Assembly (NCBI GenBank): GCA_965220745.1 | Contig: CBDCQT010000006.1 | Location: forward strand, 1-64,000 | DNA length: 64,000 nucleotides | From: Alphaproteobacteria bacterium | Lineage (GTDB): Bacteria; Pseudomonadota; Alphaproteobacteria; UBA828 | Direction of reading: 5' to 3' | Shown: positions 1 through 64,000 of the stretch, piece after piece | Layout of the letters: the number at the start of each line of letters is the position of its first letter | Position numbering within the stretch: position 1 is the first letter of the stretch | The notes under the pieces: generated by a model | Told to the model about the DNA's origin: nothing | Database searches by the model: none | The model's input: only the letters and a program-made list of their open reading frames with translations | Made by a program: the position numbers and the translations under genes

Positions 1-423
1 GTCGACTGGCCGGCGCTTCCGGTGCGGGCGCCTTGGCTCGCGGAGGTGGTGGGACGCCCGGAGATCCGCTCCGCCGCCGATCGGGACGACCTGCGACGTC
101 GGCTCCGGGGACTCACCCTTGAGGAACGCCGCGATGAACTGGTCCGGTTCCTCGGGGAGCAGGCGGTCCAGGTTCTGGGGCTGCGCTCCGCACCGCCGCC
201 CTCGGCGGGATTCTTCGAGCTGGGCATGGACTCGCTGATGGCGGTCGAGCTTCGCAACCGCCTGAACCGGGCCTTCCGGGGCGCGTTCGTCGTCTCCAAC
301 ACCGCGGTTTTCGATCATCCCGACATTGCCCGCCTGGCGGAACACCTCGCGAGCAAGTTCGACGGCGCGTCGCCGGAGACGCCGCGGGCGCGCGCCCTGC
401 CGCCCGTCCGGCACCGAGGCGAA
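1..423 (+). other. End of upstream module (M0): KR C-terminal tail, linker and ACP
   Basis: GFFELGMDSLMAVELRNRL with the phosphopantetheine Ser codon at 232, followed by VFDHPDIARLAEHL. Confidence 0.93.
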
Positions 424-3400
424 GAACGCATCGCGATCATTGGCATGGCCTGCCGCTTCCCCGGGGCGGAGGACGCCGAGGCGTTCTGGGCACAGCTTCG
501 CGCCGGGGCCGATCTGGTGACGAGGGGGCGCCCGGACGGGCTCTTCGTGGATGCGCAGACAGAGGCGGCGCGCCACTTCGGCGCCTACGTGGAAGGCCTC
601 GACCGCTTCGACGCGGGCTTTTTCCGGATCGCCCCGGTCGAGGCGGAACTGCTCGACCCCCAGCAGCGGATGCTGCTCGAGACCAGCTGGGCGGCGCTGG
701 AGGACGCCGGGATCGCCCCGGACCGGCTGCGCGGCAGCCGAACCGGAGTGTATGGAGGAGTATACAGCCACGACTACGCGGCTCTAGTCTCAACGCCCGG
801 TGACGATGCGTCAGCCAATCTCTACAGGTCCACCGGGATCGCCCCCTCGGCCGCTGTCGGCCGGGTCGCCTTCGCACTCGGCCTCGAGGGTCCGGCCATC
901 ACGGTGGACACGGCGTGTTCCTCTTCGCTGGTCGCGCTGCACCAAGCGGCGGCGGCGCTCCGCACGGGCGAGGCGGACCTGGCGCTGGCGGGAGGGGTGA
1001 ACGCGATCCTGACCTCCACCGCCACGCGGATCTTCACCGACGCGGGCATGCTCGCGGCGGATGGACGCTGCAAGACCTTCGACGCGGCAGCCGACGGCTT
1101 TGTGCGCGGCGAGGGCTGCGGGATGGTCGTGCTCAAGCGCCTCGCGGACGCGCAGGCGGCGGGAGACCGAATCCTCGCGGTCGTGCTCGGATCGGCTGTG
1201 AACCAGGATGGCGCGAGCGCCGGCCTGACCGTGCCGAACGGCCCGGCCCAAGAGCGCGTGATCGAGGAAGCGCTTGCGCGCTCGGGCGCGGAGCCCTCCT
1301 CGGTGGACTACCTGGAGGCGCACGGCACGGGCACCGAGCTGGGCGATCCGATCGAGGTCGAGGCGGCGGCGGCAGTGTACGGTCGCGGCCGCAGCGCGGA
1401 GCGCCCGCTGCTGGTCGGATCGGTGAAGACCAACGTGGGGCACCTGGAGGCGGCGGCGGGCGTGGCCGGGCTGATCAAGACGGTGCTCGCGATCCGCTCC
1501 GGGGTGATTCCGCGCCACCTGCACTTCGAGCGTCCCAACCCGCGGATGGAATGGGAGAAGCTTCCCGTCCGGGTGACATCGGAGACGACTCCCTGGCCGG
1601 AAGCGGAGCGGCCGCGGCGGGCCGCCGTCAGCTCCTTCGGGTACTCGGGTACCAACGCCCATGTCGTGATCGAGGGCTACACGGAGGAGCGCGAACCGTC
1701 GCCCATCGCGGTGCCGGCCCTGCCAGAGCCGGCCACGGATGGCGGCGGACCGCAGTCCGACGCGCCCCGCCAGCACCGCCTGCTGCCGCTGTCGGCGAAG
1801 TCCGGGCAAGCTCTCCGGGAGCTGGCCGACAGGTACCGGGCGGCCGTGTCGGAAGACACACCGCTGGCCGACATGTCTTGGACGGCCGGGACGGGCCGGA
1901 GCCACTTCCCGCACCGCTCGGGCATCGTGTTCAGCGATCGCGCCTCGCTGCAGGCGCAACTGGAGGTGGTGAGGCAGGGTGCCGTCGCGCCGGCCCGCGC
2001 CGGAAAGGTCGCCTTCCTTTACACCGGGCAGGGGAGCCAGTGGGCGGGCATGGGCCGGGAGCTCTACGGGGCCGAGCCGGTCTTCCGGGCGGTGCTGGAC
2101 CGATGCGAGGAGGTATTCCGCGCAGAGCGGGGTGCTTCGCTCCTGCAAGTGATGTTCGAGGATCCCGGCGGGCAGCAGTTGGATCGGACCGAGTGGACGC
2201 AGCCGGCGCTCTACGCGCTGGAGAGCGGTCTGACGGCCCTGTGGGCGAGCGTGGGGGTGCGGCCTGACATCGTGTTCGGGCACAGCGTGGGAGAGATCGC
2301 GGCAGCGGCTGCCGCGGGAGCCTTCGATCTCGAAAGCGGGATGCGGTTCGCCACGCGCCGGGGCGCGCTGATGGGTTCGCTGCCCGACGGAGGAGCGATG
2401 GCGGCGGTGTTCGCTTCAGCGGACCGCGTGCGCGATGCCCTCCCGGGGGGCATCTCTCTGGCCGCTGACAACGGTGCGCACCAACTGGTGAGCGGCCTTA
2501 GGGATGCGGTCGCCGCTCTAGGAGAGGAGCTGTCCCAAGCCGGCATCCGGGTGGAAATTCTCCGGACCAGCCACGCCTTCCACAGCGCGCTGATGGACCC
2601 CGTGCTGGCGGAACTGGAAGCGGCGGCACCCGAAGCCTCGGAACATTCGGTGCGGCTGGTTAGCGATGTGAGTGGCAGCGTTCTGGAGGACGCGCCCGAC
2701 GGAGCGTACTGGCGGCGCCAAGCGCGCGAGCCTGTCCAGTTCGCCACAGCGATACAAACCTTGGCGGAGTTGCAGGCGGTGCTCCTGCTGGAGATCGGGC
2801 CCCATGGCGTGCTGGGGCCGATGGCGGAACTCGGCTGGCCGCACACCGAGTCGCCTACCGTGATCCTCAGCCAAGGGCGCGGCGGAAACGGGGACTTTGT
2901 CGAGGCGGTGGCGGGCGCGTACGAAGCGGGCCTCGACATTGCCTTCGAGGGCCTGTTTGTTGGCGAACGCCGCCGCCGGATCTCGCTGCCTGCCTATCCT
3001 TTCCAGCGGAAACGTTACTGGATCCCCCCCTCCCAGCGTCCGGGGACTGAGGCGGGCCACGCGCTCCTCGGCGTGCAGCGGGATTCCCCGGATGGCGAGC
3101 ACTCGTTCGAGCGGCAGCTGCACGCCCGGGATCCGGCATGGCTGGCAGACCACCGGGTGTTCGGCGAAGTGGTCGCGCCGGGCGCGCTCTACGCGGCGCA
3201 GGTGGGCGAGGCGCTGCGGGAAACGCACCACGAACTTCCCGTCGTGCTCGAGAAGACCGCGATCAAGCGCCCGCTGGTGTTGGCGAGCAACGAGGGCCGG
3301 CTCGTTCAGGTGGTGCTCGGCAAGGACCGTTCTTGGAAGGTCGTCGGCAGGGCTGCCGGGGGGCAATGGGAGCCCCATGCCGAGGGTCGTTGGGCAGACC

Positions 3401-6400
3401 TCGCGGCGGCCGCCCCCGAGCCGGCGGAGCTCGGCGCGCTGCAGGGCGGCCTGGCGCAGCTGGAGGGGGACGCCGGGCCGGGCCTCGGCGGGTTCGAGCA
3501 CGGGCCGGCCTTCCGCGGCCTGGCCCGGCTCTGGTCGGGGCCCGGCGAAGCGCTGGGCGAGGTGCTGCTGCCGGCGGGAACGGACCGGCGCGGCCTGCTC
3601 GCGCATCCGGCCCTGCTCGACGCGTGCCTCCAGGTGCTGGGCGGCATCGAGGAAGTGGCCGAAGCAGGGGGCACGTGGCTGCCCGCCGGCTGGGACCGCT
3701 TCGTGCTGCGCGAGGCGCTGCCGGAGCGCGTCTTCTGCCGGGCGCTCGACCGCGGCGAGGAAGGGGGCGCGCGCAGGGCCGATCTGTGGCTCTACACGGA
3801 GACGGGCGAGGAGCTGGCGCGCATCGAGGGCTTCGCGCTCAGACGCGCGAGCCGGGCGGCCCTGGCGGGACACCGGGCGGAGGAGACGCTGCACGAGGTG
3901 GCGTGGCGCGAGGGGGCGCCGGTGGGACTCCGGGAGGCGGACTTCCTAGCAGGGCCCGAGCAGATCGAGAGCGGCCTGGGAACGCTGGAGGGCTACCTCG
4001 CGGCGGAGGGCGGCGACGCTGCGTCGCTGCCCGTGCTGGGGCGCGCGCTGGAGCGCGAGTCGCGCCGGCTGCTGCTGCGCGGGTTCCGGGAGCTGGGCTG
4101 GCGGCCCAGTCCGGGAGAGCGTTTCGAGACGGACGAGTTGCGCCGCAGGCTGAAGGTGACGGAGGATCACGGGCAGCTGTTCGGCCGCTTGCTGGCGGTG
4201 CTGGAGCAGATGGGGGTCTTGGGACGGGACCCGGCAGGCGGCTGGCAGGTGGCGGCCGCGCCGGAACTGCCCCCAGAGCCTGAGGCTGAGGCGGGACCGA
4301 CCGACTCAGAAGCCGATTCGATCGAGCTGGGCGTGCTGCGCCGCTGCGGGGAGTCGCTCGCCGAGGTGCTCCGCGGCCGCGCCGACGGGCTGGACCTGCT
4401 GTTCGGCGGTGAGCCGGGAGCGGCGAGCCTGTACCGCGAGTCGGCGGCCATGCGGGCGCTGAACCGCATGGCCGCCGAGGCCGTGCGCGCGGCGGCCGCG
4501 GGACTGCCCGAAGGCCGCCCGCTGCGGGCGGTCGAGATCGGCGCGGGCACGGGCGCGACCACGTCCGCCGTGTTGGACGCGCTGCCGGCCGGCCGGACCG
4601 AATACAGCTTCACCGACATCTCGAGCGCCTTCTTCCCGGAAGCCGAGCGGCGCTTCGGAGAACGCGGCGCGGAGTTGCGCTTCCGGGCGCTGGACATCGA
4701 GCGGGACCCGGCCGATCAGGGCTTCGCGCAGCACGGCTACGACTTCGTGATCGCGGCGAACGTGCTGCACGCGACGCGCGACCTGGGCGAGACGCTGGCC
4801 CACTGCCGGCGCCTGCTGGCCCCGTCGGGCGTGCTGGTGGCCGTCGAGGAAGCCGCCGCCAAGGAATGGCTGGACCTGACCTTCGGGCTGCTGCCCGGCT
4901 GGTGGCGCTTCCGGGACGCGTACCGCTCCGAGCACGCGCTGGTCGGGCCCCCGGTCTGGCGCCAGGCCCTGGCGGACGCCGGCTTCGGCGGCATGTCCCT
5001 GCTCGAGGATCCGTCCGGGGCGCTGCTGATCCTGGCGCGCGGGCCGTCGCAGGTGCAGGCCGGCCGGGGCCGTTTCGTGCTGGCGGGAACGGGAGCGTTG
5101 CCCGCGGCCCTCGAAGCGGAACTGCGCAAGCGGGGACAGGACGTGCTGGCGGGCCCGGCGGACGGGGGGCGGGCTTCATGGCGGTCATTCTTCAAGGCGC
5201 CGGGCGGGGAGGCGCCGCTGCGGGGCGTGGTGCACTTGGAAGGCGTGCGGCGCGACTCGGCGGGGCTCTCGACCGCAGAGCTGGCTGCGGACGCGGAGCG
5301 CATCGGGGCGAGCGCGCTGGCACTGGTCCAGGGGATGTCGGACGCCGGCGTGACGCCGGCGAGCGGCACTTGGTTCGTGACCCGGGGCGGGCAGGTGATC
5401 GGCCGGGAGCGCTGCGGCGCCCTGCCCGGTGCCATGCTGTGGGGCCTGGCGAGCGTGGTGGGGCTGGAGCACGCGGACCTGACCCCCCGCCTGCTGGACT
5501 TGGACCCGGAGGCGGACCCGGACGCCGGCACGCTGGCGGACGAGTTGCTGTTTGCAGACCGGGAGACGCGCGTCGCCCTGCGGGGCGGAGCCCGCCTGGT
5601 CGCCCGGCTGACCCGGTTCGCGGGGCGGGCCGAGCTCCCGGAAGGCGGCGGCTGGCGCTGGGCGGCCGATCCGGCCGGGGCGCTCGACGCGCTGCGCGTG
5701 GAGCAGGTGTCGAAGAACGCGGGTCCGGGCGAGGTGCTGGTGCGGGTCGAGGCGACCGGGGTGAACTTCCACGACGTGATGGTGGGGATGCAGGCCGTGG
5801 AGGCCGGCCAGCCGCTCGGCATCGAGCTGTGCGGGCGGGTCGTGGAGGCCGGCCAGGGCGTGCGGGAGCTGCAGGCGGGGGACCGGGTGGCGGGATTCGC
5901 CCGGGGAGCGTTCGGGCCCGAGGTGGTCACGCGGGCGGAGTGCGTCGTTCCGGCACCGCCGGGGCTGTCGGCGGCGGAGCTGGCGACCCTGCCGGTGGCG
6001 TCGGTGACCGCGGCGCTGGCCTTCGAGCACGCGGGCCTGGCAGAGGGGGCGCGGGTGCTGGTCCATGCCGGCGCGGGGGGCGTGGGCCACGCCGCGATCC
6101 GGCAGGCGCAGGCCGCGGGGCTGGAGGTGTACGCGACTGCGAGCGCGCCGAAGCGGGAGTACCTGCGTTCGCTGGGGGTCGCGGCGGTGTTCGACAGCCG
6201 CTCGCCGGCCTTCGGGAAGCAGGTCTTGGAAGCGACCGCGGGCGCGGGTGTGGAGATGGTGCTGAACAGCCTCTCCGGGGAGGGCTTGATCGAGGCCAGC
6301 CTGTCGTGCCTTGCGCCGGGCGGAGCCTTCGTAGAGCTCGGCAAGCGCAACATCCGCAGCGCCGGGGAGATGGCGGCCGAGCGCCCGGACGTTCGCTACC

Positions 6401-9400
6401 TGGAGTTGGCGCTGGACCGGCTCATGCGGGAGGAGCCGGAGCGGCTCGGGACGGTGCTGCGGAGGGTGATGGAGCGGGTCGCGTCGGGGCAGCTCGCGCC
6501 CCTGCCCTTCACCCGCTGGCCGCTGGCGGAGGCCGCCGCGGCGCTGGCGGAGCTGCAGGCGGCGCGCCATATCGGGAAGGTCGTGCTGGTGCCGTCGGCG
6601 CTGGCGGCGGGCCGGCTGCGGCAGGACCGCAGCTATCTGATCACGGGGGGGCTCGGAGGGGTCGGGCTGGAGGCGGCGCGCTGGCTGGCTGGGGCCGGGG
6701 CCGGGGCCATCGTGCTGAACGGGCGCCGCCCGCCAGAGGCGGCAGCGGCGGCGGCAGTGGCGGAACTCCGGGCGGGCGGCGCGGAGGTGCGCGTCGAGAT
6801 CGCGGACGTGACGGACGGGGAGGCGGTGGCGGGCATGCTCCAACGCATCGACGCCGAGCTGCCGCCGCTGGCGGGGGTGATCCACAGCGTGGGAGCGCTG
6901 GCGGACGCGGCGCTGACGAACCAGGACTGGGAGCGCTTCGAGCGCGTGCTGGGGCCCAAGGCGCTGGGGGCCTGGCGGCTGCACCGGGCGACGCTCGACC
7001 GGCAGCTGGACCTGTTCGTGCTCTTCTCCAGCCTGACGGGCGTGGTCGGGTATCCGGGGCTGGCCAACTACGCGGCGGCCAACGCCTTCCTGGACCAGCT
7101 GGCGCGGCACCGCCGGGCGCTCGGCCTGCCCGGTCAGGCCATTGCGTGGGGGCCATGGTCGGAGACCGGCAAAGCCGAACAGCGTCGCGAACTCATCGCA
7201 ACACAGCTAGCCCGCTACGGCGAGGAATGGATCGCTCCCGAACAAGGCATCCAGACGTTGGCGCGGCTCGTGCGCGAGGACGTGGGGACCAGCGTGGTGG
7301 CGTCCGTCGACTGGCCGGCGCTTCCGGTGCGGGCGCCTTGGCTGGCGGAGGTGATGGGACGCCCGGAGATCCGCTCGGTCGACGGCCCGGACGACCTTCT
7401 AGGCCGACTCCGGGGACCCGCTGCCGAGGAACGCCGGGATGGACTGGTCAGGTTCCTCGAGGAACAGGTGGTCCAGGTCCTGCGGCTGCGCTCCGCCCCG
7501 CCGTCCTCGGCGGGATTCTTCGAGCTGGGCATGGACTCGCTGATGGCGGTCGAGCTTCGCAACCGCCTGAACCGGGCCTTCCGCGGCGCGTTCGTTGTCT
7601 CCAACACCGCAGTGTTCGATCATCCCGACATTGCCCGCTTGGCGGAACACCTTGCGAGCAAGTTTGAGGGCGTGTCGCCGGAGACGCCGCGGGCGCGCGC
7701 CCTGCCGTCCGACCGACGCCGCGACGATGGACGAATCGCGATTGTCGGCATGGCCTGCCGATTCCCCGGGGCGGAGGACGCCGAGGCGTTTTGGGCGCAG
7801 CTTTGCGCCGGGGCGGACTTGGTAATTAGGGGGCGCCCGGACGGGCTCTTCGTGGATGCCGAGACGGAGGCGGCACGCCACTTCGGCGCCTACGTGGAAG
7901 GCCTAGACCGCTTCGACGCGGGCTTTTTCCGGATCGCCCCGGTCGAGGCGGAACTGCTCGACCCCCAGCAGCGGATGCTGCTCGAGACCAGCTGGGCGGC
8001 GCTGGAGGACGCCGGGATCGCCCCGGACCGGCTGCGCGGCAGCCGAACCGGGGTGTATGGCGGAGTATGCAGCCACGACTACGCGGCCCTGGTCTCAACA
8101 CCCGGCGACGATGCGTCAGCCAATCTCTACAGGTCCACCGGGATCGCCCCCTCGGCCGCTGTCGGCCGGGTCGCCTTCGCGCTCGGCCTCGAGGGTCCGG
8201 CCATCACGGTGGACACGGCGTGTTCCTCTTCGCTGGTCGCGCTGCACCAAGCGGCGGCGGCGCTCCGGGCGGGCGAGGCGGACCTGGCGCTGGCGGGAGG
8301 GGTGAACGCGATCCTGACCTCCACCGCCACGCGGATCTTCACCGACGCGGGCATGCTCGCCGCGGATGGACGCTGCAAGACCTTCGACGCGGCAGCCGAC
8401 GGCTTTGTGCGCGGCGAGGGCTGCGGGATGGTTGTGCTCAAGCGCCTCGCGGACGCGGAGGCGGCGGGAGACCGAATCCTCGCGGTCGTGCTCGGATCGG
8501 CTGTGAACCAGGATGGCGCGAGCGCCGGCCTGACCGTGCCGAACGGCCCGGCCCAAGAGCGCGTGATCGAGGAAGCGCTTGCGCGCTCGGGCGCGGAGCC
8601 CTCCTCGGTGGACTACTTGGAGGCGCACGGCACGGGCACCGAGCTGGGCGATCCGATCGAGGTCGAGGCGGCGGCGGCGGTATACGGCCGTGGCCGGGGC
8701 GCGGACCGCCCGCTGCTGGTCGGATCGGTGAAGACGAACGTGGGCCATCTCGAGGCGGCGGCGGGCGTGGCCGGACTGATCAAGGCGGTGCTCGCGATCC
8801 GCTCCGGGCTGATTCCGCGCCACCTGCACTTCGAGCGTCCCAACCCGCGGATGGACTGGGAGAAGCTTCCCGTCCGGGTGACATCGGAGACGACTCCCTG
8901 GCCGGAAGCGGAGCGGCCGCGGCGTGCCGCCGTCAGCTCTTTCGGGTACTCGGGCACCAACGCCCATGTCGTGATCGAGGGCTATGCCGAGGAGCGCGAA
9001 CCGCCACGCATCGCGGTGCCCGCGCTGCCGGAGTCGGGTGCTGATGGCCGCGTCCCGCAGGCCGACGCTCCCCGCCAGCACCGCCTGCTGCCGCTCTCGG
9101 CGAAGTCCGAGCAAGCTCTCCGGCAGCTGGCCGCCAGCTACCGGGCGGCCGTGTCGGAAGACACACCGCTGGCGGACATGTCTTGGACGGCCGGGACGGG
9201 CCGGAGCCACTTCCCGCACCGCTCGGGCATCGTGTTCAGCGATCACGCCTCGCTGCGGGAGCAGCTGGAGGTGGTGAGGCTGGGTGCCGCCGCGTCGTCC
9301 CGCGCTGGAAAGGTTGCCTTCCTTTACACCGGACAGGGGAGCCAGTGGGCGGGCATGGGCCGGGAGCTCTATGCGACCGAGCCGGTGTTCCGGGCGGTTC

Positions 9401-12400
9401 TGGACCGATGCGAGGAGGTATTCCGCGCAGAGCGAGACGCGTCTCTGCTGCAGGTGATGTTCGAGGATCTTGGCGGGCAGCAGTTGGATCGGACCGAGTG
9501 GACGCAGCCGGCGCTCTACGCGCTGGAGAGCGGTCTGACGGCCCTGTGGGCGAGCGTGGGGGTGCGGCCTGACATCGTGTTCGGGCACAGCGTGGGAGAG
9601 ATCGCGGCAGCGGCTGCCGCGGGAGCCTTTGATCTCGAGACCGGGATGCGGTTCGCCACGCGCCGGGGCGCGCTGATGGGTTCGCTCTCCGAGGGGGGGG
9701 CGATGGCGGCGGTGTTCGCTTCGGCGGAGCGGGTCGCTGCCAGCCTTGACGGTGCGGTGTGCCTGGCCGCCGATAACAGCACTCACCAAGTCGTGAGCGG
9801 CCCGGAGGCCGACATCGAGGCACTGCTGAAGAGGTTCGAAGAGGACGGTCTGCGCGTGGAGCGTCTGCGCACCAGCCACGGCTTCCACAGCGCGCTGATG
9901 GATCCGGTGTTGGCGGAGCTGGAAGCGGCGGCGCCCGGGGCCTCGGCACCGGCGGTGCGACTGGTGAGCGATGTGAGCGGGCAGGTGCTGGAAGGGGCTC
10001 CCGACGGAGCGTACTGGCGGCGCCAGGCGCGCGAGCCGGTCCAGTTCGCGACGGCGCTGCGGACGCTGGCGGACTTGCAGGCGGGGCTTTTGCTGGAGAT
10101 CGGGCCGCATGGCGTGCTGGGTCCGATGGCGGCGCTGGGCTGGCCGCACGGCGAGGCGCCTGTGGTGATCCCGAGCCAGCAGCGCGGCGGCAACGGAGAC
10201 TTCGTGGGGGCGGTGGCGGGCGCGTACGAGGCGGGTCTGGACATTGCCTTCGAGGGCCTGTTTGTCGGGGAGCGGCGGCGGCGGGTCTCGCTGCCCGCCT
10301 ATCCCTTCCAGCGGGAGCGCCACTGGGTCTCTCGTTCCCGGCGTTTACAGACTGAGATCGGAAATGTGCTCCTCGGTGTGCAGCGGGATTCCCCGGGTGG
10401 CGAGCACTCCTTCGAGAAACAGCTGCGCAGTCGGGATCCGGCGTGGCTCGCCGACCACCGGGTGTTCGGCGAAGTCGTCGCACCCGGCGCACTGTACGCG
10501 GCGCAGGCGAGTGAAGCCCTCCAAGAAACGCATCACGAACTTCCTGTCGTCCTCGAGGAAACCGCGATTACGCGCCCGCTCGTGCTGTCGGGCGACAAGG
10601 GGCGTCTGGTCCAAGTGGTGCTCGGCGAGGAGGGCGCTTGGAAAGTCGTCAGCAGGGATGCGGGCGGGCGATGGGAGACACATGCCGAAGGCCGCTGGGC
10701 ATCTCTCGCCGGGGCCACGCCCGAGTCGGCAGACCTCGGTGCGTTGAAGTCCAGCCTCGCACGGCTGGCTCCGGACTTCGAGTCGGTACTGGTTGGCCTT
10801 GAGTACGGGCCGGCCTTCCGCGGTCTGGGCCAGCTCTGGTCGGGTCACGGTGAAGCACTGGGCGAGGTGCTGCTGCCTGCCGGCGTGGATCACAGGAATC
10901 TTCTCGTGCACCCGGCACTGCTCGACGCGTGTTTCCAGGTACTGGGCGCTGTCCCGGAGCTGGCGGAAGCAGGAGGGACATGGCTGCCGATCGGCTGGGA
11001 CCGCCTCGTCCTGCGCGACGCGCTGCCGGCGCGCATCTTCTGCCGGGCACTCGACCGCGGAGAGGGCGGGCAGACACGCAAGGCAGACCTCTGGCTCTAC
11101 ACGGAGACGGGCGATGAGCTTGCGCACATCGAGGGCTTCACGCTTAGACAGGCGAACCGGACGGTCCTGTCGGGTCGCCGGGTGGAGGAGGCGCTGCACG
11201 AGGTGGTGTGGCGCGAAGGGGCGGCGGTCGGATTCCGGCAGGCGGACTTCCTAGCCGCACCAAAGGAGATCGAGTCCGGCCTAGGGGGCCTGAACGGATA
11301 TCTCGAGGCGGAGGGCCGCGACGGGGCTTCGCTCGCAGCGTTGGGGCGCAAGCTGGAGCTTGAGTCCCGTCGGCTGCTACTGCGGGGATTCCGGGAACTG
11401 GGATGGGAGCCTAGTGCGGGAGACCGCTTCGAGACGGACGAGCTGCGCCGCCAGCTCAGGGTTACAGAGGATCACCGGCGGCTGTTCGGCCGCTTGCTGT
11501 CGGTGCTGGAGGAGATGGGACTCCTCGAGCGGGAATCGGCGGGTGGCTGGCAGGTTACAACCACGCCGGAAGCGCCCCCGGAGCCTGAGGCGGGACCGAC
11601 CGACTCCGCAGCCGATTCCATCGAGCTGGGCCTGCTCCGCCGCTGCGGGGAGTCGCTCGCCGACGTGCTCCGCGGCCGCGCCGATGCGCTGGACCTGCTC
11701 TTGGGCGGAGAACCGGGAGCGGCGAGCCTGTACCGCGAGTCACCCGCCATGCGCGCGCTGAACCGCATGGTCGCTGACGCTGTGCGCGCAGCGGTCGCCG
11801 GACTGCCGGAAGGCCGGCCGCTGCGGGTGATCGAGCTTGGCGCAGGGACGGGCGCAACCTCCTCCTCCCTTCTAGACGTCCTGCCGGCCGACCAGACCGA
11901 GTTTACCTTCACCGACATCTCGACGGACTCGGTCACTGATGCTGAGCAGCGGTTCGGCGAGCGGGGCGCGGGCCTTCGCTTCCTAGCGCTCGACATCGAA
12001 CGGGACCCGGCGGATCAGGGCTTCGCACTCCACGGCTACGACCTCGTGGTCGCCGCGAACATCTTGCACGCGACCCGCGACTTGGGTGAGACGCTCGCCC
12101 ACTGCAGGCGCCTCCTGGCCCCGTCGGGCGTGCTGGTGGCCGTCGAGGAAGCCGCACGCAAGGAGTGGCTGGACCTGACCTTCGGACTGCTGCCCGGCTG
12201 GTGGCGCTTCCAAGATGCGTATCGCTCCGACCACGCGCTGGTCGAGCCCCCCGTCTGGCGACAGGCCATCGCGGACGCCGGATTTGCGGAGACTTCCCTG
12301 CTAGAGGATCCTTCCGGGGCGCTGCTGATCCTGGCGCGGGGGCCGGCGGAGGCGAGGGCCGAAGGCGGGCTGTTCGTGCTGGCCGGGAAGAGTGAGCTGG

Positions 12401-15400
12401 GCGCCAACCTGGCGGCGGACCTGGACCGCCGGGGCAGCCGGGCTGTCGAAGGCCCCCCGGAGGCCGACCGCCAGGCATGGCGCGGGTTCTTCGAGTCATT
12501 GCCGGGCGCGCTGCCCCTGCGCGGCGTGGCGTACCTGGGCGGGCTCCGGCCAGACGGTGCCGAGCTTTCGACCCGGGAGCTGGAAGCGGAGTTGCAGGCG
12601 GTAAATGCGGGCGCGCTGGCGCTGGTCCAAGGGATGTCGGACGCGGGCGTGTCGCCAGTGAATGGCACCTGGTTCGTGACCCGGGGCGGCCAGGTGATCG
12701 AGCGGGAGCGCGGCGGCGCGCTCGCGGGTGCCTCGCTGTGGGGCTTCGCCAGCGTGGTGGAGCTGGAGCACGGGGATCTGACGCCGCGCCTGCTGGACTT
12801 GGATCCCGAGTCTCCCCTGTCCGCCGGCGCGCTCGCCGACGAATTGCTCTTCCCCGACCGCGAGACGCGCGTCGCCCGCCGGGGCGGGGACCGTTTGGTG
12901 GCCCGGCTGACGCGCCTCGCCGGGCGGGCGGAGGACTCGGCGGAATCCGGGCCGGGCGAGGCCCGGTTGCGCCGGGACCGCAGCTATCTGATCACGGGCG
13001 GGCTCGGGGGGCTCGGGCTGGAGGTGGCGCGCTGGCTGGCCGGGGCGGGTGCCGGGGCCATCGTGCTGAACGGACGCCGCCCGCCCGACACGGACACCGA
13101 GGCGCTGATCGCGGAGCTCCGGCAGGGCAGCGCCGAAGTGCGCGTCGAGATCGCCGACGTGATGGACGAGGAGGCGGTGGCGGGGATGCTCGTGCGGATC
13201 GACGCCGAGTTGCCGCCGCTGGCGGGCGTGATCCACAGCGTGGGAGCGCTTGCCGACGGGGCATTGACGAACCAAGACTGGGAGCGCTTCGAGCGGGTGA
13301 TGGGGCCCAAGGCGCTGGGGGCCTGGCGGCTGCACCGGGCGACGCTCGACCGGCAGCTGGACCTGTTCGTCCTCTTCTCCAGCTTGGCGGGCGTGATCGG
13401 AAACCCGGGGCAGGCCAACTACGCGGCGGCCAATGCCTTCCTCGACCAGCTGGCGCGACATCGGAGGGCTCTGGGCCTGCCGGGTCAGGCCATTGCGTGG
13501 GGGCCATGGTCGGAGACCGGCACAGCCGAAGAGCGTCGCGAACGCATCGCAACGCAGCTTGCCCAATACGGCGAGGAATGGATCACTCCCGAACAAGGCA
13601 TCCAGGCCTTGGAACGGCTCGTGCGCGAGAGTGCCGGAACCAGTGTGGCGGCGTTCGTCGACTGGTCAGCGCTTCCGGTGCAGGCCCCTTGGCTCGCGGA
13701 AGTGGCAGAGCGCGAAGAGGCCCACTCTTCGGCCGCCCGGGAAGGGCAGCTCGCCGGTCAGGCTGCTGACCAACTGCTGTGGCGGCTCCGGGGGCTCGCC
13801 TCTAAAGAGCGCCGCGACGAGCTGATCCGGTTCCTCAAGGAGCAGGTGGCCCAGATTCTGCGCCTCCGTGCCACCCCGTCGCCCTCGGCGGGATTCTTCG
13901 AACTGGGCATGGACTCGCTGATGGCAGTGGAGCTTCGCAACCGCCTGAACCGGGCATTCCGGGAAGCGTTCGTCGTCTCGAACACCACGGTCTTCGATCA
14001 TCCCGATATCGCCCGTCTGGCGGAACACCTTGCTCACAAACTTGACCGAGCGGTAACGGAGGTACCCTTCGAGCGCGCCCCGCCCGCGATCAGGCAGCGG
14101 GAGGACGAACGCATCGCGATCATCGGCATCGCCTGCCGCTTCCCCGGTGCACCGGATGCCGAGGCCTTCTCGGCGCAGCTTTACTCCGGTGCCGATCTGG
14201 TGACAAGGGGACGTCCGGACGGGCTCTTCGTGGATGCCGAGACGGAGGCGGCGCGCCACTTCGGCGCCTATGTGGATGGCCTAGACCGCTTCGATGCCGA
14301 CTTGTTCCGGATCGCGCCGGTCGAGGCGGAACTCCTCGACCCCCAGCAGCGGATGCTACTCGAGACAAGCTGGGCGGCACTCGAGGACGCCGGGATCGCC
14401 CCGGACGGGCTGCGTGGAAGCCGAACGGGGGTCTTCGGCGGAATCTCGACGAATGATTATCAGGCACTCGTCAGCGAGACCGTCGAGGAACGGTCGACGA
14501 CCCTCTACAGGTCCACTGGCGTTGCCTTCTCGGCCGCGATCGGCCGGATCGCCTTTGCCCTCGGTTTCGAGGGGCCGGCCATCACCGTGGACACCGCGTG
14601 TTCCTCGTCGCTGGTCGCGCTGCACCAAGCGGCAGCGGCACTGCGCGCAGGCGAGGCGGATCTGGCGCTGGCGGGAGGGGTGAACGCGATCTTGAGGGCA
14701 GAACTCACCAGTCTCGCGATCAATGCCGGCATGCTCGCCGCGGATGGGCGTTGCAAGACTTTCGACGCGGCGGCCGATGGTTACGTACGAGGCGAGGGAT
14801 GCGGGATGGTTGTGCTCAAGCGCCTCGCGGACGCGGAGGCTGCAGGAGACCGGATTCTCGCGGTTGTGCTCGGATCGGCGGTGAACCAAGACGGCGCGAG
14901 CGCCGGCCTGACGGTGCCGAACGGCCCGGCCCAAGAGCGCGTGATCGAAGAGGCGCTCGCGCGGGCGGGCGTTGAGGCCTCCTCGGTGGACTACTTGGAG
15001 GCACACGGCACGGGCACCGAACTGGGCGATCCGGTCGAAGTGGCGGCGGCTGCTGCGGTGTACGGCCGCGGCCGGGGCGCGGACCGCCCGCTGCTGATCG
15101 GCTCGGTGAAGACGAACGTGGGCCACCTCGAGGCGGCGGCGGGCGTGGCCGGGCTGATCAAGGCGGTGCTGGCGATCCGTTCCGGGGTGATTCCGCGCCA
15201 CCTGCACTTCGAGCGGCCCAACCCGCGGATGGACTGGGAGAAGCTCCCCGTCCGGGTGACGTCGGAGGCGACGCCTTGGCCGGAGGCGGAGCGGCCGCGG
15301 CGGGCCGCTGTCAGCTCCTTCGGATACTCGGGCACCAACTCGCATGTCGTGATCGAGGGATACGCCGAGGAGCGCGAGCCGCCGCGCATCGAGGTGCCCG

Positions 15401-18400
15401 CGCTACCGGAGTCGGGTGCGGATGAACTCGTCCCGCAGGCCGACGCGCGTCGGCTGCACCGCCTGCTCCCGCTGTCGGGGAAGTCCGAGGACGCTCTCCG
15501 GCAGCTGGCCGGCCGGTACCAAGCCATTCTTTCCGACGATACCCCGCTCGCCGATATGGCGTGGACGGCGAGCGCGGGCCGGAGCCATCTTCGCTGCCGT
15601 TCCGGCCTTGTGTTCAGTGATCGCGCCTCGCTGCAGGAGCAGTTGGAAAGGGTGGGGCAAGGCGCAGTAGCTTCGCCGGCCGAAGGAAAGGTTGCCTTCC
15701 TCTACACCGGGCAGGGGAGCCAGTGGGCGGGCATGGGCCGGGAGCTCTATGAGTCCGAGCCGGTTTTCCGGGCAGTTCTGGACCGCTGCGAGGAAGTGTT
15801 CCGCAAAGAGCGCGGCAGGGCGCTTCTCCCGGTGATCTTTGACGATGCCGGGCGGCTGGAGCGGACCGAGTGGACGCAGCCGGCGCTCTACGCGCTGGAG
15901 AGCGGTCTGACGGCCCTGTGGGCCAGCGTGGGGGTGCGGCCCGACATCGTGTTCGGGCACAGCGTGGGAGAGATCGCGGCAGCGGCTGCCGCGGGAGCCT
16001 TCGATCTCGAAAGCGGGATGCGGTTCGCCACGCGCCGGGGCGCGCTGATGGGTTCGCTCTCCGAGGGCGGTGCGATGGCGGCGGTGTTCGCTTCGGCGGA
16101 GCGGGTCGCTGCCAGCCTTGACGGTGCGGTCTGCCTGGCAGCCGATAACGGCACGCACCAAGTCGTGAGCGGCCCGGAGGCCGACATCGAGGCGCTGCTG
16201 AAGAGGTTCGAAGAGGACGGCCTGCGAGTGGAGCGCCTGCGGACCAGCCAGGCCTTCCACAGCGCGCTGATGGATCCGCTGCTGGCGGAGCTGGAAGTGG
16301 CGGCGCCGGCGGCCTCGGCACCGTCGGTGCGACTGGTGAGCGACGTGAGCGGGCAGGTGCTGGAAGCGGCTCCCGACGGAGCGTACTGGCGGCGCCAGGC
16401 GCGCGAGCCGGTCCAGTTCGCCACGGCGCTGCGGACGCTGGCGGAGTTGCGGGCGGGGCTGCTACTGGAGATCGGGCCGCATGGCGTGCTGGGCCCGATG
16501 GCGGCGCTGGGCTGGCCGCAGGGCGAGGCGCCTGCGGTGATCCCGAGCCAGCGGCGCGACGGCAACGGGGACTTCGTCAGGGCGGTGGCGGGCGCGTACG
16601 AGGCGGGTCTGGAAATTGCTTTCGAAGGCCTGTTTGCCGGGGAGCGGCGGCAACGGGTCTCGCTGCCCGCCTATCCGTTCCAGCGGGAGCGCTATTGGAT
16701 CTCCGCCTCTCCGCGGCGGCGGTCAGAAGCGGGGCACGCGCTGCTCGGGGTGCGGCGGGATTCCCCGGATGGCGAGCATTCCTTCGAGCGGCAGCTAGAC
16801 AGCCGGGATCCGGCTTGGCTGGCAGACCACCGGGTGTTCGGGAACGTTGTGGCTCCGGGGGCGCTTTATGCGGCGCAGGTGGTTGAAGCGCTTCGCGAAA
16901 CGGACCAAGGAGGCCCGGTCGTGCTCGAAGAGAGCGCGATCACCCGCCCGCTGGTGCTGTCGGGCAAGGAGGGCCGGCTGGTTCAGGTGGTGCTGGGCGA
17001 GGACGCGGGCTGGAAGGTCGTCAGCAGGGCTGCTGGCGGGCCATGGGAGACGCACGCCGAAGGCCGGTGGACACCGCATGCAGCAGCCGCGTCCGAGGCA
17101 ACGGACCTTGGGGCGCTGCAGGACAGCCTCGACCAGGCGGACGTGGAAGAGGGCTACCTGGAGCTGCGTGCTGCCGGCCTCGACTACGGCCCGGCCTTCC
17201 GCGGACTGGCCCGGCTGTGGTCGGGTTCCGGCGAGGCGCTGGGCGAAGTGCTGCTGTCGGCGGGAATGGAAAAGCAGGGGCTGCTCGCGCATCCAGCACT
17301 GCTCGACGCCTGTTTCCAAGTGCTGGGGGGGATCCCAGAACTGGTGGGAGCTGGGGGCACATGGCTGCCGACTGGCTGGGACCGCTTCGTCCTGCGCGAG
17401 GCGTTGCCAGAGCGCGTCTTCTGCCGGGCGCTGGACCGCGGCGAGGGCGGCCAGACGCGCAAGGCAGATCTCTGGCTCTACACCGACACGGGCGAGGAGC
17501 TGGCGCGCATCGAGGGCTTTGCGCTCACACGCGCGAGCCCGACGGCCCTGTCGGCTGGCCGGGTGGAGGAAGCGCTGCATGAGATGGTGTGGCGCGAGGG
17601 GGCGGCCGTGGGCCTCCGGGATGCGGAGTTCCTCTCGGAGCCCCAGGAGATCAAGTCCGGCCTAGGAGCGACGGACCGATACCTAAAGGCGGCTGACTGC
17701 GACAGGGCTTCGCTCACCGAGCTCGGGCACGAGTTGGAGCGCGAGGCGCGCCGGCTGCTGCTGCGCGGATTCCGGGAACTGGGCTGGGAGCCCGCGCCGG
17801 GCGACCGTTTCGAACTGGAGGAGTTGCGCCGTCGGCTGAGGGTGACCGAAGATCACGGGCGACTGTTCGGGCGGTTGCTGTCAGTACTGGAGGGGATGGA
17901 TCTCCTCGACCGGGAGCCGACTGGCGGCTGGCGCGTGATAACCGCAGCGGAAATGCCTGCGGAGTCCGCGGCGGGACCAGCCGACTCCCAAGCCGAATCC
18001 ATCGAGCTGGACGTGCTCCGCCGTTGCGGGGATTCTCTCGCCGACGTGCTCCGTGGCCGCGCCGATGCGCTGGACCTGCTCTTCGGCGGCGAGCTGGGAG
18101 CGGCGAGCCTGTACCGCGAGTCAGCCGTAGCGCGGGCAATGAACCAAATCGTCGCCGCCGCCGTGCGGGCGGCGGTCGCCGGGCTGCCGGAAGACCGGCC
18201 GCTGCGGGTAATCGAGGTCGGCGCGGGGACCGGCGCGACCACCGCCGCCCTCTTGGACGTCCTGCCGGCCGACCGGACCGAATACACCTTCACCGACATC
18301 TCGCCCGGCTTCTTCCCGGACGCGGAGCGGGAGTTCGGCGAGCGGGGTGCCGACCTTCGCTTCCTGGCGCTCGACATCGAACGGGACCCGGCAGATCAGG

Positions 18401-21400
18401 GCTTGGCCCTACACGGCTATGACCTCGTGATCGCCGCGAACGTCCTGCACGCGACCCGCGACCTAGGCCAGACGCTCGCCCACTGCCGGTGCCTGCTGGC
18501 CCCGTCAGGCGTGCTGGCGGCCATCGAGGAGACCGCCCGCAAGGAGTGGCTGGACCTGACTTTCGGACTGCTGCCCGGCTGGTGGCGCTTCCAAGACGCG
18601 TATCGCTCCGACTACGCGCTGGTCGGGCCCTCCGTCTGGCGCCAGGCCCTCGCGGACGCCGGATTTGGCGGGACTTCCCTGGTCGAGGATCCGTCCGGGG
18701 CTCTGCTGATCCTGGCGCGGGGGCCGGCGGAGGCGGGGACCGAAGGCGGTCTGTTCGTGCTGGCCGGCGAGAGCGAGCTGGGCACCGAGCTGGCGGCGGA
18801 GCTGGAGCGCCGGGGCAGCCGGCCGGTCAAAGGCCCCGCGGAGTCCGACCGGCAGGCGTGGCGCGGGTTCTTCGAGTCCTTGCCGGGCGCGCTTCCGCTG
18901 CGCGGCGTGGCGTATCTGGGCGGGCTCCGGCCAGACGGTGCCGAGCTCTCGACTAGGGAGCTGGAAGCGGAGCTGCAGGCAGTCGATGCGGGCGCGCTGG
19001 CGCTGGTCCAAGGGATGTCGGACGCGGGCGTGTCGCCGGTGAGCGGCACTTGGTTCGTGACCCGGGGCGGCCAGGTGATCGAGCGGGAGCGCGCCGGCGC
19101 ACTCGCGGGTGCCTCGCTGTGGGGCTTCGCCAGCGTGGTGGAGCTGGAGCACGGGGATCTGACGCCGCGCCTGCTGGACCTGGATCCGGAGTCTCCCCCG
19201 TCCGCCGGCGCGCTCGCCGACGAGCTGCTCTTCCCCGACCGCGAGACGCGCGTCGCCCGCCGGGGCGGGGGCCGCTTGGTGGCCCGCCTGACGCGCCTCG
19301 CCAGGCGGGCGGAGGATTCGGCGGAATCCGGGCCGGGCGAGGCCCGGCTGCGCGGGGACCGCAGCTATCTGATCACGGGCGGGCTCGGGGGGCTCGGGCT
19401 GGAGGTGGCGCGCTGGCTGGCCGGGGCGGGCGCCGGGGCCATCGTGCTGAACGGACGCCGCCCGCCCGACACGGACACCGAGGCGCTGGTCGCGGAGCTC
19501 CGGGCGGGCAGCGCCGAGGTGCGCGTCGAGATCGCCGACGTGACGGACGAGGAGGCGGTGGCGGGGATGCTGGCGCGGATCGACGCCGAGCTGCCGCCGC
19601 TGGCGGGCGTGATCCACAGCGTGGGCGCGCTCGCCGACGCGGCCTTGACGAACCAAGACTGGGAGCGCTTCGAGCGGGTGCTGGGACCCAAGGCGCTGGG
19701 GGCCTGGCGGTTGCACCGGGCTACGCTCGACCGGCAGCTGGACCTGTTCGTCCTCTTCTCCAGCCTGGCGGGCGTGGTCGGAAACCGCGGGCAGGCCAAC
19801 CACGCGGCGGCCAACGCCTTCTTGGACCAGCTGGCGCGGCACCGCAGGGCGCTGGGCCTGCCGGGCCAGGCCATTGCCTGGGGCGCGTGGTCGGGCATCG
19901 GCGAGGCCGAGGAGCAGCGCGAGCGCATCACGCCGCGGCTGGCCGACTCAGGTGAGAAGTGGATGTCTCCCGAACAGGGTATCGGCGCCTTGGCGCGGCT
20001 CGTGCGCGAGGATGTCGGGGCGAGCGTGGCGGCGTTCGTCGACTGGTCGGCGCTTCCGTCGCGGGCACCCTGGCTGGCAGAAGTGGCGGAGCGCGAGGAG
20101 GACCGCGCTTCCGCCGCGCCGGACGATCTCCTCAAGCGGCTCGGGGGGCTCGCCCCCGGGCAGCGCCGGCAAGAACTGATCCGGTTCCTCGGGGAACAGC
20201 TGGTCGAGATTCTGCGACTGCGCTCCGCGCCTCTGCCCTCGGCGGGATTCTTCGAGCTGGGCATGGACTCGCTGATGGCGGTGGAGCTTCGCAACCGCCT
20301 GAACCGGGCCTTCCGCGGCGCGTTCGTCGTCTCCAACACCGCGGTGTTCGACCATCCCGACATCGCCCGCCTGGCGGAACACCTTGCCGGCAAGCTAGCC
20401 GGCGCGGTGCCGGAGGTGCCGCAGGTGCAAGCCTTGCCCGCCGTCCGGGGCCGAGGCGACGAACGCATCGCGATCGTGGGCATGGCCTGCCGCTTCCCCG
20501 GGGCGGAAGATGCCGAGGCGTTCTGGGCGCAGCTTCGCTCCGGCGCCGACTTGGTAACGAGGGGGCGTCCGGACGGGCTCTTCGTGGATGCGGAGACGGA
20601 GGCAGCGCGGCCCTTCGGTGCCTACGTGGAAGGCCTCGACCGCTTCGATGCGGGCTTTTTCCGGATCGCCCCGGTCGAGGCGGAGCTGCTGGATCCCCAG
20701 CAGCGGATGCTGCTCGAGACCAGCTGGGCGGCGCTGGAGAACGCCGGGATCGCCCCGGACGAACTCCGCGGCAGCCGGACCGGAGTCTATGGCGGCGTGT
20801 GCGGCCACGACTATGAGGCTCTGGTCGCGACACTCGATGACGATCCGTCAACCAATCTCTACAGGTCCACGGGCATCGCCGCCTCGACGGCGGTTGGCCG
20901 GGTCGCCTTCGCGCTCGGCCTCGAGGGTCCGGCCATCACGGTGGACACCGCGTGTTCCTCGTCGCTCGTCGCGCTGCACCAGGCGGCGGCGGCGCTCCGC
21001 GCGGGCGAGGCGGACCTAGCGCTGGCGGGAGGTGTGAACGCGGTCCTGACCTCGAGCTTCACCCGGATCTTCACTGACGCCGGCATGCTCGCCCCTGATG
21101 GACGCTGCAAGACCTTCGACGCGTCGGCCGATGGTTACGTACGGAGCGAGGGATGCGGGATGGTTGTGCTCAAGCGCCTCGCGGACGCCGAGGCGGCAGG
21201 GGATCGGATCCTCGCGGTCGTGCTCGGGTCGGCTGTGAACCAGGATGGCGCGAGCGCCGGCCTGACCGTGCCGAACGGCCCGGCCCAAGAGCGGGTGATC
21301 GAGGAAGCGCTCGCACGGGCGGGCGTGGAGGCCTCCTCGGTGGACTACTTGGAGGCGCACGGCACGGGCACCGAACTGGGCGATCCGGTCGAGGTGGAGG

Positions 21401-24400
21401 CGGCAGCGGCGGTGTACGGCCGCGACCGCAGCGCGGACCGCCCGCTGCTGGTCGGGTCGGTGAAGACGAACGTGGGCCACTTGGAGGCGGCGGCCGGCGT
21501 GGCCGGGCTAATCAAGACGGTGCTCGCGATCCGTTCCGGGGTGATTCCGCGCCACCTGCACTTCGAGCGGCCCAATCCGCGGATGGACTGGGAGAAGCTC
21601 CCTGTCCGGGTGACGTCGGAGGCGACCCCTTGGCCGGAGGCCGAGCGGCCAAGGCGGGCCGCCGTCAGCTCCTTCGGATACTCGGGCACCAATTCCCATG
21701 TCGTGATCGAGGGATACGCCGAGGAGCGCGAGCCGCCGCGCATCGAGCTGCCCACACTGCCGGCGGCGGGTGCGGATGACCGCATCCCACTGGCCGACGC
21801 TCCCCGCCAGCACCGCCTGCTCCCGCTGTCCGCCAAATCCGAGGGAGCGCTTCGTCAGCTGGCCGGCCGCTACCAGGCCGCCCTCTCGGAAGACATGCCG
21901 CTCGCCGACATGGCGTGGACAGCGGGGGTGGGGCGGAGCCATTTCCGCTACCGCTCCGGCCTCGTGTTCCAAGACCGGGCCTCGCTGGCGCAGCAGCTGG
22001 AAGTGGTGAGCCAGGGGGCCGCGGCGTTGCCCAGCGCGGGAAGGGTCGCCTTCCTTTACACCGGCCAGGGCAGCCAGTGGGCGGGGATGGGCCGGGAGCT
22101 TTATGCGACCGAGCCGGTTTTCCGGGCGGTCCTAGACCGCTGCGAGGAGGTGTTCCGCGCAGACCGCGGCAGATCTCTTCTGAGCGTGATCTTCGAGGAT
22201 TCCGAGCGGCTGGAGCGGACCGAATGGACGCAGCCGGCGCTCTACGCGCTGGAGAGCGGGCTGACGGCTTTGTGGGCCAGCGTGGGAGTGCGGCCCGATG
22301 TCGTGTTCGGGCACAGTGTGGGCGAGATCGCGGCGGCCGCTGCCGCCGGTGCCTTTGATCTCGAGACCGGGATGCGGTTCGCCACGCGCCGGGGGGCGCT
22401 GATGGGTTCGCTTCCCGATGGAGGCGCGATGGCGGCGGTGTTCGCCTCGCGCGACCGCGTCACAGCCGCGCTGGAAGGTGCGGTGTCGCTGGCAGCGGAC
22501 AACGGCGCGCACCAAGTCGTGAGCGGGCCGGAGGCCGACATCGAGGCGCTCCTGAAGCGCTTCGAAGAGGACGGTCTGCGAGTGGAGCGACTGCGGACCA
22601 GCCACGCCTTCCACAGCGCGCTGATGGATCCGCTGCTGGCGGAACTGGAAGCAACGGCCCCCAGTGCCTCGGCCCCGTCGGTGCGGTTGGTGAGCGATAT
22701 GAGCGGGCAGGTGCTGGAAGGGCCCCCCGACGAAGCGTACTGGCGGCGCCAGGCGCGCGAGCCCGTCCAGTTCGCGACGGCGGTGCGGACGCTGGCGGAA
22801 CTGGAGGCAGGGCTCTTGCTGGAGATCGGGCCCCATGGCGTGCTGGGACCGATGGCGGCGCTCGCTTGGCCGCACGCCGAGGTGCCTGCCGTCATCCCGA
22901 GCCAGCGGCGCGACGGGAACGGGGACTTCGCCGGCGCGGTGGCAGCTGCGTATGAGGCGGGTCTCGACATCGCCTTCGAGGGCCTGTTTGTCGGGGAGCG
23001 GCGGCGGCGGGTCTCGCTGCCCGCCTATCCGTTCCAGCGGGAGCGCTACTGGATTTCCTCCCCGTTACGTCCGCGGCCTGAAGCCGAACACGCGCTTCTG
23101 GGCGTGCAACGAGATTCTCCGGATGGCGAGCACTCCTTCGAGCGGCAGATCCTTAGCCATGATCCAGCGTGGCTCGCCGACTTCCGAGTGTTCGGCGAGG
23201 TTGTTGCGCCGGGCGCACTCTACGCAGCGCAGGTGAGTGAAGCGCTCCGGGAAGCGCACCACGAACTTCCCATCGTTCTCCATGAGACCTCGATCACGCG
23301 CCCGCTCGTGCTGTCGGGCGAGGTGGACCGGTTGGTCCAAGTGGTGCTCGGCGAGGATGGCGGCTGGAAGGTCGTCAGCAGGGATGAAGGGGGGCGTTGG
23401 GAGACACATGCCGAAGGCCGGTGGGCACCATTCGGCGCAGCCACAACCGAGTCGGTAGATCTCGGCGCACTGATGGGGGGCCTCGCTCAGGTGGGCGTGG
23501 AGGAACGCTACTTCGAACGGGACCGTGGCACCACCGGAATCGCCTACGGGCCGGCGTTTCGCGGTCTGACCCGGCTCTGGTCGGGCTCTGGCGAAGCGCT
23601 AGGCGAGGCGCTTCTTCCAGCGGATGTGGATCAGCGGAGACTTCTCGCACATCCGGCTCTGCTCGATGCCTGCTTCCAAGTGCTGGGGCGGATCCCGGAG
23701 CTAGACGGAGCCGGAGGCACTTGGCTGCCGAGCCGATGGGAGCGCTTCGTCCTGCATGCCTCGCTGCCGGAGCGCGTCTTCTGCCGGGCAGTCGACCGGG
23801 GCGAGGGCGGCCAGATACGCAAGGCAGACCTCTGGCTGTATTCGGAGACAGGCGAGGAGCTGGCACGGATTGAGGGCTTCACGCTCAGACGCACGAGCCG
23901 GACCGCCCTGTCGGGTGACCGCGTGGATGAGGCGCTGCACGCGGTGGCGTGGTGCGAGGGGGCGGCGGTGGGCCTCCGAGACGCGGACTTCCTAGCCTCG
24001 CCGCAGGAGATCCAGATCGGCTTGGGAGCGCTGGACGGATACCTCGAGGCGGAGGGCCGCGACGGGGTGTCGCTCGCTGCGCTGGGGCGCGACCTAGAAC
24101 GTGAGTCGCGTCGGCAGCTGGCCGGCGCATTCCGGGAGCTGGGATGGGAGCCCAAGCCGGGAGACCGTTTCGAGACGGACGAGTTGCGCCGCCGGCTGAG
24201 GGTGACCGAGGATCACGGGCGGCTGTTCGGCCGGTTCCTGTCGATGCTGGAGGAGATGGGGCTCCTCGGCCGGGAGCCGGCTGGCGGCTGGCGCGTGGCA
24301 GCCGTGCTGGAAGCGCCGACGGAGCCCGAGGCGGGGCCGACCGGCTCCGCAGCCGATTCCATCGAATTGGGCCTGCTCCGCCGCTGCGGGGAGTCGCTCG

Positions 24401-27400
24401 CTGACGTGCTCCGCGGCCGCGCCGATGCCGTGGACCTGCTCTTCGGCGGCGAGCCGGGGGCGGCGAGCCTGTACCGCGAGTCGATCCTAGCGCGGGCAGT
24501 GAACCGAATGGTCGCCGACGCTGTGCGCACAGCGGTCGCCGGGTTGCAGGAAGACCGGGCGTTGCGGGTGATCGAGGTCGGCGCGGGGACCGGCGCGACC
24601 ACCGCCGCCCTTTTGGAGGTCCTGCCGGCCGATCGGACTGAATACACCTTCACCGACATCTCGACCGGCTTCTTCCCGGACGCGGAGCGGGAGTTCGGCG
24701 AGCGGGGTGCCGGCCTTCGCTTCTCGGCGCTCGACATCGAACGAGACCCGGCAGATCAGGGCTTGGCCCTACACGGCTATGACCTCGTGATCGCCGCGAA
24801 CGTCCTGCACGCGACCCGCGACCTAGGTGAGACACTCTCCCACTGCCGGCGCCTGCTGGCCCCGTCGGGCGTGCTGGTGGCCGTCGAGGAAACCGCCCGC
24901 AAGGAGTGGCTGGACCTGACCTTCGGACTGCTGCCCGGCTGGTGGCGCTTCCAAGATGCGTATCGCTCCGACCACGCGCTGGTCGAGCCCCCCGTCTGGC
25001 GACAGGCCATCGCGGACGCCGGATTCGCGGAGACTTCCCTGCTAGAGGATCCGTCCGGGGCGCTGCTGATCCTGGCGCGGGGGCCGGCGGAGGCGGGGGC
25101 CGAAGGCGGGCTGTTCGTGCTGGCCGGGGAGAGCGAGTTGGGCGCCGAGCTGGCAGCGGAACTGGAGCGCCGGGGCAGCCGGGCGGTCGAAGGCCCCGCG
25201 GAGGCCGACCGGCAGGCGTGGCGCGGGTTCTTCGAGTCCTTGCCGGGCGCGCTGCCCCTGCGCGGCGTGGCGTATCTGGGCGGGCTCCGGCCAGATGGCA
25301 CCGATTTCTCGACCCGGGAGTTGGAAGCGGAGCTGCAGGCGGTCGGTGCGGGCGCGCTGGCGCTGGTCCAGGGGATGTCGGACGCGGGCGTGTCGCCGGT
25401 CAGCGGCACCTGGTTCGTGACCCGGGGCGGCCAGGTGATCGAGCGGGAGCGCTGCGGCGCGCTCGCGGGGGCCTCGCTGTGGGGCTTCGCCAGCGTGGTG
25501 GCGCTGGAGCACGGGGATCTGACGCCGCGCCTGCTGGACCTGGATCCCGAGTGCCCCCCGTCCGCCGGCGCGCTCGCCGACGAGCTGCTCTTCCCCGACC
25601 GCGAGACGCGCGTCGCCCGCCGTGCCGGGGACCGCTTGGTGGCTCGGCTGAGGCGCCTCGCCGGGTCGGCGGAGGATGCGGCGGAACCCGGCCCGGGCGA
25701 GGCGCGGCTGCGCAGGGAGGGCAGCTATCTGATCACGGGAGGGCTCGGGGGGCTCGGGCTGGAGGTGGCGCGCTGGCTGGCCGGGGCGGGCGCCGGGGCC
25801 ATCGTGCTGAACGGGCGCCGCCCGCCCGACACGGAAGCCGAGGCGCTGATCGCGGAGCTCCGGCAGGGCGGCACCGAGGTGCGCGTCGAGATCGCCGATG
25901 TGACAGACGAGGAGGCAGTGGCGGGGATGTTCGGGCGGATCGACGCCGCGCTGCCGCCGCTGGCGGGCGTGATCCACAGCGCGGGAGCGCTCGCCGACGC
26001 GGCCTTGACGAACCAAGACTGGGAGCGCTTCGAGGGGGTGCTGGGGCCCAAGGCGCTGGGGGCCTGGCGGCTGCACCGGGCGACGCTCGACCGGCAGCTG
26101 GACCTGTTCGTCCTCTTCTCCAGCCTGGCGGGCGTGGTCGGAAACCGCGGGCAGGCCAACCACGCGGCGGCCAACGCCTTCCTCGACCAGCTGGCGCGGC
26201 ACCGCAGGGCGCTGGGCCTGCCGGGCCAGGCGATTGCCTGGGGGGCGTGGTCGGGCATCGGCGAGGCCGAGGAGCAGCGCGAGCGCATCGCGCCGCGGCT
26301 GGCCGACTCGGCCGAGGAGTGGATGTCTCCCGAGCAGGGCATCGGTGCCTTGGCGCGGCTCGTGCGCGAGGATGTCGGGACCAGCGTGGCGGCGTTCGTC
26401 GACTGGGCGGCGCTTCCGTCGCGGGCACCTTGGCTCGCAGAAGTGGCGGGGCGCGAACAGGACCGCGCTCGCGCCGATCCGGACGATTTCCTCAAGCGGC
26501 TCGCGGGGCTCGCCTCCGGGGAGCGGCGGGAAGAACTGATCCGGTTCCTTGGGGGGCAGCTGGTCGAGGTCCTGCGACTGCGCTCTGCGCCTCTGCCCTC
26601 GGCGGGATTCTTCGAGCTGGGCATGGACTCGCTGATGGCGGTCGAGCTCCGCAACCGCCTGAACCGGGCCTTCCGCGGCGCGTTCGTCGTCTCCAACACC
26701 GCAGTGTTCGATCATCCCGACATTGCCCGCCTGGCGGAACACCTTGCCGGCAAGCTAGTCGGCGCGGTGCCGGAGGTGCTGCGGGTGCAAGCCTTGCCCG
26801 CCGCCCGGGGCCGCGGCGACGAGCGCATCGCGATCGTGGGCATGGCCTGCCGCTTCCCCGGTGCGGAAGATGCCGAGGCGTTCTGGGCGCAGCTTCGCTC
26901 CGGTGCCGACCTGGTGACTAGGGGGCGGCCGGACGGGCTCTTCGTGGATGCGGAGACGGAGGCGGCGCGGCCCTTCGGTGCCTATGTGAAAGGACTGGAC
27001 CGCTTCGACGCGGGCTTTTTCCGGATCGCCCCGGTCGAGGCGGAGCTGCTGGACCCCCAGCAGCGGATGCTGCTCGAGACCAGCTGGGCGGCGCTGGAGG
27101 ACGCCGGGATCGCCCCGGACGGGCTGCGCGGCAGCCGGACTGCGGTGTACGGCGGAATCTCGACGGGCGACTACGAGACGCTCGTCGCCGGTCCCGGTGA
27201 CGATCCATCGACCAATATCTACAGGTCCACCGGCATCGCCGCCTCGGCTGCGGTCGGCCGGGTCGCCTTCGCACTCGGCCTCGAGGGTCCGGCCATGACC
27301 GTGGACACCGCCTGTTCCTCGTCACTGGTCGCGCTGCACCAGGCAGCGGCGGCGCTCCGGCAGGGCGAAGCGGACTTAGTGCTGGCGGGAGGTGTGAACG

Positions 27401-30400
27401 CGGTCCTGACCTCGAGCGCCACCCGGATCTTCACCGACGCCGGCATGCTCGCCGCGGATGGACGCTGCAAGACCTTCGACTCGGCAGCCGACGGCTATGT
27501 GCGAGGCGAGGGATGCGGGATGGTTGTGCTCAAGCGCCTTGCGGACGCGGAGGCAGCCGGAGACCGGATCCTCGCGGTGGTGCTCGGATCGGCTGTGAAC
27601 CAGGATGGCGCCAGCGCCGGCCTGACCGTGCCGAACGGCCCGGCCCAGGAGCGGGTGATCGCGGAAGCGCTTGGGCGGGCGGGCGTGGAGGCCTCCTCGG
27701 TGGACTATCTGGAGGCACACGGCACGGGCACCGAACTGGGTGATCCGGTCGAGGTGGAGGCGGCCGCGGCGGTGTACGGCCGCGGCCGGAGCCCGGACCG
27801 CCCGCTGCTGGTCGGATCGGTGAAGACGAACGTGGGCCACCTGGAGGCGGCGGCGGGCATGGCCGGACTGATCAAGACGGTGCTCGCGATTCGCTCCGGG
27901 GTGATTCCGCGCCACCTGCACTTCGAGCGGCCCAACCCGCGGATGGACTGGGAGAGGCTCCCTGTCCAAGTGACGTCGGAGATGATGCCTTGGCCGGAGG
28001 CCGAGCGGCCGCGGCGGGCCGCGGTCAGCTCCTTCGGATACTCGGGCACCAATGCCCATGTCGTGATCGAGGGATACGCCGAGGGGCGCGAGCCGCCGCG
28101 CATCGCGGTGCCCGCGCTGCCGGAGTCGGGTGCGGATGGCCGCGTCCCGCAGGCCGACGCGCCACGCCAGCATCGCCTGCTCCCGCTGTCCGCGAAATCC
28201 GAGGGAGCGCTTCGTCAGCTGGCCGACCGCTATCAAGCCGCCCTCTCGGAAGACACGCCGCTCGCCGACATGGCGTGGACGGCGGGGGTGGGGCGGAGCC
28301 ATTTCCGCTACCGCTCCGGCCTCGTGTTCCAGGACCGAGCCTCGCTGGCGGAGCAGCTGGAGGTGGCGAGGCAGGGTGCTGCGGCGTCGCCCACCACGGG
28401 AAGGGTCGCCTTCCTTTACACCGGCCAAGGGAGCCAGTGGGCGGGGATGGGCCGGGAGCTCTATGAGACCGAGCCGGTCTTCCGGGCGATTTTGGACCGG
28501 TGCGAGGAAGTGTTCCGCGCAGAACGCGGCAGATCTCTTCTCACCGTGATCTTCGAGGATTCCGAGCGGCTGGAGCGGACCGAGTGGACGCAGCCGGCGC
28601 TTTACGCGCTGGAGAGCGGGCTGACGGCGCTGTGGGCCAGCGTGGGGGTGCGGCCCGATGTCTTGTTCGGGCACAGCGTGGGAGAGATCGCGGCCGCCGC
28701 GGCCGCCGGTGCCTTCGATCTCGAGACCGGGATGCGGTTCGCCACGCGCCGGGGGGCGCTGATGGGTTCGCTTCCCGATGGAGGTGCGATGGCGGCAGTG
28801 TTCGCCTCGCGCGACCGCGTCACAGACGCGCTCGAAGGTGCGGTGTCGCTGGCAGCGGACAACGGCGCGCACCAAGTCGTGAGCGGGCCGGAGGCCGAAA
28901 TCGAGGCGCTCTTGAAGCGCTTCGAAGAGGACGGTCTGCGCGTCGAGCGACTGCGGACCAGCCACGCCTTCCACAGCGCGCTGATGGAGCCGCTGTTGGC
29001 GGATCTGGAAGCGGCGGCGCCGCGCGCCTCGGCACCCTCGGTGCGGCTGGTGAGCGATGTGAGCGGGCGCGTGCTGGAAAGCGCCCCCGACGGAGCGTAC
29101 TGGCGGCGCCAAGCGCGCGAGCCCGTCCAGTTCGCGACGGCGGTGCAGACGCTGGCAGCCGTGGAGGCAGGGCTTCTGCTGGAGATCGGACCCCACGGTG
29201 TGCTGGGACCGATGGCGGCGCTCGCCTGGCCGCAAGCCGAGGTGCCTCCCGTGATCCCGAGCCAGCGGCGCGACGGAAACGGGCAATTCGCCGACGCGGT
29301 AGCTAGGGCGTACGAGGCCGGCCTCGACATTGCCTTCGAGTGCCTGTTTGTCGGGGAGCAACGGCGGAGGGTCTCGCTGCCCGCCTATCCGTTCCAGCGG
29401 GAGCGCTACTGGGTCTCGCCAACGTCGCGTCGGCAGCCAAGGGCGGGGCACGCTCTGCTAGGTGTGCAGCGGGATTCCCCGGATGGCGAGCATTCCTTCG
29501 AGAGGGAGCTTCAGAGTGAGGATCCGGCTTGGCTCGCAGACCACCGCGTGTTCGGCGAAGTGGTCGCACCGGGTGCCCTCTATGTGGCGCAGGTGAGTGA
29601 AGCCCTCCGGGAAACCCACCACGAACTTCCCGTCGTGCTGGAGGAGACCGCGATCACGCGCCCACTCGCATTGGCGGGGGACGAGGGCCGCGTGGTTCAA
29701 GTGGTGCTCGGCGAGGATCGCGGCTGGAAGGTTGTCAGCAGGGATGCAGGGGGGCGTTGGGAGACACATGCCGAAGGCCGCTGGGCACCATTCGGCGCAG
29801 CCACGTCCGAGTCGGTAGATCTCGGCGCACTGATGGCGGGCCTCGCTCAGGTGGGCGTGGAGGAACGGTACTTCGAACGGGACCGTGGCACCACCGGAAT
29901 CGCGTACGGGCCGGCGTTCCGCGGTCTGACCCGGCTCTGGTCGGGCTCTGGCGAAGCGCTAGGCGAGGTGCTGCTTCCAGCGGGTGTGGATCAGCGGAGA
30001 CTTATCGCGCATCCGGCTCTGCTCGATGCCTGTTTCCAGGTGCTCGGGGGAATTCAGCAGTTCGCCGGAGCCGGGGGCACATGGCTGCCGATCGGCTGGG
30101 ACCGTTTCATCTTGCGCGATGCGCTGCCGGAGCGCGTCTTCTGCCGGGCATTCGACCGCGGCGAAGGCGGGGGGACGCACAGGGCTGATCTCGGTCTCTA
30201 TGCGGAGACCGGGGAGGAGCTGGCGCGTATCGAAGGCTTCGCGCTCCGACAGGCAAGCGAGACCGCAACGTTGGGTCAGCGAGTGGATGCGGCGCTGCAC
30301 GAGGTGGCGTGGCACGAAGGGGCAGCGGTGGGACTCCGAGACGCGGACTTCCTAGCCGCGCCGCAGGAGATCGAGTCCGGCCTGGGAGCGGCGGACGGAT

Positions 30401-33400
30401 ACCTCGAGGCGGAGGGCGGCGACGGGAGCGGGCGCGAACTGGAGCGTGAGGCTCGCCGGCTGCTGCTGCGCGGATTCAGGGATCTGGGGTGGGAGCCCAA
30501 GCCGGGCGACCGTTTCGAGACCGACGAATTGCGCCGCCGATTGAGGGTGACCGAGGATTACGGCCAGCTGTTCGGCCGGTTGCTGTCAGTGTTGGCGGAA
30601 ATGGGGCTCCTCGACCGGGAGCCAGCTGGTGGCTGGCGCGTAGCAGCCTCGCCGGGAACGCCCGAGGAGCCCGGGGCGGGACGGGCCGACTCCGTGGCCG
30701 AGTCCATCGAGCTGGGCATGCTCCGCCGCTGTGGGGAGTCGCTCGCTGACGTGTTGCGCGGCCGCGTCGATGCGCTGGACCTGCTCTTCGGGGGCGAGCC
30801 GGGAGCGGCGAGCCTGTACCGCAAGTCGGCCGCCGCGCGGGCGTTGAACCGCATGGTCGCCGACTCCGTGCAGACGGCGGCGGCCGGGCTGCCGGAAGGC
30901 CGGCCGCTACGGGTGATCGAGGTAGGCGCAGGGACGGGCGCGACCGCCGCCGCCCTCTTGGACGTACTGCCGGCCGACCGGACCGAATACACCTTCACCG
31001 ACATCTCGACCGGCTTCTTCCCGGATGCAAAGGGAGAGTTCGGCGAGTGGGGCGCGGGCCTTCGCTTCCTAGCTCTAGACATCGAACGGGACCCGGCGGA
31101 CCAGGGCTTCGCGCTCCACGGCTACGACCTCGTGATTGCTGCGAATGTCTTGCACGCGACCCGCGATCTAGGCCAGACGCTCGCTAATTGCCGACGCCTC
31201 CTAGCGCCATCGGGCGTGCTGGTGGCCGTCGAGGAAACCGCCCGCAAGGAGTGGCTGGACCTGACCTTCGGACTGCTGCCCGGCTGGTGGCGGTTCCAAG
31301 ATGCGTATCGCACCGACTACGCGCTGGTCGGGCCTACCGTCTGGCGGCAGGCCCTCGCGGATGCCGGATTTGGCGGAACCTCCTTGGTCGAGGATCCTTC
31401 CGGGGCGCTGCTGATCCTGGCGCGGGGGCCGGCGGAGGCGGGGGCCGAAGGCGGGCTGTTCGTGCTGGCGGGGGAGAGCGAGCTGGGCACCGAGCTGGCG
31501 GCGGAGCTAGATCGCCGGGGCAGCCGGGCGGTCGAGGGACCTGCAGGGGCCGACCGCCAAGCATGGCGCGGGTTCTTCGAGTCATCGCCCGGTGTGCTTC
31601 CGCTGCTGGGCGTGGTTTATCTGGGCGGGCTCCGGCCAGAGGGCGCCGAGCTCTCGACCCGGGAGCTGGAAGCGGAGCTGCAGGCGGTCGATGCGGGCGC
31701 GCTGGCGCTGGTCCAGGGGATGTCGGACGCGGGCGTGTCGCCGGTCAGCGGCACTTGGTTCGTGACCCGGGGCGGCCAAGTGATCGAGCGCGAGTGCGGC
31801 GGCGCCCTCGCAGGTGCCTCGCTGTGGGGCTTGGCGAGCGTGGTGGAGCTGGAGCACGGGGATCTGACGCCGCGCCTGCTGGATCTGGATCCCGAGTCTC
31901 CCCCGTCTGCCGGCGCGCTCGCCGACGAGCTGCTCTTCCCCGACCGCGAGACGCGCGTCGCCCGCCGGGGCGGGGACCGCTTGGTGGCCCGGCTGACCCG
32001 CCTCGCCGGGCGGTCGGAGGATGCGGCGGAATCCGGGCGGGGCGAGTCTCGGCTGCGCGGGGATCGCAGCTATCTGATCACGGGAGGGCTCGGGGGGCTC
32101 GGGCTGGAGGTGGCGCGCTGGCTGGCCGGGGCCGGCGCCGGGGCCATCGTGCTGAACGGTCGCCGCCCGCCCGACACGGAAGCCGAGGCGCTGATCGCGG
32201 AGCTCCGGCAGGGCAGCGCCGAGGTGCGCGTCGAGATCGCCGACGTGACGGACGAGGAGGCTGTGGCGGGAATGCTCGCGCGGATCGACGCCGAGCTGCC
32301 GCCGCTGGCGGGCGTGATCCACAGCGTGGGAGCGCTTGCAGACGGGGCATTGACGAACCAGGACTGGGAGCGCTTCGAGCGTGTGCTGGGGCCCAAGGCG
32401 CTGGGGGCCTGGCGCCTGCACCGGGCGACGCTCGACCGGCAGCTCGACCTGTTCGTCCTCTTCTCCAGCCTGGCGGGCGTGGTCGGAAACCGCGGGCAGG
32501 CCAACTACGCGGCGGCCAACGCCTTTTTAGACCAGCTGGCGCGGCACCGAAGGGCGCTGGGCCTGCCGGGCCAGGCCATTGCCTGGGGGACGTGGTCAGG
32601 CATCGGCGAGGCCGAGGAGCAGCGCGAGCGCATCACGCCGCGACTGGCCGACTCGGCCGAGGAGTGGATGACTCCCGAGCAGGGCATCCGTGTCTTGGCA
32701 CGGCTCGTGCGCGAGGATGTCGGGACCAGCGTGGCGGCGTTCGTCGACTGGTCGGCGCTTCCGTCGCGGGCGCCTTGGCTCGCAGATGTGGCAGGGCGCG
32801 AGGAGCGCCGCGCCCTCGCCGCTCCGGACGATCTCCTGAAGCGGCTGGGGGGGCTCGCCCCCGGAGAGCGCCGCGAAGAACTGATCCGGCTCCTCGGGGA
32901 ACAGCTGGTCGAGGTCCTGCGCCTGCGTTCCGCGCCGGCGCCCTCGGCCGGATTCTTCGAGCTGGGCATGGACTCGCTGATGGCGGTCGAGCTTCGCAAC
33001 CGCCTGAACCGGGCCTTCCGCGGCGCGTTCGTCGTCTCCAACACCGCGCTGTTCGACCATCCCGACATCGCCCGCCTGGCGGAACACCTCGCCGGCAAGC
33101 TAGCCGACGCTGTACCGGAGGCACCGAGGCTGAGAGCCTTTCCCGCCGTCCGCGGCCGCAGCGACGAACGCATCGCGATCGTGGGCATGGCCTGCCGCTT
33201 CCCCGGGGCGGAGGATGCCGAGGCGTTCTGGGCCCAGCTTCGCTCTGGCGCCGACCTAGTGACGAGGGGGCGTCCGGACGGGCTCTTCGTGGATGCCGAG
33301 ACGCAGGCGGCGCGGCCCTTCGGCGCCTATGTGGAAGGCCTCGACCGCTTTGACGCAGGCTTCTTCCGGATCGCCCCGGTAGAGGCGGAGCTGCTGGATC

Positions 33401-36400
33401 CCCAGCAGCGGATGCTGCTCGAGACCAGCTGGGCGGCGCTAGAGGACGCCGGCATCGCCCCGGACGGGCTGCGCGGCAGCCGGACCGGGGTGTACGGCGG
33501 GGTCGCGACGAGCGATTACCAAGAACTCACCGCTAGGAGTGTGGATGATCCGTCGACCAACCTCTACAGGGCCACCGGGGCCACGCCCTCGGCCGCGGTC
33601 GGCCGAGTAGCGTTCGCGCTCGGCCTAGAGGGTCCGGCCATCACGGTGGACACCGCGTGTTCCTCGTCGCTGGTGGCGCTGCACCAAGCGGCGGGGGCAC
33701 TCCGCGCAGGCGAGGTGGACCTTGCGCTGGCGGGAGGAGTGAACGCAATCCTTACGTCGACCGTTACCCAGATCTTTACCGACGCCGGCATGCTCGCCGC
33801 GGACGGACGCTGCAAGACCTTCGACTCGGCAGCCGACGGCTATGTACGAGGCGAGGGATGCGGGATGGTTGTGCTCAAGCGCCTTGCGGACGCGGAGGCA
33901 GCCGGAGACCGGATTCTCGCGCTTGTACGCGGATCGGCGGTGAACCAAGACGGCGCGAGCGCCGGCTTCACAGTTCCGAATGGTCCGGCCCAAGAGCGGG
34001 TGATCGAGGAGGCGCTTGCGCGGGCGGGCGTCGAGGCCTCCTCGGTGGACTACTTGGAGGCGCACGGCACGGGCACCGAACTGGGCGATCCGGTCGAAGT
34101 GGAGGCAGCGGCGGCGGTGTACGGCCGCGGCCGGAGCCCAGACCGCCCACTGCTGATGGGATCGGTGAAGACGAACGTGGGCCACCTAGAGGCGGCAGCG
34201 GGGGTAGCCGGGCTGATCAAGGCGGTGCTCGCGATCCGCTCCGGGGTGATTCCGCGCCACCTGCACTTCGCGCGGCCCAACCCGCGGACGGACTGGGAGA
34301 AGCTCCCCGTCCGGGTGACGTCGGAGGCGACCCCGTGGCCGGAGGCCGAGCGGCCGCGACGGGCCGCCGTCAGCTCCTTCGGATACTCGGGCACCAACGC
34401 CCATGTCGTGATCGAGGGCTACGCCGAGGATCGCGAACCTCCGCACTTTGAGATCCTCGCACCGCCGGAGTTGGGTCTGGATGACAGTGTCCCGCAGGCC
34501 GACGCTTCCCGCCAGCACCGCCTGCTCCCGATCTCGGCGAAGTCCTATGACGCCCTCCGGCAGCTGGCTGGCCAGTACCGGGCCGGACTCGCGGACGTTA
34601 CCTCGCTCGCCGACATGGCGTGGACGGCGAGCACGGGCCGGAGCCATTTCCGCTGCCGCTCTGCTCTCGTGTTTGGCGATCGCGCCTCGCTGCAGGAGCA
34701 GTTGGAAGGGTTGAGGCAAGGCGCAGGGGCGTCGCCAGCCGAAGGAAAGGTCGCCTTCCTCTACACCGGGCAGGGGAGCCAGTGGGCGGGCATGGGCCGG
34801 GAGCTCTATGAGGCCGAGCCGGTGTTCCGGGCAGTTCTGGACCGTTGCGAGGAAGTGTTCCGCGCAGAGCACGGCAAGGCGCTTCTCCCGGTGATCTTCG
34901 AGGGTTCCGAGCGGCTGGACCGGACCGAGTGGACGCAGCCAGCGCTCTACGCGCTGGAGAGCGGGCTGACCGCGCTGTGGGCCAGCGTGGGGGTGCGGCC
35001 CGACATCGTGTTCGGGCACAGCGTGGGAGAGATCGCGGCAGCGGCAGCGGCGGGAGCCCTCGATCTCGAAAGCGGGATGCGGTTCGCAACGCGCCGGGGC
35101 GCGCTGATGGGTTCGCTCTCGGCGGCAGGCGCGATGGCGGCGGTGTTCGCTTCGGCGGAGCGGGTCGCTGCCAGCCTTGACGGTACGGTCTGCCTGGCAG
35201 CCGATAACGGCACGCACCAGGTCGTGAGCGGGCCGGAGGCCGATATCGAGGCGCTCCTGCAGACATTCGAAGAGGACGGTCTGCGCGTGGAGCGCCTACG
35301 GACCAGCCAGGCCTTCCACAGCGCGCTGATGGATCCGGTGCTGGCGGAGCTGGAAGCGGCGGCTCCCAGGGCCTCGGCACCGTCGGTGCGACTGGTAAGC
35401 GACGTGAGCGGGCAGGTGCTGGAAGGGGCTCCCGACGGAGCGTATTGGCGGCGCCAGGCGCGCGAGCCGGTCCAGTTCGCGACAGCGCTGAGGACGCTGG
35501 CGGACCTGCAGGCGGGGCTGCTGCTGGAGATCGGGCCGCATGGCGTGCTGGGCCCGATGGCGGCGCTGGGCTGGCCGCGCAGCGAGGCACCCACGGTGAT
35601 CCCGAGCCAGCAGCGCGGCGGGAACGGGGACTTCGTCGGGGCGGTGGCGGGCGCGTACGAGGCGGGTCTGGAGATTGCCTTTGAGGGCCTGTTTGTCGGA
35701 GAGCGGCGGCGGCGGGTCTCGCTGCCGGCCTATCCCTTCCAGCGGGAGCGCTATTGGGTCTCTGCCTCTGCGCGACGCCGGTCAGATGAGGGGCACGTGC
35801 TGCTCGGCGTGCAGCGGGATTCCCCGGATGGCGAGCATTCCTTCGAGAGGCAGCTAGACAGTCGGGATCCGGCTTGGCTGGCCGACCACCGGGTGTTCGG
35901 CGAAGTCGTAGCGCCGGGTGCCCTCTACGCGGCGCAGGTGGTTGAAGCGCTCCGAGAGACACACCACGAACTTCCCGTCGTCCTTGAGGAGACCGCAATC
36001 ACGCGCCCGCTGGTGTTGTCGGGCGAGGAAGGCCGGCTGGTTCAAGTGGTGCTCGGCGAGGACAGCGCTTGGAAGGTCGTCAGCAAGGATGCGGGCGGGC
36101 AATGGGAGACACATGCCGCAGGCCGCTGGGCACCCCTCCCCACAACTGCATCCGACCGGGCAGATCTCCCTGAGCTGCAGGTCGGCCTTACCCAAGTGGA
36201 TGTGAAGGGCAAGTACCTCGAGCAAAAGCGGGATGGCACCGGTCTCGACTACGGGCCGGCCTTTCGCGGTCTGGCCCGGCTCTGGTCGGGCTCCGGCGAG
36301 GCACTGGGCGAGGTGCTGCTGCCGGCGGGAATGGAAAATCGGGTGCTGCTTGTCCATCCGGCACTGCTCGACGCCTGTTTCCAAGGGGTGGGTGGCATCG

Positions 36401-39400
36401 CCAAGCTGGCCGAAGCAGAGGGCACGTGGCTGCCGATCGGCTGGGACCGCTTCGTCTTGCACGGTGCGCTGCCGGATCGCGTCTTCTGCCGGGCACTCGA
36501 CCGCAGCGAGGGCGCGGGGACGCTCAGGGCCGATCTCTGGCTCTACACGGACACGGGCGAGGAACTGGCCCGCATCGAGGGCTTCGCGCTCAAACGCGTG
36601 AGCCAGAGCACCCTGCCGGGTGGGCGGGTCGAGGAGGCTCTCCACGAGGTGGTGTGGCGCGAAGGGGCGGCGGTGGGACTTTGGGAGGCAGACTTCCTCG
36701 CCGGGCCACGGGAGATCGAATCCGGCCTGGGAACGCTGGACGGATACCTTGAGGCGGAGGGCCGCGACGGGGCGTCGCTCGCAGCCCTGGGGCGGGAGCT
36801 GGAGCTTGAATCCCGTCGGGCGCTGCTGCGCGGATTCCGGGAGCTGGGGTGGGCGCCTAGCGCGGGGGACCGTTTCGAGACGGACCAGCTGCGCCGCCAG
36901 CTCAGGGTGACGGAGGATCACGGGCGGCTGTTCGGCCGCTTGCTGTCGGTACTGGAGGAGATGGGGCTCCTCGCCCGGGAGCCGGCTGGCGGCTGGCATG
37001 TTGCAACCGTGCCGGAAGCACCCCCAGAGCCCGAGGCGGCGCCGACCGACTCCGCAGCCGATTCCATCGAGCTGGGCCTGCTCCGCCGCTGCGGGGAGTC
37101 GCTCGCCGACGTGCTCCGCGGCCGCGCTGATGCGCTGGACCTGCTCTTCGGCGGAGAACCGGGAGCGGCGAGCCTGTACCGCGAGTCGGCCTCCGTGCGG
37201 GCGGTGAACCGCATGGCCGCCGACGGCTTGCGCGCGGCGGTCGCCGGGCTGCCCGAAGGCCGGCCGCTACGGGTGATCGAGGTCGGCGCGGGGACGGGCG
37301 CTACCACCGCCGCCCTCTTGGACGTCCTACCAACCGACCGGACCGAATACACCTTCACCGACATCTCGACCGGCTTCTTCGCGGACGCAAAGCGGGAATT
37401 CGGCGAGCGGGGCGCGGGCCTCCGATTGCGGGCGCTCGACATCGAACAGGATCCGGCGGATCAGGGGTTCGCTCCCCACGGCTACGACCTCGTGATCGCC
37501 GCGAACGTCTTGCACGCGACCCGAGACCTAGGTGAGACGCTCGCTCACTGCCGGCGCCTCCTGGCCCCGTCGGGCGTGCTGTTGGCCGTCGAGGAAACCA
37601 CTCGCAAGGAGTGGCTGGACCTAACCTTCGGACTGCTGCCCGGCTGGTGGCGCTTCCAAGACGCGTATCGCTCCGACTACACGCTGGTCGGGCCGCCCGT
37701 CTGGGAGCAGGCACTCGCGGACGCGGGATTTGCGGAAACGGCCCTGATCGAGGATCCAGCAGGAGCACTCCTGATCTTGGCGCGGGGGCCGTCGGAGGTG
37801 GAGACCGAAGGCGGGCTGTTCGTGCTGGCCGGAGAAGGCAAGCTGGGCACCGAGCTGGCGGCGGAGCTAGATCGCCGGGGCAGCCGAGCGATCCAGGGAC
37901 CTGCAGAGGCCGGCCGCAAGGCATGGCGCGGGTTCTTCGAGTCATTGCCCGGTGTACTTCCGCTGCGGGGAGTCGTTTATTTGGGCGGGGTGCGACGAGA
38001 CGGGCAGGGGCTGTCCGCGAGCGAGCTGCAGGCAGATCTGGAGGCGGCGGATGCGGGCGCGCTGGCGCTAGTCCAAGGGATGTCGGACGCTGGCGTGTCG
38101 CCGGTCAGCGGCACTTGGTTCGTGACCCGGGGCGGCCAAGTGATCGAGCGGGAGCGCTGCGGCGCACTCGTGGGGGCCTCGTTGTGGGGCTTCGCGAGCG
38201 TGGTGGACCTAGAGCACGGGGATCTGATGCCGCGCCTGCTGGACTTGGATCCCGAATCTCCTCCATCTGCTGGCACGGTTGCCGACGAAGTGCTCTTCCC
38301 TGACCGCGAAACACGCATCGCCCGCCGGGGCGGGCACCGCTTGGTGGCCCGGCTGACACGCCTCGCCGGGCGGGCGGGGGATTCGGCGGATCCCGGCCCG
38401 GGCGAGGCCCGGCTGCGCGGGGACCGCAGCTATCTGATCACGGGAGGGCTCGGGGGGCTCGGGCTGGAGGTGGCGCGCTGGCTCGCCGGGGCGGGAGCCG
38501 GGGCCATCGTGCTGAACGGACGCCGACCACCCGATGCGGAAGCCGAGGCGCTGATCGTCGAGCTCCGGGGGGGCAGCGCCGCGGTGCGCGTCGAGATCGC
38601 CGACGTGACCGACGGGGAGGCGCTGGCGGGTATGCTCGCACGGATCGACGCCGAGCTGCCGCCGCTGGCAGGCGTGATCCACAGCGTGGGCGCGCTCGCC
38701 GACGCGGCCTTGACGAACCAAGACTGGGAGCGCTTCGAGCAGGTGCTCGGGCCCAAGGCGCTGGGGGCCTGGCGGCTGCACCGGGCGACGCTCGACCGGC
38801 AGCTCGACCTGTTCGTTCTCTTCTCTAGCGTGGCGGGCGTTGTCGGGAGTCCGGGCCAGGCCAACCACGCGGCGGCCAACGCCTTCCTAGACCAGCTGGC
38901 GCGGCACCGGAGGGCGCTGGGCCTGCCGGGTCAGGCCATTGCATGGGGAGCGTGGTCGGGCATTGGCGAGGCCGAGGAGCAGCGCGAGCGCATCGCGTCA
39001 CGGCTCGCCAGATCGGGCGAGCGGTGGATGTCTCCCGAGCAGGGCATCGGTGCCTTGGCGCGGCTCGTGCGCGAGGACGTCGGAACCAGCGTGGCGGCGT
39101 TCGTCGACTGGTCGGCGCTCCCGGTCAGCGCACCTTGGCTGGCAGAGGTGCTGGAACGAGAGGAGGATCGCGCCATCGCCGATACAGAAGACTGGCAGCC
39201 GGGTCGGGCCGACGGCGAACTCTTGGGACACCTCCGCGGACTCGCCCATGGGAAGCGCCGGGAAGAACTGGTCCGGTTCCTCGGCGGACAGCTGGTCCAG
39301 ATCCTGCGCCTGCGCTCCGCGCCGCCGTCCGCGGCTGGATTCTTCGAGCTGGGCATGGACTCGCTGATGGCGGTCGAGCTTCGCAACCGCCTGAACCGGG

Positions 39401-42400
39401 CCTTCCGCGGTGCATTTGTCGTCTCCAACACCGCGGTCTTCGACCATCCCGATATCGCCCGCCTGGCGGAGCACCTTGCCGGCAAGATCGTTGGCGTGGC
39501 CCCAGAGGTGCCGCAGGTGCCAGGTTTGCCCGCTGTCCGGCGCTGGGACGACGACCGCATCGCGATCGTCGGCATGGCCTGCCGCTTCCCCGGAGCCGAG
39601 GATGCCGAGGCGTTCTGGGCGCAGCTTCGCTCCGGGGCCTATCTGGTGACGAGGGGGCGTCCGGACGGGCTCTTCGTGGATGCCGAGACAGAAGCGGCGC
39701 GCCCCTTCGGTGCGTATGTGGAAGGCCTCGACCGCTTCGACGCCGGCTTTTTCCGGATTGCCCCGGTCGAGGCCGAACTCCTCGACCCCCAGCAGCGGAT
39801 GCTGCTCGAGACAAGCTGGGCGGCCCTCGAGAACGCCGGGATCGCCCCGGACGAACTGCGCGGCAGCCGGTCCGGGGTGTACGGCGGGATATCGATGAAC
39901 GATTACCAGACGCTGGTCGCCAATCTGGGCGACGATCCGTCGAACGATATCTACAGGTCTACCGGCATCGCCGCCTCGACGGCGATCGGCCGGATCGCAT
40001 TCACGCTTGGCCTCGAGGGTCCAGCCATCAGCGTCGACACCGCATGTTCCTCGTCGCTGGTCGCGCTGCATCAAGCGGCAGCCGCGCTGCGCGCAGGCGA
40101 GGCGGATCTGGCGCTGGCAGGAGGCGTGAACGCGATCTTGACCTCAACCGCCACACGGATCTTCACCGACGCAGGCATGCTCGCCGCCGATGGACGCTGC
40201 AAGACCTTTGACGCGGCAGCAGACGGATTCGTACGGGGCGAGGGATGCGGGATGGTTGTGCTCAAGCGCCTTGCGGACGCGGAGGCGGCAGGGGACCGGA
40301 TCCTCGCGGTTGTGATCGGATCGGCCGTGAACCAAGACGGCGCCAGCGCCGGCCTGACCGTGCCGAACGGCCCGGCCCAAGAGCGCGTGATCGAAGAGGC
40401 GCTCGCACGGGCGGGCGTCGAGGCCTCGTCGGTCGACTACTTGGAGGCGCACGGCACGGGCACCGAGCTGGGCGATCCGGTCGAGGTGGAGGCGGCGGCT
40501 GCGGTGTACGGCCGCGGCCGGAGCGCGGACCGCCCGCTGCTGATCGGGTCGGTGAAGACGAACGTAGGCCACCTCGAGGCGGCGGCGGGCGTGGCCGGGC
40601 TGATCAAGGCGGTGCTCGCGATCCGTTCCGGGGTGATTCCGCGCCACCTGCACTTCGAACGTCCGAACCCGCGGATGGACTGGGAGCAGCTCCCCGTCCG
40701 GGTGACATTGGAGGCGACGCCTTGGCCGGAGGCGGAGCGGCCGCGGCGGGCCGCCGTCAGTTCCTTCGGGATCTCGGGCACCAACGCTCACGTCGTGATT
40801 GAGGGATACGCGGAGGAGCGCGAGCCGCCGCGCATCGAGCTGCCCGCACTGCCGGAGGCGGGTGCGGATGACCGCGTCCCGCAGGCCAACGCGCCCCGCC
40901 TGCACCGCTTGCTCCCGCTGTCGGCGAAGACCGAGGACGCGCTCCGACAGCTAGCCAGCCGGTACCGGGCCACGCTTTCGGACGACACACCGCTCGCTGA
41001 CATCGCATGGACGGCGAGCGCGGGCCGGAGCCATTTCCGCTTTCGCTCCGGTCTCGTGTTCAGCGATCGCGCCTCGCTGCAGGAGCAGTTGGAGGTAATA
41101 AGCCAAGGAGTCGTGGCGTCGCCGACGACAGGAACGGTCGCGTTCCTTTACACCGGGCAGGGGAGCCAGTGGGCGGGCATGGGCCGGGAGCTCTATGAGG
41201 CCGAGCCGGTCTTCCGGGCGGTCTTGGACCGGTGCGAGGAAGCGTTCCGCGCAGAGCGCGGCCGGGCGCTTCTCCCGGTGATCTTCGACGATGCCGGGCG
41301 GCTGGACCGGACCGAGTGGACCCAGCCGGCGCTGTACGCGCTGGAGAGCGGGCTGACCGCGCTGTGGGCAAGCGTGGGGGTGCGGCCCGACATCGTGTTC
41401 GGGCACAGCGTGGGAGAGATCGCGGCCGCCGCGGCCGCCGGCGCCTTTGATCTCGAGACCGGGATGCGGTTCGCCACGCGCCGGGGCGCGCTGATGGGTT
41501 CGCTCTCGGTGGCAGGCGCGATGGCGGCGGTGTTCGCTTCGGCGGAGCGGGTCGCTGCCAGCCTTGACGGTGCGGTGTGTCTGGCGGCCGATAACGGCAC
41601 GCACCAGGTCGTGAGCGGGCCGGCGGCCGATATCGAAACGCTGCTGAAGAGGTTCGAAGAGGACGGTCTGCGCGTGGAGCGCCTGCGGACCAGCCAGGCC
41701 TTCCACAGCGCGCTGATGGATCCGGTGCTGGCGGAGCTGGAAGCGGCGGCGCCCGCGGCCTCGGCACCGTCGGTGCGACTGGTGAGCGATGTGAGCGGGC
41801 AGGTGCTGGAAGGGGCTCCCGAGGGAGCGTACTGGCGGCGCCAGGCGCGCGAGCCGGTCCAGTTCGCGACGGCGCTGCGGACGCTGGCAGAGTTGCAGGC
41901 GGGGCTGCTGCTGGAAATCGGGCCGCATGGCGTGCTGGGCCCGATGGCGGCGCTGGGCTGGCCGCACGGGGAGGCGCCCACGGTGATCCCGAGCCAGCGG
42001 CGCGGGGGGAACGGGGACTTCGTCGAGGCGGTGGCGGGCGCGTACGAGGCGGGTCTGGAGATTGACTTCGAGGGCCTGTTTGCCGGAGAGCGGCGGCGGC
42101 GGGTCGCGCTGCCGGCCTATCCGTTCCAGCGCGAGCGCTACTGGATCTCCGCCTCTGACCGCCGTCGGGCAGAGGCGGGGCACGCGCTGCTCGGGGTGCG
42201 GCGGGATTCCCCGGATGGCGAGCATTCCTTCGAGCGGCAGCTGGACAGCCGGGATCCGGCTTGGCTGGCAGACCACCGGGTGTTCGGGAAGGTCGTGGCG
42301 CCGGGAGCGCTGTATGCGGCGCAGGTGGTTGAGGCGCTTCGCGAAACGCACCCTGGAGTCGGGGTCGTGCTCGAGGAGAGCGCGATCACGCGCCCGCTGG

Positions 42401-45400
42401 TGCTGGCGGGCGAGGAGGGCCGGCTGGTTCAGGTGGTGCTGGGCGAGCACGGGGGCTGGAAGGTCGTTAGCAGGGCTGCTGCCGGGCCATGGGAGACGCA
42501 TGCCGAAGGCCGCTGGGCACCGCTCGAAGCAGCCGCATCCGAGTCGGCAGACCTCGGCGCTATGAAATCTGGCCGTGCGCAGGCGGACATGGATGGGGGG
42601 GATCTTGAGCTGGGCCTAGGTGCCACCGGAATCGAATACGGGCCGGCGTTCGGCGGACTGGCCCGGCTGTGGTCGGGCTCGGGCGAGGTGCTGGGCGAGG
42701 TGCTGCTGCCGCCGGGAATGGAAAAGCAGGGGCTGCTCGTGCATCCGGCACTGCTCGACGCCTGTTTCCAAGTGCTGGGGGGGATCCCGGAACTGGACGG
42801 AGCCGGAGGCACATGGCTGCCGATCGGCTGGAGCCGTTTCGCCCTGCGCGAAGCCCTGCCGGATCGCGTCTTCTGCCGGGCAGTCGACCGGGGCGAGGTC
42901 AGCCAGACGCGCAAGGCCGATTTCTGGCTCTACACCGATAGGGGCGAGGAGCTGGCGCACATCGAGGGCTTCGCGCTCAGACGCGCGAGCCGGACGGCCC
43001 TGTCGGGCGGCCGGGTAGAGGAGGCGCTGCACGAGGTGGTGTGGCGCGAAGGGGCCTCAGTGGGACTGCGGCAGGCGGACTTCTTGGCAGCGCCGCAGCA
43101 GATCGAATCCGGCTTGGCAGCGCCGGACCGATACCTAGAGGCACAGGGCCGAGACAGGGCCTCACTGACCGAGCTGGGGCGCGAGCTGGAGCGCGAGGCA
43201 CGCCGGCTGCTGCTGCGCGGATTCCGGCACCTCGGATGGGAGCCCGTGCCGGGAGACCGTTTCGAGACGGACGAGTTGCGCCGACGCCTGAGGGTGACCG
43301 GGGATCACGGGCGGCTCTTCGTCCGGTTGCTGTCGGTGCTGGAGGATATGGATCTCCTCGATCGGGAGCCGGCTGGCGGCTGGCGCGTGGCAATCGCTCC
43401 GGAAGCGCTGGCGGAGCCCGAGGTGGGACCGGCCGGCCCCCAAGCCGAATCCCCCGAGCTGGACGTGCTCCGGCGCTGCGGGGATTCGCTCGCCGATGTG
43501 CTCCGCGGCCGCGCCGATGCCGTGGACCTGCTCTTCGGCGGCGAGCCGGGAGCGGCGAGCCTGTACCGCGAGTCGGTCCTAGCGCGGGCAGTGAACCAAA
43601 TGGTCGCCGATGCCGTGCGCACAGCGGTCGCCGGGCTGCCGGAAGACCGGCCGCTGCGGGTGATCGAGGTCGGCGCGGGGACCGGCGCGACCACCGCCGC
43701 CCTCTTGGACGTCCTGCCGGCCGACCGGACTGAATACACCTTCACCGATATCTCGACCGGATTCTTCCCCGATGCGGAGCGGGAGTTCGGCGAGCGGGGC
43801 GCCGACCTTCGCTTCCTGGCGCTCGACATCGAACGGGACCCGGCGGATCAGGGCTTCGCGCTCCACGGCTACGACCTCGTGATCGCCGCGAACGTCCTGC
43901 ACGCTACCCGCGACCTAGGTCAGACGCTCGCAAACTGCCGACGCCTCCTAGCCCCGTCGGGCGTGCTGGCGGCCGTCGAGGAGACTGCCCGCAAGGAGTG
44001 GCTGGACCTGACCTTCGGACTGCTATCCGGCTGGTGGCGCTTCCAAGACGCGTATCGGTCCGACTACGCGCTGGTCGGACCCTCCGTCTGGCGGCAGGCT
44101 CTCGCGGACGCCGGATTTGTCGGGCCCTCGTTGGTCGAGGATCCCTCCGGGGCGCTGCTGATCCTGGCGCGGGGGCCGTCGGAGGTGGGGGCCGAAGGCG
44201 GGCTGTTCGTGCTGGCCGGGGAGAGCGAGCTGGGTGCCGAGCTAGCGGCGGAGCTGGATCGCCGGGGCAGCCGGGCTGTCAAAGGCCCCGCGGGGGGCGA
44301 CCGGCAGCAGTGGCGCCGTTTCTTCGAGTCATTGCCGGGTGCGCTGCCCCTGCGCGGCGTGGCGTATCTGGGCGGGCTCCGGCCAGATGGTGCCGGGCTT
44401 TCGACCCAGGAGCTGGAAGTGGAGCTGGAGGCGGTGAATGCGGGCGCGCTGGCGCTGGTCCAAGGGATGTCGGACGCGGGCGTGTCGCCGATGAACGGCA
44501 CTTGGTTCGTGACCCGGGGCGGCCAGGTGATCGAGCGGGAGCGCTGCGGCGCGCTCGCGGGTGCCTCGCTGTGGGGCTTGGCCAGCGTGGTGGACTTGGA
44601 GTACGGGGATCTAACGCCGCGCCTGCTGGATCTGGATCCCGAGTCTCCGCCGTCCGCCGGCACGCTTGCGGAGGAGCTGCTCTTCCCCGACCGCGAGACG
44701 CGCGTCGCCCTGCGAGGCGGGGCGCGACTGGTCGCCCGGCTGACGCGCCTGGCCGACTGGCCGAAGGGTCCGGTGGAATCCGGCCCGGGCGAGGCGCGGC
44801 TGCGCGGGGACCGCAGCTATCTGATCACGGGAGGGCTCGGCGGGCTCGGGCTGGAGGTGGCGCGCTGGCTGGCCGGGGCGGGCGCCGGGGCCATCGTGCT
44901 GAACGGACGCCGCCCGCCCGACACGGAGACCGAGGCTCTGATCGCGGACCTCCGACAGGGCAGCGCCGAGGTGCGCGTCGAGATCGCCGACGTCACGGAC
45001 GAGGAGGCGGTGGCGGGGATGCTCGGGCGCATCGACGCCGAACTACCGCCGCTTGCAGGCGTGATCCACAGCGTGGGTACGCTCGCCGACGCGGCCCTGA
45101 CGAACCAGGACTGGGAGCAGTTCGAGCGGGTGCTCGGGCCCAAGGTGCTGGGTGCTTGGCGGCTGCACCGGGCAACGCTCGACCGGCAGCTCGACCTGTT
45201 CGTCCTCTTCTCCAGCCTGAAGGGCGTTGTCGGCAGTCCGGGCCAAGCCAACCACGCAGCAGCCAACGCCTTCCTCGACCAACTGGCGCGCCACCGGAGG
45301 GCGCTGGGCCTGCCGGGCCAGGCCATTGCCTGGGGGGCCTGGTCGGACATCGGCGAGGCCGAGGAGCAGCGCGAGCGCATCGCGTCCCGGCTGGCCACCT

Positions 45401-48400
45401 CGGGCGACGAGTGGATGGCGCCCGAGCAGGGCATCCGTGCTTTGGCGTGGCTCGTGCGCGAGGATGTCGGGACCAGCGTGGCGGCGTTCGTCGACTGGTC
45501 GACGCTTCCTTTGCGAGCACCTTGGATCGCGGAGGTGATGGGAATTGAGGAGGAGGTTTCCTCCGCAGGTCCGGAGCAGCATCTGGATGGGCAGTTTGCG
45601 GACAAACTCCTGGGCCGGCTACGGGAACTCGACTCCGAGGAACGCCGGGATGAATTGATCCAATTCCTCAAGGAACAGCTGGTCGAGATCCTGCGCCTGC
45701 GCTCCGCTCCGTCTCCCTCGGCGGGATTCTTCGAGCTGGGCATGGACTCGCTGATGGCGGTCGAGCTTCGCAACCGCCTGAACCAGGCCTTCCGCGGCGC
45801 GCTCGTCGTCTCCAACACCGCGGTGTTCGATCATCCCGACATCGCGCGCCTAGCCGAACACCTTACCAGCAAGATTGGCGGCGCGTCATCGGAGGTGCCG
45901 CGGGCGCGCGCCTTGCCCGCCGTCCGGGGCCTGGGCGACGAACGCATCGCGATCGTGGGCATGGCCTGCCGCTTCCCCGGGGCGGAGGACGCTGAGGCGT
46001 TCTGGGCGCAGCTTCGCTCCGGCACCGACCTGGTGACGAGGGGGCGCCCGGACGGGCTCTTCGTGGATGCGGAAACGGAGGCGGCGCGCCCCTTCGGCGC
46101 CTATGTGGAGGGCCTCGACCGCTTCGACGCGGGCTTTTTCCGAATCTCCCCGGTCGAGGCAGAGCTGCTGGATCCCCAGCAGCGGATGCTGCTCGAGACC
46201 AGCTGGGCGGCGCTGGAGGACGCCGGGATCGCCCCGGACGGGCTGCGTGGCAGCCGGACCGGGGTGTACGGAGGGGTCTGGATGATCGATTACCAGACCC
46301 TCCTCGCCGGGACGGATGGCGCTCCGGGGACGGACATTTACAGGGCCACTGGCGCCACGCCGTCGGCTGCGGTCGGACGGGTCGCCTTCGCGCTCGGCCT
46401 CGAGGGTCCGGCCATCACGGTGGACACGGCGTGTTCCTCGTCGCTGGTGGCGCTGCACCAAGCGGCAGCGGCGCTCCGTGCCGGCGAGGCGGACTTGGCG
46501 CTGGCGGGAGGCGCGAACGCGATCTTGAGGGCGGGGCCCACCAAGCTCATGACCGACGCCGGCATGCTCGCAGCGGATGGACGCTGCAAGACGTTCGACT
46601 CCGCGGCCGACGGCTTCGTACGGGGCGAGGGATGCGGGATGGTTGTGCTCAAGCGGCTTGCGGACGCGGAGGCGGCGGGAGACCGAATCTTGGCGGTTGT
46701 GCTCGGATCGGCGGTGAACCAAGACGGCGCGAGCGCCGGCTTCACCGTTCCGAACGGCCCGGCCCAGGAGCGGGTGATCGAAGAGGCGCTTGCGCGAACG
46801 GGCGTGGAGGCCGCCTCGGTGGACTACCTAGAGGCGCACGGCACGGGCACCGAGCTGGGCGATCCGGTCGAGGTGGCGGCGGCGGCGGCGGTGTACGGCC
46901 GGGGCCGGAGCCCGGACCGCCCGCTGCTGATCGGATCGGTGAAGACGAATGTGGGCCACTTGGAGGCGGCGGCGGGCGTGGCCGGGCTGATCAAGACGGT
47001 GCTCGCGATCCGTTCCGGGGTGATTCCGCGCCACCTGCACTTCGAGCGGCCCAACCCGCGGATGGACTGGGAGACCCTTCCGGTGCGGGTGACATCGGAG
47101 GAGACCCCTTGGCCCGAGGCGGACAGGCCGCGGCGGGCCGCCGTGAGCTCCTTCGGGGCTTCGGGCACGAACGCCCATGTCGTGATCGGGGGGTATACGG
47201 AAGAGCGCACGCTGTCGCACGTCGAGATCGCTACGCCGGCGTCCCTTGCTCCGAATGCCCCTGTGTTCCGTACCGTCGCCCCTCGACACCACCGCGTGCT
47301 CCCGCTCTCGGGGAAGTCCGAGGGCGCGCTCCGGCAGCTGGCCGGCCGGTACGAGGCCGCTCTCTCGGCGGGCACGGGGAATATCGAGCTCGCCGACATG
47401 GCTTGGACGGCGGGCATGGGCCGGAGCCACTTCCGGTATCGCTCCGGCCTAGTGTTCAGTGATCGCGCCTCCTTGGAGGAGCAGCTGGAAGTGGTGAGGC
47501 AGGGTGCCGTGGCACCGTCGCCCGCTGGCAAGATCGCCTTCCTCTACACCGGCCAAGGGAGCCAGTGGGCGGGCATGGGCCGGGACCTCTATGAGACCGA
47601 GCCGGTCTTCCGGGCAGTTCTGGACCGGTGCGAGGAGGTCTTCCGAGCAGAGCGCGGCAGATCGCTTCTAACAGTGATCTTCGAAGATGCCGGGCGGCTG
47701 GACTGCACCGAGTGGACGCAGCCTGCGCTCTACGCGCTGGAGACCGGGCTGACTGCGTTGTGGGCCAGCGTGGGGGTGCGGCCCGACATCGTTTTCGGGC
47801 ACAGCGTGGGAGAAGTCGCGGCGGCTTCGGCCGCCGGTGCCTTCGACCTCGAGACCGGGATGCGGTTCGCCACGCGCCGGGGCGCGCTGATGGGTTCGCT
47901 TCCCGATGGAGGTGCGATGGCGGCAGTGTTCGCCTCGCGCGACCGCGTCACAGCCGCGCTGGAAGGTGCGGTGTCGCTGGCAGCGGACAACGGCGCGCAC
48001 CAAGTCGTGAGCGGGCCGGCGGCCGATATCGAGGCGCTCCTGAAGCGCTTCGAAGAGGACGGACTGCGAGTGGAGCGTCTGCGGACCAGCCACGCCTTCC
48101 ACAGCGAACTGATGGAGCCGGTGCTGGCGGAACTGGAAGCAACGGCCCCCAGTGCCTCGGCACCGTCGGTGCGGTTAGTGAGCAATCTGAGCGGGAGGAC
48201 GCTGGAAGGCGTCCCCGACGGAGCCTACTGGCGGCGGCAGGCGCGCGAGCCGGTCCAGTTCGCGACGGCGGTGGGGACGCTGGCGGAACTGGAGGCAGGG
48301 CTTTTGCTGGAGATCGGGCCCCATGGCGTGCTGGGACCGATGGCGGCGCTCGCCTGGCCGCACGCCGAGGTGCCTGCCGTGATCCCGAGCCAGCGGCGCG

Positions 48401-51400
48401 ACGGGAAGGGGGACTTCGCCGGGGCGGTGGCGGGCGCGTACGAGGCGGGTCTCGACATTGCCTTCGAGGGCCTGTTTGTCGGGGAGCGGCGGCAGCGGGT
48501 TTCGCTGCCTGCCTATCCGTTCCAGCGGGAGCGCTACTGGATTTCTCCGTCCCCGCGTTTGCCGACGGAGGCGGGACATGCGCTTCTGGGTGTGCAGCGG
48601 GATTCGCCCGATGGCGAGCACTCCTTCGAAAGACAGCTGAGCAGTCGGGATCCGGCATGGCTCGCCGACCACCGTGTGCTCGGCGAGGTCATCGCACCCG
48701 GCGCGCTTTACGCGGCGCAGGTGGCCGAAGCGCTGCGCGAAACGCGCCGCGAACTTCCAGTCGTGCTCGAAGAGAGCACGATCACGCGCCCGCTCGTGCT
48801 GTCGGGCGATGAGGGGCGACTGGTCCAGGTGGTTCTCGCCAAGGATGGCGGCTGGAGGGTCTTCAGCAGGAAGGCGGGCGGGGGATGGGAGACGCACGCC
48901 GAAGGCCGCTGGGCGCCGTTCGCCGGAGCCGTGTCGGAGTCGGTTGACATCGGCGCGCTGAAGGGCGGCCTCGCCCAAGCAGACATCGAAGGGGGATACC
49001 TTGAGCTCGGTGCTGGCGGCCTCGATTACGGGCCTGCCTTCCGCGGCCTGGCCCGGCTCTGGTCGGGCTCCGGCGAGGCGTTGGGCGAAGTGCTGCTGCC
49101 GCCGGGCATGGAAAATCGGAGCCTGCTAGTGCACCCGGCACTGCTCGACGCCTGTTTCCATGCGCTGGGAGGAATGCCGGAGCTGGCAGGAGCGGGGGGC
49201 ACCTGGCTGCCGATCGGCTGGGACCGCTTCGTCCTGCGCGACGCGCTGCCGGGTCGCGTCTTCTGCCGGGCACTCGACCGCGGCGAAGGCGGCCATACGC
49301 GCCGAGTCGATCTCTGGCTCTACACCGAAGCAGGCGCGGAACTGGCGCATATAGAGGGCTTCGCGCTCCGACAAACGAGCCCGTCGGCGCTGGCGGGTGA
49401 CCGGGTCGAGAATGCGCTGCACGAGGTGGCGTGGCGCGAAGGGGCGGCCGTGGGACTCCGGAAGGCGGACTTCCTCGCCGAGCCCCAAGAGATCGAGTCC
49501 GGCCTAGCAGCGCCGGACGGATACCTCGAGGCGGAGGGCTGCGACAGCGCCTCCGTCGCCGAGTTGGGGCGGGAGTTGGAGCGTGAGTCCCGCCGGCTGC
49601 TGCTGCGTGCACTACACGAGCTGGGCTGGGAGCCCAGCCCCGGAGACCGTTTCGAGACCGACGAGTTGCGCCGCCGGCTGAGGGTGACCGAGGATCACGC
49701 GGGACTGTTCGGCCGGTTGCTGTCGGTGCTGGAGGAGATGGGGCTCCTCGACGGGAAACCTGGGAGCGGCTGGCACGTGGCAACCGCGCCGGAAGCGCCG
49801 GCGGAGCCCAAGTTGGGGTCGACCGACTTCGCAGCTGATTCCGTCGAGCTGGGCCTGCTCCGCCGCTGTGGGGAGTCGCTCGCCGATGTGCTCCGCGGCC
49901 GCGCCGATGCGCTGGACGTGCTATTCGGCGGAGAGCCGGGAGCGGCGAGCCTGTATCGCGAAGCGCCCGCCATACGGGCGTTGAACCGCAGAGTCGCGGA
50001 CGCCGTGCGCACCGCCGCCGCCCGGCTGCCGGAAGGTCGGCCGCTACGGGTGATCGAGATCGGCGCAGGGACGGGTGCAACCACCTCCGCCCTTCTAGAC
50101 GTCCTGCCGACCGACCGGACCGAGTTCACCTTCACCGACATCTCGACAGACTCGTTCCGGGATGCTGAGCGGGAGCTCGGCGAGCGGGGTGCGGGCATTC
50201 GCTTCCTAGCGCTCGACATCGAACGCGACCCGGCGGATCAGGGGTTCGCCCTCCACGGCTACGATCTCGTGGTCGCCGCGAATGTCCTACACGCGACCCG
50301 TGACTTGGCTGAGGCGCTCGCCCACTGTCGGCGCCTCCTAGCACCGTCGGGCTTGCTGGTGGCCGCCGAGGAAACCGCCCGCAAAGAGTGGCTGGACCTG
50401 ACCTTAGGCCTGCTGCCCGGCTGGTGGCGCTTCCAAGATGCGTATCGTTCCGACCACGCCCTAGCTGGGCCCACCGTCTGGCGCCAGGCCCTCGCGGACG
50501 CCGGATTTGGCGGGATCTCCCTAGTCGAGGATCCGTCCGGGGCGGTCCTGATCCTGGCGCGGGGGCCATCGGAGGCGGGGGCCGAAGACGGGCTGTTCGT
50601 GCTGGCCGGGGATGGCGAGCTGGGTGCCGAGCTGGCGGCGGAGCTGGATCGCCGGGGCAGTCAGGCGGTCGAAGGCCCCGCAGAGGGCGACCGGCAGGCG
50701 TGGCGCAGCTTCTTCGAGTCATTGCCCAGCGCATTCCCGCTACGGGGCGTGGCGTATCTCGGCGGGGTCCGGCGAGATGGCGCGGATCTTTCGACCCGGG
50801 AGCTCGAGGCAGACCTAGAGGCGGCGGGTGCTGGTGCGCTGGCGCTGGTCCAAGGGATGTCGGATGCGGGCGTGTCGGCCGTGAGCGGCACTTGGTTCGT
50901 GACTCGGGGCGGCCAGGTGATCGAGCGGGAGCGCCGCGGCGCGCTCGTGGGTGCCTCGTTGTGGGGCTTCGCGAGCGTGGTGGACCTAGAGCACGGGGAG
51001 CTGACGCCGCGCCTGCTGGACCTGGACCCAGAGTCTCCCGCGTCCGCCGACACGCTTGCCGACGAGCTGCTCTTTCCCGACCGGGAGACGCGCGTCGCCC
51101 GCAGGGGTAGATCCCGCTTTGTCGCTCGGCTGACGCGATTCACCGGTCGGGCCGAATTCGCATCGGCGCATGGGGAAGACGGTGCGGCGGGTACTGGCCA
51201 AGGCGAGGTCCGGTTGCGCGGGGACCGGAGCTATCTGATCACCGGGGGGCTCGGGGGGCTCGGGCTCGAAGTGGCGCGCTGGATGGCCGCGGCGGGAGCG
51301 GGTCCCATTGTCCTGAACGGATACGACCCGCCCGACGCGGCGGCCCAGGCGGCGGTTGCGGAACTCCGGGCGGGCGGTGCCGAGGTGCGCATTGAGATCG

Positions 51401-54400
51401 CCGACGTAACGGACGGGGAGGCGATGGCGGGATTGCTCCAGCGCATGGACGCCGAGCTCCCGCCACTGGCGGGCGTGATCCACAGTGTGGGAGCGCTCGC
51501 CGACGCGGCGTTGACGAACCAAGACTGGGAGCGGTTCGAGCGCGTCCTCGGGCCCAAGGTACTGGGAGCTTGGCGACTCCATCGGGCCACGCTCGAGCGG
51601 GAGCTCGATCTGTTCGTCGTTTTCTCCAGCGGGTCGGGAGTCCTCGGGAATCCGGGGCAGGCGAATTACGCGGCGGCGAACGCTTTCCTTGACCAGCTGG
51701 CGCGGCACCGGCGGTCGCTCGGCCTGCCGGGTCAGGCCATTGCTTGGGGGCCGTGGTCGGGCATCGGGGTCGCCGAGGAGCAGCGCGAACGCCTAGAGGT
51801 GGGGGCTGCTTGGTCCGTCGAAGAGTGGATCACTCCCGAGCAAGGCATCCGTGTCTTGGCTCGGCTCATCCGCGAGGATGTCGCAGCCAGCGTTGTGGGG
51901 TCCTTCGATTGGTCGGTGCTTCCGTTGCGGGCAGCGTGGCTCGAAGAAGTGATAGAGCGCGAAGAGGCCCTCTCGCCCGCTGCTCCGGTCGATCTCCTCG
52001 GGCGGCTCCGGGGACTCGCCCCCGGGGAACGCCGGGATGAACTGATCCGGTTCCTCGGGGAACAGCTGGTCGAGATCCTGCGCCTGCGCTCCGCTCCGTC
52101 GCCCTCGGCGGGATTCTTCGAGCTGGGCATGGATTCGCTGATGGCGGTCGAGCTTCGCAACCGCTTGAACCGGGCCTTCCGCGGCGCGTTCGTCGTGTCC
52201 AACACCGCGGTGTTCGATCATCCCGACATCGCGCGTCTGGCGGAACACCTCGCAGAAATGCTAGCCGGCGTGGAGCCGGAGGTGCCGCAGGTGCGAGCCT
52301 TGCCCGCCGCCCGGCAGCGCGGCGACGAGCGTATTGCGATCGTCGGCATGGCCTGCCGCTTCCCCGGGGCAGAGGATGCCGAGGAATTCTGGGCGCAGCT
52401 TTGTTCCGGGGCCGATCTGGTAACTAGGGGGCGTCCGGACGGCCTCTTCGTGGATGCCGAGACGCAGGCGGCGCGCCCCTTCGGCGCCTATGTGGAGGGC
52501 GTCGACCGCTTTGATGCGGGCTTTTTCCGGATCGCCCCGGTAGAGGCGGAGCTGCTGGATCCCCAGCAGCGGATGCTGCTCGAAACCAGCTGGGCGGCGC
52601 TGGAGGACGCCGGGATCGCCCCGGACGGGCTGCGCGGCAGCCGGACCGGGGTGTACGGCGGGTTCATGGCGAGCGATTACCAAGCTGTCCTGGCCGGGTC
52701 CGCGGAGGATCCATCGACCAACATCTACAGATCCACCGGTATCTCCGGATCTACAGCGATTGGCCGGATCGCCTTCGCGCTTGGTCTCGAGGGTCCGGCC
52801 ATGACGGTGGACACGGCGTGTTCCTCGTCGCTGGTCGCGCTGCACCAGGCGTCGGCGGCGCTCCGCGCAGGCGAAGCGGACCTAGCGCTGGCGGGAGGAG
52901 TGAACGCGATCTTGAGGTCGGAGCCGACCCGAATCTTCACTGACGCCGGCATGCTCGCGGCAGATGGACGCTGCAAGACATTCGACGAGGCGGCCGACGG
53001 CTACGTACGGGGCGAGGGATGCGGGATGGTTGTGCTCAAGCGCCTGGCCGACGCGGAGGCAGCCGGAGACCGGATCCTCGCGGTTGTACTCGGATCGGCG
53101 GTGAACCAAGACGGCGCAAGCGCCGGCCTGACGGTGCCGAACGGCCCGGCCCAAGAGCGCGTGATCGAAGAGGCGCTCGCGCGGGCGGGCGTCGAGGCCT
53201 CCTCGGTCGACTACTTGGAGGCGCACGGCACGGGCACCGAACTGGGCGATCCGGTCGAGGTAGCAGCGGCGGCTTCGGTGTACGGCCGGGGCCGGAGCCC
53301 GGATCGCCCGCTGCTGATCGGATCCGTAAAGACGAACGTGGGCCACTTGGAGGCGGCGGCGGGCGTGGCCGGGCTGATCAAGGCGGTGCTCGCGATCCGT
53401 TCCGGGGTGATTCCGCGCCACCTGCACTTCGAGCGGCCCAACCCGCGGATGGACTGGGAGAAGCTTCCCATCCGGGTGACGTCGGAGGCAACCTCATGGC
53501 CGGAATCGGAGCGGCCGCGGCGGGCCGCCGTCAGCTCCTTCGGATACTCGGGCACCAATGCCCATGTCGTGATCGAGAGCTATGCGGAGGAGCGCGACCC
53601 ACCGCTCGTAGAGGCTGGGACACCGCCGGAAGCGGAGGCAGATGAGCGCACCCCGCAGGCGGACGCGCCCCGCCGGAGCCGTCTGCTACCGATCTCGGCG
53701 AAATCCGCAGATGCGCTCCGTCAGATGGCCGGCCGCTACCGGGCCGCCCTCTCGGAGGACATTCCGCTCGCCGACATGGCGTGGACGGCGGGGGTGGGGC
53801 GGAGCCATTTCCGCTACCGCTCGGGCCTCGTATTTCAAGACCGGGCCTCGCTGGCGGAGCAGCTGGAGGTGGTCGGACAGGGAGGCGTGGCGGCCACGCA
53901 ACGAACGGTAGCGTTCCTTTACACCGGGCAGGGGAGCCAGTGGGCGGGCATGGGCCGGGAACTCTATGAGGCCGAGCCGGTCTTCCGGGCAGTTCTGGAC
54001 CGCTGCGAGGAAGTGTTCCGCGCAGAGCGCGGCAGGGCGCTTCTTCCGGTGATCTTCGAGGATGCCGAGCGGCTGGAGCGGACCGAATGGACGCAGCCGG
54101 CGCTTTACGCGCTGGAGAGCGGGCTGACCGCGCTGTGGGCCAGCGTGGGGGTGCGGCCCGACATCGTGTTCGGGCACAGCGTGGGAGAGATCGCGGCAGC
54201 GGCTGCGGCGGGAGCCTTTGATCTCGAGAGCGGGATGCGGTTCGCCACGCGCCGGGGCGCGCTGATGGGTTCGCTGCCCGACGGGGGAGCGATGGCGGCG
54301 GTATTCACAACCCGCGACCGCGTCGCCCCCGTATTCGGGGGTGAGGTGTCCCTGGCCGCCGACAACGGCGCGCACCAAGTGGTGAGCGGTCCGCAGGACG

Positions 54401-57400
54401 CGATCGCCGCCTTGGCCGAGGACCTCTCCAAGGAAGGGATTCGGGTGCAACCCCTCCAGACCAGCCACGCCTTCCACAGCGCACTGATGGATCCGGTGCT
54501 GGAGGAACTGGAAGCGGCGGCTCCTAGGTCCTCGGTACTGGCGGCAACGCTGGTGAGCGATGTCAGCGGGCGTGTCCTCGAAGGAGTCCCGGACGGAGCG
54601 TACTGGCGACGCCAGGCGCGCGAGCCGGTCCAATTCGCCGCCGCGGTGCGGACGCTGGCAGACTTGGAGGCGGGGCTTCTGCTGGAGATCGGGCCCCATG
54701 GCGTGCTGGGCCCGATGGCGGCGCTGGGCTGGCCGCAAAGCGAGGCGCCAACGGTGATTTCGAGCCAGCGGCGCGGCTCGAACGGGGACTTTGTCGGCGC
54801 AGTGGCGAGTGCGTACGAGGCGGGTCTGGACATTGCCTTCGAGGGCCTGTTTGTCGGGGAACGGCGGCGGCGGGTCTCGTTGCCCGCCTACGCGTTCCAG
54901 CGGCAGCGTTACTGGACCTCCGCTTCCCCGCGCCGGCAGTCGGAGGCGGGACACGCGCTGCTCGGGGTGCGTCGGGATTCCCCGGATGGCGAGCATTCCT
55001 TCGAGCGGCAGCTGCACAGCCGGGATCCGGCCTGGCTGGCAGACCACCGGGTGTACGGAAACGTTGTAGCGCCGGGTGCGCTCTACGCGGCGCAGGTGGC
55101 CGAAGCGCTTCGCGAAACGCACCACGGAGTCCAAGCCGTGCTCGAAGAGAGCGTGATCACGCGCCCGCTCAGGTTGTCGGACGATGAGGGCCGGCTGGTC
55201 CAGGTCGTGCTTGATGAGGACGGCGCTTGGAGGGTTGTCAGCAAGGATGCGGGCGGGCGATGGGAGACGCACGCCGCAGGCCGCTGGGCACCGCACGCCG
55301 CAGTCCCGTCCGAGCCGGCAGATCCCGCCGTGCTGCAGGAGGGCCTCGCCGAGGCGGACGTTGCAGGCGTGTACTTGGAGTTGGGCGCCTCTGGACTCGA
55401 CTATGGTCCCGCCTTCCGCGGCCTGGTCCGGCTCTGGTCGGGGCCTGGCGAAGCCTTGGGCGAGCTGCTGCTGCCGGAGGGATTGGAGAACCGGAACCTT
55501 CTCGTGCACCCGGCACTGCTCGACGCATGTTTCCGGGTGCTGGGGGGCGTTCCGGAAATGGCGCGACCAGGGGGGACGTGGCTGCCGGTCGGCTGGGACC
55601 GCTTTGTCCTGCACGAGGCGCTGCCGGAGCGGGTCTTCTGCCGGGCACTGGATCGCGGCGAGGACGGGCAGAAGCGCACAGCAGACTTCTGGATTTATAC
55701 GGAGACGGGCGAGGAGCTGGCGCGCATCGAGGGCTTCGCGCTCAGACAGGCGAGCCGGTCGGCGCTGTCAGGTGACCGGGCAGAGGAGATGCTGCACGAA
55801 GTGGTGTGGCGCGAGGGGGCAGCGGCGGGACTCCGGGAGGCGGAATTCCTCGCCGGGCCGGAAGCGATCGCTTCGGGCCTGGGAGGGCTGGACGGATATC
55901 TCGACGCGGAGTCCCGCAACGGGGCGTCCCTCTCCGCCCTCGGGAGCGAGCTGGAGCGTGAGGCTCGCCGGCTGCTGCTGCGCGGATTCCGGGAGTTGGG
56001 ATGGGACCCCAAGACGGGAGACCGTTTCGAGACGGACGAGTTGCGCCATCGGCTGAGGGTGACAGAGGATCACGGGCGGCTGTTCGGCCGGTTGTTGTCG
56101 GTGCTGGAGGAGATGGGACTTCTCGACCGGGAATCGGCGGGCGGCTGGCGCGTGGCAGCCGCGCCCGAAGCGCCTGGGGAGCTGGAGGCGGGGCCGGCTG
56201 ACTCCCAAGCCGAGTCCGTCGAGCTGGGCCTGCTCCGCCGCTGCGGGGAGTCGCTCGCCGACGTGCTCCGCGGCCGCGCCGATGCGCTGGACCTGCTCTT
56301 CGGCGGCGAGCCGGGAGCGGCGAGCCTGTACCGCGAGTCCCCCGCCGTGCGGGCGTTGAACCGCATGGTCGCCGACGCCGTGCGCGCAGCGGGGGCCGGC
56401 TTGCCGGAAAGCCGGCCGCTGCGGGTGATCGAGGTCGGCGCAGGGACGGGCGCGACCGCCGCCGCCCTCTTGGGCGTGCTGCCGGCCGACCGGAGCGAAT
56501 ACACCTTCACCGACATCTCGACGGACTCGTTCCCGGACGCGGAGCGGGAGTTCGGCGAGCGGGGCGCGGGCCTTCGCTTCCTAGCGCTCGACATCGAACG
56601 AGATCCGACGGATCAGGGGTTCGCTCCCCACGGCTACGACCTCGTGATTGCCGCGAACGTCTTGCATGCAACCCGAGACCTAGGTGAGACGCTCGCTCAC
56701 TGCCGGCGCCTGCTGGCCCCGTCGGGCGTGCTGGTGGCCGTCGAGGAGACCGCCCGCAAGGAGTGGCTGGACCTGACCTTCGGACTGCTGCCCGGCTGGT
56801 GGCGCTTCCAAGATGCGTATCGCTCCGACCACGCGCTGGTCGGGCCCCCCGTCTGGCGCCAAGCCCTCGCGGACGCCGGATTCGCGGAGACCTCCCTGCT
56901 GGAGGATCCGTCTGGGGCGCTTCTGATCCTGGCCCGGGGGCCGTCGGAGGCGGGGGCCGAAGGCGGGCTGTTCGTGCTGGCCGGGGAGAGCGAGCTGGGC
57001 GCCGAGTTGGCGGCGGAGCTGGAGCGCCGGGGCAGCCGGGCGGTCGAAGGCCCCACGGAGGCCGACCGGCAGGCGTGGCGCGGGTTCTTCGAGTCCTTGC
57101 CGGGCGCGCTTCCGCTGCGCGGCGTGGCGTATCTGGGCGGGCTCCGGCCAGACGGTGCCGAGCTCTCGACTCGGGATCTGGCAGCGGAGCTGCAGGCAGT
57201 CGATGCGGGAGCGCTGGCGCTGGTCCAGGGGATGTCGGACGCGGGCGTGTCGCCGGTGAGCGGCACTTGGTTCGTGACCCGGGGCGGCCAGGTGATCGAG
57301 CGGGAGCGCGGCGGCGCGCTCGCGGGTGCCTCGCTGTGGGGCTTCGCCAGCGTGGTGGAGTTGGAGCACGGGGATATGACGCCGCGCCTGCTGGACTTGG

Positions 57401-60400
57401 ATCCCGAGTCTCCCCTGTCCACCGGCGCGCTCGCCGACGAGTTGCTCTTCCCCGACCGCGAGACGCGCGTCGCCCGCCGGGGCGGGGACCGCTTGGTGGC
57501 CCGGCTGACGCGCCTCGCCGGGCGGGCTGAGGACTCGGCGGAAGCCGGGCCGGGCGAGGCCCGGCTGCGCGGGGACCGCAGCTATCTGATCACGGGCGGG
57601 CTCGGGGGGCTCGGGCTGGAGGTGGCGCGCTGGCTGGCCGGGGCGGGCGCCGGGGCCATCGTGCTGAACGGACGTCGCGCGCCCGACACGGACACCGAGG
57701 CGCTGATCGCGGAGCTCCGGCAGGGCAGCGCCGAAGTGCGCGTGGAGATTGCCGACGTCACGGACGAGGATGCGGTGGCGGGGATGCTCGGGCGGATCGA
57801 TGCCGAGCTGCCGCCGCTGGCGGGCGTGATCCACAGCGTCGGCGCGCTTGCCGACGGGGCATTGACAAACCAAGACTGGGAGCGCTTCGAGCGGGTGCTG
57901 GGGCCCAAGATCCTAGGGGCTTGGCGGCTGCACCGGGCTACGCTCGACCGGCAGCTGGACCTGTTCGTCCTCTTCTCCAGCCTGGCGGGCGTGGTCGGAA
58001 ACCCGGGACAGGCCAACTACGCGGCGGCCAACGCCTTCCTCGACCAGCTGGCAAGGCACCGGAGGGCGCTGGGCCTGCCGGGTCAGGCCGTTGCGTGGGG
58101 ACCGTGGTCGGGCATCGGCGAGGCCGAGGAGCAGCGTGAGCGTATCGGGATGCAGCCCGCCGACTCGGGCGAGGAATGGATCGCTCCCGAACAGGGCATC
58201 CGTGCGTTGGCGCGGCTCGTGCGCGAGGACATCGGAACCAGTGTGGCGGCATTCGTCGACTGGGCTGCGCTTTCGGTGCGGGCACCCTGGCTAGCGGAAG
58301 TGGCGGGGCGCGAAGAGGACCGCGCTTCCGCCGCTCCGGGCGATCTGCTCAAGCGGCTCGGGGGCCTCGCCGTCGGGGAGCGCCGCGAAGAACTGATCCG
58401 GTTCCTCGAGGAACAGGTGGTCCAAGTTTTGCGGCTGCGATCCGCACCGTCGTCCACGGCAGGATTCTTCGAGCTGGGCATGGACTCGCTGATGGCGGTC
58501 GAGCTTCGCAACCGCCTGAACCGGGCCTTCCGGGGCGCGTTCGTGGTCTCGAACACTGCAGTGTTCGATTATCCCGACATCGCCCGCCTGGCAGAACACC
58601 TTGCGGGCAAGCTTGCGGGAATGGCTCTGGAAGCACCGCATGCGCGTGCTGCCCTGCCCCCCGTCCGGCACCGGGCGGACGAACGCATCGCGATCGTCGG
58701 CATGGCCTGCCGCTTCCCCGGGGCACCGGATGTCGAGGAATTTTGGGCACAGCTTCACTCCGGGGCCGATATGGTGACGAGGGGCCGCCCGGACGGGCTG
58801 TTCGTGGATGCCGAGACGGAGGCTGCGCGCCCCTTCGGCGCTTATGTGGAGGGCCTCGACCACTTCGACGCGGGCTTCTTCCGGATCGCCCCGGTCGAGG
58901 CAGAACTCCTCGACCCCCAGCAGCGGATGCTGCTCGAGACCAGCTGGGCGGCGCTTGAAGACGCCGGCATCGCTCCGAACGGGCTGCGGGGCACCCGAAC
59001 CGGGGTGTATGGCGGGGTCTCAATGAGCGATTACCACGCCCTTATCGCAGAGGCCGCGGACAACCCGTCGGCCAACCTTTACCGCTCTACAGGCGCCACC
59101 CCCTCGATCGCGGTGGGCCGAGTAGCCTTCGCCCTAGGCCTCGAGGGTCCGGCGATCACGATTGACACCGCGTGTTCCTCGTCCTTGGTCGCGCTTCACC
59201 AAGCGGCAGCGGCGCTGCGCGCGGGCGAGGCGGACCTGGCGCTGGCGGGAGGAGTGAACGCGATCCTGCGGTCAGAGCCCACCAGTCTCCTGACCGACGC
59301 CGGCATGCTCGCCGCAGATGGGCGTTGCAAGACTTTCGACGCGGCGGCCGATGGTTACGTACGGGGCGAGGGATGCGGGATGGTGGTGCTCAAACGCCTC
59401 GCGGACGCGGAGGCGGCAGGGGACCGGATCCTCGCGGTTGTGCTCGGGTCGGCCGTGAACCAAGACGGCGCGAGCGCCGGCCTGACCGTGCCGAACGGCC
59501 CGGCCCAAGAGCGGGTGATCGAGGAGGCGCTCGCGCGGGCGGGCGTCGAGGCCTCCTCGGTCGACTACTTGGAGGCACACGGCACGGGCACCGAACTGGG
59601 CGATCCGGTAGAAGTGGAGGCGGCTGCTGGGGTGTACGGCCGCGGCCGGAGCGCGGACCGCCCGCTGCTGATCGGCTCGGTGAAGACGAACGTGGGCCAC
59701 CTCGAGGCGGCGGCGGGCGTGGCCGGGCTGATCAAGGCGGTGCTGGCGATCCGTTCCGGGGTGATTCCGCGCCACCTGCACTTCGAGCGGCCCAACCCGC
59801 GGATGGACTGGGAGAAGCTCCCCGTCCGGGTGACGTCGGAAGCGACGCCCTGGCCGGACGAGGAGCGGCCGCGGCGAGCCGCCGTCAGCTCCTTCGGATA
59901 CTCCGGAACCAATGCCCACGCCGTGGTCGAGGGATATGCAGAAGAGCCCGAACCGCCGCCCATTGAAGTGCCCGCACTTCCGGCGTCGGGTGCGGATGAC
60001 CGCGTCTCGCAGGCTGACGCGCCCCGCGTGCACCGCCTACTCCCGCTCTCGGCGAAGTCCCAAGACGCTCTCCGGCGGCTGGCTGATCGATACCAAGCCA
60101 TGCTCTCGGACGATACCCCGCTTGCCGACATGGCTTGGACGGCGAGCACCGGCCGGAGTCATTTCCACTGCCGTTCCGGCCTTGTGTTCAGCGATCGCGC
60201 CTCGCTGCAGGAGCAGCTGGAGGTGGTGAGGCAGGGAGTTGTGGCGGCGTCCACGCAAGGAACGGTCGCGTTCCTCTACACCGGGCAGGGGAGCCAGTGG
60301 GCGGGCATGGGCCGGGAGCTCTATGAGGCCGAGCCGGTCTTCCGGGCGGTTCTGGACCGCTGCGAGGAAGTGTTCCGCGCGGAGCGCGGCAGGGCGCTTC

Positions 60401-63400
60401 TCCCGGTGATCTTCGACGATGCCGGGCGGCTGGACCGGACCGAGTGGACGCAGCCGGCGCTGTACGCGCTGGAGAGCGGGCTGACCGCGCTGTGGGCCAG
60501 CGTGGGGGTGCGGCCCGACATCGTGTTCGGGCACAGCGTGGGAGAGATCGCGGCAGCGGCTGCCGCGGGAGCCTTCGATCTCGAGAGCGGGATGCGCTTC
60601 GCCACGCGCCGGGGCGCGCTGATGGGTTCACTCTCCGAGGGCGGTGCGATGGCGGCGGTGTTCGCTTCGGCGGAGCGGGTCGCTGCCAGCCTTGACGGTG
60701 CGGTGTGCCTGGCGGCCGATAACGGCACGCACCAAGTCGTGAGCGGGCCGGAGGCCGACATCGAGGCGCTGCTGAAGAGGTTCGAAGAGGACGGTCTGCG
60801 CGTGGAGCGCCTGCGGACCAGCCAGGCCTTCCACAGCGCGCTGATGGATCCGCTGCTGGCGGAGCTGGAAGCGGCGGCGCCCGCGGCCTCGGCACCGTCG
60901 GTGCGACTGGTGAGCGATGTGAGCGGGCAGGTGCTGGAAGGGGCTCCCGACGGAGCGTACTGGCGGCGCCAGGCGCGCGAGCCGGTCCAGTTCGCGACCG
61001 CGCTGCGGACGCTGGCGGACTTGCAGGCAGGGCTTTTGCTGGAGATCGGGCCGCATGGCGTGCTGGGCCCGATGGCGGCGCTGGGCTGGCCGCGCGGCGA
61101 GGCGCCCACGGTGATCCCGAGCCAGCAGCGCGGCGGGAACGGGGACTTCGTCGGGGCGGTGGCGGGCGCGTACGAGTCGGGTCTGGAGATTGCCTTCGAA
61201 GGCCTGTTTGCCGGGGAGCGGCGGCAGCGGGTCTCGCTGCCGGCCTATCCGTTCCAGCGGGAGCGCTATTGGATCTCCGCCTCTCCGCGGCGGCGGTCAG
61301 AAGCGGGGCACGCGCTGCTCGGGGTGCGGCGGGATTCCCCGGATGGCGAGCATTCCTTCGAGCGGCAGCTAGACAGCCGGGACCCGGCTTGGCTGGCAGA
61401 CCACCGGGTGTTCGGGAAGGTCGTGGCGCCGGGGGCGCTGTACGCGGCGCAGGTGGTAGAAGCGCTTCGCGAAACGCACCCTGGAGTCCGGGTCGTGCTC
61501 GAGGAGAGTGCGATCACGCGCCCGCTTGTGCTGGCGGGCGAGGAGGGCCGGCTGGTTCAGGTGGTGCTGGGCGAGGACGGGGGCTGGAAAGTCGTCAGCA
61601 GGGCTGCTGGCGAGTCATGGGAGACACACGCCGAAGGACGCTGGGCTCCGCTGGCAGCAGCTGCGTCCGAGGCAACGGACCTCGGGGCGCTACAGGGCAG
61701 CCTCGTCGAAGCGGCCGTGGAAGAGGGATACCTGGAGCTGCGTGCTGCCGGTCTCGATTACGGTCCGGCCTTCCGCGGACTGGCCCGGCTGTGGTCGGGC
61801 CCCGGCGAGGCGCTGGGCGAGGTGCTGCTGCCGGCGGGAATGGAACATCAGGCGCTGCTCGCGCATCCGGCACTGCTCGACGCCTGTTTCCGGGTCCTGG
61901 GCGGCGTCGCGGAACCGGATGGAGCCAGAGGCACATGGCTGCCGATCGGCTGGGACCGTTTCGTCCTGCGCGAGGCGCTGCCAGAGCGCGTTTTCTGCCG
62001 GGCACTGGACCGCGGCGAAGGTGGGCAGACCCGCAAGGCAGATCTCAGCCTCTATACGGAGACGGGCGAGGAGCTGGCGCGCATCGAGGGCTTCTCGCTC
62101 AGACGGGCGAGCAGAACCGCGCTTTCGGGCCTCCGGGTGGACCAGGCGCTGCACCAGGTGGCGTGGCGCGAGGGGGCGGCGGTGGGCCTCCGGGATGCGG
62201 ACTTCCTCGCCGAGCCGCAGGAGATCGAGTCCGGCCTGAGAGCGTTGGACGGATACCTAGAGGCGGATGATCGTGACGGGGCGTCGCTCGCCGCACTGGG
62301 GCGCGAGCTCGAATGTGAGGCACGCCGGCAGCTGCTCGGCGCATTCCGGGGGCTGGGATGGGAGCCCAAGCCGGGAGACCGTTTCGAGACGGACGAGTTG
62401 CGACGCCGGCTGAGGGTGACCGAGGATCACGGGCGGCTGTTCGGCCGGTTGCTGTTGGTGCTGGAGGAGATGGATCTCCTCGAGCGGGAGCCGACTCGCG
62501 GCTGGCGCGTGGCAGCCGCGCCGGAAGTGCCTACGGAGCCCGAGGCGGGACCGGCCGATTCCCAAGCCGATTCCATCGAGCTGAGCCTGCTCCGCCGCTG
62601 CGGGGATTCGCTTGCTGACGTGCTCCGCGGCCGCGCCGATGCGCTGGACGTGCTCTTCGGCGGTGAGCCGGGAGCGGCGAGCCTTTACCGCGAGGCGCCC
62701 GCAATGCGGGCGCTGAACCGCATGGTTGCCGACGCGGTGCGGGCGGCGGTCGCCGGGCTGCCGGATGGCCGGCCGCTGCGTGTGATCGAGGTCGGCGCGG
62801 GGACCGGCGCGACCACCGCCGCCCTCTTGGACGTCCTGCCGGCCGACCGGACCGAATACACCTTCACCGACATCTCGCCCGGCTTCTTCCCGGACGCCGA
62901 GCGGGAGTTCGGCGAGCGGGGCGCCGACCTTCGCTTCCTGGCGCTCGACATCGAACGGGACCCGGCAGAGCAGGGCTTGGCGCTCCACGGCTATGACCTC
63001 GTGATCGCCGCGAACGTCCTGCACGCGACCCGCGACCTAGGCCAGACGCTCGCCCACTGCCGACGCCTGCTGGCCCCGTCGGGCGTGCTGGCGGCCGTCG
63101 AGGAAGCCGTTGCCAAGGAATGGCTGGACCTGACCTTCGGACTGCTGCCCGGCTGGTGGCGCTTCCAAGACGCGTATCGCTCCGACTACGCGCTGGTCGG
63201 GCCTCCCGTCTGGCGGCAGGCTCTCGCGGATGCGGGATTTGGCGGGACCTCCCTGATCGAGGATCCGTCCGGGGCGCTGCTGATCCTGGCGCGGGGGCCG
63301 TCGGAGGCGGGGTCCGAAGGCGGGCTGTTCGTGCTGGCCGGCGAGAGCGAGCTGGGCACCGAGCTGGCGGCGGAGCTGGAGCGCCGAGGCAGCCGGGCCG

Positions 63401-64000
63401 TCCAAGGCCCCGCGAAGGCTGATCGCGAGGCGTGGCGCGGGTTCTTCGAGTCCTTGCCGGGGGCGCTTCCGCTGCGCGGCGTGGCGTACCTAGGCGGGCT
63501 CCGGCCAGACGGTGCCGAGCTTTCGACCCGGGAGCTGGAAGCGGAGCTGCAGGCAGTCGATGCGGGCGCGCTGGCGCTGGTCCAAGGGATGTCGGACGCG
63601 GGCGTGTCGCCGGTCAGCGGCACTTGGTTCGTGACCCGGGGCGGCCAGGTGATCGAGCGGGAGCGCTGCGGCGCGCTCGCGGGTGCCTCGCTGTGGGGCT
63701 TCGCCAGCGTGGTGGAGCTGGAGCACGGGGATCTGACGCCGCGCCTGCTGGACCTGGATCCGGAGTCTCCCCCGTCCGCCGGCGCGCTCGCCGACGAGCT
63801 GCTCTTCCCCGACCGCGAGACGCGCGTCGCCCGCCGGGGCGGGGACCGCTTGGTGGCCCGGCTGACGCGCCTCGCCGGGCGGGCGGAGGATTCGGCGGAA
63901 TCCGGGCCGGGCGAGGCGCGGCTGCGCGGGGACCGCAGCTATCTGATCACGGGAGGGCTCGGAGGGCTCGGGCTGGAGGTGGCGCGCTGGCTGGCCGGGG
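1..64000 (+). CDS. Giant multimodular cis-AT type I polyketide synthase, internal fragment with no start or stop in the window (>=21,333 aa)
   Basis: Frame +1 begins VDWPALPVRAPWLAEV...GFFELGMDSLMAVELRNRL (ACP) and ends RSYLITGGLGGLGLEVARWLAG (KR). All ten KS Cys codons (916, 8221, 14599, 20953, 27313, 33658, 40045, 46432, 52819, 59173) are in frame +1. The ORF track lists only frame +2/+3 and minus-strand ORFs, consistent with no stop in frame +1. Confidence 0.96.
424..7728 (+). other. PKS module 1: KS-AT-DH-cMT-psiKR-ER-KR-ACP (fully reducing, C-methylating)
   Basis: KS: DTACSSS (Cys 916), HGTGT (1321), NVGHLE (His 1441). AT: GQGSQW, GHSVG (2278), HAFH (2572). DH: HRVFGEVVAP (His 3151), DACLQ. 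cMT: EIGAGTGAT (4534), ANVLHAT (His 4768). ER about 5653-6588. KR: TGGLGGVG (~6643), GLANYAAAN (Tyr 7069). ACP Ser 7537. Confidence 0.93.
5653..6588 (+). other. Enoylreductase domain, the only ER in the window
   Basis: GPGEVLVRVEATGVNFHDV, GDRVAG, NADPH-binding VLVHAGAGGVGHAA (~6055-6096), VLNSL, FVELGK, ARHIGKVVL. It accounts for module 1 being about 940 nt longer than the others. Confidence 0.9.
7729..14106 (+). other. PKS module 2: KS-AT-DH-cMT-psiKR-KR-ACP
   Basis: KS Cys 8221. AT GHSVG 9583, HGFH 9877. DH His 10456, DACFQ. cMT ELGAGTGAT ~11833. KR NYAAAN Tyr 13420. ACP Ser 13915. No ER. Confidence 0.92.
14107..20460 (+). other. PKS module 3: KS-AT-DH-cMT-psiKR-KR(His)-ACP
   Basis: KS Cys 14599. 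AT GHS 15955, QAFH 16249. DH His 16828. cMT EVGAGTGAT 18214. KR QANHAAAN His 19801. ACP Ser 20269. Confidence 0.92.
20461..26820 (+). other. PKS module 4: KS-AT-DH(inactive?)-cMT-psiKR-KR(His)-ACP
   Basis: KS Cys 20953. AT GHS 22309, HAFH 22603. DH WLADFRVFG with Phe at 23182 in place of His. cMT 24574. KR His 26161. ACP Ser 26629. Confidence 0.92.
26821..33165 (+). other. PKS module 5: KS-AT-DH-cMT-psiKR-KR-ACP
   Basis: KS Cys 27313. AT HAFH 28963. DH His 29542. cMT 30919. KR NYAAAN Tyr 32506. ACP Ser 32974. Confidence 0.92.
33166..39552 (+). other. PKS module 6: KS-AT-DH-cMT-psiKR-KR(His)-ACP
   Basis: KS Cys 33658. AT QAFH 35308. DH His 35887. cMT 37279. KR His 38866. ACP Ser 39361. Confidence 0.92.
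39553..45939 (+). other. PKS module 7: KS-AT-DH-cMT-psiKR-KR(His)-ACP
   Basis: KS Cys 40045. AT QAFH 41695. DH His 42274. cMT 43666. KR SSLKGVVGSPGQANHAAAN His 45253. ACP Ser 45748. Confidence 0.92.
45940..52326 (+). other. PKS module 8: KS-AT-DH-cMT-psiKR-KR-ACP
   Basis: KS Cys 46432. AT HAFH 48091. DH His 48670, DACFH 49147. cMT 50056. KR Tyr 51667. ACP Ser 52135. Confidence 0.92.
52327..58680 (+). other. PKS module 9: KS-AT-DH-cMT-psiKR-KR-ACP
   Basis: KS Cys 52819. AT HAFH 54466. DH His 55045, DACFR 55522. cMT 56431. KR Tyr 58018. ACP Ser 58486. Confidence 0.92.
58681..64000 (+). other. PKS module 10, cut by the window end: KS-AT-DH-cMT-psiKR-KR start
   Basis: KS Cys 59173. AT QAFH 60823. 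DH His 61402, DACFR 61879. cMT 62788. KR SYLITGGLGGLG from 63937. No ER. Confidence 0.92.

Follow-up and report, generated by a model that had tools for sequence, protein, structure and literature searches.

The gene described here encodes a polyketide synthase (PKS) of the cis-AT type I class. The stretch of DNA that was analysed (64,000 bases, hereafter the window) is very probably the interior of a genuine modular gene of this kind that forms a single ORF and is maintained by selection. It is carried by a sponge-associated bacterium, and the nearest relatives of this bacterium are MAGs that bear the label Bryobacterales (Acidobacteriota). Frame +1 contains 0 stops across 21,333 codons (bases 1-63,999), where ~407 would be expected from base composition alone, while the remaining five frames contain 145-548 stops each and have a longest open stretch of 1,084 codons. 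GC3 in frame +1 is 84%. A sequence-only reading had proposed one PKS frame, uninterrupted and longer than 21,333 aa; an in-frame stop was sought over all 64,000 bases and none was found, and extension into the contig (C6) keeps the frame open to a total of 26,722 aa (2.84 MDa, >80 kb), ending at a stop 16.2 kb past the window (Table 1). The same reading held that the frame is invisible to ORF calling bound to start and stop codons, and by the description of the ORF-listing program such a frame appears only if open ends are allowed, as they were here.

Continuation of the gene on both sides had also been claimed. The 3' end has been located directly, but the first base of the window is also the first base of C6, so the 5' end lies beyond the contig edge and cannot be found in this assembly; continuation on that side is suggested by the frame being open at base 1 and by the orthologue in an independent chromosome-level MAG (G041). 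Judged by that orthologue, ~3,300 aa, comprising the loading module and one ER-containing module, are probably missing at the contig edge. All contigs of this assembly were searched for a loading module and it is absent from each, hence the true start and total length are extrapolated: by colinearity with G041 the whole protein would be ~30,000 aa and ~3.1-3.2 MDa. The open frame suggests that it is translated as one chain.

The G041 orthologue is complete, with 29,668 aa (3.155 MDa, 89 kb), 84 domains and 13 extension modules. Between stops its frame spans 29,674 codons, the seventh of which is an ATG, and its loading module consists of a KS with Ser for Cys, followed by AT and ACP. Two further frames of 27,735 and 27,729 aa occur in a single-chromosome MAG (G042) and a 17,911-aa frame is present on a short-read contig of G044. 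The gene was detected in sponge and marine metagenomes from seven studies. PKS modules of G042 are 77-78% identical to M5 of the window, and GyrB of G042 and G041 is 57% identical over 557 aa. The flanks of C6 are 95-97% identical to G043, a MAG labelled Bryobacterales, and RpoB and GyrB of the bin are 52-60% identical to those of Bryobacterales-labelled MAGs; C6 looks mis-binned.

Domains were assigned with Pfam on three stretches, where KS, AT, DH, cMT, ER, KR and ACP were all matched, and with self-seeded phmmer along the whole frame. The visible protein has 76 domains, arranged as one ACP, 12 extension modules of the general order KS-AT-DH-cMT-(ER)-KR-ACP and a terminal KS0-AT0 pair. Each module has its own KS, AT and ACP, and these recur in a regular order, with totals of 13 KS, 13 ACP and 13 AT (12 intact, 1 degenerate). 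Within the window there are 10 KS, 10 AT, 10 DH, 10 cMT, 1 ER, 9 whole KR and 10 ACP, i.e. nine complete modules, the ACP of the preceding module and a tenth module whose KR is interrupted by the window end; the earlier count of at least 11 modules is reached only if both partial ones are included. Window aa 1-600 match aa 3284-3883 of the G041 protein at 91%. Linkers from ACP to KS are 26-27 aa at 12 of the 13 junctions and ~60 aa at the last; they contain no stop and are rich in Ala, Pro, Arg and Val, where the sequence-only reading had named Pro and Arg.

Table 1. Features of the PKS locus. Positions are those of the window unless C6 is given; C6 rows lie beyond the window. G041 units are denoted m.
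Feature	Position	Strand	Description	Evidence	G041 orthologue
Frame +1 ORF	1..64000	+	Codons 1-21,333 of at least 26,722	0 stops, contig extension	
ACP0	133..345	+	Carrier of preceding, unassembled module	phmmer	Aligns to ACP of m1
M1	424..7728	+	KS-AT-DH-cMT-ER-KR-ACP, fully reducing	Pfam, phmmer	m2, 86%
M2	7729..14106	+	KS-AT-DH-cMT-KR-ACP	phmmer, motifs	m3, 87%
M3	14107..20460	+	KS-AT-DH-cMT-KR-ACP; KR His at expected Tyr	Pfam, phmmer, motifs	m4, 89%
M4	20461..26820	+	KS-AT-DH-cMT-KR-ACP; DH Phe for His; KR His-type	Pfam, phmmer, motifs	m5
DH of M4 (DH4)	23,089-23,916	+	Catalytic His replaced by Phe		
M5	26821..33165	+	KS-AT-DH-cMT-KR-ACP	phmmer, motifs	m6, 87%
M6	33166..39552	+	KS-AT-DH-cMT-KR-ACP; KR His-type	phmmer, motifs	m7, 86%
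M7	39553..45939	+	KS-AT-DH-cMT-KR-ACP; KR His-type	phmmer, motifs	m8, 89%
M8	45940..52326	+	KS-AT-DH-cMT-KR-ACP	phmmer, motifs	m9, 86%
M9	52327..58680	+	KS-AT-DH-cMT-KR-ACP	phmmer, motifs	m10, 91%
M10	58681..64000	+	KS-AT-DH-cMT and first 21 KR codons; cut by window end, extends to C6 65,034	phmmer, motifs	m11, 90%
M11	C6 65,035-72,333		With ER		
M12	C6 72,334-77,772		Without cMT		
Terminal KS0-AT0	C6 77,773-80,166				
Stop codon	C6 80,167-80,169				
Alpha/beta-hydrolase ORF	C6 80,175-81,674				

Canonical catalytic motifs are Cys-His-His in KS, the GHSxG Ser in AT, Ser in ACP, His in DH and Tyr in KR. KS1-12 carry Cys-His-His, and in each of the 12 module ATs GHSxG is accompanied by HAFH or HGFH, leaving the terminal KS and AT as the only ones of 13 each that are not intact. 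Ser is present in 13/13 ACPs, and the SAM and LHAT motifs in 11/11 cMTs. The claim that frame +1 carries every catalytic motif is slightly overstated, as DH4 has Phe for His and KR3, 4, 6 and 7 have His for Tyr. In the contig as a whole, 6/12 KRs are His-type, and the M12 DH has Tyr for His, as it does in G041. Given the loss of His in DH4 and the six His-type KRs, the reduction pattern proposed below could be mistaken. AT specificity and KR type were assigned by general motif rules.

Arrays of similar modules can be expanded, collapsed or shuffled in assembly, and the frame could then be open simply because the modules are homologous and in phase. Several features of the locus fit such an account: the longest exact repeat in the gene is 224 bp and 436 127-mers are repeated, C6 breaks within the gene, and public short-read contigs are shattered into pieces of 270-770 bp that include cross-module joints (nine inter-module joints are listed, each in 1-3 of four runs, as repeats predict). 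With pieces this short, the order of modules over long distances in this particular sample is supported only indirectly. However, the modules differ from one another by 8.5-23% in DNA, G042 has similar arrays of ~27,700 aa and G044 one of at least 17,911 aa, and 12/13 units find their best match in colinear order on the separately assembled G041 chromosome (M1-M10 to m2-m11, M12 to m13 and terminal pair to terminal pair, with M11 as the exception). The assignment of M4 is close, at 85.3% to m5 (best by bit score) against 85.7% to m6. The ordered diagonal of orthologues indicates that the modules were not shuffled, and the repeat-expansion artefact raised by the sequence-only reading is excluded by module divergence together with module-by-module colinearity. 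Public short contigs from four runs of four studies also span positions 30,001-50,000, with identities of 95-100% and without reported indels. Misassembly in any of these forms is considered extremely unlikely.

The DNA could instead be real and yet not encode a single giant enzyme, if the gene were decaying, silent, or made or processed as several smaller proteins. In favour of this stand the missing His of DH4, the catalytically gutted terminal KS and AT, the absence of a thioesterase, and the mobile-element genes that flank the locus both here and in G041. Against this, dN/dS is 0.22-0.27 among paralogous M2-M10 (36 pairs; dS 0.20-0.48 between modules) and 0.19-0.28 across 13 orthologous pairs with G041 (dS 0.23-0.40), so that every module, the terminal KS0-AT0 included (0.234), falls in the range 0.19-0.28. 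The frame is stop-free over 80-89 kb in at least four genomes, and every ACP runs into the following KS uninterrupted by a stop. Moreover, G041 shares exactly what look like defects in the terminal pair and the last DH, which marks them as conserved states and not as decay. Loss or fragmentation of the enzyme is accordingly judged improbable, and a maintained single-chain PKS remains the preferred reading.

At the terminus of that chain, KS0 retains Cys and has lost both His, and AT0 has lost its Ser along with ~60 aa; the states of both are identical in G041. A terminal thioesterase or reductase is common in modular cis-AT type I PKSs, although not strictly defining; here no PF00975 or reductase match was found in the last 2,612 aa, and the chain ends with KS0-AT0 at the post-AT linker. 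The C-terminus, ...YPFQRER.W, is also found in P0124 and P0125. The sole conserved neighbour of the PKS gene is the alpha/beta hydrolase, which also lies downstream in L010 (98%), L009 (83%) and L012 (73%). Searches of the hydrolase against thioesterase families gave no match, only weak generic alpha/beta-hydrolase matches being recovered (best PDB E 3e-5), and for this reason a role in off-loading is a guess. The flanking mobile-element genes are a group II intron reverse transcriptase at this locus and a transposase and integrase in G041.

The domain content allows a model of the product to be proposed. Each AT would load malonate, an in-line SAM-dependent C-methyltransferase would introduce an alpha-methyl branch in all modules but the last extension module, and the reduction level would be set by KR and DH, joined in a few modules by ER. 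The chain would pass from ACP to KS through the covalent 26-27-aa linkers, in place of docking domains. Starting from one acetate, thirteen extensions and 12 C-methylations would yield a C28 backbone with 12 methyl groups (C40). This 3-hydroxy acyl chain would be long, largely unsaturated and branched by many methyl groups, and is probably a lipid; it would be released without a fused thioesterase and possibly with the help of the alpha/beta hydrolase. A more ambitious account would make this the largest bacterial PKS polypeptide family yet (27,700-29,700 aa, with as many as 84 domains and a mass reaching 3.15 MDa), with a 13-extension line from loading to off-loading in one ~89-kb gene. It would be a hard-wired, non-iterative descendant of the sponge-specific Sup-type methyl-branched-lipid synthases that makes a C40 polyene lipid with many methyl branches, off-loads it in a new manner via a conserved Cys-only KS0, a gutted AT and the separate hydrolase, and moves horizontally as a two-gene cassette between distant sponge symbionts, as the contrast between PKS-module identity (77-78%) and GyrB identity (57%) for G042 would suggest. 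Taken as a whole, that account is possible but doubtful.

Conservation under purifying selection suggests that the product is probably a significant sponge-symbiont lipid. The known size of bacterial assembly-line enzymes would be raised from the ~17,000 aa of MlsA1 to ~30,000 aa, and a complete 13-extension PKS can evidently sit on one chain without docking domains. The gene also exposes a blind spot in annotation, since ORF callers that require a start and a stop within the window skip it, and it is shattered in short-read assemblies. Among the matches listed from two large protein libraries none exceeds 7,957 aa, so such genes may escape notice at the protein level. The terminal KS0-AT0 with its hydrolase and the position-specific His-type KRs offer testable enzymology.

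A literature search found no description of this gene and no larger bacterial polyketide synthase chain. The closest precedent in size is mycolactone synthase of Mycobacterium ulcerans, whose mlsA1 gene is 51 kb according to the available text of the report, which also describes the sequence identity between the domains of one module and another as very high (PMC2569948). On that figure the sequence-only comparison with MlsA1 was a fair one, the present gene exceeding 80 kb and its G041 counterpart measuring 89 kb. Both are bacterial cis-AT modular PKSs with many extension modules on one chain that arose by duplication, and MlsA1 is called one of the largest cellular enzymes in the same text. 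Unlike MlsA1, the present chain carries 12-13 extension modules, takes its methyl branches from in-line cMT domains and ends in KS0-AT0 with no C-terminal thioesterase; inter-module DNA identity is 77-91.5% (dS 0.20-0.48), short of Mls-like hyper-repetition, and G041 and G042 carry the locus on the chromosome, in contrast to plasmid-borne Mls.

The Sup enzymes are also among the closest known systems. The Sup module is of the KS-AT-DH-cMT-ER-KR-ACP type; M1 and M11 have this full set of domains, nine modules lack ER, and identity is 51% to a Sup-like PKS on contig C5 of the same bin, which served as the comparison. SupA and SA1_PKSB are likewise cis-AT PKSs of sponge microbiomes with KS-AT-DH-cMT-(ER)-KR-ACP modules, as far as the accessible accounts go; SA1_PKSB (P0139, Discodermia dissoluta symbiont) contains three modules of this kind, at 49% identity to the gene here. 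The 3,459-aa C5 PKS resembles the KS0-AT0 tail in having a second KS-AT without KS motifs that ends at the post-AT linker, although module identity to it is only 51-62%. Sup enzymes are outlined in the accessible part of their report as sponge-specific, small, monomodular and presumably iterative, with methyl-branched fatty acids as the proposed product (PMC4245539). By contrast, the present chain strings together 13 consecutive modules of this kind, most of them lacking ER, with 12 extension modules visible in C6 and 13 in G041. Finally, PKZILLA-1/-2 of Prymnesium parvum are, in the available portion of the preprint, gigasynthases encoded by single genes that standard annotation had overlooked; for PKZILLA a length of 45,212 aa and a total of 140 domains are given (10.1101/2024.01.29.577497). 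To judge from that portion, they share with the present gene a single-gene layout, tens of PKS domains per chain and a non-elongating KS0, but PKZILLA is eukaryotic, spliced and trans-AT-like, whereas the gene described here is bacterial and cis-AT, with ~30,000 aa expected and 76 domains visible.

Frame +1 of the window holds no stop in 21,333 codons, where base composition alone predicts about 407, while the other five frames contain 145-548 stops each and have no open run longer than 1,084 codons; GC content at codon positions 1, 2 and 3 of frame +1 is 77%, 52% and 84%. The uninterrupted polyketide synthase (PKS) frame proposed by the sequence-only reading is borne out by this count. The window (G000:C6:1-64000) is the very start of the 143,729-bp contig C6 of bin G000, and the visible product of the frame is 26,722 aa (2.842 MDa), of which the window alone encodes 2.269 MDa. 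The further proposal that the gene continues on both sides holds directly at the 3' end, where the stop lies on C6 (Table); the 5' end is absent from the contig and is extrapolated from an alignment with the complete orthologue in the chromosome-level genome G041. The best alignment of window aa 1-600 is with aa 3284-3883 of that protein (91%), and the contig edge has therefore cut off about 3,283 aa, comprising the loading module and module m1. This missing part is on no contig of the G000 assembly.

An array of this kind could be a product of repeat expansion or shuffling during assembly. The modules are diverged in DNA, with inter-module identity of 77-91.5%, and exact repeats within the 80-kb gene reach 224 bp at most. 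Public short-read (Logan) contigs from four runs in four studies match C6 30,001-50,000 at 95-100% identity with no indels reported, but those over the gene are only 270-770 bp each and include cross-module joints, so they provide no test of long-range order, and thinly covered stretches carry no weight. When the single-copy terminal KS-AT pair (KS0-AT0) was used to query public genome contigs, orthologues of 73-94% identity were found at five loci in four metagenome-assembled genomes (MAGs). Open frames in these MAGs reach 29,674 aa in G041, 27,735 and 27,729 aa in the two copies of G042, and 17,911 aa in G044, the last on a short-read contig. In the G041 frame, measured stop to stop, codon 7 is an ATG, and the protein counted from it has 29,668 aa (3.155 MDa, 84 domains). 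It opens with a loading KS(Ser)-AT-ACP, followed by two ER modules and ten KS-AT-DH-cMT-KR-ACP modules, and closes with a module that has no cMT and then KS0-AT0. In the identity matrix M1-M10 of the C6 gene correspond to m2-m11 of G041 at 85-91%, M12 to m13 at 84% and terminal pair to terminal pair at 87%. The assignment of M4 is close and was set by bit score (85.3% to m5 against 85.7% to m6), and the only ambiguous unit is M11, which has an ER where m12 does not. At the level of sequence, an artefact of repeat expansion or shuffling is excluded, since two independent assemblies show one-to-one orthology of their modules in colinear order. This upholds the array as first read, and the same comparison shows that the modules were already arrayed before the two organisms split.

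Domains were mapped with Pfam on three stretches and the last 2,612 aa, and with phmmer seeded with module-1 domains, giving 76 domains in the C6 gene and ten KS domains in the window (Table). Motif states were scored against the canonical KS, AT, cMT, ACP and DH motifs. KS1-12 all retain Cys-His-His, and 12 ATs carry GHSVG with HAFH or HGFH, a combination that the usual motif rule assigns to the malonyl type. The SAM motif and LHAT are found in 11/11 cMTs and the Ser in 13/13 ACPs, and the ACP-KS linkers are 26-27 aa long at 12 of the 13 junctions. Exceptions occur in two DH domains, in which the catalytic His is replaced by Phe (DH4) or Tyr (DH12), and at the end of the chain: the terminal KS keeps its Cys and has lost both His residues, in the terminal AT the Ser is replaced by Gly and about 60 aa, among them the HAFH region, are missing, and the chain stops at the post-AT linker (...YPFQRERHWIS). 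The DH4 motif, WLADFRV, does not occur in the G041 gene, which has His in each of the 11 DH motifs found ahead of its last module; the Phe may be specific to the lineage of the C6 gene, with a hydroxyl left at this step.

G041 has the same KS0 and AT0 states and the same Tyr-for-His in its last-module DH, and the C-terminus of the C6 gene also occurs in two library proteins, P0124 and P0125. Values of dN/dS are 0.22-0.27 (dS 0.20-0.48) among M2-M10 (36 pairs) and 0.19-0.28 (dS 0.23-0.40) across 13 C6-G041 orthologous pairs, with 0.234 for KS0-AT0. As judged from these sequences, the KS0/AT0 and last-DH states are conserved and are not decay.

Six of the 12 KRs in the C6 gene have His at the expected catalytic Tyr (ANHAAAN versus ANYAAAN). 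Inactivation by this substitution was considered and dropped, since the Tyr/His state agrees in 10/10 comparable C6-G041 orthologous KR pairs and 141 of 554 motifs found in 379 related proteins are His-type, many of them in ER-containing modules. On this comparative evidence the His state is a regular, position-specific variant of the clade.

Table. Domain layout of the giant PKS gene and locations of features discussed in the text
Feature	Location	Detail
ACP0		first domain of frame, ahead of M1 (Pfam/phmmer)
M1		KS-AT-DH-cMT-ER-KR-ACP (Pfam/phmmer)
M2-M10		KS-AT-DH-cMT-KR-ACP; M10 cut inside KR by window end (Pfam/phmmer)
M11		as M2-M10 plus ER (Pfam/phmmer)
M12		KS-AT-DH-KR-ACP, without cMT (Pfam/phmmer)
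KS0-AT0		terminal KS-AT, then stop (Pfam/phmmer)
DH4	window 23,089-23,916	Phe for catalytic His
KR3	window 19,363-19,896	His-type
KR4	window 25,723-26,256	His-type
KR6	window 38,428-38,961	His-type
KR7	window 44,815-45,348	His-type
KR10, KR11	beyond window	His-type
Stop of PKS frame	C6 80,167-80,169	
Stretch ahead of hydrolase domain	C6 80,175-80,650	about 160 codons
Group II intron reverse transcriptase	C6 85,965-87,443 (L002 1965-3443)	
Sup-like PKS	G000:C5:214,272-224,648 (L003)	3,459 aa
G041 orthologue, stop to stop	G041:C1:243,301-332,322	
G042 copy	G042:C1:1,979,714-2,062,405 (+)	27,735 aa
G042 copy	G042:C1:3,103,000-3,185,673 (-)	27,729 aa
Mobile-element genes, G041 flanks	L009 12,826-14,787, 16,825-17,661; L038 4428-5798	DUF772 transposase, rve integrase, recombinase
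RpoB match, G041	G041:C1:1,576,460-1,578,109	in frame of 2,892 aa
RpoB match, G043	G043:C199:6051-7736	in frame of 2,941 aa

The domain content allows a biosynthetic route to be proposed. The KS(Ser) loading module would supply an acetate starter, followed by 13 malonate extensions with C-methylation in 12 of the 13; reduction would be full in ER modules, stop at the enoyl stage elsewhere and leave a hydroxyl where the DH lacks His. The predicted product is a C28 backbone bearing 12 methyl groups as branches (C40), which may be off-loaded by the Cys-only KS0 and the gutted AT together with a trans hydrolase. Both product and release mechanism are inferred from sequence.

A hydrolase ORF begins six bases past the PKS stop, its C-terminal 250 aa being an alpha/beta hydrolase with weak generic matches and no thioesterase family match. 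It is the sole conserved neighbour (98%, 83% and 73% in the retrieved loci L010, L009 and L012). In G041 a stop falls within the N-terminal extension of this ORF, and the real hydrolase is therefore about 339 aa. The stretch ahead of the hydrolase domain shows 83-98% translated conservation in L009 and L010 as well as the G041 stop, and may be conserved non-coding or regulatory sequence rather than protein. Downstream on C6 lie the group II intron reverse transcriptase, an MscS channel, a helicase and a TPP enzyme, and no other biosynthetic genes are next to the PKS. Mobile-element genes adjoin the locus both here and in G041, whose flanks also carry a DruA fragment.

RpoB and GyrB of the bin, encoded on contig C11, are 92-93% identical to those of a same-genus genome and 52-60% to those of G041-G044, and the giant gene is absent from 20/20 other genomes of the genus. 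Horizontal transfer into the bin's own genome, which these two observations first suggested, was rejected. The rest of C6 is syntenic with G043, a MAG labelled Bryobacterales, at 95-97% DNA identity, including one alignment that spans 19.5 kb at the far end of C6. For the helicase and TPP enzyme of C6, identity is 97-98% to the G043 proteins and 31-40% to same-genus genomes. Contamination of the bin is 5.18%. On the sequence of its flanks, the simplest reading of C6 is that it belongs to a G043-like acidobacterium and was binned wrongly, so that it does not speak for transfer into the bin's organism, and scans centred on the genus and relatives of G000 thus do not describe the real host lineage of the gene. 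RpoB matches in G041 and G043 fall in long frames (Table), and this suggests that rpoB and rpoC are fused into one frame in both.

Transfer may nevertheless be real elsewhere, namely in G042, a MAG labelled Rhodothermales that consists of one 5.9-Mb contig. Identity to window M5 is 77-78% for the G042 modules, and the G042 terminal pair is 73% identical to that of C6, while GyrB of G042 and G041 share 57% over 557 aa, compared with 78-79% between G041 and G043/G044. The two G042 copies are inverted, about 1 Mb apart and nearly equal in score; they could be a real duplication, two merged strains or the product of transfer.

The other giants were detected at the DNA level. Among the protein-library matches listed the longest is 7,957 aa (5,500-17,500 aa searched); in another search the best 150 matches reach at most 7,601 aa, and a third covered 3,703-5,000 aa only, so that these listings are evidence neither for nor against other giants. 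Frames of 17,911-29,674 aa in public genomes, set against at most 7,957 aa among the library matches listed, may mean that proteins of such size are absent from, or split in, protein libraries.

NRPSs and PKSs are the major clusters among bacterial proteins above 5,000 aa (PMC11573180). The words 'polyketide' and 'PKS' are absent from the text of a giant-gene survey (10.1101/2023.11.21.568195). Among the papers listed by searches of open-access main texts, none describes this gene or a PKS chain of more than 20,000 aa from bacteria. According to PMC2569948, mlsA1 is 51 kb and the three Mls proteins together are about 3.0 MDa; 10.1101/2024.01.29.577497 gives 45,212 aa for the eukaryotic PKZILLA-1 and 13 proteins as needed for the quinolidomicin system. 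Sup-type sponge-specific PKSs have been put forward as the source of methyl-branched fatty acids (PMC4245539). The modules of the giant gene appear to be of the Sup type. A Sup-like PKS is also present on contig C5 of the bin, with KS-AT-DH-cMT-ER-KR-ACP and a second KS-AT; it is 51% identical to M1, and its tail resembles that of the giant in that the second KS-AT lacks KS motifs and stops at the post-AT linker. Of the 20 same-genus genomes searched, 14 have PKS matches of 53-55% identity, which are probably orthologues of this C5 protein. The giant is a modular cis-AT PKS of extreme size with an unusual end, and from its domain content it looks like a linearised, non-iterative relative of the Sup-type PKSs.

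What the first reader, a model, noticed from the sequence alone, without database searches (positions are those of the whole stretch)
424..64000. Every module pairs a malonyl-type AT with an embedded C-methyltransferase, and ER is lost after module 1: predicted assembly line for a long polymethyl-branched polyene or lipid
Seen: all 10 modules have a cMT (ExGAGTG, TDIS, ANV/ILHAT, WLDLTxGLLxGWWRF) between DH and KR. ATs have TEWTQPAL, GHSVG and (H/Q)AFH/HGFH, not YASH. KRs have the B-type-like LAD motif. Only M1 has an ER. Knowledge: malonyl extension plus SAM cMT gives alpha-methyl branches without methylmalonyl-CoA, and B-type KR + DH without ER gives E-enoyl units. Inference: colinearity predicts a saturated methyl-branched unit followed by a run of -CH=C(CH3)- units, interrupted by oxygenated positions where DH or KR are altered. 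I do not recognise a characterised PKS with ten consecutive cis-AT cMT modules mostly lacking ER, so this is the best candidate for an undescribed pathway.
Basis: partly seen in the sequence, partly recalled or inferred. Interest (0 to 1): 0.85.

Follow-up and report, generated by a model that had tools for sequence, protein, structure and literature searches.

The report
Giant sponge-symbiont polyene assembly line
The window is the middle of one enormous enzyme gene (about 30,000 amino acids) from a sponge-dwelling bacterium that probably builds an undescribed methyl-branched, polyunsaturated hydroxy fatty acid, and sequence patterns suggest only about half of its repeated units add a methyl group, tracked by a single amino-acid switch in a neighbouring domain.

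Summary
The window lies inside one stop-free frame of at least 26,722 aa. Complete orthologues of 27,259-29,674 aa occur in Bryobacterales and Rhodothermales genomes; the contig is probably mis-binned Bryobacterales DNA. The layout is a module-expanded Sup-type PKS: loading unit, 12-13 modules and a terminal KS0-AT0, with a free ACP and hydrolases nearby. ER is not simply lost: it returns in module 11, beyond the window. Not all cMTs look active. M2, M8 and M9 carry a damaged SAM-binding motif (DS for GF/AF). Across 61 modules this motif pairs with a KR catalytic Tyr, and the intact motif with KR His (54 of 61). No other polymorphic column tracks it comparably. In unrelated PKSs, KR His occurs in 30 of 58 cMT modules and 0 of 117 without. 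Best reading: a C28 acid with 3-OH and 19-OH, a hexaene, a diene and 6-9 methyls, not an unbroken -CH=C(CH3)- run. No enzyme activity or product is shown. This scan had reported single-module Sup clusters on other DNA, but my look-ups found no giant form.

The parts
1..420 (+). Tail of the preceding module (end of KR, ACP with GMDSL). The gene is cut by the contig start; a loading unit and most of one ER module are missing if the gene is built like G002's.
   Evidence: first 140 aa are 88% identical to the end of the first extension module of G002
421..7725 (+). M1 (= extension E2): KS-AT-DH-cMT-ER-KR-ACP; cMT motif intact (AFF), KR Tyr at 7069; methylation uncertain; fully reducing
5722..6588 (+). 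ER of M1, the only ER in the window
   Evidence: Pfam ADH_N and ADH_zinc_N_2
7726..14103 (+). M2 (E3): cMT motif II damaged (DS at 11926-11931), KR Tyr (13420), DH intact; predicted -CH=CH-
14104..20457 (+). M3 (E4): cMT intact, KR His (19801), DH intact; predicted -CH=C(CH3)-
20458..26817 (+). M4 (E5): cMT intact, KR His (26161), DH catalytic His replaced by Phe (about 23182); predicted -CH(OH)-CH(CH3)-
   Evidence: the orthologous DH is also inactivated in G002, G063, G074 and G005 by three different substitutions
26818..33162 (+). M5 (E6): cMT motif intact but KR Tyr (32506); orthologues in G002, G063 and G005 are DS/Tyr; probably -CH=CH-, uncertain
33163..39549 (+). M6 (E7): cMT intact, KR His (38866); predicted -CH=C(CH3)-
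39550..45936 (+). M7 (E8): cMT intact, KR His (45253); predicted -CH=C(CH3)-
45937..52323 (+). M8 (E9): cMT motif II damaged (DS at 50149-50154), KR Tyr (51667); predicted -CH=CH-
52324..58677 (+). M9 (E10): cMT motif II damaged (DS at 56524-56529), KR Tyr (58018); predicted -CH=CH-
58678..64000 (+). M10 (E11), running past the window end: cMT intact, KR His (contig base 64375); predicted -CH=C(CH3)-. Beyond the window on the same contig: M11 with cMT and ER (65032-72330); M12 without cMT, DH His to Tyr, KR Tyr (72331-77769); terminal KS0-AT0 (77770-80169); alpha/beta hydrolase (about 80.7-81.7 kb).

Best explanation
One polypeptide of about 30,000 aa works as a colinear cis-AT assembly line, built by repeated duplication of a Sup-type module. 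Shown in sequence: domain order, catalytic residues, orthology and the coupling of two sites. Inferred steps: (1) a loading unit, seen only in orthologues (KS with Ser for Cys, dead AT, ACP), supplies an acetyl starter. (2) Thirteen malonyl extensions follow. (3) A module methylates when its cMT has the intact SAM-binding motif and its KR has His in place of the catalytic Tyr. The His KR still reduces, but slowly or only after alpha-methylation, so the cMT acts first. A Tyr KR (one base change, CAC/TAC) reduces at once, and the bypassed cMT tends to lose its SAM site while staying as a structural part. (4) DH-dead modules leave hydroxyls. (5) The terminal KS, which keeps Cys but has lost both His, hands the chain to a free ACP, and an alpha/beta hydrolase releases or transfers it. 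Predicted product for this gene: a C28 acid with 3-OH and 19-OH, a conjugated hexaene C6-C17 and a diene C20-C23. Methyls are firm at C4, 6, 12, 14, 18 and 20, uncertain at C16, 24 and 26, and absent at C2, 8, 10 and 22 (C34H52O4 to C37H58O4, hand arithmetic). It is most likely used as a lipid acyl chain or small bioactive acid, since I saw no tailoring genes among the flanking ORFs.
For: Single frame and complete orthologues of 27,259-29,674 aa. Window module n matches G002 module n+2 best in 11 of 12 cases. KS tree: extension KSs fall in a clade (0.992) with single-module SupA-like KS1, and the terminal KS is sister to their KS2 (0.974). Coupling in 67 giant-PKS modules: intact/His 34, intact/Tyr 5, DS/His 2, DS/Tyr 20, no cMT/Tyr 4, other 2. 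Of 1,479 polymorphic columns only the KR Tyr/His column tracks DS strongly (r2 0.58; next 0.31), about 500 aa away. Held-out orthologues (G063 plus fragments): intact/His 14, intact/Tyr 2, damaged/Tyr 10, damaged/His 0, 1 unresolved. Whole-module tree: 14 and 16 changes separately, 19 jointly; independent pairs about 7 same way, 0-1 opposite, 3-4 no difference, median p 0.016. Unrelated cyanobacterial, myxobacterial and actinobacterial PKSs: His in 30 of 58 cMT modules, 0 of 117 without. The His KRs keep the NADPH motif, Lys, Ser and Asn and sit beside intact ERs. DH is switched off at the same two positions in several genomes by different substitutions, which implies the other DHs are in use. 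A free ACP lies near 6 of 6 complete-length loci, and hydrolases flank them, one of them broken.
Against: No enzyme was assayed and no compound is known. DS-type cMTs are not more decayed overall (4.2 versus 3.7 changes in 86 conserved columns, p 0.27) and mostly keep the His/Glu dyad; PMC7327777 names the His as the reliable off switch. The independent-pairs test is weak (range 0.016-0.125 on the whole module; median p 0.06-0.25 on three sub-region trees). Seven of 61 modules break the rule, two of them in this window (M1, M5). In the paralogous cluster of G074, 2 of 4 scored damaged motifs go with His. Among Sup-lineage proteins 5 of 25 modules without cMT have His. Outside the lineage 19 of 58 cMT modules keep Tyr. 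The 5' end of this gene is missing, and near-conspecific G074 has 12 rather than 13 modules, so the chain length here is assumed.
Confidence: 0.62

Rival explanations
1. One reading: all cMTs are active, giving an unbroken run of -CH=C(CH3)- units (12 methyls, C40H64O4). The DS motif and the Tyr/His change alter stereochemistry or rate only.
For: All window cMTs keep GxGxG, the Tyr, the His/Glu dyad and GWWRF. Overall conservation of DS and intact cMTs is the same. In unrelated PKSs 19 of 58 cMT modules have a Tyr KR.
Against: Loss of the motif-II Phe conserved in CurJ, PsoF and DisA. Core-motif lesions in 11 of 22 DS cMTs versus 2 of 41. DS modules share the KR state of the modules that have no cMT at all (4 of 4 Tyr).
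Confidence: 0.13
2. His KRs are dead. His modules leave alpha-methyl (or gem-dimethyl) beta-ketones and only Tyr modules make double bonds, so the product is a polyketone-enone chain, not a hexaene.
For: Textbook knowledge that KR needs the Tyr. DH lesions are more frequent in intact/His modules (8 of 34) than in DS/Tyr modules (1 of 20). KRs of a McyD-like cMT module and of epothilone-synthase Q9L8C6 module 2 carry Ala and Arg there; that the latter is inactive is recalled.
Against: 72 of 73 single-module SupA-like proteins keep DH, ER and a His KR. His KRs accompany intact ERs in M11 and in G002, G003 and G063. DH lesions recur at two fixed positions instead of scattering. NADPH, Lys, Ser and Asn motifs are intact. 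Caveat: SupA's own product was not shown in anything I read.
Confidence: 0.14
3. The line is programmed as described, but methylation follows the cMT motif alone. M1 and M5 then methylate fully, and the KR residue is a compensating substrate-fit change rather than a timing switch.
For: M5 in this gene and in G074 and one G063 module have an intact cMT with a Tyr KR. Early ER modules are often intact/Tyr.
Against: Tyr stays at positions E3, E6, E9, E10 and E13 in G002, G063, G074 and the window even where the cMT motif is intact, so the KR residue is the more conserved of the two.
Confidence: 0.08
4. The gene is an assembly artefact or a decaying, unexpressed relic.
For: The contig is probably mis-binned and the gene is cut at its start. 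The G001 copy is split by two insertion elements. Flanks are rich in transposases. G063 has a KS without its Cys motif in one early module.
Against: Five uninterrupted frames of 27,259-29,674 aa in four other genomes; colinearity; no near-identical internal repeats; related sequence in sponge metagenome runs.
Confidence: 0.03

Closest known systems
Sup (sponge symbiont ubiquitous) PKS, SupA and partners (Fieseler 2007; Hochmuth 2010; not held, known from passages in PMC3908369, PMC4245539, PMC9864124 and from recall)
   Same: KS lineage, malonyl AT plus embedded cMT, His KR, terminal KS-AT0, free ACP, alpha/beta hydrolase, sponge habitat.
   Different: Sup enzymes are described as small and monomodular and proposed to make saturated mid-chain-branched fatty acids. 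This gene has 12-13 modules in one chain, a loading unit, mostly no ER, and a terminal KS that has lost both His.
SA1_PKS from a Discodermia dissoluta symbiont (Schirmer 2005; not held, recalled only)
   Same: Recalled as a 25,572-aa modular PKS frame from a sponge metagenome, predicted to make a multimethyl-branched fatty acid. It is a precedent for giant PKS proteins in sponge symbionts.
   Different: Recalled as fully reducing. The second cluster in G074 (19,855 + 11,170 aa, modules of about 2,550 aa with ER, 54-57% identical to M1) fits that description better than this ER-poor gene. I could not compare sequences.
Curacin CurJ-type cis-AT modules with embedded cMT (PDB 5THY)
   Same: Best structural relative of the cMT (E 1.3e-63); same Tyr, His/Glu and motif-II Phe positions.
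   Different: By recall, such modules occur singly in mixed pathways, not ten or more times in one polypeptide.
Myxalamid/stipiamide polyene acids of myxobacteria (recalled, not tested)
   Same: The predicted product has a similar plan: branched tail, -CH=C(CH3)-CH(OH)-CH(CH3)-, then a hexaene.
   Different: By recall these use methylmalonyl ATs, several proteins and an NRPS-reductase end; none of these is here.
PKZILLA-1/-2 of Prymnesium parvum (bioRxiv 10.1101/2024.01.29.577497, passages read)
   Same: A giant single-chain PKS; PKZILLA-2 is given as 3.2 MDa, and the contig part of this protein alone is 2.84 MDa.
   Different: Eukaryotic, trans-AT, polyether precursor.

Membership tests
Sup PKS (SupA cluster) | KS belongs to the sponge-specific Sup clade | tested here: inconclusive
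   Groups with single-module proteins of SupA architecture (0.992), but no record named SupA came back, so the clade label rests on architecture and habitat.
Sup PKS (SupA cluster) | Small, monomodular synthase (PMC4245539) | tested here: not met
   At least 12 extension modules on the contig; 12-13 in complete orthologues.
Sup PKS (SupA cluster) | Fully reducing KS-AT-DH-cMT-ER-KR-ACP module (recalled) | tested here: not met
   Met by M1 and M11 only; 9 of 10 window modules lack ER.
Sup PKS (SupA cluster) | Terminal second KS with dead AT (recalled; also in earlier scan notes) | tested here: met
   Contig 77770-80169: KS keeps Cys and lacks both His; AT lacks Ser; sister to SupA-like KS2.
Sup PKS (SupA cluster) | Free ACP, hydrolase and PPTase genes alongside (recalled) | tested here: inconclusive
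   Hydrolase downstream here. Free ACP near 6 of 6 complete-length orthologous loci, but its usual upstream site is off this contig. PPTase found beside only one locus (G003 copy a).
Sup PKS (SupA cluster) | Host is a sponge symbiont | tested here: met
   9 of 20 listed runs that hold the stretch or part of it are labelled sponge metagenome and have DNA-type records; three laid runs cover 30 of 30 bins (one of the three is labelled by an organism code).
SA1_PKS-type giant fully reducing PKS | All modules carry ER (recalled) | tested here: not met
   2 of 12 modules on the contig have ER; the SA1 sequence and paper were not available.
cis-AT modular type I PKS with embedded cMT | Each module has its own active-site AT with a malonyl fingerprint | tested here: met
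   GHSVG and (H/Q)AFH or HGFH in 12 of 12 modules on the contig.
cis-AT modular type I PKS with embedded cMT | cMT catalytic His/Glu dyad and SAM-binding motifs intact | tested here: inconclusive
   Dyad present in 11 of 11; motif-II Phe lost in 3 of 11. Activity cannot be tested here.
Characterised cluster with the same module order (MIBiG) | Same order and a known product | not testable with these tools
   No MIBiG access; the protein search is limited to 5,000 residues. Best named characterised hits were 31-40% identical.

The most novel reading that the evidence does not exclude
A family of 27,000-30,000-aa single-chain assembly lines in sponge symbionts makes an undescribed class of polymethyl hexaene hydroxy acids. 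It also exposes a general programming rule for cis-AT PKSs: one codon at the KR catalytic position (His versus Tyr) decides whether the embedded C-methyltransferase gets to act. Methyl patterns could then be read from sequence and re-set by a point change.
Probability: 0.4. Interest if true: 0.85.

Novelty: new variant of a known kind. Interest (0 to 1): 0.7.

Why it matters
If right, it names a concrete, UV-visible compound to look for in sponges. It gives the first structure-level handle on Sup-lineage chemistry, whose products were not demonstrated in anything I read. It adds bacterial proteins of about 3 MDa that short-read assemblies break up and a length-capped protein collection omits. 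The His/Tyr coupling would improve product prediction for any cis-AT module with a cMT, would stop His KRs being scored as dead, and offers a natural series of near-identical modules (77-90% identical) in which to test how cMT and KR compete.

Tried and rejected
Assembly artefact: rejected. Alphaproteobacterial origin of the window: rejected. The bin has GcrA on C10, but C6 carries second copies of gatA, clpB and rsmI only 53-55% identical to the bin's own. C6 gatA is 90% identical to a Bryobacterales genome, and 4 kb of C6 housekeeping DNA is 98% identical to G074. His KR as a knock-out: my first reading, dropped. Linkage as the cause of the DS/Tyr pairing: not supported by the column scan, only weakly excluded by tree tests. 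General decay of DS cMTs: not found. A downstream-KS signature of methylation state: nothing above r2 0.31. Single-sequence AlphaFold model of the M8 cMT: pLDDT 43.5, unusable. No other piece of the gene was found on the bin's other 12 contigs. One RNA run has contigs over 29 of 30 bins, but contigs cannot show transcription and DNA may be present, so expression is open. Literature: ten searches found no description of this giant, of SA1_PKS in detail, or of a His-for-Tyr KR rule. The library lacks most subscription papers, and Schirmer 2005, Fieseler 2007, Skiba 2016 and Wagner 2016 were not held, so the rule may already be in print. No supplements were consulted.
Full report
Observation. The whole window is one open frame on the + strand. 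It is the start of contig C6 of bin G000, and the frame runs from the contig's first base to a stop at 80,169, giving at least 26,722 aa and 2.84 MDa. Nine of ten window modules lack an ER through a clean deletion; Pfam confirms ER in M1 and none in M3. Beyond the window come M11 (cMT and ER), M12 (no cMT, DH His to Tyr) and a terminal KS-AT in which the KS keeps Cys but lacks both His and the AT lacks Ser. An alpha/beta hydrolase follows, then mobile-element genes.

Whose DNA. The bin is alphaproteobacterial (GcrA on C10; contamination 5.18%). C6 outside the PKS has tetranucleotide correlations of 0.967-0.971 with the bin, below all 101 control chunks (minimum 0.975), and carries second copies of gatA, clpB and rsmI. 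Its gatA is 90% identical to a Bryobacterales genome and 53% to the bin's own. G074, from the same family as G002, matches 4 kb of C6 housekeeping DNA at 98% and the PKS over 68,271 bases at 96.6%. C6 is therefore most likely Bryobacterales (Acidobacteriota) DNA placed in the wrong bin. The labelled runs that hold the stretch are mainly sponge metagenomes, and three laid runs cover all 30 bins.

Family. A scan of species genomes returned 47 loci. The 40 at 69-92% identity came from Bryobacterales, Terriglobia, Acidobacteriota and one Rhodothermales record; the 7 at 50-61% also included Binatia and Latescibacterota records. Complete single frames are G002 29,674 aa, G063 29,669, G074 27,259, and two copies in G003 (Rhodothermales) of 27,735 and 27,729 aa. 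G001's copy is split by two insertion elements. In G002's family 7 of 77 genomes have close matches (E below 1e-200). The complete genes begin with a unit of about 1,000 aa (KS with Ser for Cys, AT without Ser, ACP), carry 12-13 extension modules and end in KS0-AT0. Window module n is best matched by G002 module n+2 in 11 of 12 cases, and the first 140 aa match the end of G002's first extension module at 88%. The window's M1-M10 are thus extensions E2-E11, and the full protein would be about 30,000 aa if built like G002's; G074 has one module fewer, so this is an estimate. An 89-aa free ACP lies near 6 of 6 complete-length loci, and one or two hydrolases flank them. In a KS tree the extension KSs sit in a clade (0.992) with the first KS of single-module KS-AT-DH-cMT-ER-KR-ACP-KS-AT proteins, and the terminal KS is sister to their second KS (0.974). 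That architecture is the one I recall for SupA. The papers I could read (passages of PMC3908369, PMC4245539, PMC9864124) say only that Sup enzymes are small, monomodular, ubiquitous in sponge symbionts and proposed to make branched fatty acids. No record named SupA was returned.

Which modules methylate. Two sites vary in a patterned way. After the SAM-binding Asp, most cMTs read xGFF or xAFF, keeping a Phe also present in CurJ, PsoF and DisA. M2, M8 and M9 read xDS instead. At the KR catalytic position, M3, 4, 6, 7, 10 and 11 have His and M1, 2, 5, 8, 9 and 12 have Tyr, a single-base difference. Over 67 modules from this gene and five orthologous loci the counts are intact/His 34, intact/Tyr 5, DS/His 2, DS/Tyr 20, no cMT/Tyr 4, other 2 (modules are not independent, so the Fisher p of 1.5e-9 overstates it). 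Of 1,479 polymorphic columns in the 61 classifiable modules, the KR residue is the only one outside the motif with a strong association (r2 0.58; next 0.31). Modules not used for that count (G063 and fragments) give intact/His 14, intact/Tyr 2, damaged/Tyr 10, damaged/His 0 and 1 unresolved; near-conspecific G074 gives 6, 2, 3 and 0. On a whole-module tree the traits change 14 and 16 times but 19 times jointly. Independent pairs give about 7 the same way, 0-1 opposite and 3-4 no difference (median p 0.016, range to 0.125), and three sub-region trees are not significant. DS cMTs have core-motif lesions in 11 of 22 cases against 2 of 41, yet are no more diverged overall. Outside this lineage, among the modules of 80 other PKS proteins, His occurs in 30 of 58 cMT modules and 0 of 117 without; 19 keep Tyr, 8 have Ala and 1 Arg. 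In other Sup-lineage multimodular proteins His occurs in 34 of 47 with cMT and 5 of 25 without. Single-module SupA-like proteins are intact/His in 72 of 73.

Is the His KR active? Inference says yes. It keeps the NADPH motif, Lys, Ser and Asn and stands beside intact DH and ER in single-module proteins and in M11. DH is switched off at two recurring positions (E5 and E12) by different substitutions in different genomes (His to Phe, Tyr, Cys or Asn; Asp to His), which is what selection for hydroxyls would leave if the other DHs were in use. Against this, DH lesions are commoner in His modules (8 of 34 versus 1 of 20), as a dead KR would also predict, and G001 lacks the lesion at the E5-equivalent position.

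Mechanism (inferred). That alpha-methylation must precede ketoreduction is established knowledge, recalled rather than read here. A His KR, slower or selective for the methylated substrate, would let the cMT act first. A Tyr KR would bypass it, after which the SAM site can be lost while the fold is kept. Tyr is retained at E3, E6, E9, E10 and E13 even where the cMT motif is intact (M5 here and in G074; E9 in G063), which suggests the KR residue is the primary switch. Reading colinearly from an acetyl starter gives a C28 acid with 3-OH and 19-OH, a hexaene C6-C17, a diene C20-C23, six firm and three uncertain methyls. Strains differ at the ends: G002 and G063 have a dead DH instead of ER at E12, G074 keeps the DH His at its last module, and G003's copies have other early modules. 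The central OH-hexaene pattern is shared, including across phyla, where orthology is by pattern only. The G003 copies have higher GC3 than their flanks and sit among insertion elements, suggesting horizontal gain. Release is inferred as KS0 relay to the free ACP and hydrolase action. I saw no tailoring genes among the flanking ORFs, judged from ORF listings and a Pfam scan of 13 proteins, not a full annotation.

Comparison and novelty. It works like a modular cis-AT PKS and descends from the Sup lineage, but it fails the monomodular, fully reducing definition of SupA. SA1_PKS (Schirmer 2005, recalled, not held) is a precedent for a giant sponge-symbiont PKS, but I recall it as fully reducing; the second cluster in G074 fits that description better. 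PKZILLA-2 is given as 3.2 MDa (bioRxiv 10.1101/2024.01.29.577497, passages). PMC7327777 (methyltransferase section and passages) describes the cMT His as the off switch and, in the parts read, mentions no His-for-Tyr KR. Ten literature searches found neither this giant nor the coupling, within a library that lacks most subscription papers. Verdict: real, a new variant of a known kind, product and activities unproven; interest 0.7.

Noticed in passing
G000:C6 (whole contig): The contig is probably Bryobacterales DNA mis-binned into an alphaproteobacterial genome; any finding on C6 should not be assigned to the bin's organism.
   Followed up: yes
L070:4284-14651 (G000:C5:214284-224651): Single-module SupA-like PKS (3,455 aa, His KR) with hydrolase, free ACP, PPTase and a permease-like gene; the bin's own Sup cluster.
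   Followed up: partly
L086-L091 (G074:C3:1953505-2046529): Second giant Sup-lineage cluster: frames of 19,855 and 11,170 aa, modules of about 2,550 aa nearly all with ER, some cMT motifs damaged; free ACP and two hydrolases. A candidate relative of the recalled SA1_PKS.
   Followed up: partly
L066, L046, L067, L048 (G004:C1:3885235-3961135): Binatia cluster of four Sup-lineage PKS genes (8,263, 6,211, 6,843 and 2,787 aa) after a gene that looks like an acyl-AMP ligase, with a hydrolase downstream; a different module programme.
   Followed up: partly
G001:C1:3051683-3141129: The orthologous giant gene is interrupted by two insertion elements.
   Followed up: partly
G003:C1:1979675-2062870 and 3102535-3185712: Two copies of the giant gene with different module programmes in one Rhodothermales chromosome, higher in GC3 than their IS-rich flanks; a PPTase lies near the first.
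   Followed up: partly
P0038-P0120: The His-for-Tyr KR also marks cMT modules in cyanobacterial, myxobacterial and other PKSs (30 of 58 versus 0 of 117); McyD-like cMT modules have Ala there.
   Followed up: partly
window 16249, 35308, 41695, 60823: The AT motif QAFH occurs only in M3, M6, M7 and M10, all intact-cMT/His modules, while G002 has HAFH at these positions; probably spread by gene conversion.
   Followed up: no
G001 and G074, 3-4 kb upstream of the PKS; G000:C6:110763-116604: A 1,071-aa gene that looks like an RND transporter lies upstream of the cluster in two genomes, and an RND-like operon lies 30 kb downstream on C6; a possible export route, judged by eye and not scanned.
   Followed up: no
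L002:1965-3446 and 5478-10739: Group II intron reverse transcriptase and a 1,753-aa DEAD/UvrD double helicase downstream of the cluster.
   Followed up: no
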